From Thermoanaerobaculia bacterium (GTDB lineage: Bacteria; Acidobacteriota; Thermoanaerobaculia; UBA5066), in assembly GCA_963719225.1 (NCBI GenBank), contig CAVRAY010000001.1:1824001-1888000 (forward strand): a stretch of 64,000 bases of DNA, in the 5' to 3' direction. Positions 1-64,000 of this stretch are shown here, piece by piece. Under the pieces are notes generated by a model that was given only the letters and a program-made list of their open reading frames with translations, was not told where the DNA came from and ran no database searches. How positions within the stretch are numbered: position 1 is the stretch's first letter; each line of letters opens with the position of its first letter. A program made the translations under genes and the position numbers.

Positions 1-618
1 GCCGGGCGCCTCCTCGCGCAGGATTCCCGCCGCCTCCGCGTGCGCCGCCAGCATGTGGTCGAGGGCCAGCCCCGCGGCGCGCGGGTCGGCGAGGCCCGGC
101 GGGATCTGGCCGTCGAGGAACCCTCCGAGGAGGAGGACGAGCGGCTCGTTGAACGTGAGGTACAGCCGCACGAGGGGAGACAGGGCGCGCGCGGTCTCCC
201 GCGCGAAGCGCGCGAAAGCGTCGACCGAGGCCGGCGAGGTCCACGGCGTCTCCGGGTGGAACCACCGGGGATGCGTGTAGTGGTGGAGCGTCACGATCGG
301 CTCGAGGCCCAGGGAGACGAGGCGCTCCACGAAGCGCCGGTAGCGCGCGAGCGCCGAGGCGTCGAAGGCGCCGCGGCTCGGCTCGACGCGGCTCCACGAG
401 ACGGAGAACCGGAAGGCGTTCGCGCCGAGACCGGCGGCGAGGGCCGCGTCCTCCTCATATCGGCTCCACGAATCCGCCGCGCGCCCGCACGCGCCACCCT
501 TCGCGCGGCCGGCGGCCTCCCAGTCCGTCCAGTCGCACGGGTCGCCGCCCTCGACCTGGTAATGGGAGACGGCGACGCCGAAAAGTCGGCGGCGGTCGGG
601 GAACGGGAAGGCGCTCAC
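1..618 (-). CDS. Glycoside hydrolase family 1 (beta-glucosidase-like), 3' end runs off the window
   Basis: Not in the ORF track; translated by hand from GTG at 618: VSAFPFPDRRRLFGVAVSHYQVEGG...AFRFSVSWSRVEP...IVTLHHYTHP...TFNEP. These are the GH1 N-terminal signature and the acid/base NEP motif. Confidence 0.9.
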   Translation of the reverse strand, partial: MSAFPFPDRRRLFGVAVSHYQVEGGDPCDWTDWEAAGRAKGGACGRAADSWSRYEEDAALAAGLGANAFRFSVSWSRVEPSRGAFDASALARYRRFVERLVSLGLEPIVTLHHYTHPRWFHPETPWTSPASVDAFARFARETARALSPLVRLYLTFNEPLVLLLGGFLDGQIPPGLADPRAAGLALDHMLAAHAEAAGILREEAPG

Positions 619-664
619 TTCGCGCCAAGATAACAGGGCTACGATACGGTCGAGACGATCAGGC

Positions 665-2206
665 ATGGCCACGAAGAACATCGCGGCGATCGACGTGGGT
701 TCGAACTCGATCAAGCTCCTCGTCGCGCGGCACGATCCTTCGGACGCCGGCCACTGGTCCGAGGTTCTGCGCGAGAAGGAGATGGTGCGGCTCGGGCAGG
801 AGACGCTCGTCAAGGGATCGCTCTCGGAAGAGGCGATGGCCGACGGGATCGACTGCCTCGTGCGCTACGCGGCTCTCGCGCGCGCCGCGGGGGCCGGCGC
901 GATCACCGCGGTCGCGACGTGCGCGGTCCGTGAGGCCGCGAACGGAGACGAGTTCGTCAAGCGCGTCCGCAAGGAGACCGGGCTCCGCCTCGCGGTGATC
1001 TCCGGCGAGGAGGAGGCGCGCCTCATCACGCGCGCGGTACGCTCGGAGCTCCCGCCCTCGTGCGACCCCCTCCTGGTGCTCGACATCGGCGGCGGGTCGA
1101 CCGAAGTCATCGTGGCGAAAGGCGACCGGATCCTCCTGGCCGAGAGCCTCGATCTCGGGGCCGTGCGGTTGACGGATCTCCACGTCTCGTCGGACCCCCT
1201 CTCGGCCAGGGACGAACGCCGGCTCCGGCGCGCGGTGAGGAGCCGCCTCGAGCGTCTCGAGAAGCCGGTACGCCGCGCGAAGATCAAGACCGCCGTCGGA
1301 ACGTCGGGCACGATCCTCGCAGTCGCCACGATCGCGGCCGAGGTGCGCGGACGTTCGCCGGTCGGCGCGGGCCACCGGGCCCTCGACCGAAAGGACGTGA
1401 CGAGGATCGCGAAGCTTCTCGCGAAGTCGAATGCCAGACAGAAGCTGCACATCCCCGGGCTCGAGGCCGACAGGAGGGACATCGTGACCGCGGGCGCGAT
1501 CCTCCTCGAGGAGCTGCTCGACGCGTTCGACGTGGAATCCCTCCTCGTATCGGACCGCTCGCTCCGCGATGCCCTCGTTCTCGAGGCGCCGGCGGCTGCC
1601 GGGCGCGGGCGCAACGGGGAAGTGAACATCCGGCGTGAATCCGTCGCCCGCCTCGCGAGGCGCACGGGCCTGCCGCGCGTCCACGCCGGGCGCGTCCGGG
1701 ATCTCGCTCTCGCGCTCTTCGACCAGACGCACAGCCTGCACCAGCTCACCGCGCTCGAGCGCGAGTGGCTCGAGCACGCGGCCGTGCTGCACGACATCGG
1801 CCTGTCGGTCGCCTATCCGCGCCATCACCACCACTCCTACTATCTGATCCTGCACGGCGACCTGAAGGGGTTCACACAGGCGGAAGTCGAGCTGATCGCC
1901 CTCGTCGCGCGCTATCACCGCAAAGCCCCTCCGGACGAGGCGCACGAGCCGTTCCGGGCGCTCGACCCGTGGAAAAAGCCCGTCGTCGAGAAGCTCGCGG
2001 CGCTCCTGAGGGTTGCTGATGCCCTCGACCGCACGAATCGCGGCCTCGTCAAGCGCGTTCGTGTGACGTTGCGGGGCAAGCGGGTTCACATCGCCTTGTC
2101 GGCGCGGCAGCCGCTGGACCTCGAGCTTTGGGCGCTGAAGAAGAAAGGCCGGCTTTTCGAGAAGACTTTCGGCGTGGACCTCGTCGCACGGGCGGTTGTC
2201 GGATAA
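665..2206 (+). CDS. ppx: Ppx/GppA exopolyphosphatase with C-terminal HD domain
   Basis: Motifs AAIDVGSNS, ATCAVREAAN, ISGEEEARL and DIGGGSTE, then LHDIG...HHHHSYYLI and LRVADALD. Confidence 0.93.
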   Translation: MATKNIAAIDVGSNSIKLLVARHDPSDAGHWSEVLREKEMVRLGQETLVKGSLSEEAMADGIDCLVRYAALARAAGAGAITAVATCAVREAANGDEFVKRVRKETGLRLAVISGEEEARLITRAVRSELPPSCDPLLVLDIGGGSTEVIVAKGDRILLAESLDLGAVRLTDLHVSSDPLSARDERRLRRAVRSRLERLEKPVRRAKIKTAVGTSGTILAVATIAAEVRGRSPVGAGHRALDRKDVTRIAKLLAKSNARQKLHIPGLEADRRDIVTAGAILLEELLDAFDVESLLVSDRSLRDALVLEAPAAAGRGRNGEVNIRRESVARLARRTGLPRVHAGRVRDLALALFDQTHSLHQLTALEREWLEHAAVLHDIGLSVAYPRHHHHSYYLILHGDLKGFTQAEVELIALVARYHRKAPPDEAHEPFRALDPWKKPVVEKLAALLRVADALDRTNRGLVKRVRVTLRGKRVHIALSARQPLDLELWALKKKGRLFEKTFGVDLVARAVVG

Positions 2207-2213
2207 TCGAGAC

Positions 2214-2852
2214 GTGCTGCCCGCCATCATCGTATTCCTCGCTGCCCAGGCAGCTTCGGCGGCGCCGGCGCCCGCGCCGACGCCGACGCCGACGCCGACT
2301 CCCACCGTGACTCCCGGGACCCCCACGCCGACCCCCTCTCCGACCCCCGTCGCGGCCGCGAATCCCTATCGTCCGCGGGAGCTCTCGTCGATCGCGCGAG
2401 ACCGCCGGCTCGGACGCCTCTCGGGCGCCGGAGCCCCCGTGGTGACGACTGCCGTGCCCGAGACGATCACGTCAGGACCGTCCCCGACGCGCCGACCCGA
2501 GTTGGTGAGGGTGGAGAGCATCCAGGACAATGGCGCCGTGAACGACGGCTTCGTCTCGGTCTACGGCACGGTACGCAACACGGGCCGGGTCGCCGCGTGC
2601 CGCGTGAGGATCTTCCTGAGGCTGTTTGACGAACACGGAGTCCTGCTCTCGACCGGTGAGACGACGACCGATCTCAAGATCGTCGGACCCGGGGAGGCGG
2701 TCACGTTCGGTGGAATCGTCAGGGCCCCCGCGGGCCTGCGCGGCTCGAGGGAACGAAAACGGGATCCGCTCGTCGACGGGACCTCGACGAACTGGAAGCG
2801 CGTGGGCCGCGTCGAGGGCGAAATCACGGGTGTGAGCGAGGAGTGCTCGTGA
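2214..2852 (+). CDS. Secreted Pro/Thr-rich protein with FxLYD-type Ig-like domain
   Basis: Signal-peptide-like N-terminus, (PT)n linker, then VYGTVRNTG...IFLRLFDEHGVLL, which fits the FxLYD pattern. GTG at 2214 preferred over TTG at 2196. Confidence 0.65.
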   Translation: MLPAIIVFLAAQAASAAPAPAPTPTPTPTPTVTPGTPTPTPSPTPVAAANPYRPRELSSIARDRRLGRLSGAGAPVVTTAVPETITSGPSPTRRPELVRVESIQDNGAVNDGFVSVYGTVRNTGRVAACRVRIFLRLFDEHGVLLSTGETTTDLKIVGPGEAVTFGGIVRAPAGLRGSRERKRDPLVDGTSTNWKRVGRVEGEITGVSEECS

Positions 2853-3523
2853 GCAGCGTCGCCACTGCTCTGCTCGTCCTCCTTCAGGTCGCGGCGGCGG
2901 CGCCGAACGCCACGCCCGCGCCGACTCCCACACCGACGCCCACGGCGACTCCGACGCCAGCGACGCGCGGCCTCGTCCGGCCGCGCACGCTGCAGGACGT
3001 CGCGCGGGAGAGGCGACTGAAGACGGGAGCCGACGCGAAAGGTTCACTCTCCACGATCACGCTCGGTCCCGCGCCGGGCTCGACGCCGGGCGCGACTCCC
3101 TCGGCTTCACCCGTCGCGGGCGAGGAGAAGCCGCCGATCGAGGCGCCGACCGCCTCGGACGTGCGAGTCGTGGCCGTCTCGAACGACCGGGTCGTCGATC
3201 CCGCCGGCCTCGTCCGCGTCTCGGGAACGGTCCGCAACGGCGGAGACCAGTCCGTGTGCAGCATCGCGATCCTCGTGAGGATCTTCGACAGCAAGGGCAA
3301 CTACCTCGCTTCCGCCCAGACGACGGCGGACGTGAACATCCTGCCGGCGAAGGAGACGTCGAGCTTCCACGCGAGCGTCCAGGCTCCGCCGGGGGTGCGG
3401 GGCGCACGCGTGGACCCCGACCGCCGCGACGTGACTGACGGAAGCACGACGATGGCGGGCGACTGGACGCTGCTTGGCGGCACCGAGGCGAAGGTCGTGG
3501 ACGCGGCGGCCTGTCCGAAGTGA
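2849..3523 (+). CDS. Secreted Pro/Thr-rich FxLYD-type protein, paralog of the preceding gene
   Basis: Same layout: signal peptide, (PT)n linker, RPRTLQDVARERRL (vs RPRELSSIARDRRL), VSGTVRNGG...VRIFDSKGNYL. GTGA overlap with the upstream stop. Confidence 0.65.
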   Translation: MSSVATALLVLLQVAAAAPNATPAPTPTPTPTATPTPATRGLVRPRTLQDVARERRLKTGADAKGSLSTITLGPAPGSTPGATPSASPVAGEEKPPIEAPTASDVRVVAVSNDRVVDPAGLVRVSGTVRNGGDQSVCSIAILVRIFDSKGNYLASAQTTADVNILPAKETSSFHASVQAPPGVRGARVDPDRRDVTDGSTTMAGDWTLLGGTEAKVVDAAACPK

Positions 3524-3551
3524 CGGCTAGCCCGCTTTCTCAGAAAGTCCC

Positions 3552-4013
3552 CTAGCGCGCGGGCGGCTTGGCCCTCGCGAGCAACTTCTTCGTCTGGATG
3601 TAGCCGCTGAGGATGCGCAGCGTCGCCGCCCGCGTGTTCGGGTTGCGGCTGAAGATGGCGGTCGTGGCTTCCGGACCCACGGCCTTGTTCTGCCAGACGA
3701 AGTCCTCGATGAACTTGTTCGGCTGCTCGGGTTTGCCCCACCCGTCGTAGAGGTCCTTGAGGACGCGGTCGGCCGAGGCGGAAGGCATCTCGATGAAGAC
3801 TTCCGCGAAGCGGTTCCCCCAGAACTCGTAGACGATCTTGTCGAGGGGCGCGCCTGCCCACGTGAGATCGTCGTTCGAGATCCAGCAGAATTTCGCCTCC
3901 GCGTGGTCGTCGAGGATCTCCATCCGGGGCTCCGGCACGTCCCCCCATTTCATGCCCCTGAAACCCGGCTTCATCCCGCCGCTCGCGCCGCTCTTCCCGC
4001 TGAAAAGCCCCAT
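3552..4013 (-). CDS. Hypothetical protein (153 aa)
   Basis: AAGGAGAGG RBS upstream of ATG, genome-like codon usage, and a GFRGMKWG N-terminal motif. Confidence 0.7.
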   Translation of the reverse strand: MGLFSGKSGASGGMKPGFRGMKWGDVPEPRMEILDDHAEAKFCWISNDDLTWAGAPLDKIVYEFWGNRFAEVFIEMPSASADRVLKDLYDGWGKPEQPNKFIEDFVWQNKAVGPEATTAIFSRNPNTRAATLRILSGYIQTKKLLARAKPPAR

Positions 4014-4076
4014 CGCCTCTCCTTATGGATGGAAAAGGATAGCGCGTCCGCCCCGCCGAGGCCCGCCAGACCGCGA

Positions 4077-4334
4077 TCAGGCTCCCGTCTTCAGCGCCGC
4101 ATCGAGGAGGTCCATGTCCACGCGCGGCATCGCTTCGCCTTCCGCGTGGCGTCGGTCGACCTCCGCGCGGACGAGAGGCGCTTTCTCCGGGTGCTGCCTC
4201 AGAGAGTTCACGGCGCCGACCGTGATCGTGTACGTGCCGCAGACGGGACATCGCAACTCGATCTCGGCGGTCGCGCTGCGGGCTCCGAGCGCCGTACCAC
4301 CGCAGAGAAGACAGGCCATGTCCACGATCGACAT
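4077..4334 (-). CDS. Small putative zinc-ribbon protein (85 aa)
   Basis: CLLC and CPVC pairs. Start reset to ATG 4334 because the longer ORF overlaps the tRNA. Confidence 0.6.
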   Translation of the reverse strand: MSIVDMACLLCGGTALGARSATAEIELRCPVCGTYTITVGAVNSLRQHPEKAPLVRAEVDRRHAEGEAMPRVDMDLLDAALKTGA

Positions 4335-4406
4335 GGGACACCCCCGGTGCGGGACCGATTCTCCCTCTTTTCGGGGCGGGAAGAAAAGCGCTGGGAGAAG
4401 AGGAAG

Positions 4407-4483
4407 TGGTACCCCCAGAGGGATTCGAACCCTCGATCTCCACCTTGAAAGGGTGGCGTCCTGGGCCACTAGACGATGGGGGC
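4407..4483 (-). tRNA. tRNA-Glu (anticodon TTC)
   Basis: Acceptor stem GCCCCCA/TGGGGGT followed by ACCA, anticodon arm CCACC-CTTTCAA-GGTGG, T-loop GGTTCGAATCC, encoded CCA. TAGAAT -10-like box upstream. Confidence 0.97.
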
Positions 4484-4524
4484 ACCCGGGGAACCGCGGA
4501 TTCTAGCGGCTTTGGCGCCCCGCG

Positions 4525-4845
4525 TCAGTCCGGCTGGACGAATGCCTGCTCGAATCGCCTGACGACGTCGTCGATCGCCGGCTTCTCGGGCGCCGCCTTC
4601 CGCGAGAAGACCCCCGAGATCTTCTTGAGCGCCGAGGTCTTTTCCTTCGGCTGCGTCGCGCGCGCCTCGATGAGAGCCTGATGCACCTCGCGCACGATGC
4701 GGGGGTGTGGCTCGTGATCCCGGCGCGCCGCGTGTTTCAAGACCTCCGCGTTCGGGATCTTCGAGCTGCCGCTGGCGAGAAGGACGTCGAAGGCCTCGGC
4801 CGACGCCCTCAAACGGAGGCTTCGTTTCGAAGCTGAAATGCCCAT
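4525..4845 (-). CDS. Hypothetical protein (106 aa) between two tRNA genes
   Basis: GGAG RBS upstream of ATG; fills the space between the tRNAs; no recognisable motif. Confidence 0.55.
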   Translation of the reverse strand: MGISASKRSLRLRASAEAFDVLLASGSSKIPNAEVLKHAARRDHEPHPRIVREVHQALIEARATQPKEKTSALKKISGVFSRKAAPEKPAIDDVVRRFEQAFVQPD

Positions 4846-4883
4846 ACGTTGCTCCCCGGAGGAAATCTGCTCACCCGAAAGGC

Positions 4884-4960
4884 TGGTGAGCCGTGCTGGA
4901 CTCGAACCAGCGACCCCCTGCTTAAAAGGCAGGTGCTCTAACCGACTGAGCTAACGGCCC
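4884..4960 (-). tRNA. tRNA-Lys (anticodon TTT)
   Basis: GGGCCGTTAGCTCAG..., anticodon arm CCTGC-CTTTTAA-GCAGG, T-loop GGTTCGAGTCC, ends ACGGCTCACCA. Confidence 0.97.
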
Positions 4961-4993
4961 GCCGGCGGCGGAGTGTAGCAGGGTGATCCTCGA

Positions 4994-7006
4994 TCACGGT
5001 CCCGGCTTGATCCACCGTTGGAACCACTCCAGGTTCCGCCTCATCGCCTCCCGTTGGAGCATGGGCTCGTAATAGAGGTGCGAGCTCCGGGGATAGATGT
5101 CGAACTCGACGGTCTTGCCGAGCGCCTTGAGCGCCCGATAGAACTTCCAGGCGTTCGCGATGGGCACGCGGAGGTCGCGCTCGCCGTGCTGGATGAGGAG
5201 CGGCGTCGTCACGTTCTGGGCGAAGTTCAACGGGGAGTGCGCGAAGTACGACGCGCGGGCTTCCCAGGGCCGTTTGAAGTAGTCCGCCATGGACTCGCCG
5301 GCATCCGAAAGGAAGTACTGGTCCGCGAGATCGCTGATCGACGCGGCGGTCGAGGCGGCCTTGAAGCGCCCGGTCTGCGTGACGATCCAGTCCGTCATGA
5401 AGCCGCCGTACGACGCACCCATCACGCCGAGCCGCTCCGGATCGGCGATCCCCTTGGCGATGAGATCGTCGACGCCCGCCATGATGTCCTTGTAGTCGCC
5501 TTCGCCCCAGGCGTTCACGATCGCGCGTTGTCCGGCCTCTCCGTACCCGGCGCCGCCCCGGGGCATCGGAAAGAGCACCGCGTAGCCCGCGCTCGCCATG
5601 GCCTCGGTCGGGTAGGGATCGACCTGACCCACGGTCTGCATGAACTGCGGAAAGAGGCCGTACGTGACGCCTCCGCCCGGGCCGCCGTGGCAGTACACGA
5701 GTAGAGGCAGCTTTCGACCTGCGGTCCACCCGGGCGGCGTCAAAAGGAGTCCCCAGATCTCCATGCCGTCGAAGGACCTCCAGCGGACGGCCTTCAGCTC
5801 TCCGAGCTCGAGCTCGCGGAGCTCGGGATTGACCTCGGTCAGCTTCGTCGTGCGGCCGCTCTCCGTGTCGATCACGAAGACGTCGCCCATCGTGCGTCCC
5901 TCGACCGCCCGATAGGCGAGGTTCTGCCCGTCGCGGCTGAGGCTCGGGGAGAAATCGACGGCGCCTTTCACGCGCTCGGAGCGGCCGGTCTCGATCCACA
6001 CCCGGACGAGGGGCTGGTCGAACATGCGGTCGGCCTGTGCGAAGGGGCCGTCGTTGGTGAGGAGATAGACGGACCGGCTGTCGCGCGCCCACACGAGGTC
6101 GCCGACCCAGGCGTCCTTCGGGCCCAGCCAGACGGGAGCGGACGTGCCGCGCGCGCTCGCGACGGCGAGGCCGCGCGAAGACGTGAGCTCCGTGCGCCCG
6201 TTCGTCGAGACGAACGCGATGCGTGTTCCATCGGGGGAATACTGGGGCTGCGAGTTCATCCCGGGCCGGTCGACGACGGTCCGCGGCGCACCGCCCGCGA
6301 GAGGAACCGCGTAGAGCCGGCTCGCGTATTGCGCGGCGAATCCGGTCATGGGAGAGGCGGCATAGGCGATCTCCGTCCCGTCCGGTGCCCAGGAGAAGCC
6401 GTCCACGTAATGTCCCGCGGGCGTGAGCGCGCGCGCCGGAGCGTCGTCGAGCGGTTGCAGCCACAGCCTCGTCAACGCGTCGGGCGCGTCGACGTGGATG
6501 ACGAAGGAGCTCTCCTTGCGTCGCCGTTGCTCCTCGGCAGACGCGGGATCGCGCGTCACGTACGCCAGGCTCCTGCCGTCGGGAGCCCAGTCGTAGGCGT
6601 TGACACCCTCCGGCGCCTTCGTCAGGGCATGAGCGTCACCCCCCGACGCGGAGACCGCGAAGACCTGGGGCCTGTCCCCCGCGTAGCCGAGGAAGGAAAC
6701 GCGCTCTCCCTCCGGCGACCAGTGGAGCTTCGGGACCGGCACGCGCGGCGCGAAGATGCGGACTCCTTCCGCGATCCGGCGCGGGGATCCGCCCCGGGAC
6801 GGCACGACGTAGAGGGCCGCTTCGTGCGCGTTCTTCTCGAGCGAGGGAGTCGAGACGACGTAGGCCACACGGCTCCCGTCAGGCGAGATCCTCACGTCCA
6901 TGATCGACCGGAGCTTCATCAGGTCGTCGATCGTCACCTTCGCCGATTCCGCCGCCGCGGCGAGGGAGAGGAGCGCGACGAATCCGACCGCGGCCGCTCT
7001 CTTCAT
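4994..7006 (-). CDS. S9 family (prolyl oligopeptidase/acylaminoacyl peptidase) serine peptidase, secreted
   Basis: Signal peptide, WSPDG beta-propeller repeats, HGGP, nucleophile motif GASYGG, HGERDLRVP and a C-terminal His. Confidence 0.92.
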   Translation of the reverse strand: MKRAAAVGFVALLSLAAAAESAKVTIDDLMKLRSIMDVRISPDGSRVAYVVSTPSLEKNAHEAALYVVPSRGGSPRRIAEGVRIFAPRVPVPKLHWSPEGERVSFLGYAGDRPQVFAVSASGGDAHALTKAPEGVNAYDWAPDGRSLAYVTRDPASAEEQRRRKESSFVIHVDAPDALTRLWLQPLDDAPARALTPAGHYVDGFSWAPDGTEIAYAASPMTGFAAQYASRLYAVPLAGGAPRTVVDRPGMNSQPQYSPDGTRIAFVSTNGRTELTSSRGLAVASARGTSAPVWLGPKDAWVGDLVWARDSRSVYLLTNDGPFAQADRMFDQPLVRVWIETGRSERVKGAVDFSPSLSRDGQNLAYRAVEGRTMGDVFVIDTESGRTTKLTEVNPELRELELGELKAVRWRSFDGMEIWGLLLTPPGWTAGRKLPLLVYCHGGPGGGVTYGLFPQFMQTVGQVDPYPTEAMASAGYAVLFPMPRGGAGYGEAGQRAIVNAWGEGDYKDIMAGVDDLIAKGIADPERLGVMGASYGGFMTDWIVTQTGRFKAASTAASISDLADQYFLSDAGESMADYFKRPWEARASYFAHSPLNFAQNVTTPLLIQHGERDLRVPIANAWKFYRALKALGKTVEFDIYPRSSHLYYEPMLQREAMRRNLEWFQRWIKPGP

Positions 7007-7015
7007 TCGCGCAGG

Positions 7016-8350
7016 TCAGCCGACCAGGCTGGGCTTGAGCCACGTGTCGAGAGCCGTGCCCGGGCGGACGATGGTCTCCTCGCGCTTCGCTCCCGTGGAA
7101 AGGAGCGCGACGCGGGCACCGACGATCTCCTCGAGCGCCGAGACGTATTCGCGCGCACGCGCGGGCAGCGCGTCCCAGCTCTCGATGCCGGCGATGGACG
7201 TCTTCCAGCCCGGAAACGTGAGGTACTCCGGCTTCGCGCGCTCGTAGAGGTCGGCGCGCGCGGGGACGGCGGACACGGGTTTTCCGTCGATCGTGTAGCC
7301 GGTGGCGATACGGACCTCGTCGTGATCGTCGAGGACGTCGAGCTTCGTGAGAGCGATCGCGTCCAGTCCCGACACGCGCACGGCCGTCCGTGCGACGACC
7401 GCATCGAACCAGCCCACGCGCCGCGGCCGGCCGGTGACGGTGCCGAACTCGTTTCCGCGGGTCCGGATCCTCTCGCCGATCTCGTCGTTCAGCTCGGTCG
7501 GAAACGGGCCCGAGCCGACGCGCGTCGTGTACGCCTTCATGACGGCCACGACCGCGCCGAGCGCCGACGGCGGGAGCCCGAGACCCGCGCACGCGCCGCC
7601 CGGCGCGCAGGACGAGGACGTGACGAAGGGATAGGTTCCGTGGTCCACGTCGAGCATGATTCCCTGCGCGCCCTCGCAAAGGAGCTTCTTGCCCTTCGTG
7701 AGCTCGCCGTGGAGAAAGACCGACGTGTCGGTGACGAACGGCGCGAGCTTCCGGCCGCACTCGATGTACGTCTCGAGAGTCTCGTCGATCGGAGCGCCGT
7801 CGACGCCGTAGAAGTGCTTGAGCACGGCGTCGTGATGGGCGACGAGCGGCCGCGCGATCGCGGAGAACCGGTCCGGGTCCACGAGGTCGGCGATGCGAAG
7901 TCCGGTGCGGTTCGCCTTCGACTCGTACGCCGGACCGATCCCGCGCGAGGTCGTGCCGATGTTCGCGCCGCCGAGCGCCTTCTCGCGCGCCCCGTCGAGG
8001 AGCGCGTGCGTCGGCAGGATGACGTGAGCGCGGTCGGAAAGGCGAAGGTTGTCGCCGACCGTGACGCCGGCCGCGCGGAGCGAGTCGATCTCGGCGAGAA
8101 GGGCGCGCGGGTCCACGACGAGACCGTTGCCGATCACGTTCATGACGCCCGCGCGGCAGATGCCCGACGGGACGAGCCGCAGCGCGAAGTGCTTGTCCTT
8201 GAACTTGACCGTGTGGCCGGCATTGTGGCCGCCCTGGTAGCGGGCGACGAGGTCGAACGACGGGGAAATGAGATCGACGACCTTGCCTTTGCCTTCGTCG
8301 CCCCACTGTCCGCCAATGACGGCGAGAGCCGAGCCCTTTATGTGTATCAC
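7016..8350 (-). CDS. purA: Adenylosuccinate synthetase
   Basis: QWGDEGKGK, GGHNAGHT, EGAQG...GTYPFVTSS, EFGTVTGRPRRVGWFD and TKLDVL. Confidence 0.98.
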   Translation of the reverse strand: MIHIKGSALAVIGGQWGDEGKGKVVDLISPSFDLVARYQGGHNAGHTVKFKDKHFALRLVPSGICRAGVMNVIGNGLVVDPRALLAEIDSLRAAGVTVGDNLRLSDRAHVILPTHALLDGAREKALGGANIGTTSRGIGPAYESKANRTGLRIADLVDPDRFSAIARPLVAHHDAVLKHFYGVDGAPIDETLETYIECGRKLAPFVTDTSVFLHGELTKGKKLLCEGAQGIMLDVDHGTYPFVTSSSCAPGGACAGLGLPPSALGAVVAVMKAYTTRVGSGPFPTELNDEIGERIRTRGNEFGTVTGRPRRVGWFDAVVARTAVRVSGLDAIALTKLDVLDDHDEVRIATGYTIDGKPVSAVPARADLYERAKPEYLTFPGWKTSIAGIESWDALPARAREYVSALEEIVGARVALLSTGAKREETIVRPGTALDTWLKPSLVG

Positions 8351-8364
8351 TTTTGGATTGTACC

Positions 8365-8425
8365 GGAGGAGAAGAGAAATTATCTGTTTCGGAGGGGAGA
8401 AGAGAAGATTTCTTAGAAGGGCGAG
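8365..8425 (+). repeat. Cluster A of the dispersed AGATTTCTTAGAAGG-type motif (2 copies)
   Basis: TATCTGTTTCGGAGGGGAGAAGAG at ~8381-8404 and AGATTTCTTAGAAGG at 8406-8420, in the divergent purA/hutH region. Confidence 0.7.
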
Positions 8426-8487
8426 TGTTGGCGAAGCGATGGTGGCGCCGGGGCGGTGACTCGGGGCCGATGCGAGAATGAAGCATC

Positions 8488-10008
8488 GTGGCTCGCGTCA
8501 TCGAACTGGACGGGGACTCTCTCTCACTCGAAGATCTTTACGCCGTGTCCCGCGGCGAGATGTCCGCGGCGCTCGCGCCGCGCGCCGCGGCGCGCGTGGA
8601 TGCGGCGCGGGCCGTCGTCGATCGTGCGGTCGCGGAGAACCGCGTCGTCTACGGCGTCACGACGGGTTTCGGGAAGTTCGCCGACGTCGTCATTCCGAGG
8701 GAGAAGCTCGGGCCCCTTCAGCTGAACCTCGTGCGCAGCCACGCGGCCGGGACGGGCGCGCCGCTTTCCGCTCAGGCCGTCCGGGCGGTCATGCTGCTGC
8801 GCGCGAACTGCCTCGCGAAGGGTTTCTCCGGCGTCCGCAGGCAGACACTCGAGCTTCTCCTCGCGTGCCTCGCGAAGGGAATCCATCCCGTCATTCCCGA
8901 GCAAGGCTCGGTCGGCGCGTCGGGAGACCTCGCGCCTCTCGCGCATCTGGCGCTCGCGCTCGTCGGAGAGGGGGAAGCGGACCGGGACGGAAGACGCCTG
9001 CCGGCCGCGGAGGCGCTCCGGGCGGCGGGCCTCGAACCGGCCGTGCTCGAGGCGAAGGAAGGGCTCGCGCTCATCAACGGCACGCAGCTCACGACGGCGA
9101 TCGGCGCGCTCGCGCTCCATCGCACGCTGCGGCTTCTCAAGGCCGCCGATCTCGTCGCCGCGCTCACGCTGGACTGCCTGAAGGGCACCGACGCCGCGTT
9201 CGACCCGCGCATACACGCGGCCCGCCCGCATCCCGGACAGGTCGCGTCGGCGGAGAATCTCCGTACGCTCCTCGCGAACTCGCCGCTCCGCGAGAGCCAC
9301 CGCGACTGCGGCCTCGTGCAGGACGCCTATGCGCTCCGATGCATCCCGCAGGTCCACGGCGCGGCGCGCGACGCCGCGGCGCACGCGCGGCGCGTGATCG
9401 AAATCGAGATGAACGCCGCGACCGACAACCCGATGGTCTTCGCCGAGACGGGCACTCTCGTCTCGGGGGGGAACTTCCACGCGGCGCCCGTCGCGCTCGT
9501 GTGCGACCTGCTCACGACTTCCGCGGCCGACATGGCGTCGCTTTCGGAGCGCCGGACGGAGCGGCTCGTGAATCCCGCTCTTTCCGGGGACCTGCCGGCG
9601 TTTCTCACGCGCGACGGCGGCCTGAACTCCGGACTCATGATGATTCACGTCACCGCCGCCTCGCTCGTGTCCGAGGCGAAGTCGAGCTCCTTCCCGGCCT
9701 CCGTGGACTCGATCCCGACGTCGGCCGGAAAGGAAGACCACGTCTCGATGGGCCCGATCGCTGCCCGAAAGTTCGCGAAGAACGTCGACCTCTTCGAGAC
9801 CGTCCTCGCGATCGAGCTCCTCGCGGCGGCTCAGGCGCTGGACCTCAGGCGCCCGCTGAGGACCTCGGCGACGCTCGAGGAGCTGCATCGCCTCGTGCGC
9901 GCCCGCGTGCCCTTCTGGGACACCGATCGCCACGCGGCTCCCGCGATCGAAGGTGCGCGGGCCGTTCTGGCCGGCGACCTCGACGCCCTTCTCGCGCCGC
10001 TCCTCTGA
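8488..10008 (+). CDS. hutH: Histidine ammonia-lyase
   Basis: VYGVTTGFG, SHAAG, MIO-forming GSVGASGDLAPLAH, KEGLALING, QDAYALRC, SGGNFH and EDHVSM. Confidence 0.97.
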   Translation: MARVIELDGDSLSLEDLYAVSRGEMSAALAPRAAARVDAARAVVDRAVAENRVVYGVTTGFGKFADVVIPREKLGPLQLNLVRSHAAGTGAPLSAQAVRAVMLLRANCLAKGFSGVRRQTLELLLACLAKGIHPVIPEQGSVGASGDLAPLAHLALALVGEGEADRDGRRLPAAEALRAAGLEPAVLEAKEGLALINGTQLTTAIGALALHRTLRLLKAADLVAALTLDCLKGTDAAFDPRIHAARPHPGQVASAENLRTLLANSPLRESHRDCGLVQDAYALRCIPQVHGAARDAAAHARRVIEIEMNAATDNPMVFAETGTLVSGGNFHAAPVALVCDLLTTSAADMASLSERRTERLVNPALSGDLPAFLTRDGGLNSGLMMIHVTAASLVSEAKSSSFPASVDSIPTSAGKEDHVSMGPIAARKFAKNVDLFETVLAIELLAAAQALDLRRPLRTSATLEELHRLVRARVPFWDTDRHAAPAIEGARAVLAGDLDALLAPLL

Positions 10009-10009
10009 C

Positions 10010-10798
10010 TCAAGCGCCCGAGCTGGTTGCCGCGAGGTAGCGGCGTGGAGTCGAGCCGAGCTCGCGCCTGAACATCGCGATGAAGGCGCTCGGGCTGTCG
10101 TAGCCCACCTCGAACGCAACGTTCGTCACTTTCTTCCCCTCGGCCATCAGCTCGACTGCCCGGGCCAGGCGCGCGCGCTGCCGCCATTTTTCGAACGTGA
10201 GGCCGGTTTCGGAGAGGAAGAGGCGCTGCAGGGTACGCGCGCTCGCGCCGGCCGAGCGGCCGACCCGTTCGAGCGGTTGACGCGTGCCGGTGCCCGTGGA
10301 GACGAAACGCGCCGCCCGCAGGGCGCGCGGGTCCCGAGGCAGCGGGAGCTGCAGCGGCACGACCTCGATGGCGCGGAGCTGATCCAGGAGGAGCGCGACC
10401 GCGCGCGCGTCGGAAACCAGAAAGGGGTCGAGCGCCGCAGCCTTCGACACGTACAGGATGAGCTCCCGAAGGAGCGCCGACACGTTCATCACGCGGCATT
10501 GACGGGGCAGGCGCCGGGAGAGGGGCGGCCGGAAGTAGAGGACCCGGAGGCTTCCGCCCGCCTTGATCTCCACGCGATGCCGAACGCCCGAGGGGATCCA
10601 CAGGGCGCGGTGCGGCGGGACCATCCACTCGACGAGGCGTGTCGTGACGCGCACGCCGCCGCGAGATGCGTATACGAGTCTGTCCCAGTCGCTCACGAGA
10701 TCGTTCAGCGCGCCGCCGGTCGGAAACGAGACGGACATGCAACGGATGGGAGGCTCGCCCTCTGCGACGCGAAACCCGGTCTGACGTGTTCTCGACAT
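10010..10798 (-). CDS. AraC family transcriptional regulator
   Basis: Cupin-like N-terminus (WMVPPHRALWIPSG) and C-terminal HTH pair (SARTLQRLF...VAFEVGYDSPSAFIAMFRRELG). Start at ATG 10798 assumed. Confidence 0.92.
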   Translation of the reverse strand: MSRTRQTGFRVAEGEPPIRCMSVSFPTGGALNDLVSDWDRLVYASRGGVRVTTRLVEWMVPPHRALWIPSGVRHRVEIKAGGSLRVLYFRPPLSRRLPRQCRVMNVSALLRELILYVSKAAALDPFLVSDARAVALLLDQLRAIEVVPLQLPLPRDPRALRAARFVSTGTGTRQPLERVGRSAGASARTLQRLFLSETGLTFEKWRQRARLARAVELMAEGKKVTNVAFEVGYDSPSAFIAMFRRELGSTPRRYLAATSSGA

Positions 10799-10865
10799 TA
10801 TCTGACACTTTAGCGCAAGCCTGACGGCGCTCCAGTGCGTATCTTTCGCGGGGCAGGAGGTCACG

Positions 10866-11426
10866 ATGGTCGCTCTGACGTCCCTCTGGAGCCCGATTCT
10901 CGTGTCGGCGGTCCTGGTCTTCGTGGCGAGCTCGATCAGCCATACGGTGCTGAATTTTCACGGCTCCGACTACCGCCGGCTTCCCGTCGAAGCCGAGATC
11001 ATGGAGCTCCTCGGAAAGCACGGAGTTTCACCGGGCGATTACCTCTTCCCGCGTCCCGCGAGTCGCGCCGAGATGAAGGAGCCATCCTTCCAGGAGAAAT
11101 GGAAGAAGGGCCCGGCGGGTCTCATGACGCTCCTGCCGGCCGGAGGGAATCCGATGGGCCGCACGTTCGCCCTGTGGTTCCTGTACTGCGCGGTGATCGC
11201 AGTCTTCGCGGGGTACGCCGCCGGCCAGGCCCTTCCGCCCGGCGCGAGCAGAGTCGCCGTGGTCCGCCTCGTCGCCGTCACCGCCTTTGCAGGTTACGCG
11301 CTCGCGCTCTGGCAGGATTCGATCTGGTACGGGCGATCCTTCGTGACCGTGCTGAAATTCACGGCCGACGCCGTCGCCTATGCTCTCCTGACCGGCGGGA
11401 CGTTCGGCTGGCTGTGGCCGAAGTGA
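10866..11426 (+). CDS. Integral membrane protein of unknown function
   Basis: AGGAGG RBS and about 4 hydrophobic helices; divergent from the AraC gene. Confidence 0.8.
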   Translation: MVALTSLWSPILVSAVLVFVASSISHTVLNFHGSDYRRLPVEAEIMELLGKHGVSPGDYLFPRPASRAEMKEPSFQEKWKKGPAGLMTLLPAGGNPMGRTFALWFLYCAVIAVFAGYAAGQALPPGASRVAVVRLVAVTAFAGYALALWQDSIWYGRSFVTVLKFTADAVAYALLTGGTFGWLWPK

Positions 11427-11433
11427 GGGAAAC

Positions 11434-11814
11434 ATGGCAGCGCCCCTGAGACACTTTGCGATCAATGCGGACGACGTCGCGCGGGCGCGCCGCTTCTACG
11501 AGGAGAGCCTCGGCTGGACGTTCCGGCCGTGGGGACCTCCCGGCTTCTACATGGTGGACATGGGCCTGCCCGGAGATCCGGTCCAGGGTTCGCTGCAGAA
11601 GCGCCGCGAGCTCGAGCCGGGCTTGAAGCTCCGCGGCTTCGAATGCACCTTCGCGGTCGACGACGTCGGGAAGGTCGCGGCCGCGGTTCTCGCGAACGGA
11701 GGCCGCGTCCTGATGGATCGCACCATCCTTCCGGGAATCGGCGAGCTCATCTTCTTTCAGGACACGGAAGGCAACGTCGCGGGCGCGATGCGGTACGACG
11801 CGAAAGCGGAGTAG
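11434..11814 (+). CDS. VOC/glyoxalase family protein
   Basis: HFAINADDVARARRFY...GWTF, FAVDDV and FQDTEGN. Confidence 0.9.
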   Translation: MAAPLRHFAINADDVARARRFYEESLGWTFRPWGPPGFYMVDMGLPGDPVQGSLQKRRELEPGLKLRGFECTFAVDDVGKVAAAVLANGGRVLMDRTILPGIGELIFFQDTEGNVAGAMRYDAKAE

Positions 11815-11823
11815 GCCCCGCCT

Positions 11824-13794
11824 TCAGCTCACGAGCGCCGACGCCAGCGCGCCGGGCAGCTCGTCCGTAGGCACGTCCAGCTCCGGAAGGGCGAGCGCGG
11901 GAAGCGCGGCGAGCGCCCGGGAAAGCCTCGTCGCAGCCGTCTGGCGCTCTGTCACGCGGTTCAGGATGAGGCCGGGCGCGGCGCCGCGGCGGGCGAGGCC
12001 GGCAGCGAGCTCCGCCGAGGTCGCGAGAGCCGAGAAGTCCATCGTCGTCGCGACGAGGAACCGGCCCCCCGACAGGAGCTTCGCCGCCTCGCGGCTCCTC
12101 TCCTTGAATCCGTCGTAGAGGCCGTCGAAAGCCCGGAAGAAGTCGGCGAGGTCCGCGAGAAAGCCGAGGCCCAGGACGCGGTCCGCGGCACGCAGCAGGG
12201 CCGCGCCGCCGCGCGACGCCTCGGAAAGAGCGCGACCGAAGAAGCCGTCGCGCCGCAGGAAGAACCGCAGGGCGTCGTTCTCGAGGAGCGTGACCATCCG
12301 CTCGGGCGCCGAGAGGAAATCGAGGCCGCGCGCCGCGGGAGGCGTGTCGAGGACGAGGAGGTCGACGTCTGGATCGGCCGCGTGCTCGTGCAGCGCCTCG
12401 ACTCCCATGTACTCGAGGACGCCCGGTAACGAATCCACGAGCCCGGAATAGAGCCGGTTCTCGTGAATCCGATCGAATGTCTCGCGGTTCGCCGTGCGCC
12501 GGAGAAGGCGCTCGAACGTGGCTTTCGGGTCGATCTGGAGCGCGAGAAGTCGTCCCCCCTTCGGGAGGCCGGGGACGTTCACCTCGGTGGGGCGGGTGGA
12601 GCGCGCGTCCCGGGCGGAAAGGCCCAGGGCCTGAGCCAGGCGGCGGGCGGGATCGACGGTGAGGACGAGGGCGCTCCGCCCGCGGCGCGCGGCCGCCAGG
12701 CCGAGAGCGGCCGCGAGCGTCGTCTTCCCGACGCCCCCCGGTCCGGTGAGGACGATCAGCTTCTCCCGGTCGAGCGCGGGAATCAGATCCAGAGTCTTCG
12801 ACCCGGGGAAAGGAGACGAGAGAAATTCTTTGCTTTCCCGAGCGGAGGCGCGGACGGTGCGCTTCGGGCGGCCTTCCCGCGTTGGCTCTGCCGCATTTTC
12901 TTCGAAGGTGCTGAGGAACGCGGAAAAAAACCGCGAAGCCTGCGCGGCGACCTGGCCGTTTCTCTCGTTCTCCTCTTCCTCTTCACCTTTCAAGGAATCT
13001 TTTCGGTGCTCTTCGGACGTTTCAACGTCGATCTCCGGAACCTCGATCAGAAGGATCGTCGTGTCCCTCTTGAGCAGAATCTCTTCTCTTCCTCCTCGTC
13101 CGACCCGATTGAGGACGACGAGAGCGGTCGTCAGATCCGCCTTCTCGCGAGCGCCGGCGATGAGCTCCTCGGTCTCCTTCGCCGCGAAGTCCTCGGGCTC
13201 GGACACCACGACGAGCGCGGCGTCCTTCGGATCGGAAAGAAGCGTGTCGAGCCATTCGGCCAGCTTCCGCACGGGCCCCGCGGGGACCGTGCCGAGCAGG
13301 GTGCGGGGGAGGGCGACGAGGGAGAGCGCATGTCCGGTCGCCGGGGCGTCCAGGACGACGAGGTCGACTTTCGGCGCGCCTCGCGACGCCTTTTTCCGTT
13401 TGAAGATTTCGCGGATCTTCCCCAGGAGAAGGAGGTCGGGGAGGCCCGGCGTCGCTCGCGTGAAGAACCGGAATGCGGGGACTGCGAGAAGCCGGTCGCC
13501 GAGGATCTTGACCGGCGACACGGACTCCACGAAGTCGGCGAGGAGGGCGTCGAAGTCCGCCGTGAGGCCGTGAAGGCGCGGGGCCAGCTCCATCTCGCGG
13601 TAGCCGGCGTGGCGCTTCCCGAAGAGGGTCGCGGCATCGCCGCGGCCGTCCGTGGAGACGAGAAGCACCGTCCGTCCGGCGTCCGCGGCCAGCTTCGCGA
13701 GCGTGGCCGCGACCGTCGTCTTCCCGACGCCTCCCTTGCCGGAGACCACGAGAAGGCGCCGGGAGAACAGAGTCTCGAAAATGGGCGATCGCAC
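11824..13794 (-). CDS. Fused double-domain ArsA/Get3-related ATPase
   Basis: Domain 1 has SGKGGVGKTT and LDAPATGH; domain 2 has TGPGGVGKTT, TVDPARRLAQALG and LDTPP. They are joined by a charged linker. Start GTG 13794 assumed. Confidence 0.85.
   Translation of the reverse strand: MRSPIFETLFSRRLLVVSGKGGVGKTTVAATLAKLAADAGRTVLLVSTDGRGDAATLFGKRHAGYREMELAPRLHGLTADFDALLADFVESVSPVKILGDRLLAVPAFRFFTRATPGLPDLLLLGKIREIFKRKKASRGAPKVDLVVLDAPATGHALSLVALPRTLLGTVPAGPVRKLAEWLDTLLSDPKDAALVVVSEPEDFAAKETEELIAGAREKADLTTALVVLNRVGRGGREEILLKRDTTILLIEVPEIDVETSEEHRKDSLKGEEEEENERNGQVAAQASRFFSAFLSTFEENAAEPTREGRPKRTVRASARESKEFLSSPFPGSKTLDLIPALDREKLIVLTGPGGVGKTTLAAALGLAAARRGRSALVLTVDPARRLAQALGLSARDARSTRPTEVNVPGLPKGGRLLALQIDPKATFERLLRRTANRETFDRIHENRLYSGLVDSLPGVLEYMGVEALHEHAADPDVDLLVLDTPPAARGLDFLSAPERMVTLLENDALRFFLRRDGFFGRALSEASRGGAALLRAADRVLGLGFLADLADFFRAFDGLYDGFKERSREAAKLLSGGRFLVATTMDFSALATSAELAAGLARRGAAPGLILNRVTERQTAATRLSRALAALPALALPELDVPTDELPGALASALVS
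12895..13090. repeat. Cluster B of the dispersed motif, inside the ArsA-like gene near the interdomain linker
   Basis: Forward ATTTTCTTCGAAGGTG at 12895-12910; reverse AGATTCCTTGAAAGGTGAAGAG at 13000-12979; reverse AAGAGAAGAGATTCTGCTCAAGAGGGA at 13090-13064. Confidence 0.65.
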
Positions 13795-13805
13795 GCGCGC
13801 GAAGC

Positions 13806-14246
13806 CTATGCGAGAAGGTGCGTGAGACCTTCCGCTTTCAGGATCGCCACCCACTTCTTGTGGAAGGGCGCAACGATCGGAAGGAGGTCGAGCACTCTGG
13901 CGAGATCTCCGGTCTCGACGATGATGATCTTCCTCGCGATCGCGAGCGGAATGTTCTCCTTGCCCTGAAAGTACCGGTTCGCGACGCTCGAGGTCATCGT
14001 CATGCTGACGACGGGCTCCCAGGTGCGTCTCGCGTCGCCCCAGACCCACGTCAGGTTCCGGCCCTTCTTCGCGGTCTTTCCGTCAGCGTGGGTCACGTTC
14101 AGGACGAGCCCGGCGTCCGTGAAGACGAACCGCTGCGGCGTCTTCGTCGCGGCGAGCTTCGGGCCGATCTCGGGGTCCGACGCGAGCGCCAGAAAGAGGC
14201 GGTCGAAGACCTTCCGGAACTCTTCCTTCCCTCGAAATGGCGTCAT
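13806..14246 (-). CDS. SCP2 (sterol carrier protein 2)-like lipid-binding protein
   Basis: Start ATG 14246 (MTPFRGKEEF). C-terminal pattern VSMTMTSSVANRYFQGKENIPLAIARKIIIVETGD matches SCP2 domains. Confidence 0.7.
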   Translation of the reverse strand: MTPFRGKEEFRKVFDRLFLALASDPEIGPKLAATKTPQRFVFTDAGLVLNVTHADGKTAKKGRNLTWVWGDARRTWEPVVSMTMTSSVANRYFQGKENIPLAIARKIIIVETGDLARVLDLLPIVAPFHKKWVAILKAEGLTHLLA

Positions 14247-14301
14247 AATCGAGGACTCTAGCAGGAGGCTGCGCGCACCGGGCCTCCGTGAAAGGGATCG
14301 C

Positions 14302-14598
14302 ATGTCCGACTCACTCTTCGACCAGCTCAAGGCCCGAGGCGAGGGATTCCTCACCGAGATCTCGAACAACCTGATGGCGAATCCCGCCTTCATCGAGGTC
14401 CTGAAGAAAGGCATCGCCGTCAAGGAAGAGGTCGACAAGCGCGTGGCCGAGACCCTGAAGGCCATGAGCGTGGCGACGCGCAAGGACGTCACGAAGCTCG
14501 AGAAGCGCCTCGAGGAGCTTCAGGCGGAGCTCGATGCCTTGAAGGCGAAAGCGGCGGCGAAGCCACGGGCGCGCAAGGCCTCCGGACGGAAGGGATAG
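14302..14598 (+). CDS. Phasin-like / PHA-granule-associated small protein
   Basis: MSDSLFDQLK...LKAMSVATRKDVTKLEKRLEELQAEL matches the phasin-type xATRxDxxxLxxRL coiled-coil motif; Lys/Ala-rich tail. Confidence 0.65.
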   Translation: MSDSLFDQLKARGEGFLTEISNNLMANPAFIEVLKKGIAVKEEVDKRVAETLKAMSVATRKDVTKLEKRLEELQAELDALKAKAAAKPRARKASGRKG

Positions 14599-14605
14599 GC
14601 CCGCG

Positions 14606-15766
14606 GTGGCGGCGAAAGCCGACGTAAAGGCCCCGCGTACGCGCCGGAACGGCGCCGGCGGTCGCGTCGTTCGCTTCCCGAAGGTCGCGGAGGCGGCCGA
14701 GAAGAGGCTCAAGGTCGTCGTCACCGGCGGCAGCGGCTTTTTCGGAGAGCGCCTCGTGCGTGCGCTGTTCGCGCGGCCCGACCGTGAGGTCGTGGTTTTC
14801 GACCTCGTGCCTCCGGCGGACATGCCGGAGGTGAGACATCGCTTCCTCGACCTGAACCTGCCCTTCGCCGACGGGACGCTCTTCAAGCTTTTGAAGGAGG
14901 AGAGGCCCGATGCGATCGTCCACCTCGCGCAGCTGCGCAGCCCGTCGCGCCAGACCACCTACGCGCACGAGCTGAACGCCATCGGCGCGCTCCACGTCTT
15001 TGCGGCTTCGGGGGAGGCGAAGGTCCCGCGCATCCTGCTCGGCTCGACGTCTCTCGTCTACGGCGCGCGAGGCGACAACCCGAACTTCCTCTCGGAGGAG
15101 CACCCGCTCCGGCCGGATCCTCAGGATCGCTTCGTGGGCGACTTCGTCGAGGCCGAGAGCCACGCCCGTACCCACGTGCGCCGCCATCCGGAGTCCCGCG
15201 TGCAGATCCTGCGGTTCGTACCGCTCCTTTCACCCGACGTGCGCGATTACCGGGCCCGGCTCTTCGCGACCCCGTTCTCGTGGCAGCTCCTCGGGTACGA
15301 CCCGCTCGTGCAGGCGCTGCACCCGGACGACGCCGTGGACGCGCTCGTGCGGGCGCTCGACCGGCCGGAAGCGCAGGGGGTCTTCAACGTCGGACCCGAC
15401 GGCGTCGTGCCTCTGTCCACGGTGCGCCTGCTCTTCGGCTCGCTCGGAGTGCCTGTTCCTCACCCGCTCGGCTACGCGCTCTACGAGGCCGCGTGGCTCG
15501 CGGGAGTGGGGCTGATGCCGGGCGTCCACGCGCACTATCTCCGCTATTCCTGCGTCGTGGATGGCGAGAAAGCCCGCCGCGTGCTGGGTTTCTCGGCGAG
15601 GCACTCGACGCTCGAGGTGGTCCTCGAGACGGCACGCGCGCGGTTCGGGGCGGGACGGCTCGTGGACTTCGACGCGGTCGCCGACGCGGCCCGCTCGGCG
15701 CGCTATGCCTCCGAACAGCGCGTCCGTCCCCGGCCGCGGGCGCGTGTCCAGGGAGCCGCCTCGTGA
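14606..15766 (+). CDS. NAD-dependent epimerase/dehydratase (extended SDR)
   Basis: VVVTGGSGFFG, IVHLA, STSLVYGA...NPNFLSEEHPL, QALHPDD and GVFNVG. Confidence 0.85.
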   Translation: MAAKADVKAPRTRRNGAGGRVVRFPKVAEAAEKRLKVVVTGGSGFFGERLVRALFARPDREVVVFDLVPPADMPEVRHRFLDLNLPFADGTLFKLLKEERPDAIVHLAQLRSPSRQTTYAHELNAIGALHVFAASGEAKVPRILLGSTSLVYGARGDNPNFLSEEHPLRPDPQDRFVGDFVEAESHARTHVRRHPESRVQILRFVPLLSPDVRDYRARLFATPFSWQLLGYDPLVQALHPDDAVDALVRALDRPEAQGVFNVGPDGVVPLSTVRLLFGSLGVPVPHPLGYALYEAAWLAGVGLMPGVHAHYLRYSCVVDGEKARRVLGFSARHSTLEVVLETARARFGAGRLVDFDAVADAARSARYASEQRVRPRPRARVQGAAS

Positions 15767-16758
15767 GCGCCCGCCGCCATCCGTCCCCGCACCCCGCTCC
15801 GGTCCTCTCCGAGCCCGCGCGCGACGCGGGCGCGACTCCCTCGCTCCTCCCGAAGAATCCGGAGGACCTGCAGCACCTGCTCCTGGGCGAGGCCGGCCGC
15901 TTCCTCGACACGCACCCGGAATTCAAGGGTCCGCGCGCTCTCGTGGACGTCTGGAACCTCTTCCGCAACCGGTCTCGCACGTTCCTGCTCGACGACTTCG
16001 GCTACGACGAGGTCGCGGCGAAACCGTGGGCCGAGCTGTTCGATTTCCTCTACACCGTGTGGTGGCGGGTCACGCTGAACGGAGTCGAGAACGTGCCGAA
16101 CACGGGCCGTGCGCTCCTCGTCGCAAACCACTCCGGGGTCCTGCCGTGGGACGGCGCGATGGTCAAGCGCGGGATCGCCCGCGAGCACCCGGCGCACCGC
16201 ACGGCGCGCATGCTCGTCCTCGACATGTTCACGACCTTGCCCTTCCTGCAGCCGTGGCTGCGCCACATGGGAGAGGTGCGCGCGTGCCCCGAGAACGGCT
16301 CACGGCTCCTCGAGCGCGACGAGCTCGTCGGTGTTTTTCCCGAGGGCGTCAAGGGCGTCGGCAAGCTCTTCCGCGACCGCTATCGCCTCGCGCGGTTCGG
16401 CCGCGGCGGTTTCGTGCGTCTCGCGCTGCAGACCGGATCTCCGATCATCCCGGTGGCGGTCGTGGGCGCCGAGGAGATCCACCCGAATCTCACGCGCATG
16501 GACTTCATCGGCAAGCCCCTCGGCCTGCCGTACTTTCCGCTCACCCCGACGTTTCCGCTGCTGGGCCCGCTCGGCGTCCTGCCGCTGCCGACGAAGTGGT
16601 GGATCGACATCGGTCGGCCGATCGCGTTCGATCACGGGCCCGAGGTCGCCGACCGTCCGATGATCGTGAACGAGCTCGCGGATCACGTCCGGTCGACGCT
16701 CCAGACGATGATCGACTCGCGCCTCGCGCGCCGCGGGAACCTGTTCACCGGGGAGTGA
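15763..16758 (+). CDS. PlsC-family (lysophospholipid) acyltransferase
   Basis: LLVANHSGVLPWDG, VFPEGVKG, FGRGGFVRLAL and PIIPVAVVGAEE. GTG at 15763 overlaps the upstream stop. Confidence 0.9.
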   Translation: MSARRHPSPHPAPVLSEPARDAGATPSLLPKNPEDLQHLLLGEAGRFLDTHPEFKGPRALVDVWNLFRNRSRTFLLDDFGYDEVAAKPWAELFDFLYTVWWRVTLNGVENVPNTGRALLVANHSGVLPWDGAMVKRGIAREHPAHRTARMLVLDMFTTLPFLQPWLRHMGEVRACPENGSRLLERDELVGVFPEGVKGVGKLFRDRYRLARFGRGGFVRLALQTGSPIIPVAVVGAEEIHPNLTRMDFIGKPLGLPYFPLTPTFPLLGPLGVLPLPTKWWIDIGRPIAFDHGPEVADRPMIVNELADHVRSTLQTMIDSRLARRGNLFTGE

Positions 16759-16779
16759 CGGCGGAGTTTCCGGGGCCTC

Positions 16780-18084
16780 TCAGGATCTCGTACGCGTTCC
16801 CGCGTCGAGCGACCAGCGCTCGAGGTCCGCTTCGAGCGCCGCGAGGGAAGCCGTCAGGCGCGTCGAGGTGGAGCCGCTCGCCCGGTCCGCGTGGAGCTTC
16901 ACGCGCGAGAGGTCGCGAGCGCAGGCGGGACGCAGGATGAGGCCGTGCTTCGCGAAGATCCGCTGGAACCTCCTGAAGTCGGAGTCGAGGAGCGCCATCG
17001 TCGAGCGGTAGGCGTACTCCGCGATGCGGATGCGCCCGGACGTGCGCATGATGTTGGTCATGTAGCGCGGCAGGTCCTCGGGCTTCGGCTCGAAGACGAG
17101 CACGTCGGCGTCGGGAGCCTCGCGCCGGTAGCGCGTGAGGCCGTACCGCAGGCGTGAGTGGAGCGTGACGCGGAAGACCTGATCGAGGATCGTCGGCAGG
17201 CCGCGGCTGCGCAGCGGGCCCGCTTCGTCGCCGCCGAGCCGCTTGACGGCGCCCTCGGGATGCGTGATGCGGACGGGGACGAGCGGGTTCACGCAGATCG
17301 TGAGGCCGCATCTCTCGCGAAGCGCGAGGGAGATGTGCGCCGTCTTCCGCACGCCGCCGTCGATGTAATCCGTACCGCCGATGCGGACGGGTCGGTAGAG
17401 GCCGGGGATCGCGCACGAGGCCGCGACGGCTTTGGAGATCGGCACGTCCTCGAAGCCCGGAGCGCCGAACTTCGCCGTCTCGCCCGTATCGAGGTCCACG
17501 GCGACGAGGCGAAGCGTCTTGCGCAGGCGGCGGAAGTCGTTCGTGCGACCTCCCTGGGTGAGCCACTTCTGCATCCAGGACTCGAGTCCCTGGTTGTGGA
17601 AGACGCCCGAAGGCAGGAGCTGCCCGAGGGATTGCACGAGATCCGTGAGCGTCGTCTCGCGGCGGTTCTTGTAGAAATCCCAGGCGGCGTCGAGGACCGT
17701 GAACGGGGCCGTCGCGAGGCGGGTCGCGATCTCGCCGAGGTTCAGGCCGAAGAGCGCGAGGTCGTCGATGTCCGTGCGCATGCCGGCCGAGCGCGTCACG
17801 TTCCGGAAGAGGACGCCGGGCGTGACGCCGTTCGCGAGGAGGGCCGAGATGTAGGCGCCCGCCGAAACGCCCACGAAGACGTCGAAATCGGTGATCGAGA
17901 CGTTCTCGAGCCGGTCGTCGAGGGCCGCGAGGGCGCCGATCTCGTAGATCGCGCCGGTGACCCCGCCGCCGGCGCATACGATGCCGAGGCGCTTCTTGAC
18001 GGGCGACGGAAACGGCCGGAAAGACTGCTCGGAAAGAAGTCCCGCGAGCGTCTCGGTCCCGGGCGGTTGGGGGCGGCCGGCCAT
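16780..18084 (-). CDS. Patatin-like phospholipase/lipase
   Basis: Oxyanion AGGGVTG, nucleophile GVSAG, AASCAIPG and catalytic YIDGG. Confidence 0.92.
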   Translation of the reverse strand: MAGRPQPPGTETLAGLLSEQSFRPFPSPVKKRLGIVCAGGGVTGAIYEIGALAALDDRLENVSITDFDVFVGVSAGAYISALLANGVTPGVLFRNVTRSAGMRTDIDDLALFGLNLGEIATRLATAPFTVLDAAWDFYKNRRETTLTDLVQSLGQLLPSGVFHNQGLESWMQKWLTQGGRTNDFRRLRKTLRLVAVDLDTGETAKFGAPGFEDVPISKAVAASCAIPGLYRPVRIGGTDYIDGGVRKTAHISLALRERCGLTICVNPLVPVRITHPEGAVKRLGGDEAGPLRSRGLPTILDQVFRVTLHSRLRYGLTRYRREAPDADVLVFEPKPEDLPRYMTNIMRTSGRIRIAEYAYRSTMALLDSDFRRFQRIFAKHGLILRPACARDLSRVKLHADRASGSTSTRLTASLAALEADLERWSLDAGTRTRS

Positions 18085-18097
18085 CTTGTTTTTCGTA

Positions 18098-18128
18098 ATA
18101 AAAAAGGCGCCGCCTTTCGGGCGGCGCC
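18098..18128 (-). terminator. Intrinsic terminator after the phasin gene
   Basis: Perfect 9-bp stem GGCGCCGCC/GGCGGCGCC (18106-18114/18120-18128) with a 5-nt loop, followed by a U-tract on the minus strand. Confidence 0.85.
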
Positions 18129-18155
18129 TCGCAGTCTATCCGATCCGGCCTCCGC

Positions 18156-18668
18156 CTACCGGCTTCGCCGCTTCGCGGGTGCCGGCTTGCGGCTCTTCAA
18201 GGCGTCGATCTTCCTGCCGAGGCCGTCGACCTTGGCCGAGAGGGAGCGGAGCTCCTTCCGCGTGGGGACGTTGAGGCTGTGGAGGCCCTTCTCGACCGCC
18301 GTGCCGACGGTCTCGGTCATGTTCTTCGCGACGCCCTCGGCCCGGCGCGCCGCCTCGGCTCCCGCCTTCTGAACGCGCACCTGGACGTCGCCGCCGACCT
18401 TGCCGGCGTTCTTGCGAAGCATCTGACCGAAGTCCCGGCCGGACTCCATCACGTCCTCCACGAACGCACGGGGGTCCTTCGCGAGAGATTCGCCGGTCTT
18501 CTTGAGATCGCGCGCGGCGACCTTGACCTTCTTTTCCGTCTGGACCGCGACGTTCTTCGCCTTCACGCTGAGGGCGTCGAAGCGGCTTCCCGCCGTCTTC
18601 AGAACTTTCTCGACGGGCGCGGGGACGTGGAACGGCAGCTTTGGAGCGGCCTTGCGTGTGGTTTTCAT
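18156..18668 (-). CDS. Phasin family protein (PhaI/PhaF-like)
   Basis: Amphipathic Lys/Ala-rich helices and C-terminal LNVPTRKELRSLSAKVDGL. AGGAG RBS; start overlaps the phaR stop. Confidence 0.7.
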   Translation of the reverse strand: MKTTRKAAPKLPFHVPAPVEKVLKTAGSRFDALSVKAKNVAVQTEKKVKVAARDLKKTGESLAKDPRAFVEDVMESGRDFGQMLRKNAGKVGGDVQVRVQKAGAEAARRAEGVAKNMTETVGTAVEKGLHSLNVPTRKELRSLSAKVDGLGRKIDALKSRKPAPAKRRSR

Positions 18669-19384
18669 ACGGTTCTCCTTTTCTTCAGGCGGGTGTTTCC
18701 CCGGTTGTTGCGAGGTGACGCCGCGGCGCGGCGTGGTGGCGGCTGTTCTGAGAACTTCGAGGGGAAAGCCCTCTTCGCGAGCGACTCGAGCTCGGCAAGA
18801 CGAGTCTTGAGATCATCGATCTCCTTCGCGAGGCCGGGCTGTGTGCCCGGGGTCAGCCGGCTCGCGATGTCGCGGACGCTGCCGACGATGTCGGAGAGGC
18901 TCTCGCGGAACACGAGACCGACGTCTTCGCGCAGGCGCGTCCCCTCTTCCCAGGTGAGCCGGCCCTTTTCGACGAGCCCGCCGACGATCTTCTCGACGTC
19001 CTGGCGGGCGTCCTCGAACCGGCGGGTGAGCGGGGCCAGGGTCCGGCCCAGGCGCTCGGGGCGCGAGGCGCGGCGCAGCTTCTCCGCGACGCGGGCGCCG
19101 CCGACGCGCTCGACCGCCTCGGCGACGGTTTCGGCGGCCTCGCTGCCCGCTCGCAGGAGCCGCGTCAGGGTGTCGGCGGAGGCGACGACGGGCGCGTGGC
19201 CGGACACGAGCGCGCGCGAGAGGATCTTCACCGTGATGTCCTCGCCCGTGTCCGCGTTGACGACTTCCACGCGATCCCCCTGGGAAACCGCCCGGGCCAG
19301 GTCCCCCAGCGTCACGAAACGGCGTTCACGAGCCTCGTAGAGCTTCCGGTTGCGGTATCGGACGATTCGGCGCGGATCGCTCAT
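18665..19384 (-). CDS. phaR: PhaR-type PHA synthesis regulator (N-terminal DNA-binding domain) with phasin-like C-terminus
   Basis: RIVRYRNRKLYEARERRFVTLGDLARAVSQGDRVEVVNADTGEDITVKIL is the PhaR N-terminal domain. C-terminal LVEKGRLTWEEG is typical of granule-associated proteins. Confidence 0.8.
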   Translation of the reverse strand: MSDPRRIVRYRNRKLYEARERRFVTLGDLARAVSQGDRVEVVNADTGEDITVKILSRALVSGHAPVVASADTLTRLLRAGSEAAETVAEAVERVGGARVAEKLRRASRPERLGRTLAPLTRRFEDARQDVEKIVGGLVEKGRLTWEEGTRLREDVGLVFRESLSDIVGSVRDIASRLTPGTQPGLAKEIDDLKTRLAELESLAKRAFPSKFSEQPPPRRAAASPRNNRGNTRLKKRRTV

Positions 19385-19390
19385 GGAACC

Positions 19391-19444
19391 AATATGACGC
19401 GCTGCGTAATCCATGTCAAGGGAAATTTTGACGCATTGCGTCAA
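19391..19444 (-). promoter_or_regulatory. Sigma70-type promoter of phaR with two palindromic operator candidates
   Basis: Minus strand TTGACA (19419-19414), 17-nt spacer, CATATT (19396-19391), then 6 nt to ATG. Palindromes ATGACGC-GCT-GCGTAAT (19394-19410) and TTGACGCA-T-TGCGTCAA (19428-19444). Confidence 0.7.
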
Positions 19445-19469
19445 TTCCCGGCCCGGCTAACATGAGGCC

Positions 19470-21152
19470 GTGCAGGGCACCCCGGCCCCGACTGCGTTCT
19501 CGCCGCCCTCCCTCCCGAGAGGGACGTCCCTGACGTGCCGTTCGTGGCTCACGGAAGCCCCGTACCGGATGCTCCTGAACAACCTCGATCCCGAGGTCGC
19601 CGAGCGCCGCGAGGACCTCGTCGTCTACGGCGGGTCGGGAAAGGCCGCCCGGAATCCCGCGTGCCTCGAGGCGATACTCGAAGAGCTTCGCCGACTCGGC
19701 GACGACGAGACCCTGCTCGTGCAGTCCGGAAAGCCGGTGGGGGTGTTCCGGACCCACGCCGACGCTCCGCGCGTCCTCATTGCGAACTCCAACCTCGTGC
19801 CGCACTGGGCGACGTGGGACGAGTTCCGGCGCCTCGAGGCTCTCGGTCTGACCATGTACGGCCAGATGACGGCGGGCTCGTGGATCTACATCGGCACGCA
19901 GGGGATCCTGCAGGGCACGTACGAGACCTTCGCGGAGGCGGCGCGCCGCGATCTCTCCTCGCCGGACGGTTCTCTCGCCCGGCGCCTCGTCGTGACGGCG
20001 GGGCTCGGCGGCATGGGTGGCGCGCAGCCGCTGGCCGCGACGATGTGCGGGGGAACGGCGCTGGTCGCGGAGGTGGACGGGGCCCGGATCGACAAGCGGC
20101 TCGCGACGCGCTACGTCGACGAGCGCGTCGACGACCTCGACGGCGGAATCGACCGCGCCCTCGCGGCGCGGGACCGCGGAGAGGCACGCTCCTACGGCGT
20201 CCGCGCGAACGCCGTGGACCTCCTCGAACGGCTCCTCGCGCGCGGCCTCGTCCCGGATCTCCTGACGGATCAGACGTCCGCGCACGACGAGCTGAACGGC
20301 TACGTTCCGCACGGCCTCCCGTACGAGGACGCGCTCCGTCTCAGGTCGGCCGACCCCGAGGCCTACCGCCGCCGCGCGATCTCCTCGATGGGAGCGCACG
20401 TGGAGGCGATGCTCGCGCTCAAGTCCCGCGGCGCGGTGACGTTCGACTACGGAAACAACCTGAGGGCCGGGGCCGAGAAGGCGGGCGTGACGAACGCGTT
20501 CGACATCGCCGGCTTCGTTCCGTTGTACATCCGCCCTCTGTTCTGCGAGGGCAAGGGGCCGTTCCGGTGGGCGGCGCTCTCGGGGGATCCCGGTGACATC
20601 GCCGAGACCGATCGGGAGATCCTGCGATTGTTCCCCGAGAACGCCGCGCTCAGGCGCTGGATCACTCTGGCGGGTGAGCGGGTCTCGTTCCAGGGGCTGC
20701 CCGCGCGCATCTGCTGGCTCGGGTACGGGGAGCGGGCCCGGGCTGGGCTCGCTTTCAACGAGCTCGTGCGCTCCGGCCGGGTGAAGGCCCCGATCGTGAT
20801 CGGACGCGACCATCTCGACTGCGGCTCCGTCGCGTCTCCGAACCGGGAGACGGAGGCCATGGCGGACGGCAGCGACGCGATCGCGGACTGGCCGGTGCTG
20901 AACGCGCTCCTGAACACCGCCTCCGGCGCGACGTGGGTCTCCTTCCATCACGGCGGCGGCGTCGGGATCGGCTACTCGCTCCACGCCGGGATGGTCGTCG
21001 TCGCGGACGGGACCGAGAAGGCCGCGGCGCGTCTCTCCCGCGTCCTCACGACGGATCCCGGCATGGGCATCGTGCGCCACGCGGACGCCGGCTATCCGGA
21101 GGCGCTCGCCTGCGCCGCGCGTCACGGGATCCGGATCCCGATGGCGCGCTGA
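19470..21152 (+). CDS. hutU: Urocanate hydratase
   Basis: [58 protein letters not shown] and HHGGGVGIG. Confidence 0.98.
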
Positions 21153-21160
21153 CGCACTTG

Positions 21161-24100
21161 ATGCCGCGCGCGCGCCGCACCGCCGTCTTCTGGCTGTTCG
21201 CCGCCGCGCTCGGCGCGCTCGGTCTTTCGCTCGCCGCGCGCCTCGCGCCGGCGGGTGGTGCGGCCCGGGACGCGCGCGCCGCTCTCTTTCTCGGATCGGC
21301 GGAGCGATCTCTGGAACGCGATGCCGAGACGCTTCGCCGGACCGCGGGACGGATTCACGCCGGGCGGGAATTTGCGGCCATCGCGGACGGCGGCGGCGCG
21401 GAAGTGCGTCCCGCGAAGCTTTTCTCCATCCTGGGGGAGTCGTTGCCGAAGGGGCCCGGCTGGGGGGCGGTGTTCTTCGACCGCACGAGCCGCCCGGTTG
21501 CCTGGGCGGGGGAGGCCGCGGGGCTCGAGGCCGAGCGGGGGCCTGCGACGTCGGGATACGTCACGTCCTTTCACGTGACGCGCGTGTTTCTCGGCTATGT
21601 CGCGCCGCGCGGCGAACGGGGGGCGCGCGGCACCCTCGTCGTCACGCGACGCTATCCGACCGGGATCCTCCGGCCTGACCTCATCGAGTTCCTCGCGCTC
21701 GAGGAGGGGCCGACACGCCTCCGGATGCGCGTCACGGCCTCCGAGAGGCGCGACCGGCTGCTCGCGCTCTCCCTCGAGAGCTCCGAGCCGGGACTCGCAA
21801 ACGAGGACGTGAGGCGTGCGCGGGCCTTCAGGCCCGCCCTGCTCCTGGCGTTTCTCACCATCGCCCTCGGGTGGGCGGCGAGACATCCCGTCGCCGGCTT
21901 CGTGGCCGCCCGGTGGGCCCTCCTCCTCGGAACGCCGCTCGGTGCCTCCGGGGCCTTCGCCGTCGGATGGAATCCCCCGTTCCTGCTCGGGCTTTTCGGA
22001 ACGCCCGCGGATGCTTTCCTCTCGGGCCTCGCGGCCCTCGTTCTCGCGCGATCGTTTATGGGGCGGGCACGCGGGCGGCCCGGTGGGCCGTACGGCCTTC
22101 TCCTGGCGATTCCCGTCGCTCTCGCGCCCGGTCTCCTCGGGCGAGCGGCCGCCCTTCTCGCGCCGGGTTCCTTCGACACGATGTCCCTGATTCCACCAGG
22201 GCTGCCGGACTTCTTCGTGCAGACTGGTCTTCTCGCGCTCGCGGCGGCGGTCCTCGCGTGCGCGTCGCTCCTTCCGAAGCCGGGGGCGGCGCGACGGAGC
22301 CGCATCGCGACCGCGCTGGGGCTGGCGGCGCTCGTGGCCGCACTCGCCTTCGCCGGATCGCCGTTGCATCTTCTTTTTCTGATTCTCGCGTCCGTCGCGT
22401 TGACGTTCGCGCTCGCGCGCCGGGTGCGTCCCTCTGTCCGAACCGATCTTCTCTCCCGAGCCGCGACCGCCGTGTTCGTCGTCGCCGCCTCGACGCTCCT
22501 CTTCGCGGCCGGACTCGCGGACGGGCGCCTGAGACGCGTGGACGCGGCGATCGCGAGGGCCGAGGTCCTCGCCCGAAGAGACGGCGCTGCCGTACGGGCG
22601 GAATCCGTACGGCGCTGGGAGCGCCGGGTGGCATCGCCGTCCCTGGAGCCGTGGCTCCCGGCGGGGGAGCGCACGCAGCGGGATGATCTGGCCCGCGCTC
22701 TGTGGGCGCGGGGGGCCGACGAATCGTTTCCCGAGCTCGGAGACACGCTCACGATTCGGAGCCCGGGCGGAGCCACGATGTCCTCCTTCGGCGTGATCCG
22801 ACCGGGACGCCGCACCCAGGATCTGGTCTCGCCGGCGGTCATTCCTGCGGCATTTCCGGCGGAGTTTCGCCACGTACCCTGGCCGCGGGAGCCCGAGCGG
22901 GACCCTCTCCTGTCGGCCGTCGCGTCCCGCGACGTCCCCGACCGTGTCGCCGTCGAGCGACTCGAATGGGACGCCGCCGGGCGGGCGACGGGATCGCGCG
23001 GCGACGGCATCGAGATGCCTGACCGGATTCTGGGCCGCGCCCGCCGATCCGGGGAAGCCGTCGAGACCCTCTCGACGCCGGACGGACTGCGCCGCGTACA
23101 CGTCCGGACGGCCGCCACGGGCTTCACGGGATTCGGGGCTCCGGCTGAGACGAACCTCGCGGTTGCCGGAGCCGCCGTGGCGGCGGGTGAGGCGGCGCTC
23201 GTCATCCTCGTTCCCATCCTCTTCGTCGGCATGCCGGCTCTGGGTGTCGCGTGGCGATTCCCGCGGCGTTTCTTCGCGACGTTCCGCGCGCGTCTGGTCG
23301 CGCTCGTCCTGGTCTTCGGCGCTCTTCCGCTCGCCTTGAGCGTCGTGTTCGTGCGGATCGCGCTCGAGGGCCACGCGTCGGGAGAGACGGCACGGCGCTC
23401 GCGCGACGTGGTTTCCGAAGGGAGGCGCCTCCTGGAGGGGGACGCGGCGGGCGGAGCTCTCTCTCCGGAAGCCGCGCTGAATCGCGCCGCCGCGGTCGTC
23501 GGCTGGGACCTCCTCCGCTATCGGGACGGAACGCTCGTCGCCGCGTCCCGCGCGTTACCCGTCGCGGCGGAGGTGGCGCGCGAAAGGCTTGCCTCTCCGA
23601 TCGCACAGGAGCTGGCGGAAGGACGGCCTTCGGCCTTCGCGGCGCGAGGCGCTCTCGCCTCCGGCGGTCCGCGGGTCGTGGAGGCGGCGGAAGCGGTCTC
23701 GGGGGACGGGCGTGAGGCGCTCGCGGTCGTCGTCGCCGAGGACGAGGCCGTGCGGTCCGCCGCCGACGCGCTCCTTCTGCTCTCCGTGGCGGTCGCGCTC
23801 GCGGCCGTGGGCCTCGGAGGCCGGGCGGCCCTCGCGCTCGGAGAGCCGCTCGAGGAGCTCATCGCGGCCACCGCGAACGTGGGCGAGGGACGCCCGCTGC
23901 CTCCGCTCATCCGGCCCGCCAACGTGGATCTCGCCCGCCTCGTCGACGCCTTCACCGAGATGTCCGCGCGCGTCGAGGAGCGGACGGAATCCCTGGCACA
24001 GGAGCGAGCGTCCGCCCTGGGTCTTCTCGGGAATCTCACGGCCGCCGTCTTGCTGTTTCGGCGGGGCGACGGAACCGTTCTTCTCGCGAATCCGGCCGCA

Positions 24101-25039
24101 GATCGGCTGCTTCCGGGCGGCAGCCTGGCCGAGCGGCTCGCCGGCGCCCGGTGGGTCGCTCTCCGATCGGCTCTCGAAGAGGCGATGATGCGCCCGTCGC
24201 CGTACGAGACGCGCGTGACGATTCCGGGGCCGTCGGGTGAGCGGTTCTTCCGCGTGGCGATCGTGACGCTCCCTGGAGAGGAGCGCGCCCCTCGCGTGAT
24301 CCTTCTGCTCGAAGACCTCACTGATTTTCTTCGCGCCGACAGGCTCGCCGCGTGGGTCGACGCCGCCCGCTCGATCGCCCATGACATCAAGAACCCCCTG
24401 ACGCCGATCCGGCTCGCGGCCGAGCGCCTCCGGCGCTTCGAGGTCAAGCGCGAAGCGCCGCCGACGGGGGCGATCGGAGAGGTCGCGGCGGGAATCCTCC
24501 GGCAGGTCGGAATCCTCACGGATCGGATCGGCCGCCTCGGGCGGTTCGGCGATCCTGCGGTGGTCGAGCGGCGCGTTCTGGCGCGCGCAGACGTCGCCCG
24601 CCTCCTCGACGAGGTCGCCGCCGACTTCCGGGCGCACGAAACGCTCGCGATCGAGACCGAGACGGATCCGGCCCTTCAGCCCTTCGCAGCAGACCCCTTT
24701 CTCGTCCGCGACGCGCTGACGAACTTCGTCGTGAACGCGGTCGAGGCCATCGGGACCGCGCGAGGCCGCGTCCGACTCTCCGCCCGAAACGCGGCGCTCG
24801 ACTCCGGCGAGGCCGCCGTGCGCTTCACGTGCGAGGACGACGGCCCGGGCGTCCCGGAAGACGTCGCGGGGAGGCTCTTCGAGCCCACGTTTTCGACGAA
24901 GTCCCGCGGGTCGGGGATGGGCCTCGCGGCCGTGCGACGGGCGGCGGAGCATCACCTGGGAACGGTGTTCGCGCATGCGCGCTCCGGCGGCGGGCTCGTC
25001 GTGGGCTTCACGCTCCCCGCGCTATCATCCCCTTCGTGA
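21161..25039 (+). CDS. Large multi-TM sensor histidine kinase (NtrY-like core)
   Basis: Many TM segments, a HAMP/PAS-like region, H-box AHDIKNPLTPI, N-box NFVVNAVEA, G1 EDDGPG, F-box FEPTFSTK and G2 GSGMGL. Confidence 0.9.
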   Translation: MPRARRTAVFWLFAAALGALGLSLAARLAPAGGAARDARAALFLGSAERSLERDAETLRRTAGRIHAGREFAAIADGGGAEVRPAKLFSILGESLPKGPGWGAVFFDRTSRPVAWAGEAAGLEAERGPATSGYVTSFHVTRVFLGYVAPRGERGARGTLVVTRRYPTGILRPDLIEFLALEEGPTRLRMRVTASERRDRLLALSLESSEPGLANEDVRRARAFRPALLLAFLTIALGWAARHPVAGFVAARWALLLGTPLGASGAFAVGWNPPFLLGLFGTPADAFLSGLAALVLARSFMGRARGRPGGPYGLLLAIPVALAPGLLGRAAALLAPGSFDTMSLIPPGLPDFFVQTGLLALAAAVLACASLLPKPGAARRSRIATALGLAALVAALAFAGSPLHLLFLILASVALTFALARRVRPSVRTDLLSRAATAVFVVAASTLLFAAGLADGRLRRVDAAIARAEVLARRDGAAVRAESVRRWERRVASPSLEPWLPAGERTQRDDLARALWARGADESFPELGDTLTIRSPGGATMSSFGVIRPGRRTQDLVSPAVIPAAFPAEFRHVPWPREPERDPLLSAVASRDVPDRVAVERLEWDAAGRATGSRGDGIEMPDRILGRARRSGEAVETLSTPDGLRRVHVRTAATGFTGFGAPAETNLAVAGAAVAAGEAALVILVPILFVGMPALGVAWRFPRRFFATFRARLVALVLVFGALPLALSVVFVRIALEGHASGETARRSRDVVSEGRRLLEGDAAGGALSPEAALNRAAAVVGWDLLRYRDGTLVAASRALPVAAEVARERLASPIAQELAEGRPSAFAARGALASGGPRVVEAAEAVSGDGREALAVVVAEDEAVRSAADALLLLSVAVALAAVGLGGRAALALGEPLEELIAATANVGEGRPLPPLIRPANVDLARLVDAFTEMSARVEERTESLAQERASALGLLGNLTAAVLLFRRGDGTVLLANPAADRLLPGGSLAERLAGARWVALRSALEEAMMRPSPYETRVTIPGPSGERFFRVAIVTLPGEERAPRVILLLEDLTDFLRADRLAAWVDAARSIAHDIKNPLTPIRLAAERLRRFEVKREAPPTGAIGEVAAGILRQVGILTDRIGRLGRFGDPAVVERRVLARADVARLLDEVAADFRAHETLAIETETDPALQPFAADPFLVRDALTNFVVNAVEAIGTARGRVRLSARNAALDSGEAAVRFTCEDDGPGVPEDVAGRLFEPTFSTKSRGSGMGLAAVRRAAEHHLGTVFAHARSGGGLVVGFTLPALSSPS

Positions 25040-26592
25040 CTCACCCGGCTTCTTGCCGGCGCGGCGCGCTCGCCGCGGGCCGTACGGCTGTCCGGTCTCT
25101 CTCCGGAATCCTCGTCGCCTCGATCCTCCTGACTCCGGCCTCGTGCCGGAAGCCACAGCCGGGGGCCGCTCCCGAAACGTCGCCGGCGGCCCCGCGCGGC
25201 GACGGTCTCTTTCTCGCCGAGGCGCCGGCTTTCGTGCCGGACGACGTCGACGCCGAGCTCGGATCGATGCGGATCGTGCGCCTCTACGTACCCGCCGCGA
25301 CGCTCTCCCGCGCGGGAATCGTCAAGCCCCTGCCGCCTCCTCCGTCGCCGCTCAAGCGGCCGCTCGTGCTGACCGTCATCGGCGAGGAGGGGGCGGCGGC
25401 GAGCGTCACGGGCCGCGGAGAGGCGATGGGCGCGGAATGGGCCCGCTCCCTGGCCCCGATCCTCGGCGACGCAAGGAGCTGGGGGACCGTGGAAGGCGTC
25501 CATTTTCACCTGTGGCCGTCGCCCGAGCTGGCCAAGGATCTCGGTGCCGCGCTCGCGTCCGCTCGGAAGGGACTCGGCGTCCCGGTTTCCGTCACGCTTC
25601 CGCCCTCGGCCGAGCCGGACAGATGGAAACCCCTCGCGGGTGCGGCAAGCGAAGCCCTCGTTCTGGCGTTCGGGCGGCGACCGGAGCTCGGAGGACAGCT
25701 CGTGAGCGAGTGGTCCGAAGAGAACGCGCGCGCTTTTCCGCTCCCGTTCCGGCTGCTGGTGGTTTTCGGCGGATACGGTTACGCGGGGGACGGGACGACT
25801 TTCGCGGGCCGCATCCTGCCGGACGGAATGATCGACGAATTCTCCAAGGATCGCGCTCTCGACTTCCACTTCGGGCAGGTCTTCTCCTCGGAGCCCGGCA
25901 CCATCTGCATCTTCAAGCCAAAGGCGGGATCGAGAGGCTCCTCCCTCGCCGCGGACGGCGGCTACGCGCGTTTCCAGGCTCTGACGGTCGGCGAGGCGCT
26001 GCGTTTCCTGGTGCGAGCGGCGCGCTGGTCCATCCCGAACCTCCGAGGGCGCGTCTTCCTCGTCGAAGGAGTGCCGAAGGACGGCCACCTGGTGGGCTAC
26101 CCGGCCGTGCGGGCTCTCCTGACCGGAAAGGCGCTCGAGGCCCGGCTCGAGGTCGAGGCGCTTCCGGGCGAATCGGGGCGCGGAAACGCGGAATTCGCCC
26201 TGCGGGTCACGAACGTAGGCCCGACGCCGACCGATCTTTCGCATTACAACAACTGGGTTCAGATCCGGGTCGACGGCGGTACGGTGGCGAGCGTGAAGCC
26301 CGGGGACTTCGACCGGTACGAGCAGCTGACTTCCGAGGCGGAGGGGTACAGGCCGACGAGCTCGAGCCGGGCCGTCGTATGCCGTCTCTTCGAGAACATC
26401 TTCGCGTCCGGCGAAAAGAACCAGTCCGGTCCGATACGCCTGTCCGGAACGCATCCGCGGGTTTTTCTCAGCTGGCACGTCACCCTGCCGGACGGGAAGC
26501 TGGTGTCCGGGCCGGAGACCGAGGCGACCGTGACGGTCCCGCCTCCGGCCGCGCCCGCACCGAAGCCGAGGCCTCGAAGCCGCAGGCGCTAG
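25036..26592 (+). CDS. Putative lipoprotein, possibly DUF3142/GH18-like barrel plus C-terminal beta domain
   Basis: Lipobox-like LLTPASC; VEGVHFHL...ALASARKGLGVPVSVTLP resembles DUF3142 proteins. GTGA coupling to the kinase gene. Confidence 0.5.
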   Translation: MTHPASCRRGALAAGRTAVRSLSGILVASILLTPASCRKPQPGAAPETSPAAPRGDGLFLAEAPAFVPDDVDAELGSMRIVRLYVPAATLSRAGIVKPLPPPPSPLKRPLVLTVIGEEGAAASVTGRGEAMGAEWARSLAPILGDARSWGTVEGVHFHLWPSPELAKDLGAALASARKGLGVPVSVTLPPSAEPDRWKPLAGAASEALVLAFGRRPELGGQLVSEWSEENARAFPLPFRLLVVFGGYGYAGDGTTFAGRILPDGMIDEFSKDRALDFHFGQVFSSEPGTICIFKPKAGSRGSSLAADGGYARFQALTVGEALRFLVRAARWSIPNLRGRVFLVEGVPKDGHLVGYPAVRALLTGKALEARLEVEALPGESGRGNAEFALRVTNVGPTPTDLSHYNNWVQIRVDGGTVASVKPGDFDRYEQLTSEAEGYRPTSSSRAVVCRLFENIFASGEKNQSGPIRLSGTHPRVFLSWHVTLPDGKLVSGPETEATVTVPPPAAPAPKPRPRSRRR

Positions 26593-27587
26593 ACGAGCCA
26601 GCCCCTCTCCAGGACGGCCTGCTCGGCGAGCCGCACCGCGAGCAGAGCCCCCGCGCGCCTCAGGTGGTCGGCCGCGAGGGTGAGCGCCACGCTCCGCCCC
26701 GACATCTCGCAGCGCAGGAGCAGCGTCTCGTCGCGCCCGGCCGATTCCACGGGTCCGGAAAGATCCTCGGGGTCGACGACGTCGAAGGCGTGTTTGTGCG
26801 CGCGGAAGAGTGCGAGAAGGGTCTCCGAATCCGGAGCCGCACCATCGAGGCGCAGCTCGACGCGCAGGAAATGGCCGTGAAACACGCCGCCGCGAGCCGA
26901 CAGAACCGCCGTGGGGAGCGGCCTCCCGAGGAGGGCCTCGAGATCCTCCCCGACGCTCTTCTCGAACGTGCCGGAGTCGGGGGGCACCCAGAAATTGAAG
27001 GCCCCCTGCGTCTCGAGGATCTCCTTCGGGAGCGGGCGGAAGGTCGCGAGCGCGAGGGCCTGCTGGAAGAGCTCGTCGAGGGCGGCCTTGCCGAGCTCGC
27101 TCACGGGGCGGTCCACCGCTGCGGTGACGCCGGCGACGGGGACGACCGTCTCGACGAGACGGATCGTCTCGGCGAGGACGAACGCGACGGGGTGAGGCGT
27201 GAGGAAGAGGTTCCCTTCCGGGAGCGTTTTCGACTCGACGCCCTCCGAAGGCACGACGAGCGGCTGGCCGTTGCGGACGCCCGAGAGATCGATCGCCAGA
27301 GCGTCGTCTTTCCTCGTCGCGAGGAAACGGGCCGTGTCGGCGGCACTTCCGCACAGGAACGCGATCCGGCTCGTCTCGAGGGCGTCGGGCGTCAGCGGGG
27401 CCACGAAGGCGACCTCGTCGTCGTCGGCGGCCAGGAGGCCCGTGTCTCCCGAGGCCTGGTGAAAGAGGTGAACGCGCGACGCGGGAAACTTCCGCTCCGT
27501 CAAGGCGGCTCGGACGTCGCGGCCGAGAAGCGTCGTCGGCTCCACGAGAGCGACGACGAGGCCTGATCCGGGCGCCGCCTGGGTCAA
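26589..27587 (-). CDS. Aspartate-semialdehyde dehydrogenase-like protein (degenerate active site)
   Basis: Asd-like layout: FPAS...L, AFLCG, AIDLSG, PVSELGKAALDELFQQ, QGAFN, VFHGH and ADHLR. Start TTG 27587 overlaps the pssA stop. Confidence 0.75.
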   Translation of the reverse strand: MTQAAPGSGLVVALVEPTTLLGRDVRAALTERKFPASRVHLFHQASGDTGLLAADDDEVAFVAPLTPDALETSRIAFLCGSAADTARFLATRKDDALAIDLSGVRNGQPLVVPSEGVESKTLPEGNLFLTPHPVAFVLAETIRLVETVVPVAGVTAAVDRPVSELGKAALDELFQQALALATFRPLPKEILETQGAFNFWVPPDSGTFEKSVGEDLEALLGRPLPTAVLSARGGVFHGHFLRVELRLDGAAPDSETLLALFRAHKHAFDVVDPEDLSGPVESAGRDETLLLRCEMSGRSVALTLAADHLRRAGALLAVRLAEQAVLERGWLV

Positions 27588-28336
27588 GCGGAGGCGTCTT
27601 TCGGTCGACCGCGCAGGAATCCGGCGAGTCGCGCAAGCGGCGCCGAGGCGGCGTACGTCACGAGCAGGCCCGCGAGCGCGTACTGGCGGAGCCACCAGAT
27701 GAGGCCGAGGACCGCGGCAAAGAGGAGGAAGTAGAGCCGCCCGCGCCGGGACTTCGTGTCGACGTCCTTGAACGACCGGTACCGGAACGTCGACACCATG
27801 AGGAACGCGAGCACGGCCGTCACGCCGAGGAAAACGGCGCGCAGCGTGTCCGTGAGCGTGGTGTCCGGCACGGCCCAGATGAGCCCGCAGAGCGCGCCCG
27901 CGGCCGACGGGATCGGCAGGCCGACGAACCAGCGCTTGTCGATGACGTGGATCTGCACGTTAAACCGGGCGAGGCGCGACGCCCCGCAAACGACGAAGAG
28001 GAACGAGACGACCAGCCCCGCGCGGCCGAAGCCCGTGAGCCCCCACCGGTAGACGAGAAATGCGGGCGCGACGCCGAAGCTCACGATGTCCGCGAGGGAG
28101 TCGAGCTGCTCGCCGAACGCCGACGTCGTCCCCGTCCAACGCGCGATGCGTCCGTCCAGGCCGTCCAGAATGGCCGCGAGGAACACGAGCTTCGCGGCGT
28201 ACTCGAAGGCGCCCTGTGTGGACGCATCGATCGACAGGTATCCGCAGAGAATGTTTCCCGCGGTGAAGAGCGCGGGCAGCGCATAGACCCCTCGGCGCAC
28301 CCCGCGCCGCGGGGCGGACGAAGGCGAATCGGTCAA
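27584..28336 (-). CDS. pssA: CDP-diacylglycerol--serine O-phosphatidyltransferase
   Basis: LPALFTAGN, DGLDGRIARWTGTTSAFGEQLDSLADIVSFGVAP, RLARFN and FVGLPIP. Confidence 0.93.
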   Translation of the reverse strand: MTDSPSSAPRRGVRRGVYALPALFTAGNILCGYLSIDASTQGAFEYAAKLVFLAAILDGLDGRIARWTGTTSAFGEQLDSLADIVSFGVAPAFLVYRWGLTGFGRAGLVVSFLFVVCGASRLARFNVQIHVIDKRWFVGLPIPSAAGALCGLIWAVPDTTLTDTLRAVFLGVTAVLAFLMVSTFRYRSFKDVDTKSRRGRLYFLLFAAVLGLIWWLRQYALAGLLVTYAASAPLARLAGFLRGRPKDASA

Positions 28337-28343
28337 AGGGGGC

Positions 28344-28586
28344 CTAGTGGGCCGAGACGCGCGCGCGGTGCTCGCGCACGATCTCTTCCATCCGGTCTTT
28401 CAGGTGCAGTTTGTGTTTCTTCAGGCGCTTCTCCTCGATCTCTTCGTCCGTGGAGAGGAAAGTCTTCGAGGCGAGCTCGGCGAGCCGCTTTTCGTGATCG
28501 TGATGGTCACGCAGCAGGGTGCGAAATTCCTCGTTCTGGCTCGCGAGCTCGTGCTTGACCTCGTCCGTGATGGTCTGCATCGACAC
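28344..28586 (-). CDS. DUF465/YdcH family small coiled-coil protein
   Basis: EFRTLLRDH...RLKKHKLHLKDRM; GAGGAGG RBS. Confidence 0.85.
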   Translation of the reverse strand: MSMQTITDEVKHELASQNEEFRTLLRDHHDHEKRLAELASKTFLSTDEEIEEKRLKKHKLHLKDRMEEIVREHRARVSAH

Positions 28587-28604
28587 CTCCTCGGGTGAAA
28601 TTGG

Positions 28605-29111
28605 TCAGGAACCGGAGTCTCCCTTCATGGCCGGGGGGCCGTCAAGGCGACGGGGCCCCGAGAGTTTCCGGACCATGACGAGAGCATCCTCTCCGTCGAA
28701 GTAATAGCGCGCGCGGCGCCCGGTCTCGGTGAACCCGAGGCCCGCGTAAAAGGCCTGCGCCCTGTGGTTCGAGACGCGCACCTCGAGGTACATCTCCTCG
28801 GCCTCGACGCGCGAGGCGAACGCGAAGACCTCATCCATGAGCGCCGAGGCGACTCCTTGCCGCCGAAAGACCGGGGCGACCGCGATCTTGTTCACGTGAA
28901 CTTCGCCCCCCGCGTAAGCGCAGAAGACGTAGCCCGCGAGGGCTCCGCCGCAAAGGGCCACGCGGTTGAACCGCCAGGGTGCTCCGATTTCGACCTCGAA
29001 GTACTCGCGCTTCCAGGGCACCGGAAAGGAAATGCGCTCGAGGTCCGCAACCCCGTCGAGGTCCGCGTGGCGCGCGTCCCGCAGCGTCAGGGGCTCCGGA
29101 AGGGCGCTCAC
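28605..29111 (-). CDS. rimI: Ribosomal-protein-alanine N-acetyltransferase
   Basis: LERISFPVPW, IAVAPVFRRQGVA, LEVRVSN and RARYY..EDALVM; downstream of tsaB. Confidence 0.9.
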   Translation of the reverse strand: MSALPEPLTLRDARHADLDGVADLERISFPVPWKREYFEVEIGAPWRFNRVALCGGALAGYVFCAYAGGEVHVNKIAVAPVFRRQGVASALMDEVFAFASRVEAEEMYLEVRVSNHRAQAFYAGLGFTETGRRARYYFDGEDALVMVRKLSGPRRLDGPPAMKGDSGS

Positions 29112-29710
29112 GGAGTTTCCGGGGCCTCCAGGCGGAACCTCTTTTCCTCGGCCGCGCTCGGCCTTCCATAGACGACGGTGTGCGCGCCGCTCCGATCGCA
29201 CGCGGCGAGACGTCCGGCGGCGGCCGCGAGCGGCAGATTCTCCCGTCCGAGATCCACGACGAAACGCCCCCGGGAGGCAGCGTCCGCTTCCACTTCGAGC
29301 CGGGAGCGGGGAGGAACCGCCTCCCCGACGCGGCCAGAGACGCGCTCGGCGGCATGGACGTCGCCCCGGCCGGCATCCAGAACGAAGACGGCGTTCGCGG
29401 GGTCGGGCCTGGCCTCGCCGGCGGCGTCGAACGTCGGAACGAGGACGAGAGAAATGCCGCGCCCCCGGGCAAGCCCGCGTGCGAACGCGAGGCCCGCCCG
29501 CAGCCCGGTGAAGGAACCAGGCCCGGAAACGACGGCGATCCGCTCCAGATCGCGGACGGTCCGGCAGGCGTCGGCGAGAAGAGCCTCCACCGCGGTCGGG
29601 AGGCTTTCGGCCGCGTTGGGAGGAAGAATCCGGACCATCTCGGAGCCGTCAGCGCCTCCGATTGCCAGAGAGGGGAAAGGCGAGGCCGTGTCGAGCGAAA
29701 GGATGAGCAT
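29108..29710 (-). CDS. tsaB: tRNA threonylcarbamoyladenosine biosynthesis protein TsaB
   Basis: ILSLDTA, GPGSFTGLRAG and LDAGRGDV. Confidence 0.92.
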   Translation of the reverse strand: MLILSLDTASPFPSLAIGGADGSEMVRILPPNAAESLPTAVEALLADACRTVRDLERIAVVSGPGSFTGLRAGLAFARGLARGRGISLVLVPTFDAAGEARPDPANAVFVLDAGRGDVHAAERVSGRVGEAVPPRSRLEVEADAASRGRFVVDLGRENLPLAAAAGRLAACDRSGAHTVVYGRPSAAEEKRFRLEAPETP

Positions 29711-29725
29711 CCGCCGCCTCCCCGC

Positions 29726-29737
29726 GATGCTAGCATC
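29726..29737. promoter_or_regulatory. Candidate bidirectional -10 element between divergent tsaB and mutS
   Basis: Perfect palindrome GATGCTAGCATC gives TGcTAGCAT on both strands within a 38-bp intergenic gap. Confidence 0.45.
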
Positions 29738-29748
29738 CCGGCCTCCAC

Positions 29749-32376
29749 ATGCGCGCGACGCCCATGCTCGAGCAGTACTGGGCTCTCAAGCGGGAGGCGG
29801 GTGACGCTCTCCTTCTCTACCGCCTCGGCGATTTCTACGAGATGTTCTTCGAGGATGCCGCCTACGCGGCGCCGCTCCTCGGCCTCGTCCTGACCGCGCG
29901 CCACAAGGACAGTGACGTCGAGGCTCCGATGTGCGGCATTCCCCAGCACTCCCTCGAGCCCTACCTCGCGCGGCTCGTCGCGGCGGGCAAGAAGGTTGCC
30001 ATCAGCGAGCAGACCGAGGCGCCGGCGAAGGGGCGGACTCTCGTGGAACGCAAGATCGTCCGGATCGTCACGCCCGGCACGATCGTGGACCCCGAACGCC
30101 TCGATGCGCGGCGGCCCAACGAGATGGCCGCCGTCACCTGGAACGGCGACGGCGCGGCCGTGTCCACGCTCGACCTTTCGACGGGTGATTTCGTGGTCGT
30201 GAAGCTGTCCGATCGGGCGTCCCTCACGGAGTGGTTGCTGCGCCGGATGCCCCGGGAGCTCGTCGTCTTCCCGTCCGACCGGACCGTGGCCGAGGCACTC
30301 GCGTCGTCTCTCGCCGCATCCGGGGCCGAGGCGCCGTCTCTCACCGCGTTGAGGGAAGAGTCGCCGCGGGGGGCCGGGGCCGTGGACCTCCTGAAACGGC
30401 ATTTCCGCACGGCGACTCTCGAGCCGTTCGGCCTGACCGGGGCGGGCGCGGCCGCCGACGCGGCTGCGGCTTTGCTCTCGTATGCGCGAACGACGCAGCG
30501 CGCCGACTGCGACCACGTGCGCTCGCTGCGGTCCGAGTCGCCCGACGACGGGCTCGTCGTCGACACCGTGACGGCGGGACACCTCGAGCTGTTCCGGTCG
30601 GCGCGTGACGGCGGCTCGAAGGGCACGCTGTTCTCGCTCCTGGATCGCACGGGCACGTCCTTCGGTGCGCGGACGCTCCGGCGTCTCGTCGAAAGGCCGC
30701 TCGGACGGCGCGCCGGCATCGAAGCGCGTCTGGACGGCGTCGAAGAGCTTCAGGAGGACGCGGCGCGTCTCGAGAGTCTCGCCTCGGCGTTCCGGGAGAT
30801 TCCCGATCTCCCGCGCCTCCTCGCGCGCCTCGCGGTCGGCGCCGGCACGCCGCGCGACCTGGCAGCGCTCGGGGGCGGTCTCGTGCGCGCCGGCCGTCTC
30901 GGTACACACCTCGGCGAGGCGCGGGCGCCGATTCTCGCGCCCGGCGGCGACGCCTCGCCCGAAGGGGTGCCGTTCGCGTTGGGCGAATCGATCGCGAGGA
31001 GGGTCGTGCCGGAACCGCCGCTTCATGCGCGCGAAGGTGGGATCTTTCGCGACGGCGTGGATCCCTCCGTGGACGAGGTGCGCGCTCTGCGCCGCGAGTC
31101 CGCGTCGATCCTCGCGCGCATCGAAGGGGCGGAGCGCAGCGCGCGGGGCATCGCGACGCTGCGCGTCAAGTTCAACCAGGTCGTCGGCCACGTCTTCGAG
31201 GTCCCCGCTTCGGCCCGGGCGCGCATCCCGGCGGACGCGCTCAAGAGGCAGACCCTGGCGAACGTGGAGCGCTACGCGACGCCCGAGCTCGTCGAGGTGG
31301 ACGAGAAGCTTCGCTCAGCCGACGCGCGTCTCGCGACCCGAGAGCAGGAGCTGTTTCTCGCGCTCGTTGCCGAGATCGTCGCCGAGTCCGCGCGCATCCT
31401 GGGATCCTGCGCGCGCCTCGGGCTCCTCGACGCGTTCGTCTCGCTCGCGCGCACGGCGCGGGCCGGCGGCTGGGTCCGGCCGCGGGTCGTGGACGAGCCG
31501 GTGCTCGTCGTGGAGGGCGGACGCCATCCCGTCGTGGAAGCGCTGCGGCCGCGCGAGCCCTTCGTCCCGAACGACGCTTCGCTCGGGGGCGACGGCGAGC
31601 ATCTCGTCGTTCTCACAGGCCCGAACATGGGCGGCAAGTCGACGTACCTGAGGCAGAACGCGCTTCTCGTCCTGCTCGCGCACGCGGGCTCTTTCGTGCC
31701 CGCGGTCTCGGCCACGATCGGCCTCACGGACCGCATCTTCACGCGCGTCGGCGCGTCGGACTCGCTCATCAAGGGCGAATCGACTTTCCTCGTGGAGATG
31801 GCCGAAACGGCGCACATCCTGAGGCACGCGACGGCGCACAGCCTCGTCATCCTCGACGAGATCGGGCGCGGCACCTCGACGTTCGACGGGCTCTCGCTCG
31901 CGTGGGCGATCGCCGAGCACCTCCACGACCAGGGAGTCCGGCGCGTGCTTTTCGCGACGCATTACCACGAGCTGACGGAGATGGCGCTCGTGAAGCCCGA
32001 CGTGAAGAACCGCACGATGACCGCGAAGGAATGGAACGGCGAGGTCGTCTTCCTGCGCAAGGTCGCGGACGGCACGGCCGACCGCTCGTACGGCGTGCAG
32101 GTGGCGCGCCTGGCGGGCATCCCGGAAGGCGTGCTCGCGCGGGCTCGCGAGATCCTCGGCAATCTCGAGCGGCAGCAGATGGACGTCGGCGGACGGCCGC
32201 GCCTCGCCGAGCACGCGGGCGAGCCGCCGCCGCCGAACACGCAGCTCGACCTCTTCCGCGGGCAGGGCGAGCTCGTCCTCGACGCGCTCGGCCGCGTGGA
32301 CGTGAACCAGCTCACCCCGCTCGCCGCGCTCCAGCTCCTCGCCTCCTTGCAGCATCGGTTGCGGGGAGAGGAATGA
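29749..32376 (+). CDS. mutS: DNA mismatch repair protein MutS
   Basis: TPMLEQY, GDFYEMF, TGPNMGGKSTYLRQ, STFLVEM, DEIGRGTSTFDG, FATHYHELT and SYGVQVARLAG. Confidence 0.98.
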   Translation: MRATPMLEQYWALKREAGDALLLYRLGDFYEMFFEDAAYAAPLLGLVLTARHKDSDVEAPMCGIPQHSLEPYLARLVAAGKKVAISEQTEAPAKGRTLVERKIVRIVTPGTIVDPERLDARRPNEMAAVTWNGDGAAVSTLDLSTGDFVVVKLSDRASLTEWLLRRMPRELVVFPSDRTVAEALASSLAASGAEAPSLTALREESPRGAGAVDLLKRHFRTATLEPFGLTGAGAAADAAAALLSYARTTQRADCDHVRSLRSESPDDGLVVDTVTAGHLELFRSARDGGSKGTLFSLLDRTGTSFGARTLRRLVERPLGRRAGIEARLDGVEELQEDAARLESLASAFREIPDLPRLLARLAVGAGTPRDLAALGGGLVRAGRLGTHLGEARAPILAPGGDASPEGVPFALGESIARRVVPEPPLHAREGGIFRDGVDPSVDEVRALRRESASILARIEGAERSARGIATLRVKFNQVVGHVFEVPASARARIPADALKRQTLANVERYATPELVEVDEKLRSADARLATREQELFLALVAEIVAESARILGSCARLGLLDAFVSLARTARAGGWVRPRVVDEPVLVVEGGRHPVVEALRPREPFVPNDASLGGDGEHLVVLTGPNMGGKSTYLRQNALLVLLAHAGSFVPAVSATIGLTDRIFTRVGASDSLIKGESTFLVEMAETAHILRHATAHSLVILDEIGRGTSTFDGLSLAWAIAEHLHDQGVRRVLFATHYHELTEMALVKPDVKNRTMTAKEWNGEVVFLRKVADGTADRSYGVQVARLAGIPEGVLARAREILGNLERQQMDVGGRPRLAEHAGEPPPPNTQLDLFRGQGELVLDALGRVDVNQLTPLAALQLLASLQHRLRGEE

Positions 32377-32565
32377 AGAGAAGAAAGAAAGTTTTGTTTC
32401 GGAAAAGAGAAGAGAAGAAAGAATTGCTTAGAAGGTGAATAGGGCTTCGGATTCGCCGTCGCGGTTCGTGGTTGGTCTGAGCGGCCCCCAGCTCTCGGAT
32501 TCGGAGCGCACATTGCTCGTTGCGCTTCGGCCGCTCGGCATCTTTCTTTCTAAGCAGAATCTCCA
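32373..32565. repeat. Cluster C of the dispersed motif (mutS/nagZ junction and nagZ 5' end)
   Basis: Forward GTTTTGTTTCGGAAAAGAGAAGAG at 32391-32414 and AGAATTGCTTAGAAGGTGAAT at 32420-32440; reverse AGATTCTGCTTAGAAA at 32562-32547. Confidence 0.7.
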
Positions 32566-33511
32566 AACTCCCTCACAGAGTGCGTCGCTGCTGGAGGCGT
32601 TGAGACGGTTGTATTTCCCCGCGCCCCTCCTCTTCATCTCCCAGGAAGGCGGGAGCGAGGATCCCATCGGGCCGCTTCTCGGAACCCCGTGCGCGTCGGC
32701 CGCTGCGTGCGCGGCGGCGGGGACGGACCGCGTGCACGAGAACGCGTACCTCATGGGGCGCGCCGCGCGGCTCCTGGGCTTCGACGTGAATCTGGCTCCG
32801 GTGCTGGACCTTGCGCAGCCGGGCACGGGCGCCGTCGTCCTCGAAGGACGTTGCTTCGGCTTTCACGCCGAGGACGTCGTGCTCTCGGGGATGATGTTCC
32901 TGCACGGGCTCGCGCGCGCGGGCCTCGCGACCGCGGTGAAGCATTTTCCCGGGCTCGGCCGTGCGGGGATGGACACCCGTGTCGCGCGGCCCGCCGTGGA
33001 TGCCCACGACGTGGACCTCATGGTGACCGACGTCGCGCCCTTCACGAAGCTCGCACGGGGCGCGGACGCCGTCGTCGTGGGGCACGCGGCATACCCCGGC
33101 TTCACGGGTGATGACACCCCCGCGTCCCTTTCACCGAAGCTCCTTGGGATCCTGCGCGGTGCCGTCCGCTTCGAGGGCGTCTCGCTCGCGGACGACCTCG
33201 TGAAGGGCGCCCTCGAGGGGACGCTTCCGGAGCGTGCAGAGCGGGCCGCCCGGGCCGGCTGCGACGCGCTCATCGTCTCGACAGGCAGCGATGCGTGGGA
33301 AGAGTGTGCCGCGCGCGTCGCCGCCCTCGGCGAGGACCCCGCGCGCGACGCCCGCTTCGCGACTCTCCGCCGCCGTGTCGCGGACGCACCGCGTCCGCGG
33401 TTCGACGAAGAGGCGTGGAAGAAGCTGGCAGAGGAGGCCGCTGCCTTCAGTGAACTGCTCAGCAAGCCGAGAAAAAAGAGAGAAGAGAAGGATCTATTCG
33501 GATTTTCTTAG
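32435..33511 (+). CDS. GH3 beta-N-acetylhexosaminidase (NagZ-like), atypical active site
   Basis: QEGG, GFDVNLAPVLD, KHFPGLG, PASLS, ADDL and AGCD. Confidence 0.8.
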   Translation: MNRASDSPSRFVVGLSGPQLSDSERTLLVALRPLGIFLSKQNLQTPSQSASLLEALRRLYFPAPLLFISQEGGSEDPIGPLLGTPCASAAACAAAGTDRVHENAYLMGRAARLLGFDVNLAPVLDLAQPGTGAVVLEGRCFGFHAEDVVLSGMMFLHGLARAGLATAVKHFPGLGRAGMDTRVARPAVDAHDVDLMVTDVAPFTKLARGADAVVVGHAAYPGFTGDDTPASLSPKLLGILRGAVRFEGVSLADDLVKGALEGTLPERAERAARAGCDALIVSTGSDAWEECAARVAALGEDPARDARFATLRRRVADAPRPRFDEEAWKKLAEEAAAFSELLSKPRKKREEKDLFGFS

Positions 33512-33572
33512 AAAGGGGTTTTCCTCTTCACCTCCTAAGAAATCTTTTCTTAATCTTCTCTTTCTCTTCGTC
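33470..33572. repeat. Cluster D of the dispersed motif (convergent pair between nagZ-like and ssb)
   Basis: Forward GATTTTCTTAGAAAGGGG at 33501-33518; reverse AGATTTCTTAGGAGGTGAAGAG at 33545-33524. Each has its own purine-rich leader. Confidence 0.72.
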
Positions 33573-33574
33573 TT

Positions 33575-34006
33575 CTAGAACGGCACGTCGTCGTCGGCAT
33601 CGCCGCCGCCCGCTGCGGCGTCCGGCACCGCCGGCGTCGAAGCGCCGGAGGTGCCGCCGGCATCGGGGCGGCCGCCCAGCATCTTCATGTCGCGCGCCTT
33701 GATCTCGGTGGCGTAGCGCTTCTGGCCGCTCTCCTTGTCGTCCCACGTGCGCGTCTGGAGCGCGCCTTCGATGTAGACGAGGCGGCCCTTCGACAGGTAC
33801 CGCTCGCAGATGCTCGCGAGCTTGTCGAACGCGATGACCGTGTGCCACTCGGTCTTCTCCTGCTTCTGTCCGCTCGCGCGGTCGTTCCACGTTTCCGTCG
33901 TGGCGATGCGCAGCCGCGCGATGGGCACTCCGCCAGTGGTGGCGCGCATTTCCGGGTCGGCCCCGAGGTGGCCGATGAGGATCACCTTGTTCACGGATCC
34001 AGCCAT
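33575..34006 (-). CDS. ssb: Single-stranded DNA-binding protein
   Basis: SVNKVILIGHLGADPE, EKTEWH, VYIEGALQTRTW and C-terminal DDDVPF. Confidence 0.97.
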   Translation of the reverse strand: MAGSVNKVILIGHLGADPEMRATTGGVPIARLRIATTETWNDRASGQKQEKTEWHTVIAFDKLASICERYLSKGRLVYIEGALQTRTWDDKESGQKRYATEIKARDMKMLGGRPDAGGTSGASTPAVPDAAAGGGDADDDVPF

Positions 34007-34046
34007 GTCCGTCCTCCGATCGTTCGGATCCTACAATCGGTCCGGT

Positions 34047-35609
34047 TTGAGCGAAACGCGGAAGCTGGTCCGGTCGGCCTGGGGCATCACCGCATGGACG
34101 GCGGTATCACGGGCGGCGGGCGTCCTGCGCGACGCGACGATCGCCCGCTTCCTCGGCGCGTCGGCCTTGTCGGACGCGTTCTACACGGCCTTCCGCATCC
34201 CGAACACGTTCCGGGCGATCGTGGGGGAGGGCGGCCTTCCGGGCGCCTTCGTGCCCATCGCGAAGAAAGTCGAGCGCGAGCGGCCGGGCGAGGAGGGCGT
34301 CTACGCAGGCCGCGTCCTGGCCCTGCTCCTCTGCGTCCTCGTCGCGCTCGTGGCTCTCGGGATCCTCTTTGCCGGCTCGATCGTCGCCCTCTTCGCGAAC
34401 GGCTTCAAGACGACGCCCGGGAAGTTCGAGCTGACCGTGCGCTTGACGCGCTGGATGTTCCCGTACGTCCTCCTCGTTTCCGCCGCGGCCCTCCTCGAGG
34501 CCTACCTGAACGCGAAGGGCTTCTTCCAGCTGTCGGCTGCCACCCCCATCGCCTGGAACCTCGCGATCGTCGCCGCCGCGTGGGCTCTCGCGCCCGCCGG
34601 CGTCTCGCCGCTCACGGCGCTCACGGTCGGCGTCCTCGTGGGCGGTTTTCTCCAGGTCGCTCTGCAGGGGCCCGCCGTGCGGCGGCTCGGCCTGCGCTTC
34701 TCGGGCTCGCCGTTCCGCGACAAGGAAGTGAAGCGGACGGCTCTTCAGATCGCCCCGCGCCTCTATGGCTACGGCGTCGGCCAGCTCTCGTTCCTCGTGT
34801 CGACCCGCACGCTCGCGGCGCTCGGAGACGCTTTCGTGACGTACAACTTCTGCGCGTGGCGCGTCACGGACTTCGTCCTCGGCGGATTCGTCGTCTCGAT
34901 CACGCGGGCGATCCTGCCGTCCCTCTCGGACCAGGCGCTCGAGTCGGACCGGACGGCCTACCGCGGCACGATCGCGTTTGCGCTGCGGCTCATCGGCTTC
35001 ATCACGATCCCCTCGACGGTGGGGCTCTGGCTCCTCGCGACGCCGCTCATCGACGTCGTCTTCCGCCGGGGCCGCTTCGGGGCGGCAGACGTGGACATGA
35101 CGGCCCTCGCGGTCGGCTTCTTCGCGCTCGGCCTCTTCGCGGCTGCGGGAGTGAAGGTGCTCACGCAGGCTTTCTACGCGCTCCACGACACCCGCACGCC
35201 GGTTTTCGTTGCCACGTTCGACCTCGCCGTGTTTTGGGCGCTCTGCGTCGCGCTCGCGGGCCCGATGCGCCACGCGGGGGTCGCGCTCGCGACGGCGGCG
35301 GGCTTCTGGATCAACTTCCTCGCGCTTCTGGCCCTCCTGAGGAAGCGGCTCGGGAGGCTCGGGGGGCGCGCGATCGGGACCGGACTCTTCCGGTTGGCGC
35401 TCGCGAGCCTCGGGATGGGGGCGATCGTGTGGGCGGTCTCGGAGAAGCTTCTGCCTTACCGGGTGGTCTGGGGCCTGCCGCTCCGGATCGGCTGGGTCGG
35501 TGCCGTCGCGGCGTTCGGTGCGGTGACGTTCGTCGCCTTCGCGAAGCTCCTCGGCGCGCCGGAAGTCGACGAGGTCCTGGGTGCATTCCGGAAGAAACAG
35601 GCAGCGTGA
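34047..35609 (+). CDS. murJ: Lipid II flippase MurJ (MviN)
   Basis: SRAAGVLRD, DAFYTAFRIPNTFR..GEG, AFVP and FYALHDTRTP. Start TTG 34047 assumed. Confidence 0.93.
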   Translation: MSETRKLVRSAWGITAWTAVSRAAGVLRDATIARFLGASALSDAFYTAFRIPNTFRAIVGEGGLPGAFVPIAKKVERERPGEEGVYAGRVLALLLCVLVALVALGILFAGSIVALFANGFKTTPGKFELTVRLTRWMFPYVLLVSAAALLEAYLNAKGFFQLSAATPIAWNLAIVAAAWALAPAGVSPLTALTVGVLVGGFLQVALQGPAVRRLGLRFSGSPFRDKEVKRTALQIAPRLYGYGVGQLSFLVSTRTLAALGDAFVTYNFCAWRVTDFVLGGFVVSITRAILPSLSDQALESDRTAYRGTIAFALRLIGFITIPSTVGLWLLATPLIDVVFRRGRFGAADVDMTALAVGFFALGLFAAAGVKVLTQAFYALHDTRTPVFVATFDLAVFWALCVALAGPMRHAGVALATAAGFWINFLALLALLRKRLGRLGGRAIGTGLFRLALASLGMGAIVWAVSEKLLPYRVVWGLPLRIGWVGAVAAFGAVTFVAFAKLLGAPEVDEVLGAFRKKQAA

Positions 35610-35635
35610 AGACCAGCCGCCCATTTGACGGGCTC

Positions 35636-35672
35636 TTGACCGAGGACGCCTGACCATATATGGTAGCCATAT
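35636..35672 (+). promoter_or_regulatory. Promoter/operator of the vapBC operon
   Basis: TTGACC (35636-35641), 17 nt, TATGGT (35659-35664). The palindrome ACCATATATGGT (35653-35664) overlaps the -10, as in autoregulated TA operons. Confidence 0.65.
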
Positions 35673-35907
35673 GTCCTCCACCTTGAAGACGACTGTCTAT
35701 CTCGATGCGACTGAATATCGGAAGCTGAAGACGATTGCCCGGGACGCGGGGAGGGCGCCCGCCGAGCTGATCCGCGAGGCTGTCTCCGAATACGCGAAGC
35801 GTCACGGGCGCAGGCGGCTTCCCACGAGCCTCGGGGCGGGGCGCGGAAGCTCCGAAGATGCGGGCGAACGCGCCGAAGAGCTCCTGACCGGCTTCGGCCG
35901 CTCCTGA
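35671..35907 (+). CDS. vapB: Ribbon-helix-helix (CopG-type) antitoxin
   Basis: KTTVYLD...LKTIARDAGRAPAELIREAVSEY; overlaps the PIN gene by one base. Confidence 0.85.
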   Translation: MSSTLKTTVYLDATEYRKLKTIARDAGRAPAELIREAVSEYAKRHGRRRLPTSLGAGRGSSEDAGERAEELLTGFGRS

Positions 35908-36320
35908 TGATCGTCGCCGACACGGGAGCCGTATACGCCCTCGTCGACTCACGGGATCGAAACTACCGAATCCTCCGAGCCCTTTTCGAGTCCGATCCGG
36001 ACGCCTGGGTCCTTCCCTGGGCGATTCTTCCCGAGGTGGACTACCTCGTCGGAAAACGTCTTGGAAAGAAAGTCGAGGAAGCCTTCTTGGGGGATCTCGC
36101 AGATGGGCGTTTTGCGGTGGCCTGGGGAGACGAAGGAGATCTGGCCGAAGCGTTCCGCATCTGCCGACGGCATCGCGCCTTGAATCTCGGCCTCGTGGAT
36201 GCGGTGGTCATGGCGGTCGCCGAGCGGCTCGAGGCCACCGCCATCGCGACGCTCGACGTTCGCGATTTCGGCGCCGTGAAGTTGAAGGGCGAGCCGAAGC
36301 TATATCCCAGGGACCTCTAA
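35907..36320 (+). CDS. vapC: PIN-domain toxin
   Basis: IVADTG, ILPEV, LGLVDA and IATLDVRDF acidic PIN residues; locally lower GC. Confidence 0.9.
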   Translation: MIVADTGAVYALVDSRDRNYRILRALFESDPDAWVLPWAILPEVDYLVGKRLGKKVEEAFLGDLADGRFAVAWGDEGDLAEAFRICRRHRALNLGLVDAVVMAVAERLEATAIATLDVRDFGAVKLKGEPKLYPRDL

Positions 36321-36345
36321 ACTCGAGCCGTCACGCGAGGCGAGA

Positions 36346-36708
36346 ATGATCGACAAAATCAATCTCCGCGAGAAGTTGGCGCGGTTCACGGCCCGCTGGG
36401 ATCCGAAGATCGTGGCCGAGCTGAATGGCCAGCACGTGAAGCTCGTGAAGTTCGAAGGGCCTTTCATCTGGCACCGACACGAAAACGAGGACGAGCTCTT
36501 CCTCGTCGTCGAGGGGGAGTTCGTGATGGAGTTCCGCGACGGCTCGATTCCGATTCGCGCGGGCGAGCTCATCGTCGTGCCGCGCGGCACCGAGCACCGG
36601 CCGGTCGCCGCAAAGGAAGTCCACGTTCTCCTCTTCGAGCCCGTCTCGACGGTCAACACCGGAGACGCCGGCGGAGAGAGGACCGTGGCCGCGCCGGAAC
36701 GGATCTGA
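36346..36708 (+). CDS. Cupin domain protein
   Basis: FIWHRHENEDELFLV and IVVPRGTEHRP. Confidence 0.9.
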   Translation: MIDKINLREKLARFTARWDPKIVAELNGQHVKLVKFEGPFIWHRHENEDELFLVVEGEFVMEFRDGSIPIRAGELIVVPRGTEHRPVAAKEVHVLLFEPVSTVNTGDAGGERTVAAPERI

Positions 36709-36715
36709 TCAACCC

Positions 36716-37429
36716 ATGAAGACGCTCGGCATCGTCGGAGGCATCGCGCCGGAGTCGACGATCGAGTACTACCGCCTCCTCATGGCTTCGTATCGCGAGA
36801 GGGTGACCGATGGCAGCGCCCCCTCCATCGTCATCGACAGCATCGACCTGAAGAAGCTCCTCGACCTCACGGCGGCGGGCGATCTGGAGGGCCTGACGTC
36901 CTACCTGGTCGGCGAAGTGCGCCTTCTCGCGCGGGCGGGAGCCGCGCTGGGCCTCGTCGCCGCCAACACGCCGCACATCGTCTTCGACGAAGTTCTCCGG
37001 CAGTCGCCGATCCCTCTCGTCAGCATCGTGGAAGCGACGTGCGCCGCCGCGAAAGCACTCGGGCTGAAGAAGGTCGCTCTCTTCGGGACGCGATTCACGA
37101 TGCACGGGCGCTTCTACCCCGACGTCTTCTCGCGGGAAGGGATCGCGCTCGTCCTTCCGGCCGATGACGACCTGGCTTTCATTCACGACAGTTACGTAGG
37201 CGAGCTCGTCAAGGGCATTTACCGCCCGGAGACACGCGAGAAGCTCCTCGCGATCGTCGGGCGGATGCGGGAAGACGAAGGCATAGACGGAGTGATCCTC
37301 GGCGGGACGGAGCTGCCCCTCATCCTGAGAAGCGAGACGGCGAGCGGCATCCCCCTCCTCGACACGACGCGCCTCCACGTGGAGGCGGCTCTGGACGAGC
37401 TTCTCGGAAGACCCGCTAGAGGACCTTGA
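36716..37429 (+). CDS. Aspartate/glutamate racemase family protein (no catalytic Cys)
   Basis: KTLGIVGGIAPESTIEYY, AANTPH, LFGTRFTM and ILGGTELPL. Confidence 0.85.
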   Translation: MKTLGIVGGIAPESTIEYYRLLMASYRERVTDGSAPSIVIDSIDLKKLLDLTAAGDLEGLTSYLVGEVRLLARAGAALGLVAANTPHIVFDEVLRQSPIPLVSIVEATCAAAKALGLKKVALFGTRFTMHGRFYPDVFSREGIALVLPADDDLAFIHDSYVGELVKGIYRPETREKLLAIVGRMREDEGIDGVILGGTELPLILRSETASGIPLLDTTRLHVEAALDELLGRPARGP

Positions 37430-38336
37430 TCGGGACCGGGGCGAAGCAGAGGACGAAGATGAGAAGCACGGCCGCCGCGACGATCTTGCGGGGAAAGTCG
37501 AGCGGCTCGCTCTCGTTCGCGACCGGTGGATGGCGGAGGCCGGTCACGAGCGTGAAGACGACCCACACCCACCAGCCCGGCCACTTCAGGCCCAGCACTG
37601 CGAGTACGACGAGGAGAGGCAGCGCGAGGACGCGCTGGAAACGCCCGAAGACGGCATAGACCGTGTGGCCGCCGTCGAGCTGCCCGAGAGGGAGCAGGTT
37701 CAGCGCCGTGACGAAGAGGCCGAACCACGCGGCGAGGAAGACCGGATGCTCGATGACGTCCACGCTCGTGTAGGCCGAGCCGGCGAAGACCTTCTGGAAG
37801 AGCTGGACGAGGACCGGGTACTGGAAGATCACCGTTCCCTCCGAGAGCGCGGGCGACGGGTTGACGCGCGAGTGCGAAACGCCCCACGCGAGGAGCGGAA
37901 CGGCCACGGCGAACCCGGCGATCGGTCCGGCGACCGCCATGTCGAAGAGCTGGCGCTTGTCGCGGATCTGCTCTCGGATGCGGATGAAGGCGCCCATCGT
38001 TCCGACGAGCGAGATCTGCGGCGGAAACGGGATGAAGTAGGGAGGAGAGGCGTCGATGCCGTAACGGCGGCACACCAGGTAGTGGCCGAGCTCGTGCGCC
38101 AGAAGGATGGCGAGGAGCGGGAGCGAGAACACGAGCCCTTCCTTGAAAAGCCGGGGATCGAGGAGAGAGGGCGCCTTCTCGATTCGAAGAAGAAGAGCCG
38201 GACGGAATCCGGCCGCGAAGACGAGACCTGCGTACGTGGTCGTCAGGAAGGTGGCGGCGAAGAGCAGGCCGTGAAGCCACCACCGCTCCTTCCGCCGCGG
38301 CGCGGCGGCCGGCGCACCCGCGTCGGACTCGCTCAT
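37416..38336 (-). CDS. Site-2 protease (peptidase M50)
   Basis: HELGH, AGPIAG and LNLLPLGQLDGGH. Confidence 0.92.
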   Translation of the reverse strand: MSESDAGAPAAAPRRKERWWLHGLLFAATFLTTTYAGLVFAAGFRPALLLRIEKAPSLLDPRLFKEGLVFSLPLLAILLAHELGHYLVCRRYGIDASPPYFIPFPPQISLVGTMGAFIRIREQIRDKRQLFDMAVAGPIAGFAVAVPLLAWGVSHSRVNPSPALSEGTVIFQYPVLVQLFQKVFAGSAYTSVDVIEHPVFLAAWFGLFVTALNLLPLGQLDGGHTVYAVFGRFQRVLALPLLVVLAVLGLKWPGWWVWVVFTLVTGLRHPPVANESEPLDFPRKIVAAAVLLIFVLCFAPVPIKVL

Positions 38337-38340
38337 CGGG

Positions 38341-38679
38341 TCAGGAGGGCGTGCCGGAGGGGGGCGGCCCGGGGGGCGCGGATTTCACGGCCGGCTCGTC
38401 GGGTGGGCCGGTCATGTCGCGCAGCTCCTTGCCCGGCTTGAACCGGATCGTGAAGCCGGGGGGAATCTGCACTTCCTCGGTGGGACGTTTCGGGTTGCGG
38501 CCGATGCCGCGTTTTCTCGGCTTGACCAGGAACACGCCGAACCCGCGCAGCTCGATGCGCTCGCCGCGTGACAGCGCCTGGCGCAGCACGTCGATGATCG
38601 TCTCGACGGCTTGCGTCGCCTTCTGGCGCCCGACGCCGGCCGCTTCCGCGACCGCATTGATGATGTCGTTCTTGATCAC
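38341..38679 (-). CDS. HU/IHF family DNA-binding protein
   Basis: MIKNDII, GERIELRGFGVF, GRNPK and FKPGKEL. Confidence 0.92.
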   Translation of the reverse strand: MIKNDIINAVAEAAGVGRQKATQAVETIIDVLRQALSRGERIELRGFGVFLVKPRKRGIGRNPKRPTEEVQIPPGFTIRFKPGKELRDMTGPPDEPAVKSAPPGPPPSGTPS

Positions 38680-38748
38680 GTGGGGGAGAGTCTACCCGTC
38701 CTCGGGCATCTCGTTCAAATCGCGTCGGTTGAGCGGTTCCCCCACCCT

Positions 38749-40014
38749 TCAGAGGCGGCCGAGGCGCCTTTTCAGGAGAACGATCTCGAGGGCCGTCGCC
38801 GCCATCGCGGCGAGACGCTTCAGCGCCGCCACGGACGGAGGTCGCCCGTCGGTTTCCGCCTCGCCATAGAGATAGAGGACGGTCTTGCCCTTGAGGTTGA
38901 CCGGGACGACGGCCATGAGCCCGAGGCCGTCCGACGCGAGGGCTTCGAGCGTCGAGGCCGTTCCGGGAAGGTCCGGCTGCGGACCGACGTAGAACCCTTC
39001 CGTGTTGCGCAGCGTCGCGAAGACGGAGGGCTCCGCGTCCGGCAGATGCAGCGAGGAGAACGCGGAAGCGGCCGGCCGCGCCGCCCAACCCCTCACGTGG
39101 TCGGGATACGCGATGAAGAGCGCCGCGCGGCGGACGTGGCGCATCGACTCTTCGAGCACGGCGTCGGCGATGTCGTCACGGTTTCGCGCCGCGCCGAGGC
39201 GCGCCACGAGGCGCTCCTCGCCCTCCGGCTCGCCTCCGGTCTCGGCGCCCGGTTCCTCGAGCCGCCGCGGGAATTCCATCGAATCCGGCGCCGGATCGAT
39301 GGACGCGAGCGGGTCCTCGAAGATTTCCGATTCCATGCGCCGCGCCGTGACCGCGAGCGATGCCGTGGGCGCGAGCTCCGTCGTGGACTGCCACGGGTCG
39401 CCCTGATCGAGTCGCCGTGACCGTCGTGGATAGGGCGTGCTGAGATCGGGCGGGGGCGGAACGACGCGCAGGTCCGGCCGGCTCTTCGAGCGCGGCAATC
39501 GGGCCGGTAGCGTCGGCTCGTCCGGGTCGGCCTCGGTGGCGGGTTGCGTCTCGCGGAGGTAGGCGGCTGCGGAGAGGTAACGCGGCTCGACGTCGGCCGC
39601 GTAGTAACGATAGAGGAGCGCGTAGATGCGCACTTCGAGCGCAGCATGGGGAACGATGCGGAATCCCGTGAGGGCCGTGAGCTCGTCGAGAGCGGCGAGG
39701 TCGCCCGGATCGCGCATCGCGACCGCGAGCGTGCGCCCGTCGCGGCGAAACGGCACCGCGTGCAGCCGCTGGGCGACGCGGCCGGGGACGAGGCGCAGGA
39801 CGTCCGCGCGGATCAGCTCGAGCGCCTCCGGGGAAGCGGGGGGCACCCGATGCTGCACGGAGAGGCCGTGAAGAATGACCTCCTCGGAAGCCTCCTCTTC
39901 GAGCAACGCCGTTCCGAACCGGCCGTGCTGACGCACCTGTCGCATCACGGCGCGGTTTCGCTGCTCGTCGGTGATGAGAGTCTTTTCGATGAGGAGGTCG
40001 CCCAGCCGCGGCAT
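38749..40014 (-). CDS. GspE/PilB N-terminal (MshEN-like) domain protein without ATPase; Pro-rich linker and GAF-like C-terminus
   Basis: RLGDLL...Q...RFGTAL, VPGRVAQRLHAVP, LAVAMRDP; no Walker motifs. Confidence 0.75.
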   Translation of the reverse strand: MPRLGDLLIEKTLITDEQRNRAVMRQVRQHGRFGTALLEEEASEEVILHGLSVQHRVPPASPEALELIRADVLRLVPGRVAQRLHAVPFRRDGRTLAVAMRDPGDLAALDELTALTGFRIVPHAALEVRIYALLYRYYAADVEPRYLSAAAYLRETQPATEADPDEPTLPARLPRSKSRPDLRVVPPPPDLSTPYPRRSRRLDQGDPWQSTTELAPTASLAVTARRMESEIFEDPLASIDPAPDSMEFPRRLEEPGAETGGEPEGEERLVARLGAARNRDDIADAVLEESMRHVRRAALFIAYPDHVRGWAARPAASAFSSLHLPDAEPSVFATLRNTEGFYVGPQPDLPGTASTLEALASDGLGLMAVVPVNLKGKTVLYLYGEAETDGRPPSVAALKRLAAMAATALEIVLLKRRLGRL

Positions 40015-40064
40015 GATTCCTCGAAACTCCATTTTACACGGCCCCTGCCTGTAGAATCGCGCGC

Positions 40065-40469
40065 ATGAGCGAGCGGCCCATTCGCGTTCTCGTGGCGAAG
40101 CCCGGTCTCGACGGGCACGATCGCGGCGCGAAGGTCATCGCGCGCGCGCTTCGCGACGCCGGAATGGAGGTCATCTACTCCGGCCTCAGGCAGACGCCCC
40201 GCCAGATCGCCGCTGCGGCCGTCCAGGAGGACGTCGACGTCGTGGGCCTCTCGATCCTTTCCGGCGCCCACAATGTCCTCGTTCCCGAGGTGATCGACGC
40301 CTTGAAGGAAAGCGGCGGCGAAGGCATCGCCGTCGTCGTGGGCGGAATCATTCCCGAGAAGGACATCGCTCCGCTCAAGGCCCGCGGCGTCCGCGACATC
40401 TTCCTTCCGGGAACGACCACCGGCGCAACGGTCGACGCCATCCGCCGCCTCGCGGGCGAGAGGGCGTGA
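40065..40469 (+). CDS. Cobalamin-binding subunit of acyl-CoA mutase (MCM C-terminal domain)
   Basis: [13 protein letters not shown] (DxHxxG), GLSILSGAH and VGGIIP. Confidence 0.93.
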
Positions 40470-42079
40470 GCGAAGTCCTCGTTTCGCAACTCTCCTCGTC
40501 CTCACCGGAGTTCCGGGAGAATGCCGCCCACCACCGGGCCCTCGCCTCCCACCTCCACGACGAGCTCGCCAGGGCTCGGGAAGGCGGCGGAGAGAAGGAG
40601 CGCGCCCGTCACGTCGCGCGCGGAAAGCTTCCCGTCCGGGATCGGCTCGAGCGCCTTCTCGACCCCGGAACCGCCTTCCTCGAGGTCGCGCCTCTGGCGG
40701 GCTGGGGCCTCTACGACGACGCGGCGCCCGGCGCGGGACTCGTGACGGGAGTGGGCCGCGTCTCGGGGCGCGAGGTCGTCGTCGTCGCGAACGACGCGAC
40801 CGTGAAGGGCGGCACCTACTATCCGGTCACCCTGAAGAAGCACCTGAGGGCGCAGGAGATCGCGTTGGAGAACGCTCTTCCCGCGGTCTACCTCGTGGAC
40901 TCCGGCGGCGCCTTCCTGCCCCTGCAGGCCGAGGTATTTCCCGACCGCGATCACTTCGGACGCATCTTCTACAACCAGGCGCGCATGAGCGCGGCCGGCC
41001 TTCCGCAGATCGCGGCGGTGCTCGGCTCGTGCACGGCGGGCGGCGCGTACGTGCCCGCGATGTCGGACGAGACCGTCATCGTGAGGAACCAGGGCACGAT
41101 CTTTCTGGCCGGCCCGCCGCTCGTGAAGGCGGCGACGGGGGAGGACGTGACGGCCGAGGAGCTCGGCGGCGGTGACGTGCACACGCGCCTGTCGGGTGTT
41201 GCGGACCATCTCGCCGAGGACGACGCCGACGCGCTCGAGAAGGTACGCGACATCGTCGCCCACCTCGGGCCCGCGCCGGGCACGTCGCCCGGCCGCATCG
41301 CGCCCGAAGAGCCGCGGTATCCGGCGGACGAGCTCTACGGCGTCGTTCCGAGAGACCTCCGAACGCCGTACGACGTGCGCGAGCTGCTCGCGCGGATCCT
41401 CGACGGATCGCGGTTCCACGAATTCAAGCCGCGTTACGGCGCGACGCTCGTCACGGGTTTCGGCCATGTCTCGGGCTTTCCGGTCGCCGTGCTCGCGAAC
41501 AACGGCGTTCTCTTTTCCGAATCGGCGCTGAAGGCGACGCACTTCATCGAGATGGCGTGCCAGCGCGAGGTGCCCCTGGTCTTTTTCCAGAACATCACCG
41601 GCTTCATGGTCGGAAAGGCGTACGAGCAGGGCGGCATCGCGAAGGACGGCGCGAAGATGGTGCATGCGGTCGCGAATGCCGCGGTCCCGAAGTTCACGCT
41701 TCTCGTGGGAGGATCGTTCGGTGCCGGCAACTACGGGATGTGCGGACGCGCCTACCAGCCGCGCTTTCTCTGGACGTGGCCGAACGCCCGGATCAGCGTC
41801 ATGGGAGGCGAGCAGGCCGCGGACGTCCTGGCCACGGTCAAGGACGATCAGCGCGTGCGGGAGGGACAGCCGAAGATGACCGACGAGGAGCGCAGCGCGT
41901 TCAGGAAGCCCACGCTGGAGAAGTACGAGGTCGAGGGGAATCCCTATTTCGCCACCGGGCGGTTGTGGGACGACGGGATCCTCGATCCGGTCGAGACGCG
42001 CCGCGTCCTGGCTTTGGGCCTTGCGGCCGCCGCGAATGGACCGCGTCGGGAAACGCGCTTCGGCGTGTTCCGGATGTAG
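40466..42079 (+). CDS. liuB: 3-methylcrotonyl-CoA carboxylase beta (carboxyltransferase) subunit
   Basis: [55 protein letters not shown] and FGVFRM. Confidence 0.92.
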
Positions 42080-42081
42080 AC

Positions 42082-42915
42082 ATGAAGCGTGCTTTCCTCC
42101 CGCTGGTTTTCGCGGCCCTGCTGCCGCTCACCTCGCACGCGGAACAGCGCTGCGGCACGGTGGATTCCCTCGAAGTCACCTCGCTGACCCGGACGAACCT
42201 CACGGCGTTTCTGCGCACTTCGTTTCCCAACACGGCCGGGGGCGGCAGGCAGAAATTCGCGGGTGAGATTTCCGTGGCGAATACGCCGGTGCCGATGGCC
42301 CCGACGCTCACGGCGATGGTCCAGCAGGGGCACACGGGGAACGCCGTCGTGCTCCTCGTGGATCTCGAGCTCGCGAAGATTCCCCAGGCTCTTCTGACGC
42401 GCCTCCACCCGCTCGCGCTCGACGTGACGATCGACGGCTCCCTCGCGGGCGAGACCGGAGCGCCGGTGCCGGTCTGCGCGGCCGGCGTCCTCAAGGTCGG
42501 AACGCCGGAGGTTCGCGCGTCGTCTCCCGTGGGCGCATCCCTTGCGGGGTTCTCCGGCGCGCGTTTCACGGGGATGTCTCTCACGGAAGTCGAGGGGCAG
42601 GCCACGGCGACGCTCTTCAACCCGCTCTCGTTTCCTCTTGACGTGAAGGACCTCGTCTACTCGGTATGGGCGGGGGACCGGAAGCTCGCCGAAGGCGAAC
42701 GTCACGGCCTCAGGCTCCACGCGGGCCGCGAGAATGCCGTCGAGCTTCCGATCAGCGCTCCGAACGCCGACATCCTGGCGGCTCTCGGCGGCGCCATGGC
42801 GAGCGGCGGCCGTGTCGCCGGGAGGCTCGTCGCACGCGTGTCCCTGCGGGTCGGCAAAGATCAGATACTCACGGTTCCCCTCGACCTTCCCGGGTCGATA
42901 CAGGTGATGCGATGA
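42082..42915 (+). CDS. Secreted LEA-2/WHy-domain-like protein
   Basis: Signal peptide MKRAFLPLVFAALL; LFNPLSFPLDVKDLVYSVWAGDRKLAEG matches the LEA_2 NPxxFxL pattern. Confidence 0.65.
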   Translation: MKRAFLPLVFAALLPLTSHAEQRCGTVDSLEVTSLTRTNLTAFLRTSFPNTAGGGRQKFAGEISVANTPVPMAPTLTAMVQQGHTGNAVVLLVDLELAKIPQALLTRLHPLALDVTIDGSLAGETGAPVPVCAAGVLKVGTPEVRASSPVGASLAGFSGARFTGMSLTEVEGQATATLFNPLSFPLDVKDLVYSVWAGDRKLAEGERHGLRLHAGRENAVELPISAPNADILAALGGAMASGGRVAGRLVARVSLRVGKDQILTVPLDLPGSIQVMR

Positions 42916-43721
42916 GCGAGTCCGGCGTCCTTCTCGAGCGCGCGTCCGATCCGCGGATCGCGCGCCTGATCCTCAATCGACCGGCCCGCCGGAACGCGTT
43001 CGACGGCGAGCTCGTGGCCCTCCTGCAGCGCGCGGTGCGCGAGCTGGCGTCCGACGCGACGACCCGCGTCATCGAGCTTTCGGGCGCGGGCAAGACGTTT
43101 TGCGCCGGCGCCGACATCGAATGGATGAAGAAAGTCGCGGGATTCACGATGCAGGAGAATCTCCGCGATTCCGCCGAGCTCGCATCGCTCTTTCGCGCGT
43201 TCGACGAGCTGGCGAAGCCGGTCGTGGCGCGCGTCCAGGGCGCGGCGCTGGGAGGAGGGACCGGGCTCGTGGCCGTGTGCGACGTCGTCGTGGCCGCCGA
43301 AAACGCGATCTTCGGCACGACCGAAGTGAGACTCGGGGTCATTCCCGCCGTCATCTCGCCCTACCTCGTGCACAAGGTGGGGGAGTCGCGCGCGCGGGCG
43401 TGGTTCGTCACGGGAGAGCGCGTCTCGGCGGAAGAGGCCCGCGAGGCCGGTCTCGTGCACCGCGTCGTCCCGGAGAAGGATCTCGGCGCGGCGGCGCGAA
43501 TGGTGCTCGACGCCATTCTGCTGGGAGGTCCGGAAGCCGTTGCCGAGGCCAAGCACCTTGCCCACGCCGTCGCGGCGATGCCGCTGCGCGACGCCACGAA
43601 CATGGCGATCCAGCGCCTGGGCGAGCGGCGCGCCTCGGCCGAGGGGCGCGAGGGGCTCGCGGCTTTCGTGGAGAAGCGCAAGCCGTCCTGGGCTGCAGAG
43701 CCGGCCGCGAAGAAGCCGTGA
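42912..43721 (+). CDS. liuC: Enoyl-CoA hydratase, probable methylglutaconyl-CoA hydratase
   Basis: LNRPARRNAF, FCAGADIEWM, GAALGGGTGL and EVRLGVIPAVISPY; operon context. Confidence 0.85.
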   Translation: MSESGVLLERASDPRIARLILNRPARRNAFDGELVALLQRAVRELASDATTRVIELSGAGKTFCAGADIEWMKKVAGFTMQENLRDSAELASLFRAFDELAKPVVARVQGAALGGGTGLVAVCDVVVAAENAIFGTTEVRLGVIPAVISPYLVHKVGESRARAWFVTGERVSAEEAREAGLVHRVVPEKDLGAAARMVLDAILLGGPEAVAEAKHLAHAVAAMPLRDATNMAIQRLGERRASAEGREGLAAFVEKRKPSWAAEPAAKKP

Positions 43722-43728
43722 CACCTCC

Positions 43729-45336
43729 TTGACGAAGCCCCGGCAGCTCGGCCGCGTGCTCGTCGCGAACCGCGGCGAGATCGCCGTGCGCGTGATCCGC
43801 GCCTGCCGGGCTGCGGGCCTGCCCGCGGTCGCGGTTTTCTCCGACGCGGATCGCGGCGCGCGCCACGTCGCGCTCGCGGATGCGGCGGTGCACGTCGGTC
43901 CCGCGCCCGCGCGGGAATCGTACCTTTCGATTCCGCGCCTCCTCGCCGCCGCCCGCGAGGCGGGCTGCGGCGCCGTGCATCCCGGCTACGGATTCCTCTC
44001 GGAGAACGCGGATTTCGGGCGTGCGGTCGAGGAGGCCGGGCTGATCTGGATCGGCCCGCCGCCCGCGGCGATGGAGGCGATGGGATCGAAGATTTCTGCG
44101 AGAGAAAGAATGAGGGCGGCTGGAGTTCCGGTGGTTCCGGGCGCGCTCATCGAGATGTTCGAAGAGAACGAAGAGAACGAAGAGAAAGAGAAGAAGAAGA
44201 TTTCTTTGAATGGTGAAGAGGCTGGGGACAGGGCCGGCGCGCGTCGAGCGGCGCCGCCGCGCCCCGCAACCTCTGGCACCCTCGAAGAAATCCCCTCTTC
44301 CGTTCTCTCCCTCGGTTTCCCGGTCGTCGTCAAAGCGTCCGCGGGAGGCGGCGGGAAGGGCATGCGTATCGTTCGCGACGCCTCTTCTCTTTCCGAAGCA
44401 ATATCTTCCTGCCGGCGCGAAGCGCTCGCCGCGTTCGGCGATGCGACGGTCTACGTGGAAAAGTACCTGCCTGCTCCCCGCCACATCGAAGTGCAGATCT
44501 TCGGCGACACGTTCGGGAACGTCGTCGCGCTCGGCGAGCGTGAGTGCTCGCTCCAGAGGCGGCACCAGAAGGTGATCGAGGAATGTCCGTCGCCGGCCGT
44601 GACGCCGGAGCTGCGCGCCCGCCTTCAGAAGGTCGCCTGCGACGCCGCGCGCGCGGTGGGCTATGTGAACGCGGGGACGGTCGAGTTCCTGCTCGAGCCC
44701 TCCGGCACGTTCTATTTCCTCGAGATGAACTCGCGCCTTCAGGTGGAGCATCCGGTCACGGAAGAGGCTTTCGGCGTGGACCTCGTGGCGTTGCAGCTAC
44801 GGATCGCGGCGGGCGAGAAGCTGCCCGAGCTTCCCTCCGCTCCCGCGGCGCATGCGATCGAGGCGCGCGTCTACGCGGAGGATCCCGACGCGGGATTCCT
44901 TCCGCAGGCGGGTCGTCTCCTGACCTGGATCGAGCCCTCGGGCCCGGGCGTGCGCGTGGACTCCGGCGTGGCGGCCGGCCAGCTGGTGGACATTCACTAC
45001 GACCCGCTCCTCGCCAAGATCGTCGCGAAGGGGAAGGACCGCGAAGAAGCGCGTACCCGGCTCGTCGCCGCGCTCCGCGAAACGGTCGCCCTCGGCGTGA
45101 CGACCAACCTCTCGTGGCTCGTGCGCCTGCTCGAGGCCGCTCCGGTCGTCCGCGGCGAGCTCCACACGGCCCTCGTCGAGTCGCTCGCGCTTCCCGCCCC
45201 CGGGCCTCCCCCGGACGAGGTCTTCGAGGTCGCTTCGGCGCTTCTCACGCGCGCCGCGCCCGAGGCGGGAGGACTCTCCGCGCGCCACGCGTTTCCGAGC
45301 CCGTTCGAAGAGCGGTTTCGGATGGGCGGCGCGTGA
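43729..45336 (+). CDS. liuD: Biotin carboxylase subunit (MCC alpha), with an in-frame insertion
   Basis: VLVANRGEIAVR, HPGYGFLSEN, KASAGGGGKGMR, ERECSLQRRHQK and FLEMNSRLQVEHPVTE. Confidence 0.9.
   Translation: MTKPRQLGRVLVANRGEIAVRVIRACRAAGLPAVAVFSDADRGARHVALADAAVHVGPAPARESYLSIPRLLAAAREAGCGAVHPGYGFLSENADFGRAVEEAGLIWIGPPPAAMEAMGSKISARERMRAAGVPVVPGALIEMFEENEENEEKEKKKISLNGEEAGDRAGARRAAPPRPATSGTLEEIPSSVLSLGFPVVVKASAGGGGKGMRIVRDASSLSEAISSCRREALAAFGDATVYVEKYLPAPRHIEVQIFGDTFGNVVALGERECSLQRRHQKVIEECPSPAVTPELRARLQKVACDAARAVGYVNAGTVEFLLEPSGTFYFLEMNSRLQVEHPVTEEAFGVDLVALQLRIAAGEKLPELPSAPAAHAIEARVYAEDPDAGFLPQAGRLLTWIEPSGPGVRVDSGVAAGQLVDIHYDPLLAKIVAKGKDREEARTRLVAALRETVALGVTTNLSWLVRLLEAAPVVRGELHTALVESLALPAPGPPPDEVFEVASALLTRAAPEAGGLSARHAFPSPFEERFRMGGA
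44088..44406. repeat. Cluster E of the dispersed motif, inside the biotin carboxylase gene
   Basis: Forward AGATTTCTTTGAATGGTGAAGAG at 44198-44220, preceded by (GAAGAGAAC)2GAAGAGAAA; reverse GATTTCTTCGAGG at 44292-44280; reverse AGATATTGCTTCGGAAAGAGAAGAG at 44406-44382. Confidence 0.72.
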
Positions 45337-45713
45337 GGCTTCGCGACCTGCGCACGGGAGAGGAGCGCGAGGCGGCGCCGGGCGTTTCTCCGGGAGCGGT
45401 GGCGATGCGGGACGGCGACGTTGCCTGGGTCTGGCTTCGGGGCGAGACGTATCGCCTCTCGGCGGCGCGTTCGAGACGCCCGGCGCGCGGCGGGGAGGAG
45501 ACGCCCTCGCTCGAGGCGCCGATGCCGGGCCGGATCGCGACGGTGCGGGCCGCCTCGGGCGCCTCCGTCTCCAAAGGAGACGTCCTCGTCGTCGTCGAAG
45601 CGATGAAGATGGAGCACGCGGTGCGCGCTCCGAGAGACGGCGTCGTGGACAGAGTCCTCGTTTCCGAGGGGCAGATGGTCGGCCTCGGCGACGTCCTCGT
45701 GGAGATGACGTGA
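45333..45713 (+). CDS. Biotin carboxyl carrier protein (stand-alone)
   Basis: APMPG and EAMKME biotinylation motif; GTGA coupling at both ends. Confidence 0.9.
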   Translation: MRLRDLRTGEEREAAPGVSPGAVAMRDGDVAWVWLRGETYRLSAARSRRPARGGEETPSLEAPMPGRIATVRAASGASVSKGDVLVVVEAMKMEHAVRAPRDGVVDRVLVSEGQMVGLGDVLVEMT

Positions 45714-46627
45714 ACGCGACCCGTGTCACGGTCGTCGAGGTCGGCCCGCGCGACGGCCTCCAGAACGAGTCGATGGACGTCCCGACCGACGTGAAGGTCG
45801 CGTTCGTGGATGCGCTCTCGGCCGCGGGGCTTCCGGTCGTCGAGGCGACGGCCTTCGTCTCTCCGAGGGCGATCCCCCAGCTCGCCGATGGCGAGGAGGT
45901 CTTCCGGCGGATCGTGAAGCGCCCGGGAGTGCGCTACCCGGTTCTCGTTCCGAACGAGAAGGGACTGGACCGCGCCGAGGCGGCGGGCGCTCGCGAGATC
46001 GCCGTCTTCACGGCGGCGTCGGAGACGTTCAACCGAAAGAACATCAACGCTTCGATCGACGAGTCCTTCGCGCGCTTTTCGCCGGTAATCCGGCGTGCGC
46101 GCGATGCAGGGATGCGCGTGCGCGGATACGTGTCGTGCGCCTTCGGCTGTCCGTACGAGGGCGCGATTCCGCCCGCCGCTCCCGCCCGGGTCGCGCGCAG
46201 GCTGCTCGACGCGGGGTGCGACGAGGTTTCGATCGGCGACACGATCGGCGTCGGTGTTCCGACCCAGGTGCCGGAGGTCGTCGGACACTGCGTGGACGCG
46301 GGCCTGCCGCTCGCGCGTCTGGCGCTCCACTTCCACGACACGCGCGGAACCGCGCTCGCGAACGTCGCCGAAGGCCTGAGACAGGGCGTGCGGATCTTCG
46401 ATTCCTCCGCGGGCGGGCTGGGCGGGTGCCCCTATGCGCCCGGGGCGGCGGGAAACGTCGCCACGGAGGACGTCCTTTATCTTCTCCATGGCATGGGATA
46501 CGAGACGGGCGCGGACCTCACCCTCGTGGCGGCCGCCACGCGCGGCCTGTCCGCCGCGATCGCGCGCCGCCCGGCGTCGCGCGTCTATCAGGCTCTCGAG
46601 TCGGCCCACGGGCCTCGGCCGGTGTAA
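45710..46627 (+). CDS. liuE: Hydroxymethylglutaryl-CoA lyase
   Basis: EVGPRDGLQNE, LHFHDTRG and GGLGGCPYAPGAAGNVATED. Confidence 0.95.
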   Translation: MNATRVTVVEVGPRDGLQNESMDVPTDVKVAFVDALSAAGLPVVEATAFVSPRAIPQLADGEEVFRRIVKRPGVRYPVLVPNEKGLDRAEAAGAREIAVFTAASETFNRKNINASIDESFARFSPVIRRARDAGMRVRGYVSCAFGCPYEGAIPPAAPARVARRLLDAGCDEVSIGDTIGVGVPTQVPEVVGHCVDAGLPLARLALHFHDTRGTALANVAEGLRQGVRIFDSSAGGLGGCPYAPGAAGNVATEDVLYLLHGMGYETGADLTLVAAATRGLSAAIARRPASRVYQALESAHGPRPV

Positions 46628-46661
46628 ACTCGGTCGACACCGACCCCTGCGAGGAGATCGA

Positions 46662-47852
46662 ATGCCGCATCGGATTCTCTTGGCGGACGACAGTCTGACC
46701 ATACAGAAGGTCATCGAATTGACTTTCTCGGGTACGGACTTCGAGCTCAAGGCGGTCGGCAACGGGGACCTCGCGGTACCGCTCCTCGATTCCTTCTCGC
46801 CGGACATCGTCCTCGCGGATTGCGTCATGCCGGGAAGGAGCGGGTACGAGCTCTGTGAAGAGGTCAAGCGGCGTGCCGGCGGCCGTTTCGTGCCCGTGGT
46901 CCTGCTCACGGGAACCTTTGAGCCCTTCGACAAGCCGCGCGCCGAGCAGTCCGGCGCCGATTCGGTCGTGACGAAGCCGTTCGACTCGCAGAGCCTCGCT
47001 TCCCTCGTGCGCGAACTCGTGAACAAGGCCGCCGAAGCGAGGGCCGCCGCGCCTCCCGAGCCGCCCCCGGAGCCCGAGCCGCCTCCTCTCCCGGAGCCGC
47101 CGCCGGTCCCGGAATTCGAGCCTCCCCCTTCCCTCGAGGAGGAACGCGCGGAATCCACGGATCCCACTCTCGGGCGGCAGCCCTTCCACACCGTTCCGCT
47201 GTCGGCAATGCCGCCACCGCCGCCACCGCCTCCCGAACAGGACTTCTACGCCACGTCGGCGATTCCGGTCTTTCGGGAGCCCGAGGTCGAGGCCTCCCAG
47301 CCCGATTCCGAAGCCGAGGCTGGGCCGGCCGATGAGCGCACCGAAGTGCTCCCCCCCGTGCCGGAAGCCAGATCGGCCGCGTACGAAGCCAATGAAAGCA
47401 CGGAACGGCTCCCTCCCGTGCCGGAACCCGGAACGGCAGCCTACGAGATGGATCTCGGCGCTCTCGAAGACGAGCCGCCCCACCGCGACCTCGAGGCGGA
47501 CATCGCCGCGTTCGAGGCGTCCGGACGCAGCGCCACTCGGCCGGAGCTCTGGGACCTGCCCGCGGCGAAAGCCGCGGGCGTCTCGTCACTCGCCGAACCT
47601 GCACCCGGCGAGCTCGAGGCCCTTGCCGCGGAAGCGAGTCTGAGCGACCTCGAGAGCCTCATCCCGAAGGCTACGGCTGCCGCCGCGCCCGCGGTCGGGC
47701 CGCTCACCGACGACGACATCGACCGCATCGCGCGGCGGGTCATCGAGCTCTCCGGCGAACGGATCGTGCGCAAGATCGCGTGGGACGTGGTCCCGGAGCT
47801 CGCCGAGCGCCTCGTGAAAGAACGCCTCGACGAGCTGGACAAAACCGAATAG
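46662..47852 (+). CDS. RomR-like response regulator (receiver, Pro/Glu-rich linker, conserved C-terminal helix)
   Basis: ILLADDSLTIQKVI...VLADCVMPGRSGYELC...LLTGTFEPFD and C-terminal IVRKIAWDVVPELAERLVKERL; directly upstream of valS. Confidence 0.8.
   Translation: MPHRILLADDSLTIQKVIELTFSGTDFELKAVGNGDLAVPLLDSFSPDIVLADCVMPGRSGYELCEEVKRRAGGRFVPVVLLTGTFEPFDKPRAEQSGADSVVTKPFDSQSLASLVRELVNKAAEARAAAPPEPPPEPEPPPLPEPPPVPEFEPPPSLEEERAESTDPTLGRQPFHTVPLSAMPPPPPPPPEQDFYATSAIPVFREPEVEASQPDSEAEAGPADERTEVLPPVPEARSAAYEANESTERLPPVPEPGTAAYEMDLGALEDEPPHRDLEADIAAFEASGRSATRPELWDLPAAKAAGVSSLAEPAPGELEALAAEASLSDLESLIPKATAAAAPAVGPLTDDDIDRIARRVIELSGERIVRKIAWDVVPELAERLVKERLDELDKTE
47328..47447 (+). repeat. Diverged 60-bp tandem duplication in the RomR-like linker
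   Basis: ADERTEVLPPVPEARSAAYE (47328-47387) and ANESTERLPPVPEPGTAAYE (47388-47447). Confidence 0.75.
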
Positions 47853-47908
47853 GGATTTCGGGTCTCTTCCCCTGACCCGCGCCCTCGTGCGATCCTGCGC
47901 CCTCGTCG

Positions 47909-50577
<2,669 letters not shown>

Positions 50578-50581
<4 letters not shown>

Positions 50582-51363
50582 GCGGCGTCACCGACCCTCT
50601 CGAAGGCCGGTCGTTTTCGCACATCGAGAACGTCATCTATCTCCCGTCGACGTCGTCCACGAACGACGTGGCCAAGGCGATCGTGGAAAAGATGCTCGCC
50701 GAAAGCGAGGAAATCCGGCCCACGATCATCGTGACCGGAGAGCAGACGGCGGGGCACGGGCGGCTGGGACGAAGCTGGACCCCTTTGCCGGGTGCCCTCG
50801 CGGTCTCCGTCATCGTGCCGTGGCCGGAAGGCGCCGAGCGCGTCCGCCTGCCGGTGCGCGCCGGGATCGCCCTCGCGCGGGGGCTCTCCAAGGCCTTCTC
50901 CCTCGACGTGCGACTGAAGTGGCCGAACGATCTCCTCGTGGGCCGGAAGAAGCTCGGGGGCATCCTCGTCGAGGCGCGCGCGAACGACGAAGGGGAGGGA
51001 TGGGCGATCGTCGGCGTCGGGATCAACGTTCTCGGCACGCGAAAGGGCCTCGATTCGAGGGGATTGAAAGACGCGACGTCCCTCGAGGACGCCGGAGTGC
51101 CGGGGGCAAAGCTCGCCGGTGTGGCCCCCCTCTCGGCGCTCCTCGACATCCTCGACGCTCCCCTCGGCGAGGCGGGAAAGGACCCGTTGCCGGAAGCGTT
51201 CGCAGCCGTGTCGGCTCACGCGCCGGGCGACGCGATCAACGTGATGGACGCGGGGCGCTCCGTGTCCGGCGTGTTTCGCGGCGTGAACGCCGACGGAGCC
51301 TTGCGACTCTCGACCGGCCGCGGCGAGGAGACGATCGTTTCGGGCGACGTCGTCCTCTTCTAG
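50578..51363 (+). CDS. birA: Biotin--acetyl-CoA-carboxylase ligase (no HTH)
   Basis: STND, QTAGHGRLGRSW, KWPND and KKLGGIL. Confidence 0.93.
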
Positions 51364-51376
51364 GGCCGTCTGGCCG

Positions 51377-52159
51377 GTGAGCGAAATCGAAGCGGCGGGC
51401 ACCCCGTCCCCGGCCGACTCCGGCCTCGACGAGGCGGGATACGCGACGAGGATCGAGGACGCGTTCATCGCCGAGCGCGGCACGCCGTTCCTCGTTTCGG
51501 CGAAAGACTGGAGTCTGATTCGCGGCTGGCGGGAAGCGGGGGTCCCCGTCGACACCGTCGTCCGGGCCGTGCGCGAGACCTTCGAAAAGCGCCGCGCGCG
51601 CGGCCAGGTCGGGAAGATCTCCTCGCTCGCCTACTGTGCGGACGCGGTCGCCGAACGGTGGGAGATGGAACGCCGCGGCCTCGTCGGCAAGGACGATCGG
51701 GCCCCCGCGGCCGCGGACGCGGCCGCGATCGGCGAAGAGCTCGCGAAGCTCGCCGCCGCGCTTCGCGCGACGGGAGAAGAGGGGAAGAAAGATTTGCTTC
51801 GGAAAGGGAGAGAGGGGGAACCGGGCGCTACGAGCGGTGGCGAAGCACCGGGATTCGATCTGGAAGTTCTTAGAAGGGGGTTGGATCGAGCGGCGGCCCA
51901 GATCGAGGAGGTCTCGGCTGATCTTCCCTTCGAAGAAATCGAGCACAAGCTTTCGTCTATCGAGTCCTCTCTCGTGCGAGCGGGTCTGAAAGCAATGAAT
52001 TCGTTTTCTAAGTCTCTGGTCGAGGCGCGCGTGAACGAGGCTTTGGGCAATGTCGCTGGCCTCGCGCCCCACGTCGTCGAGCGCATGCGCAAGGCGCTCA
52101 CGCGCCGCGAGGTGCGGTCCCTTGCCGGCTTCCCCCCGCTGACGCTCCTCCATGGCTGA
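51377..52159 (+). CDS. Hypothetical protein, N-terminus reminiscent of DnaD-like helical domains
   Basis: IEDAFIAERG...SAKDWSLIRGWREAGVP...ISSLAYC; lies between birA and rlmD and overlaps rlmD. Confidence 0.65.
   Translation: MSEIEAAGTPSPADSGLDEAGYATRIEDAFIAERGTPFLVSAKDWSLIRGWREAGVPVDTVVRAVRETFEKRRARGQVGKISSLAYCADAVAERWEMERRGLVGKDDRAPAAADAAAIGEELAKLAAALRATGEEGKKDLLRKGREGEPGATSGGEAPGFDLEVLRRGLDRAAAQIEEVSADLPFEEIEHKLSSIESSLVRAGLKAMNSFSKSLVEARVNEALGNVAGLAPHVVERMRKALTRREVRSLAGFPPLTLLHG
51775..51940. repeat. Cluster F of the dispersed motif, inside the 51377 ORF
   Basis: Forward AGATTTGCTTCGGAAAGGGAGAGAG at 51790-51814 and AAGTTCTTAGAAGGGGG at 51864-51880; reverse GATTTCTTCGAAGGGAAG at 51940-51923. 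Confidence 0.68.
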
Positions 52160-53486
52160 GATCCGCCCCGGCGATCGCGTCGAGGTCGTGATCGAGCGCG
52201 TCGTGCCGGGCGGCGACGGGCTGGCGCGCCTCTCCGGCGTCGTGACCCTCGTGCCCGGAGCGTTGCCGGGCGACCGCGTGCGCCTTCGGGTGGGCGCTGC
52301 CTCGGATCGTCTCGTGCGCGGCGACCTGGAAGAGGTGCTCGTGTCCGGTGAGGCGCGCCGGCCGGGAGTCGAGATGTGCCCGAGGGCCCTCGACGGCTCC
52401 TGCGGCGGGTGCGACTGGCCGGCCGCGCGCCTCGAGTCTCACCGGGAGCTCAAGACGGCGCTCGTCCTCGATGCGCTCCGGCGGCTTGCGGGACTCCTGC
52501 CGGAAGATCTCCCCGAGCCGCGCTGGCTCGGGTCCCCGCGAAACTACCGCCTCAGAAACCGGCTTCATCTCGATCGCCGGGGAAACCTGGGATTCTTCGC
52601 GTCGCGCTCGAACGCCGTCTCGAACCTCGAGACGTGCGAGATCGTCTCGAACGCGCTGCTCGCGCGACTGCCCGCGATCCGCGATCACGTGCGCGGATTC
52701 GGACCGATGGAAGGGGAGCTCTGGACGCTGGAAGACCGCTCGGGGGGCACGCTGCTCGCCGAGTTGCGCCTCGGCGCGGGTGAGGGTCTGCAAATTTCTT
52801 CGAAGGTGAAGGAGAGGGGGAGGGGGCCGTTCGACGGGTTTCGACTCCTCGATGCGAGCGGCCGGGTGCTTCTTTCCGACGGACCCTCGTCTCTGGCGAT
52901 CGCGGCGGGCGGAGCCTCGTTCGACGTCTCCGTCTCCTCTTTCTTTCAAGGAAATCTGTATCTTCTCGACGCTTTTCTCGAAGAGATTCGGACCGCGCTC
53001 CGCGCGGTGCGGCCTTTTCGCGCGGTCGACCTCTATGCGGGCGCGGGATTCCTCACGCGGCCCCTTCTGGAGCTCGCGCGCGAGGTAGGTGGGGGCGATG
53101 TGACGGCCGTCGAGATCGACCCTTCCGCGTCACATTCCCTTTCTAAGAATCTTCAAACATGGCATTCGCACGGCTATCCCCTCGCGCGCTTCGTGCTCGC
53201 CTCGGCCGAATCTTTCTTTCATTCGCAGAAAAATCCGAATTCTCCGATCGATTTGATCGTCGCCGACCCGCCGCGCGCAGGCATGTCACCGAGCGTGCGG
53301 AGCGGGATCCTGCGCCTCGCACCGCGGCATCTCCTGATGGTCTCGTGCGATCCGCCGACGCTCGCCCGAGATCTGTCGGTCCTGAAGGAGCGTTACGCCG
53401 TCGAGCGCTTGACGCTGCTCGATCTCTTCCCGCAGACGCACCACGTCGAAACGGTCGCCTTGCTCGAACGGCGCGAAGTCGGATAG
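52152..53486 (+). CDS. rlmD: 23S rRNA (uracil-5)-methyltransferase, TRAM domain
   Basis: TRAM domain with GALPGD, C...CGGC cluster motif, SFFQGN, DLYAGAG, DPPRAG, VSCDPPTLARD and DLFPQTHHVE. Confidence 0.9.
   Translation: MAEIRPGDRVEVVIERVVPGGDGLARLSGVVTLVPGALPGDRVRLRVGAASDRLVRGDLEEVLVSGEARRPGVEMCPRALDGSCGGCDWPAARLESHRELKTALVLDALRRLAGLLPEDLPEPRWLGSPRNYRLRNRLHLDRRGNLGFFASRSNAVSNLETCEIVSNALLARLPAIRDHVRGFGPMEGELWTLEDRSGGTLLAELRLGAGEGLQISSKVKERGRGPFDGFRLLDASGRVLLSDGPSSLAIAAGGASFDVSVSSFFQGNLYLLDAFLEEIRTALRAVRPFRAVDLYAGAGFLTRPLLELAREVGGGDVTAVEIDPSASHSLSKNLQTWHSHGYPLARFVLASAESFFHSQKNPNSPIDLIVADPPRAGMSPSVRSGILRLAPRHLLMVSCDPPTLARDLSVLKERYAVERLTLLDLFPQTHHVETVALLERREVG
52792..53152. repeat. Cluster G of the dispersed motif, inside rlmD
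   Basis: Forward AAATTTCTTCGAAGGTGAAGGAGAG at 52792-52816; reverse AGATTTCCTTGAAAGAAAGAG at 52957-52937; reverse AGATTCTTAGAAAGGGAA at 53152-53135. Confidence 0.68.
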
Positions 53487-53495
53487 AAGCGGCGC

Positions 53496-55919
53496 ATGCG
53501 CGCGTCGTGGTCGAGAGAAGCCGGAGCCCCGTCGCTCCCCTTGGCGGGTGCTCTGGCTGCGGGGATCGTCGCGGCCGTCATCCTCCCGATCCCGCCCTCG
53601 AGAGCGCTCGGAGTCGTCCTCGCGATCGCGTCGGCGGCCGGCGTAGCGTTCGCGGGACGGCAGAGCCGGGTCCGCGTTTTCGCCGGTCTTGTTCTCGCCG
53701 TCGCCGCCGGATACTGGAACGCCCGCGAGCGCTTCCTCCTTCCCGCCCAACGCAGCGCCTCCGAGGCCCGCGAAGCGCTCGTCCGCGCGCGGGCAGCCGA
53801 TCCGGCCGCCGACGGCGCCCTCGTCGAGGTCACCGGCCGCCTCGCCGCGCCCTGGACCGCGAGCGGCTCGCTTTTCCGGACGCGGCTCGCGGTCGAAGCG
53901 GCGGCAGCGGACGGCACCCTCCTGCGGCTCGAGTCCGCTCTGCCGCTCACCGTGGCGGGGCAGCAGGATCCCTCCGGCATCGCGGAGCTGGGCGACCGCG
54001 TGCGCCTGCGCGGAACGCTCCGTCTGCCTGAGGTAGGCGGTCCGTCCCGTTCGCCCTTCGACCTTCCGCCCGAGCCGCGCCTCGCGCTCAAGAGCGCCGC
54101 CCAGGTCGAGCGGCTCGGTCCGCCGGCAGGTCTCCTCTCACCCGTGGCACGCGCCCACGCGGCCGTGAAGCGGCGCCTGCGCGCGAACCTCGCCGGCGCG
54201 GCGCCGGAAGAGCGCGGGGCGCTCGCGCTCCTCCTCGCGCTCGTGATGGGGGAGACGCAGGATCTTCCCGCGGCCACCGTCAGCGCGTTCCGCGACGGAG
54301 GCGTCGCGCACATCGTCGCGATCTCCGGATTGCAGGTCGGACTCGTCGCCGCCCTTCTCGGCTGGTTCGCGCGGCGGCTCGGGGCCTCTCTTGCCGCGCG
54401 CGACGGATTCGTCCTCGTGGCGACGGCTTCGTTCGCCGTCTTCGCGGGCGGCCGGCCGCCCGTGGTGCGCGCCGCGTTGATGATCGGTCTCTATCTCCTC
54501 GCGCGTTTGCTCGGCCGTCCCACCTCGGCGACCCACGTCCTCGGCTTCGCGGCCGTCGTCCTCCTCGTCGCCGACCCTTCCGACCTCTTCGACGTCGGAT
54601 TCCTCCTCACGTTCGCGGCCGTCTTCGGCCTGACGGCGTTCGGCGTTCCCGCGGCAAGAGCGCTCCGTGCAGCCGGGCTGCCTGCCCTCGTCGCCGATGC
54701 TCTCGGCGCGACCGCCGGAGCCGAGATCGCGGTGCTCCCGATCCAGCTCTTCGTGTTCAACGTGGTGCCCGTCGTGGCGCTGCTGTCGAACCCGTTCATC
54801 GTGCCGCTCTCGAGCGTCTTCCTGTTCGCGGGCCTCTTGCTCCTCCCGCTCCTGCTCCTGTCGCCTGCGTCTGCGGCGCTCGGCATCGTGCCGCTGCGGC
54901 TCCTCTCGGACGTCCTCCTCGCGCTGCTGTCGGCGCTCGACCGGCTGCACGCGGTGAGGATCGTGCCAACCCCCGCGTTCGCGCTCGTCGCGGCCACGGC
55001 GGCGCTCCTCATCGTCGCGGGTCTCGCGCGGCGCACCGGGCTGCGGCGCTCGGCATTCGCCGGCGCCGCGAGTCTCGCGCTCGCGGTCGTCCTCTCCCGT
55101 CCGGTGGTTGCCGAGCGAGGCAGGGTCGTGCTCCAGGCGTTCGACGTGGGTCAGGGGGACGCGTGGCTCCTCGTCACACCCGAGGGACGCGTCCTCGTGG
55201 ACGGCGGCGGGAGTCCCGACCGGGCATACGACTTCGGTCGCCTCCGGCTCGTGCCGCGCCTGACGGACGTCGGAGCAGTGGCGTTCGATGCGGTCGTGCT
55301 GACGCATCCGCACCCGGACCACGCGCGGGGGCTTCTCGCCGTTCTCACGTCGCTCCCGGTCGCGCACGTCGTCCTGCCCCGGGCGGCGCCCCGCAACCTC
55401 TTCCTGGACGAGTTCGAGGACGCGGCCGCGCGCCGGCACCTGGTGCTGGAGCGCTTCGGCGCCGGCCAGCGCTTCACGGCGGCGGGCCTGTCCTTCGACG
55501 TGCTGCACCCGGGGGACGCGCCCTACCCGCGCGCGCGGGAGAACAACGGATCGCTCGTGCTGCGTGTGACGCTCGCGGGGCGCAGCGTGCTCCTTTCCGG
55601 CGACATCGAGGCCCTTGCCGAGAGCGACCTGGTCTCGTCGGACCGGAACCTTTCGGCCGACGTCCTGAAAGTCCCGCATCACGGGAGCAGGACGTCCACC
55701 TCGGCGGCGTTCCTCGCGCGCGTCGCTCCCCGGCTCGGCCTGATCGGCGTGGGTCGCCGGAACCACTTCGGCCATCCGGCGGCCGACGTCGTCGCCCGCC
55801 TCGCGGCCGCGGGAGTCCGGACGTTCCGGACCGATCGCGACGGTGAGGTCGCCCTTCTGTTCGAAGGGGGCCGCATCCTTCCGGTCTTTCCCGAGAGCGT
55901 CGCGCGGGAGGTGCCGTGA
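53496..55919 (+). CDS. comEC: DNA internalization competence protein ComEC/Rec2
   Basis: GVAHIVAISGLQV, VVRAALM, GFLLTF, then metallo-beta-lactamase motifs DVGQGDA, THPHPDH and KVPHHGS. Confidence 0.93.
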   Translation: MRASWSREAGAPSLPLAGALAAGIVAAVILPIPPSRALGVVLAIASAAGVAFAGRQSRVRVFAGLVLAVAAGYWNARERFLLPAQRSASEAREALVRARAADPAADGALVEVTGRLAAPWTASGSLFRTRLAVEAAAADGTLLRLESALPLTVAGQQDPSGIAELGDRVRLRGTLRLPEVGGPSRSPFDLPPEPRLALKSAAQVERLGPPAGLLSPVARAHAAVKRRLRANLAGAAPEERGALALLLALVMGETQDLPAATVSAFRDGGVAHIVAISGLQVGLVAALLGWFARRLGASLAARDGFVLVATASFAVFAGGRPPVVRAALMIGLYLLARLLGRPTSATHVLGFAAVVLLVADPSDLFDVGFLLTFAAVFGLTAFGVPAARALRAAGLPALVADALGATAGAEIAVLPIQLFVFNVVPVVALLSNPFIVPLSSVFLFAGLLLLPLLLLSPASAALGIVPLRLLSDVLLALLSALDRLHAVRIVPTPAFALVAATAALLIVAGLARRTGLRRSAFAGAASLALAVVLSRPVVAERGRVVLQAFDVGQGDAWLLVTPEGRVLVDGGGSPDRAYDFGRLRLVPRLTDVGAVAFDAVVLTHPHPDHARGLLAVLTSLPVAHVVLPRAAPRNLFLDEFEDAAARRHLVLERFGAGQRFTAAGLSFDVLHPGDAPYPRARENNGSLVLRVTLAGRSVLLSGDIEALAESDLVSSDRNLSADVLKVPHHGSRTSTSAAFLARVAPRLGLIGVGRRNHFGHPAADVVARLAAAGVRTFRTDRDGEVALLFEGGRILPVFPESVAREVP

Positions 55920-56869
55920 GCGCGCCGCGTCCGGGCGGCGTCCTCGCGATCGTGGGCGCGACGGCGACGGGCAAGTCCGAGCTCGCGGTCTCCGTCGCCG
56001 AGAGGCTCTCCGGGGAGGTCGTCTCGGCGGACGCATTCGCGGTCTACCGCGGCTTCGACGTCGGCACGGCGAAGCCCGCCGGCTCCCTGCGCGCGCGCGT
56101 CCCCCACCATCTCGTCGACGCGCGTGATCCGCGGGAGCCCTGGAGCGCCGGGGAGTTCGCCGCGGAAGCGCGGAGGCTTTGCGAGGAGATCCTCGCGCGC
56201 GGGAAGCTTCCGATTCTGGCGGGAGGCACGGGCTTCTACGTGAGGGCCTTCTTCGGCGGCCTCTTCGAGGGTCCTCGCCGGGACGACGAGGTCCGGAGCG
56301 CCCTCGAGGCGGTGAGAGCGCGCCGCGGAACGAACTTCCTCGTCCGGATGATCGGGTTCCTCGACCCCGAGAGCGCGGCGCGCGTCGGGGAGTCGGACGC
56401 GGCGCGTGCCATCAGGCTGCTCGAGATCCTTCTTCTCTCCGGTGAGCGCCCCTCGCGCCTTTTCCGGGAGCGCCCCGGAGCCTTCTGGGAAAAGCCGTCG
56501 GTCAAAGTTCTTCTCACGTTGCCGCGCGAGATGCTCTATGGAAGAATCGCGAGGAGGTTTCAGTCCGAGTTCGTGAACGAGCTGCCCGCGGAAGTGCGTC
56601 GCCTGCTCGCGGCGGGAGTCCCGCTCGCGGCGCCTGCATTCGCGGCGATCGGCTACCGGGACACGGCCGCGTTCGTCTCGGGCGCGCTCTCCGAGTCGGA
56701 GTGGAAGGAGCGGCTCCTGCGCGATACGCGTCGATACGCAAAACGACAGGAAGCGTGGTTCCGGCGCGAGAGGGATCTCGTCCCCGTACGCGCCGACCGT
56801 CTCGACCTCGTCGATTTCGTCGTGCGTGAGGCACGACTTCTTTTTTCCGTTACCGGCGAAGGGGGATGA
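55916..56869 (+). CDS. miaA: tRNA dimethylallyltransferase
   Basis: GATATGKS, VYRGFDVGTAKP, GGTGFY, AIGY and TRRYAKRQ. Confidence 0.95.
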   Translation: MSAPRPGGVLAIVGATATGKSELAVSVAERLSGEVVSADAFAVYRGFDVGTAKPAGSLRARVPHHLVDARDPREPWSAGEFAAEARRLCEEILARGKLPILAGGTGFYVRAFFGGLFEGPRRDDEVRSALEAVRARRGTNFLVRMIGFLDPESAARVGESDAARAIRLLEILLLSGERPSRLFRERPGAFWEKPSVKVLLTLPREMLYGRIARRFQSEFVNELPAEVRRLLAAGVPLAAPAFAAIGYRDTAAFVSGALSESEWKERLLRDTRRYAKRQEAWFRRERDLVPVRADRLDLVDFVVREARLLFSVTGEGG

Positions 56870-57135
56870 CCATGATCGGACCGAGCAAACCGCCCATAAA
56901 CGTCCAGGACGGTTTTTTCTACCAGCTCCGCAAGGACAACACGCTCGTCGAAGTCATGCTCCTGTCCGAAAGAAAGCGGGTAGGCCGGATCCGGCGCTTC
57001 GACAAGTACGCGCTCGTCCTCGAGGTCGACGGGCGCGAGGAGATGATCTACAAGCACGCCATCTCCTCGGTGACCTCTCTGGGCGGGAGCCCCGCGGCAC
57101 CCGCCACCGCTCCGGCGCGGACGCCGGCGGTTTGA
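56866..57135 (+). CDS. hfq: RNA chaperone Hfq
   Basis: NVQDGFF...GRIRRFDKY...MIYKHAIS; miaA-hfq synteny. Confidence 0.93.
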   Translation: MTMIGPSKPPINVQDGFFYQLRKDNTLVEVMLLSERKRVGRIRRFDKYALVLEVDGREEMIYKHAISSVTSLGGSPAAPATAPARTPAV

Positions 57136-58145
57136 CACGACGGTTTCCCCTCGTTTTCCTGACAGCCGCGGCGCTCACGGCTTGTTCGCCGGCGCCTCGG
57201 CCCGTGGATCCATCGTCGCCCGCCGTCCGGGCCGCGGCTCTCGCGACGCGAGCGGAGGACGAGGCCGCCAGAGGGCGGCTCCGTGACGCGCTCGACGGAT
57301 ACCGCGAAGCGGTCCGCCTCGTGCCGGAGGACGAACGCTACCGGAATCGTATCGCCCAGCTGCGCGAGGCGTTCGTGGCCTCGCTCCGCGACGAAGCGGA
57401 GCCGGCTCTCGAGCGTGGAGACCTGCCCTCCGCCCGGCGTTCCGCCCTGGCGCTCGTCGAGGTCGATCCCGACTCACCGGCCGGCTACAGCATTCTGGCT
57501 TCGGCCGCGCTGGCGGAAGGAAGGCTCGAGGACGCCTGGGCGGCCGCACGGGCGGCGCACGAGCGTGCTCCCGACGATGCCGATGTCACGGGAACGCTCG
57601 CGGCGCTCGCGATGAAAACCGCGCGCTTCGCGGAGGCCGAGTCGCTTTACGGGGAACTCGCGAAAAGCGACCCCTCCATGGTCCAGAAGCAGGCGGCGGC
57701 GCGCCTGGAGTTCCAGGTCCAGAACTTGCCGCCCCTTTCCCGGAAAGCGGTTGAAGCTCAACGCGTGACGCGCGCCCAGCTTGCGACGATCCTCGTCACA
57801 CTCGTGCCGGAGGTCGCCTCCGCCCGCGTACCGCCGGGAGCGGACGTCGCGACGGACATCCTCGACCGGCCGGAGCGAAACGCCCTCGTGAGGGCCATCG
57901 CGCTCGGCTTCTTCTCCGTGTCGCGCGAGACGCATCGGGTAGGCGTCGACGTGGCGGTGTCGCGCGCCGAGATGCCCGCGCACCTGCGCCGCGTCGCCGC
58001 GCTGCACGGAAATCCGGACGACGACTGCCTGGCGACGGCGGCGTCGCTCGCCACCTGCGGCATACTTCCGGAAACGGCGTCCCGGCAGCTCAGCGGCCGG
58101 GAGGCGTTCGCCGCCATCGACGCGACGCTTCGGCTCGCCCGCTAG
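57132..58145 (+). CDS. TPR-containing lipoprotein with SLH-like C-terminal region
   Basis: Lipobox ALTAC, TPR-like helices, and VTRAQLA / VSRAEM / LSGREA repeats resembling SLH motifs. Confidence 0.65.
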   Translation: MTRRFPLVFLTAAALTACSPAPRPVDPSSPAVRAAALATRAEDEAARGRLRDALDGYREAVRLVPEDERYRNRIAQLREAFVASLRDEAEPALERGDLPSARRSALALVEVDPDSPAGYSILASAALAEGRLEDAWAAARAAHERAPDDADVTGTLAALAMKTARFAEAESLYGELAKSDPSMVQKQAAARLEFQVQNLPPLSRKAVEAQRVTRAQLATILVTLVPEVASARVPPGADVATDILDRPERNALVRAIALGFFSVSRETHRVGVDVAVSRAEMPAHLRRVAALHGNPDDDCLATAASLATCGILPETASRQLSGREAFAAIDATLRLAR

Positions 58146-58158
58146 TGGAGGGTCTTTG

Positions 58159-58869
58159 ATGATCGTCACGGAGCTCTTCTCGAAGGTTCCTCTGTTCGAG
58201 GGGGTCTCGCCCGAGGACCGCGCGGCTCTCGCCCGCGCCGCCACGCTTCGCACCTACCGCCGGGGCGAGACCATCGTCCAGCAGGGCCAGCCCGGGGACG
58301 CGTTCTACGTTCTCGTGCGGGGCCGCGTCGCCGTCGCGATCGTCGCGCCGGACGGGCGCGAGGTGGTCCTGAACACGTTGGGAGAGGGCGATCATTTCGG
58401 AGAGATGGCGCTCCTCGACGACGCGCCCCGATCGGCGAGCGTCATCGCGCAGGAGAGGTCGGATCTCGCGATCCTCTCGCGGGCGGTGTTCCTCGACCTT
58501 CTGAAATCGAACTTCGTCCTGACACGGGCCCTTCTCGCGGCCTTCACGACCAGGCTGCGCCGTGCCAACGCCACGATCGAAGGGCTCGCCTCGCTCGACG
58601 TCAAGAGCCGGCTGGCGCGCTATTTCCGCGAGCTTGCCGTGGCGCGCGGACGGAAAGCGGGCGGCGGATGGTCCGTCGTGGTTCGACCCTCGCAGCGCGA
58701 GATCGCCGATACGATCGGCTCCTCGCGCGAGACGGTGTCGCGCACGATGTCGCAAATGGCTGCCGAACAGCTGATCGTCCCCAAGGGGAAGGCGGTCTAC
58801 GTCAAGCTCGACTCCCCGGAGGCCAACCCCACGGGCGGGTCGCCGGGCTCCTCACGCGCGACCGGCTGA
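58159..58869 (+). CDS. Crp/Fnr family transcriptional regulator
   Basis: FGEMALLDDAPRSASV cNMP-binding motif and SQREIADTIGSSRETVSR HTH. Confidence 0.93.
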   Translation: MIVTELFSKVPLFEGVSPEDRAALARAATLRTYRRGETIVQQGQPGDAFYVLVRGRVAVAIVAPDGREVVLNTLGEGDHFGEMALLDDAPRSASVIAQERSDLAILSRAVFLDLLKSNFVLTRALLAAFTTRLRRANATIEGLASLDVKSRLARYFRELAVARGRKAGGGWSVVVRPSQREIADTIGSSRETVSRTMSQMAAEQLIVPKGKAVYVKLDSPEANPTGGSPGSSRATG

Positions 58870-58882
58870 GGACACCCGGTCG

Positions 58883-59473
58883 ATGGAGCTGCGCCCCTGG
58901 ACGCTGCCGAACTTCCTGACGTTCGCGCGGCTTGCCTCCCTCCCGTTTCTCATCATGGCGATCCTCGGCGGCCGGCACGGTGTCGCCCTTGCCATCTTCC
59001 TCGCGGCCGCGATTACCGACGTCGTGGACGGATACGTGGCCCGCCGGTTCGGCATGGGCTCGCCGCTGGGGGCCTGGCTCGACCCCATCGTCGACAAGTT
59101 CTTCCTCGTCTCGACGTTCGTCGTCTTCGCGCTGCCTTCCACCCCGACGTCCCTTCACATTCCGGTCTGGCTCCTCGTGCTCACGGTCTTTCGTGACGCG
59201 TTCGCCCTTGCGATCTGCCTCGTCATGTTCCTGGCTCTCGGCATCAAGGATTTCCCGCCCTCGGCCCTCGGAAAGCTCACGACCTTCCTCGAGATCGCGA
59301 CGGTGGTCGCGATCCTGCTCGTGAACGTCCATCGGCTGCCCGTCGTCGTTGCGACGACCTGCATGCAGCTCGTGGCGATCTTCGCGACGGTGTCGGGCCT
59401 TCATTACTCGTGGCGCATCGTGACGCGCCTCCCGCGTCCGGCTGCGGCAGCCCCGCCTTCGCCGCCCGCGTGA
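58883..59473 (+). CDS. CDP-alcohol phosphatidyltransferase (PgsA/cardiolipin synthase-like)
   Basis: LPNFLTFAR and TDVVDGYVARR...LGAWLDPIVDK. Confidence 0.9.
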   Translation: MELRPWTLPNFLTFARLASLPFLIMAILGGRHGVALAIFLAAAITDVVDGYVARRFGMGSPLGAWLDPIVDKFFLVSTFVVFALPSTPTSLHIPVWLLVLTVFRDAFALAICLVMFLALGIKDFPPSALGKLTTFLEIATVVAILLVNVHRLPVVVATTCMQLVAIFATVSGLHYSWRIVTRLPRPAAAAPPSPPA

Positions 59474-59742
59474 GACTGTTCCGCCGGTCGACAGCGGCCG
59501 AGCCTCCCGCGCTCCGGCTTCTCTCGCGCAGCGGCTGCCATCTGTGCGACGAGATGAGGGCGGTCGTCGGGCCGCTCGTTCGCGCGCGCGGCGGCACGCT
59601 CGAGGTCGTGGACGTGGATGCCGATCCGGCTCTTGCCCGGAGGTGGGGGAATGAGATCCCGGTCGTCCTCGACGCCGAGGGCCGCGTCGTGGCGAAGGCT
59701 CGCGATTCGGCGGCGAAGGTCAGCCGCCGCCTCGGAGGCTGA
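59470..59742 (+). CDS. Glutaredoxin-like protein (DUF836 type)
   Basis: SRSGCHLCDEM...VDVDADP...EIPV; GTG at 59470 overlaps the upstream stop. Confidence 0.85.
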   Translation: MRLFRRSTAAEPPALRLLSRSGCHLCDEMRAVVGPLVRARGGTLEVVDVDADPALARRWGNEIPVVLDAEGRVVAKARDSAAKVSRRLGG

Positions 59743-59749
59743 TCGCAAC

Positions 59750-59965
59750 CAAGAAAAAAGAAAGAGGAGCCCGAGGGGCGCCGGTTCCCCCGGACTCCGG
59801 TGCACCCCGCGAGGGGCCTGCCGGCGGCGGAATGGCTTTGCGCGTGCTGTGCGCTGGTCCTGGGCGGCTCTCCCGGAAACCCGGGGCCTCGGAGCTGCGT
59901 TGCGGACCTTGCCTGGTGCCTTTCCGGCCGACCCCGCCGTGTTTTCCGGCGCGCGGGGCTGACTA
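59750..59965 (-). ncRNA. Candidate structured non-coding RNA (unassigned)
   Basis: About 210 nt with several hairpins in a convergent intergenic gap; TTGACT-17-TACTGA promoter-like signal upstream on the minus strand; GC-rich stem and U-tract at the 3' end. Confidence 0.3.
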
Positions 59966-59994
59966 ATCAGTAGGGCCTGAATTGCCCGGAGTCA

Positions 59995-60040
59995 AGAGGA
60001 GAAGAGAGAAGAAAAAAAGATTTCTTAGAAGGTGAATATT
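59995..60040 (+). repeat. Cluster H of the dispersed motif
   Basis: Purine run followed by AGATTTCTTAGAAGGTGAAT at 60018-60037; the first 15 nt are identical to the copy at 8406. Confidence 0.72.
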
Positions 60041-60075
60041 CAGCGTCGCAAGGGCACTTCCCTCTGGGGCGATCA

Positions 60076-61836
60076 TCATCCCGTCAACTTCCGGACGAGC
60101 GCGCGGCCGACGAAGCGGAACTTGTCGCCGAGCGGAAACCTCTTGAGCACTGTCTTCACGACGCCCTGCGTGAACCGCGTGCGCTTTCCGTAGTCGATGC
60201 GGACGTCCACGACGACGGGGCGGCCGGTGCGGGCCACGCGCAGCGCTTCGCGGATGCCCTCTTCGATGCCGGCGTCGTCGTTCATCGGAATGAAGGCGGC
60301 TCCGGTCGCCTGGGCGATGCCCTCGAGCCGGATCTCCCCGAGCACGGTGCAGGTCTTGCGGTTGTAGGGGATCTCCTGCCCCTGCGAGATCTGCGAGAGC
60401 TCTCCGTCGTGGAACACGAAAAACGCGACGCCCGCCTGATGCGTCGTGGCCGTCACGATCTCGAGCCCTGTCATGAGAAACGCGCCGTCGCCCGCGATCG
60501 CGACGACCTCGAGATCCGGGCTCGCGAGCTTCGCCCCGATGGCGGCGGGAACCGCGTAGCCCATGCAGTTGAAGTCGGTCGGGCTCACGAAGCGGCGCGG
60601 GTTCGTGACGGGGAAGAGCTCGGCGGCGAGAAACGTGTGATTCCCGTCGTCGACGACCATGAGCGCGTCGTCCGCGAGCTGGCGGCGCAGCGACGCGAAA
60701 AAGCGGGCGGGATTGACCCGGTCGCTCTGGCGGCCGAGCCACTCCTCGCGATAGGCCTTCTTGTCGGAGGAAATCCGGGTTTCCTGCTCGAGGCGCCGCT
60801 CGGTCCGGTCGATGCCGCGTGCGGCGAGGCCGGCGAGAAGGCGGGGCACGACGGTGCGTGCGTCGCCCGCGATCGCCACTTTCGCGGGAAAGTTCGCACC
60901 GAGGACCCGGGGGTCGATGTCCACGTGGATGAGGTCCTCGGGAACCCGGCAGCCGAAGCTGCCCGTGGGGATCTCGGCGAAGCGGGTGCCGATCGCGAGC
61001 AGGCAGTCGCAGCCCGCGAAGGCGTTCTCGGCCGCTGGCACGGCCGCGCGGGAGAAACCCATGCCCGTGTGGAGGGGATGGGCCGCCGAAAACGCGGAAA
61101 GGCCCTGAAGCGTCGTCGCGACCGGCGCCCCGAGGAGCTCGGCGATGCGGGCCACGTCATCGGCGACGTCGACGGCGCCCCAGCCAACGAAGAGGCCGGG
61201 GAAGCGCGCCTTCTCGAGGAGGTCGATCGCAGCTTCGAGGAGACTCCTCTCGGGCTCTTCGGGCGGCGGCGGCGGCTCGAAGACGGGCAGCTCCTCGATC
61301 GTCTCCTGGAAGAGCTGCAGGTTCACGGGGATCTCGACGAAGACGGGGCCGGGGACGCCGGTCACGGCCGTGCGATATGCGTCGAAGATCGCGGGCACGA
61401 TTCCGGCGTGCGTCGTGGGGCGCCAAGTTCCCTTCGTCAGGCCCTTCAGAATCGCGTGCTGGTCGAGCTCGTGAAGCTGGTAGCGGAAGGGGACGTCGGT
61501 GCGGATGCCGCCGGAGATCACGAGCATGGGAATTCCGTCGAGGAAGGCCTCGCCGATGCCGCTCATGGCATGCGTGACCCCCGCGGCCGGCACGATCACG
61601 AGCGTTCCGATCGTGCCGCCGCTCGTTCGGCTGATTCCGTCGGCCGCGAAGGCAGCACCCGCCTCGTGCGTGACGAGGACGGGCTGGATCCTCTCCGACT
61701 TGTCGAGTTCGTCGTAGATCTCCGTGTTGTGCACGCCGGGAATCCCGAACGTGTGCGTGACGGGAAGCTGCTCCAGGGCGTGCCGCACGAGCCAGGCGCC
61801 GGATCTCTTCGCGCCGACCCGGATCGACTTCGTCAC
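60076..61836 (-). CDS. Thiamine pyrophosphate-dependent enzyme (acetolactate synthase large subunit-like)
   Basis: FGIPGVH, THEAGAAFAADG, GPVFVEIP, CMGYAVPAAIG and GDGAFLM TPP motif. Confidence 0.9.
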   Translation of the reverse strand: MTKSIRVGAKRSGAWLVRHALEQLPVTHTFGIPGVHNTEIYDELDKSERIQPVLVTHEAGAAFAADGISRTSGGTIGTLVIVPAAGVTHAMSGIGEAFLDGIPMLVISGGIRTDVPFRYQLHELDQHAILKGLTKGTWRPTTHAGIVPAIFDAYRTAVTGVPGPVFVEIPVNLQLFQETIEELPVFEPPPPPEEPERSLLEAAIDLLEKARFPGLFVGWGAVDVADDVARIAELLGAPVATTLQGLSAFSAAHPLHTGMGFSRAAVPAAENAFAGCDCLLAIGTRFAEIPTGSFGCRVPEDLIHVDIDPRVLGANFPAKVAIAGDARTVVPRLLAGLAARGIDRTERRLEQETRISSDKKAYREEWLGRQSDRVNPARFFASLRRQLADDALMVVDDGNHTFLAAELFPVTNPRRFVSPTDFNCMGYAVPAAIGAKLASPDLEVVAIAGDGAFLMTGLEIVTATTHQAGVAFFVFHDGELSQISQGQEIPYNRKTCTVLGEIRLEGIAQATGAAFIPMNDDAGIEEGIREALRVARTGRPVVVDVRIDYGKRTRFTQGVVKTVLKRFPLGDKFRFVGRALVRKLTG

Positions 61837-63461
61837 AAGGACGCTCCCGCGATCGTGCGGGCCGCGACGCGCCCCGTGAGGACGCAGCTCCCGAGGAACG
61901 TTCCCTCGAGAGAGCCCATGCCGTGGATCCCGCCGCCGCCGAAGCCCGCCGCCTCGCCCACGGCGTAGAGGCCGTCGATCGGCGGCCCGGCTCCGGAGAG
62001 AACGCGGCAGCCGAGGTCTGTCTGGATGCCGCCGAGGCTCTTGCGCGAGAGGATGAACTCGCGGATCGCGATGAGCGGCATCGCGCCGGGGTCGAGGATC
62101 TTCTGGAACTTGCAGAGGCGGATCCGGTCTCCACGATACTGGCGGAAGTTCCAGAGGCGCCGGAGCTGGTCGTCGTTGAAGTAAGCCGGCCCGCGGTCGA
62201 TCTGGGCATCGTAGTCACGCACGACCTGCTCGACCGTCGCGAGGTCCGTGCGCAGGCCGTCGAGGTTCTTCGTGTTCATCTTGTCCACGAGCTCGGGAAG
62301 CGAGCGCGCCGTGACGATATCGTCCGGGCATTCGCGAACGAGGCGGTCGACGAGCTCCTGGTTGCCGAACAGCAGCTGCCGCGCCATGAGGAGCTTTCTC
62401 TTGCGGCGGAAGGCGGTCATGTAATCGCAGCCCGAGACCGCGAGCTCCTTCTTCGCGATCGTGTTGTTCAGGAGCTGCCACGAGTACTGGCCGGGCTGCC
62501 GAAGGACGCTCTCCACGAGGAAGCGCGTATCCGTCGAGCCGACGAGGGGCAGCGGGCCGATGCGCTCTCCGAGCGCATTCAGCCAGAGCGCCGAGCGGGG
62601 CGGGACGAGCGAAAGACCGTCGTCCGGCTTGCGCTTTCGGGGATGGTGCACGCCGGCGGCATAGTGCCAGTGCTTGTCGAGATGCGTGAGGTTGCCGCCC
62701 GCGCGCGCGACCGCGTCGTGCATCACGCCGTCGCCGTACACGTGGGCGCCGTTGAGGAGGACTTTCGGAGGCGGGCCCCAGGGCGCATACCAGTTCGCGC
62801 GCACCTTCGAGAGGTTCCCCCCGCAGATCCCGCCGGTCGCGATTACGACGTGGTCTCCGCGCGCAACGAAGCGGCCGCCGGTGGAGAGGTCCGTCCCGAC
62901 GAGGCCGGTGACGCGGCCGCCCGCGGTTTCGACGTCCTCGACGGCATGCCGGAATCGGATCGCGTGGGAGGAGGAGCGGGGGTGGGTCACGAGCGCGCGG
63001 ACGATCTGCTCGACGATCGCGTGCCCCGTTCCCCACGCGATGTGCCAGCGGGGGACGGTGTTGCCGGGGACGTAGAGTCCCCGCTCGGGCCAGTTCACGA
63101 CGGGGAGGAACCTCACGCCGACGCCGTCGAGATAAGCATGGATGAGGTCGAGCGAGCGCTGGCAGTAGAGCTCCGCCCAGCGGCGCGGCCACGCGTCTCC
63201 ATCGCCGAACTGCGCGAACGAGAGCCAGTCGCGGAGCGCCAGCTCGGGCGAGTCGCGGATGCCCGATTTCCTCTGATGGGGCGTCCCGATGAGGTGGACG
63301 CCGCCGAACGACTCTTTCGCCAGGCCGCCGAGGTTTTCGGGGACGTCCTTGTCGAGCAGGAGAACGGACTTCCCGCGGCCGAGAAGCTCGTGCGCGGCGA
63401 CGAGCCCAGCGAGACCGGCGCCGGCAATGACGACGTCCGCCTGCAGCGTATTCGGGGTCAT
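61833..63461 (-). CDS. FAD-binding dehydrogenase (FAD_binding_2/KsdD-like family)
   Basis: GAGLAG, LGGLAKESFGG, RKSLGGIQTD, GLYAVGEAAGFGGGG and LEGTFLG. Confidence 0.88.
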   Translation of the reverse strand: MTPNTLQADVVIAGAGLAGLVAAHELLGRGKSVLLLDKDVPENLGGLAKESFGGVHLIGTPHQRKSGIRDSPELALRDWLSFAQFGDGDAWPRRWAELYCQRSLDLIHAYLDGVGVRFLPVVNWPERGLYVPGNTVPRWHIAWGTGHAIVEQIVRALVTHPRSSSHAIRFRHAVEDVETAGGRVTGLVGTDLSTGGRFVARGDHVVIATGGICGGNLSKVRANWYAPWGPPPKVLLNGAHVYGDGVMHDAVARAGGNLTHLDKHWHYAAGVHHPRKRKPDDGLSLVPPRSALWLNALGERIGPLPLVGSTDTRFLVESVLRQPGQYSWQLLNNTIAKKELAVSGCDYMTAFRRKRKLLMARQLLFGNQELVDRLVRECPDDIVTARSLPELVDKMNTKNLDGLRTDLATVEQVVRDYDAQIDRGPAYFNDDQLRRLWNFRQYRGDRIRLCKFQKILDPGAMPLIAIREFILSRKSLGGIQTDLGCRVLSGAGPPIDGLYAVGEAAGFGGGGIHGMGSLEGTFLGSCVLTGRVAARTIAGASL

Positions 63462-63516
63462 CGGTCCGGCTCGGATCTTCGCATCTCCCGGCCGGTCGAC
63501 CTCCTAGAATCCTCGC

Positions 63517-64000
63517 GTGTCCTCGAAGACGCGACCGGCGGAGAAGGGGATCCCGGAGGCTCTCGCGCGCTTCGGCTTCTTCGCGCGCGGATGCCTGTAC
63601 GTCGTCGTCGGCGGCCTCGCCGCACGCGTGGCGATCCTTCAGCGAGGACGCGCGCTCGGGCCCTCGGGTGCGCTCGGGAAGATCCTCGAGGGATGGAACG
63701 GGAGGCTCGCTCTCGGGATCGTGGCGGCGGGCCTCCTCGCCTTCGTGCTCTTCCGCGCCGCCCAGTTCCGCCGGACACGCGGCGGCCTTGCGCGGATCGG
63801 CTACGCCGTCGGCGCTCTGGGCGGCCTTCTTCTCACGGTCACCGCGGTGCGCGTTCTGCTGCATTTTTCCGCCGGGGGCGATGCCGAGGCCCTTCGCGAG
63901 GCGGCCCGCCGGATCGTCGCCCATGCCTGGGGACGCGGCGCCCTCGAGCTCGGAGGGGCGATCGCCTTCGTCGTGGGCGTCGTGGAGGCCTTTCGGGCTG
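63517..64000 (+). CDS. DUF1206-like membrane protein, runs off the window end
   Basis: Not in the ORF track; translated by hand from GTG 63517: ...LARFGFFARGCLYVVVGGLA...GAL...GRLALGIVAAGLLAFVLFR. Confidence 0.7.
   Translation, partial: MSSKTRPAEKGIPEALARFGFFARGCLYVVVGGLAARVAILQRGRALGPSGALGKILEGWNGRLALGIVAAGLLAFVLFRAAQFRRTRGGLARIGYAVGALGGLLLTVTAVRVLLHFSAGGDAEALREAARRIVAHAWGRGALELGGAIAFVVGVVEAFRA

Follow-up and report, generated by a model that had tools for sequence, protein, structure and literature searches.

Polar DNA sites of about 40 bp, written through genes and intergenic DNA alike and arranged mainly as inward-facing pairs, recur across the chromosome of an uncultured soil bacterium of the Thermoanaerobaculia, and a 2-Mb block with dif at its centre carries them 2.3 times as densely. 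Our best reading, to which we give an even chance, is that these are selected paired sites bound by a chromosome-structuring protein.

The motif was first noted in a 64,000-nt stretch of this chromosome (hereafter, the window), where a preliminary description reported about 20 degenerate copies. With a matrix derived from the entire genome and a cut-off of 10 bits, we called 22 sites in the window, which bears out both the copy number and the positions given there. The sites listed in that description were real, but two were overlooked (Table 1). Its six convergent clusters were all present, while those at 8.4, 50.3 and 60.0 kb contained one site above 10 bits each. The length of ~20 bp was an underestimate, as the whole site spans ~35–45 bp; it is polar. 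It combines a strong short core, TTTCTT(A/C)GAA(G/A)G(G/T)GAA, with long, degenerate, AT-richer flanks, and a purine tract flanks the core on its outer side. The purine-rich strand points inward within pairs, and the autocorrelation of the outer tract in intergenic flanks peaked at 6 and 12, with a ratio of 0.99 at 7. The matrix found 817 sites genome-wide, compared to 84 for the reversed matrix. Within the window, TTCTTMGAARG with at most one mismatch had 16 matches, compared to 2.8 ± 1.8 in 100 shuffles, none of which reached 16.

Table 1 Motif sites and associated genes in the 64-kb window.
Feature	Position	Strand	Remarks
Single intergenic site, 21 bits	3528..3553 (3541)	−	Called by matrix; overlooked in preliminary description
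Single site, 25 bits, between divergent purA and histidine ammonia-lyase genes	8402..8427	+	Purine tract back to ~8365
Convergent pair 12902+/12993−, 91 bp	12890..13005		Within ArsA-like ATPase gene (11824–13749, −)
Weak site, 13 bits, in histidine-kinase gene	24674..24699 (24687)	−	Kept in 0/9 relatives; overlooked in preliminary description
Convergent intergenic pair 32429+/32552−, 123 bp	32417..32564		Directly past mutS stop
Convergent pair 33509+/33537−, unusually close (28 bp)	33497..33549		Faces end of ssb gene
Four sites 44098+, 44206+, 44285−, 44396−	44086..44408		Within biotin carboxylase gene
Single site in valS, near codon 797	50285..50310	+	In-place substitution relative to outgroups
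Three sites 51799+, 51871+, 51933−	51787..51945		Within 260-aa gene without Pfam or NCBIfam match
Four sites 52800+, 52949−, 53145−, 53226−	52788..53238		Within RlmD-like methyltransferase gene
Single intergenic site, 35 bits, strongest in window	60014..60039	+	Long purine tract from ~59993
IHF/HU-family gene, one-residue insertion at arm tip	38341..38679	−	Weak candidate reader subunit
comEC	53541..55919	+	Above TIGR00361 cut-off; also in motif-less outgroups

Seventy percent of the sites were genic, 8–10 times the level of a codon-preserving shuffle. Predicted genes contained 552 sites, compared to 52–69 in five within-gene synonymous shuffles, and 180 genic sites had a convergent partner, compared to 2–4 in the same shuffles. 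All reading frames were used, with 291 sense and 277 antisense sites. Because all frames and both strands are used, the codon-preserving null is exceeded and some sites were gained by purely synonymous changes, a DNA-level signal that does not depend on protein sequence is supported. In this part, the preliminary interpretation of a code indifferent to gene boundaries, frame and coding strand is borne out.

The convergent arrangement seen in the window extended to the whole genome. Adjacent sites within 300 bp of each other were oriented +− in 261 cases, ++ in 34, −− in 30 and −+ in 10, while strand permutation predicted 84 ± 7 for +−, with a maximum of 107 in 1000 permutations. The same bias (79, 13, 8 and 3) was found at 104 GC-rich loci from other genomes. 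Among 191 single sites, 48 had a weak convergent partner beside them and 7 a divergent one. When 17 pairs spaced 93 bp apart, mostly in kinase paralogues, were omitted, the spacings of the remaining 272 pairs were below 60 bp in 15, 60–99 bp in 100, 100–199 bp in 128 and at least 200 bp in 29, so that 257 of the 272 were at least 60 bp apart; of the 58 intergenic pairs, 25 were spaced 65–82 bp. Helical phasing, hinted at by early spacings, was rejected (no 10–11 bp phasing, p ≥ 0.085). The spacers were largely unrelated in sequence, with 30 of 281 having a second genomic match, mostly in kinase paralogues, and a search for a second motif inside them returned enriched words that were all GC-rich. 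Each arm matched its own partner at 17.59 of 35 positions, compared to 17.45 ± 0.15 for a random partner. Because the spacers are unrelated and the arms barely covary, the pairs are unlikely to be MITEs, REPs or hairpins.

The sites were unevenly distributed along the chromosome. Out of 492 clusters, 329 were no more than 1.1 Mb away from dif (ratio 2.34, p = 5e-20) and 163 lay outside the terminus block, and the fitted density step placed the block at C1 1.075–3.075 Mb. Genes with an orthologue in genome G082 had 26.1 sites per 100 kb on the terminus side versus 9.5 on the origin side, a contrast seen in five of six GC3 classes and missing in the highest. In 5 of 5 genomes of the genus, but in 0 of 7 outgroups, sites of at least 18 bits were located within 200 bp of dif. 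In a second genus member, G019, exact 12-mers numbered at least 40 in 0.84 Mb on the dif side and at least 20 in the next 1.11 Mb, a comparison that depends on synteny. Cluster spacing was uneven (CV 1.19), and no kb-scale period was found (p = 0.16). Single sites were evenly divided between the strands in both replichores (45+/51− and 42+/39−). Another octamer, TGGGGGAG, switches strand at dif (38/10 versus 1/41), and canonical parS is present separately, at the origin. The preliminary description did not recognise the motif as parS, KOPS, Chi or REP, and on the tests run here it is none of these.

The motif was found in 24 of 24 same-genus genomes, that is, in every genus member searched, and in 0 of 16 genomes of other families. 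A 20-kb orthologous region of four same-family outgroups contained no sites. The sister genus carries only a few copies, and the origin of the code is recent. Its presence in 24 independently assembled genomes, at conserved orthologous positions, shows that it is not an assembly artefact. Phage and viral loci yielded no pair matches, and none of 134 single-match loci had a GC content above 0.58. Ends of insertion sequences were rejected as a source, since two IS families with one site each are compatible with chance. Genome G247, from another family, has an identical 11-mer core within nested inverted heptamer arrays; it was rejected as a second lineage, as only that core is shared, in a different element.

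Overall, sites were retained in 105 of 173 site-by-genome comparisons. The single valS site scored above 10 bits in 16 of 16 genus relatives, and the rlmD sites 52800+, 52949−, 53145− and 53226− were kept in 14, 11, 15 and 12 of 15 relatives, respectively. Two routes of gain were observed. The valS site and some rlmD sites arose by in-place substitution without indels, the differences between 52949− and the nearest outgroup being mainly synonymous. Other sites arrived by in-frame insertion (in rlmD, biotin carboxylase and the 260-aa gene), and several pairs were inserted as a site plus a 75–80 bp spacer, patchily among species. An example is 44206+ with its 79-bp spacer, which lie in an insertion of ~35–40 codons that the outgroups and several genus members lack. 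At 33509+, the TAG of the core serves as the stop for a glycoside hydrolase 3 gene. Sites were gained where the protein is weakly constrained. Gap openings were 0.062 per column near sites versus 0.006, and third positions less than 150 bp from sites showed 3.1–3.3 changes per site versus 2.3.

No reader protein was found by hand screening of short lists from the predicted genes, a procedure that may easily overlook one; ParB2, IHF-like, HTH-repeat, four-helix, RAYT and reverse transcriptase (RT) candidates were all without genus specificity. The preliminary proposal of arrays for a nucleoid, loop or SMC-type protein gains from the terminus-half enrichment. A terminus-linked second ParB was rejected, as its recognition helix does not differ between the genus and outgroups that lack the motif and have no sites at their dif loci. 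Nor is the motif a 16-bp palindrome, as in parS or NBS, with a ParB helix that tracks the site. The HTH-repeat protein at C1:3836045 was also rejected, since it occurs throughout the family with unchanged helices; it had no Pfam match at E < 0.04, and its Atlas matches were below 0.9. An IHF-like pair is a weak lead, its arm insertions being family-wide. Intergenic sigma-54-like promoters, called by consensus alone, had a nearby site in 1 of 12 cases (background 11%) and no sites lay upstream of dnaA, so that these canonical IHF places lack the motif.

The main rival, which we consider rather unlikely, is a role in DNA uptake or self-recognition. The motif would then accumulate by molecular drive, because fragments that carry it, perhaps above all looped ones with two facing sites, would be taken up and recombined more often. 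The USS of Pasteurellaceae has a strong short core and long, degenerate, AT-richer flanks, and the anatomy described here is similar. Like DUS and USS, the motif has hundreds of copies, many of them genic, and alters tripeptides. Its density fell from 64 sites per 100 kb in genes with 50–60% protein identity to G082 to 3 at >80%, in line with the preference of USS/DUS for poorly conserved genes described in PMC2817400. Its fast-evolving flanks resemble DUS neighbourhoods as described in PMC2397512. The genus also swaps short tracts between clades (21 events in a 52.7-kb alignment), but in a low-power comparison these exchanges showed no excess close to sites or within genes that carry them. 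The competence genes comEC, in the window, and dprA, in 5 of 5 genomes, are equally present in outgroups without the motif. Genes unmatched in the sampled part of G082 (0.78 of 4.2 Mb) were not depleted of sites (18.9 and 7.4 per 100 kb), and uptake does not predict terminus enrichment in core genes. According to PMC2397512, a single DUS is enough in Neisseria and inverted DUS pairs are terminators at most 21 nt apart, whereas here most clusters have facing sites more than 60 bp apart, with unrelated spacers and terminus-half enrichment. Conservation alone cannot separate selection from drive.

REP/REPIN and Rickettsia palindromic elements form inverted doublets ~70–110 bp apart and occasionally insert in frame into proteins. 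The facing sites could likewise be decayed arms of such a self-spreading element, or kin of convergent short-repeat arrays, whose mobiliser has been lost or goes unrecognised; we judge this improbable. The patchy in-frame insertions and the excess of gap openings fit it, as do the slight mutual similarity of spacers in 65–82 bp pairs (32.6 versus ~26 for shuffles), a small partner-match excess in intergenic and 151–400 bp pairs (z ~2–2.8) and the nested arrays of G247. Xanthomonas GGGAATC heptamers, as described in PMC4692102, form 70 convergent pairs among 186 repeats, and they and the four-helix-bundle/GxxExxY arrays share with the motif a polar purine-rich strand pointing inward, genome-wide pairs and placement just past stops. 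However, those arrays are tandem 7- or 9-mers and the Xanthomonas repeats are 89–93% intergenic without terminus bias, whereas the sites here have a fixed core, a degenerate tract of period 6 and 12 rather than 7, and a largely genic location. Copies share no homologous interior, in contrast to MITEs and Rickettsia elements, and the indel-free valS and rlmD sites also stand against mobility. PF01797 (Y1/RAYT) was absent from G000 and G019, with one in G013; a reverse transcriptase was found once in G000 and in none of four others, G013 and G019 lacking it; GxxExxY proteins were absent from all 12 genomes of the genus examined; no sites flank the single four-helix gene; and no small nuclease gene in G000 was bracketed by a pair. 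The miniature element suggested earlier is mostly unsupported, given the non-homologous spacers, the in-place origin of many sites and the scant covariation, and retains some in-frame insertions in its favour.

Two further readings have little probability. It is very unlikely that the sites are Chi-like spots where breakage, mutation or short-tract recombination is frequent and that they spread as a consequence. The fast third positions would fit, and fourfold sites had an AT content of 0.17–0.20 in spacers and up to ~100 bp away, versus 0.11. A ~250-bp valS block has crossed clades (there, G013 is 91% identical to G023 and 70% to its close relative G001), and discordance in unmasked windows was 8.2% near sites versus 0.2–0.4%. 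This signal vanished after motif columns were masked and genes were added: 1 of 21 exchange events fell less than 150 nt from a site versus ~0.8 expected, a low-power comparison of 44 genes. Outgroup proteins were also more variable at site positions (0.91 versus 0.66), and the unbiased single sites lack the strand skew of Chi and KOPS that flips at the terminus. We regard the hot-spot reading as largely refuted at this power. Least credible of all is an RNA function, either as a long stem closing a 50–250 nt loop or by pairing with the 3′ tail of 16S rRNA. A facing pair does read identically on both strands, the matrix gives the 3′ end of 16S rRNA a score of 13.6 bits, and many intergenic sites lie 10–60 bp past a stop codon. 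However, duplex energy in genes was −36.3 for own partners versus −36.1 ± 0.4 for shuffled partners, the conserved valS site is unpaired, and strong single sites were 49 sense and 36 antisense. Rfam comparison matched no family other than two tRNAs. Neither base-pairing to the 16S tail nor a role in ribosome binding was accepted, as the C variants that pair better are rare (1, 4 and 17 versus 243) and the sites are not positioned as ribosome-binding sites.

Among chromosome-organising systems, matS is a palindrome present in some two dozen copies, all of them in the terminus region. Like matS/MatP and NBS/Noc sites, the motif is position-biased and lies inside and between genes, but it has ~800 polar paired sites, whose enrichment at the terminus is only 2.3-fold. 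Enrichment near Ter is also described for E. coli IHF sites in PMC9221221. The cyanobacterial HIP1, as described in PMC5861425, is hyper-abundant, is conserved both inside ORFs and between them and has been proposed to act in the nucleoid, and thus offers a precedent for an abundant selected motif in coding DNA. HIP1 is, however, an 8-bp palindrome with a 10–90 kb periodicity, unlike the polar, oriented, non-periodic pairs of this one genus. A literature search, largely of main texts free of subscription, found no account of the motif among the matches listed, and the matches to the 11-mer core appear to be in eukaryotic or primer contexts.

If paired binding by a chromosome-structuring protein is correct, the reader is predicted to be genus-specific or retuned and to bridge a pair of facing sites with ~65 bp or more of DNA of any sequence between them. 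The lower spacing limit may correspond to two protein footprints, and the smooth, unphased tail suggests two oriented complexes that bind independently and either come together or fence off the intervening DNA. A rigid loop is disfavoured because the spacing lacks phasing. Selection for binding, rather than drive, would maintain the sites, whose position points to a possible role in compacting or segregating the terminus half. More tentatively, and somewhat short of even, the sites may constitute an orientation-coded chromosome grammar, in which inward pairs obey a convergent-site rule at the 100-bp scale, are read by an undescribed protein, mark a 2-Mb terminus domain, rewrite and lengthen essential proteins, and have expanded from a few ancestral copies like those of the sister genus.

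Signals in DNA that can override protein sequence throughout a genome are few, and the known ones, uptake sequences and HIP1, are single short words; new here are orientation, pairing, minimum distance and chromosomal position. The E/K- or S/F-rich low-complexity patches of these proteins reflect the DNA signal, not protein function. Given its recent origin and a sister genus with few copies, the rise of such a code is traceable, and the consensus, optimum spacing and negative controls allow a direct pull-down of the putative new DNA-organising protein from a soil lineage that is common and uncultured.

The motif occurred in the window where the preliminary description had placed it. The sequence TTCTTMGAARG, with one mismatch allowed, was found 16 times, compared with 2.8 ± 1.8 times in shuffled sequences. 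Across the 4.75-Mb genome, the top 10-mer was TTCTAAGAAA, with 197 copies against 1.1 expected under an order-4 model. An iterated matrix returned 817 sites above 14 bits and 605 above 20 bits in the whole genome, while the reversed matrix returned 84 and 16, respectively. The site had the strong core TTTCTT(A/C)GAA(G/A)G(G/T)GAA and a purine tract extending 25-35 bp on the outer side, with a 6/12 periodicity that was seen even in intergenic sites. The window contained 22 sites above 10 bits, and the matrix scan recovered all six convergent clusters described from it. A moderate site (13.6 bits) lay at the 3' end and trailer of the 16S rRNA; a pairing role for this end was not supported.

The convergent orientation first seen in the window held genome-wide. 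Among neighboring sites no more than 300 bp apart, 261 were in the facing (+-) orientation, 34 were ++, 30 were -- and 10 were -+, and strand permutation gave 84 ± 7 facing pairs. Of 492 clusters, 201 were exactly one facing pair and 191 were single sites, of which 48 had a weak facing partner and seven an outward one. Pair spacings seldom fell below about 60 bp, were most frequent at 65-100 bp and tailed off smoothly to ~300 bp, with no helical phasing found; intergenic pairs were concentrated at 65-82 bp. The spacers are not copies of one another, since only 30 of 281 had a second match in the genome, and an arm was roughly as similar to a random arm as to its own partner. Short spacers resembled each other slightly more than shuffles did, which may be explained by GC-rich composition; faint common ancestry is another reading. 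The largest spacer match group came from paralogous Ser/Thr kinases, whose conserved coding sequence is overwritten by both arms. About nine such paralogues form a tandem array, each with a 93-bp pair, and their serine-rich insertion is encoded by the purine tract.

Our gene prediction gave 4239 genes (91% coding) and placed 568 of the 817 sites inside them; 291 lay in the sense and 277 in the antisense orientation, with every frame used. The 249 intergenic sites were three times the intergenic share of the genome. Under the codon-preserving background proposed in the preliminary description, implemented as a within-gene shuffle of synonymous codons, the 552 sites fell to 52-69 and the 180 pairs to 2-4. 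Site density was 64 per 100 kb at low protein conservation and dropped to 3 as conservation rose. Comparison of orthologous 20-kb regions showed the valS site in all 16 genus genomes and no site in four same-family outgroups; for 13 sites, retention was observed in 105 of 173 site-by-genome comparisons. Alignments revealed two routes of gain. Sites arose by in-place change, which altered amino acids in valS and was mostly synonymous, to rare codons, in rlmD, or by in-frame insertion, seen for example in biotin carboxylase, of a site and spacer that completed a pair at 77-83 bp. Insertion-derived pairs were patchy across species.

The exact 12-mer was present in all 24 same-genus genomes (21-210 copies each) and in none of 16 genomes from other families of the order. 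A looser 11-mer reached 182-473 copies in all 10 genus genomes scanned, compared with 0-51, mostly near control, in 140 genomes elsewhere in the class; it was mildly raised in G117 (34 vs 2) and in the sister genus G082 (30 vs 6). One outgroup row is an unpublished genome (G025), on which the conclusions do not rest. In the sister genus, 380 kb near the terminus side contained a single full-strength pair (78 bp), situated where rarA has its 3' end, and 400 kb near the origin contained three sites scoring over 14 bits, equal to control. This pair is an ancestral or imported copy in a genus otherwise with few sites. Further over-represented words in the same genome, GCAGCAGCAG, TACGCAAGCAGC and GCAAGGCCCAGG, suggest a separate repeat family. 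Of 297 genomes from elsewhere in the phylum, the sole outlier was G247, from another family (162 vs 24), with a few further genomes at 25-30 vs 2-8. G247 shares the 11-mer core TTCTTCGAAAG, but within a different element, in which nested inverted heptamer arrays surround a fixed core at intergenic positions genome-wide. In a collection scan, 69 of 80 records among the matches listed were Thermoanaerobaculia or Acidobacteriota, and we assigned the genome to its class on this basis.

The replication origin was marked by dnaA, parS and a ParAB pair. A unique dif-like site, directly after a second ParAB pair, coincided with a strand flip of a KOPS-like octamer; from its consensus and this flip we take it to be dif. 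Of the 492 clusters, 329 lay within 1.1 Mb of dif, a 2.3-fold higher density, and the best fit of density was a step at C1 1.075-3.075 Mb. In core genes, density was 26.1 per 100 kb on the terminus side vs 9.5 on the origin side. Two pairs flank dif in this genome, and sites of at least 18 bits adjoin it in 5/5 genus genomes and 0/7 outgroups. No replichore skew of sites was found, nor any even spacing or kb period of clusters in the whole genome.

Two ParB genes were present in all 21 tested genomes of the order, and ParAB was linked to dif in 12 of 12 loci read; this terminus-linked system may deserve separate study. On one contig of the same-genus genome G019 (3.9 Mb), only ~0.74 Mb separates dif from the origin-type ParB, a distance that reflects either very unequal replichores or misassembly.

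Coordinates of the features discussed
Feature	Sequence	Position	Locus	Strand
tRNA gene 1	window	4410-4483		minus
tRNA gene 2	window	4887-4960		minus
murJ	window	34005-35609		
IHF-like protein	window	38341-38679		
IHF-like protein	G000 C1	2066464	L523	
16S rRNA 3' end and trailer	G000 C1	905530-905560	L001:3045-3075	
Origin	G000 C2	~330 kb		
dif-like site	G000 C1	2,037,570-594		
Second ParAB pair beside dif-like site	G000 C1	2037570-2039524	L309:7570-9524	
Short genes with attC-like ends	G000 C1	2196000-2211000		
Ser/Thr kinase array	G000 C1	2295000-2320000		
164-aa protein	G000 C1	3836045-3836539	L349:6045-6539	minus
Strong pair at rarA	G082 C1	1973696-1973774	L289:9997-10075	
Over-represented words	G082 C1	1743700-2123699		
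ParB-dif interval	G019 C2	107000-847000		
Heptamer-array element	G247		L379-L408	
Inverted 7- or 9-mer arrays	G247, G258, G029, G309		L409-L414	

For comparison with known systems, the features of matS, NBS, Chi, KOPS, REP and RPE were presumed to be those generally ascribed to them. The motif shares position bias with positional chromosome signals, and shares gene overwriting with DUS/USS and HIP1 as far as excerpts of their descriptions go (PMC2817400, PMC5861425, PMC2397512); excerpts of PMC4692102 served for Xanthomonas heptamer arrays. It differs from each named family in a defining feature, and our literature searches found no description of it.

A protein recognizing the motif was sought by eye over short candidate lists, a screen that was not exhaustive, and no screened candidate tracked motif occurrence. 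The terminus ParB and a basic 164-aa protein were rejected because their recognition helices are the same in motif-less relatives. The latter combines two HTH-like repeats with an AT-hook-like stretch and falls in no Pfam family. It was present in 15 of 16 family genomes and one of 150 others, with extra copies in three genus genomes, and is possibly an undescribed nucleoid protein. RAYT, RT and GxxExxY genes were not found in several or all genus genomes searched. The single four-helix gene of the genus, divergent, repeat-less and adjoining malate dehydrogenase, was also rejected; it is syntenic in outgroups and is itself free of sites. In four other genomes, PF05635 four-helix-bundle and PF13366 GxxExxY genes have inverted arrays alongside. 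A polar site would be compatible with an asymmetric dimer of the IHF type. Throughout the family, two IHF-like proteins have one extra residue at the tip of the DNA-contacting arm, an insertion absent in the other class families that were read, and one arm residue is R in 12/12 genus genomes and K in 6/6 family outgroups. Sigma-54-like promoters as a class largely lacked sites and the region upstream of dnaA had none, so this pair is only a weak lead and probably not the reader. IHF sites are described as Ter-enriched in E. coli (excerpt of PMC9221221).

An uptake-type drive accounts equally well for the coding cost and the flank divergence but leaves pairing and position unexplained; we consider it rather unlikely. 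Flanks within 100-150 bp of sites had AT-richer fourfold positions, faster change and more indels, in part because constraint at these positions is weak. At the valS site, one block had moved across clades, and a first exchange scan pointed to recombination hot spots, but in a larger masked analysis 1 of 21 exchange events lay near a site, as chance predicts, so this reading was dropped as very improbable. Short-tract exchange occurs in the genus generally; murJ and several site-free genes have exchanged short tracts between its two clades.

Descent from a decayed mobile palindrome would explain the insertions and the link to G247, yet not the in-place gains, and we hold it to be improbable. 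An IS110-like element, present four times in an array whose short genes have attC-like ends, and a nine-copy IS each carry one site 50-90 bp inside an end. RNA roles were tested and found wanting, and we give them the slightest of chances. Duplex tests gave small excesses only (energy z up to 2; z 2.8 in one spacing class).

The site is polar and conserved, occurs in inward-facing pairs that have a spacing floor but lack phasing, does not depend on coding and is biased toward the terminus. Each arm may be bound by a predicted sequence-specific protein, and the floor would then correspond to two protein footprints, with facing complexes that could bend, bridge or fence the intervening DNA. We see about an even chance for this reading, in which such complexes would help to compact or segregate the terminus half of the chromosome.
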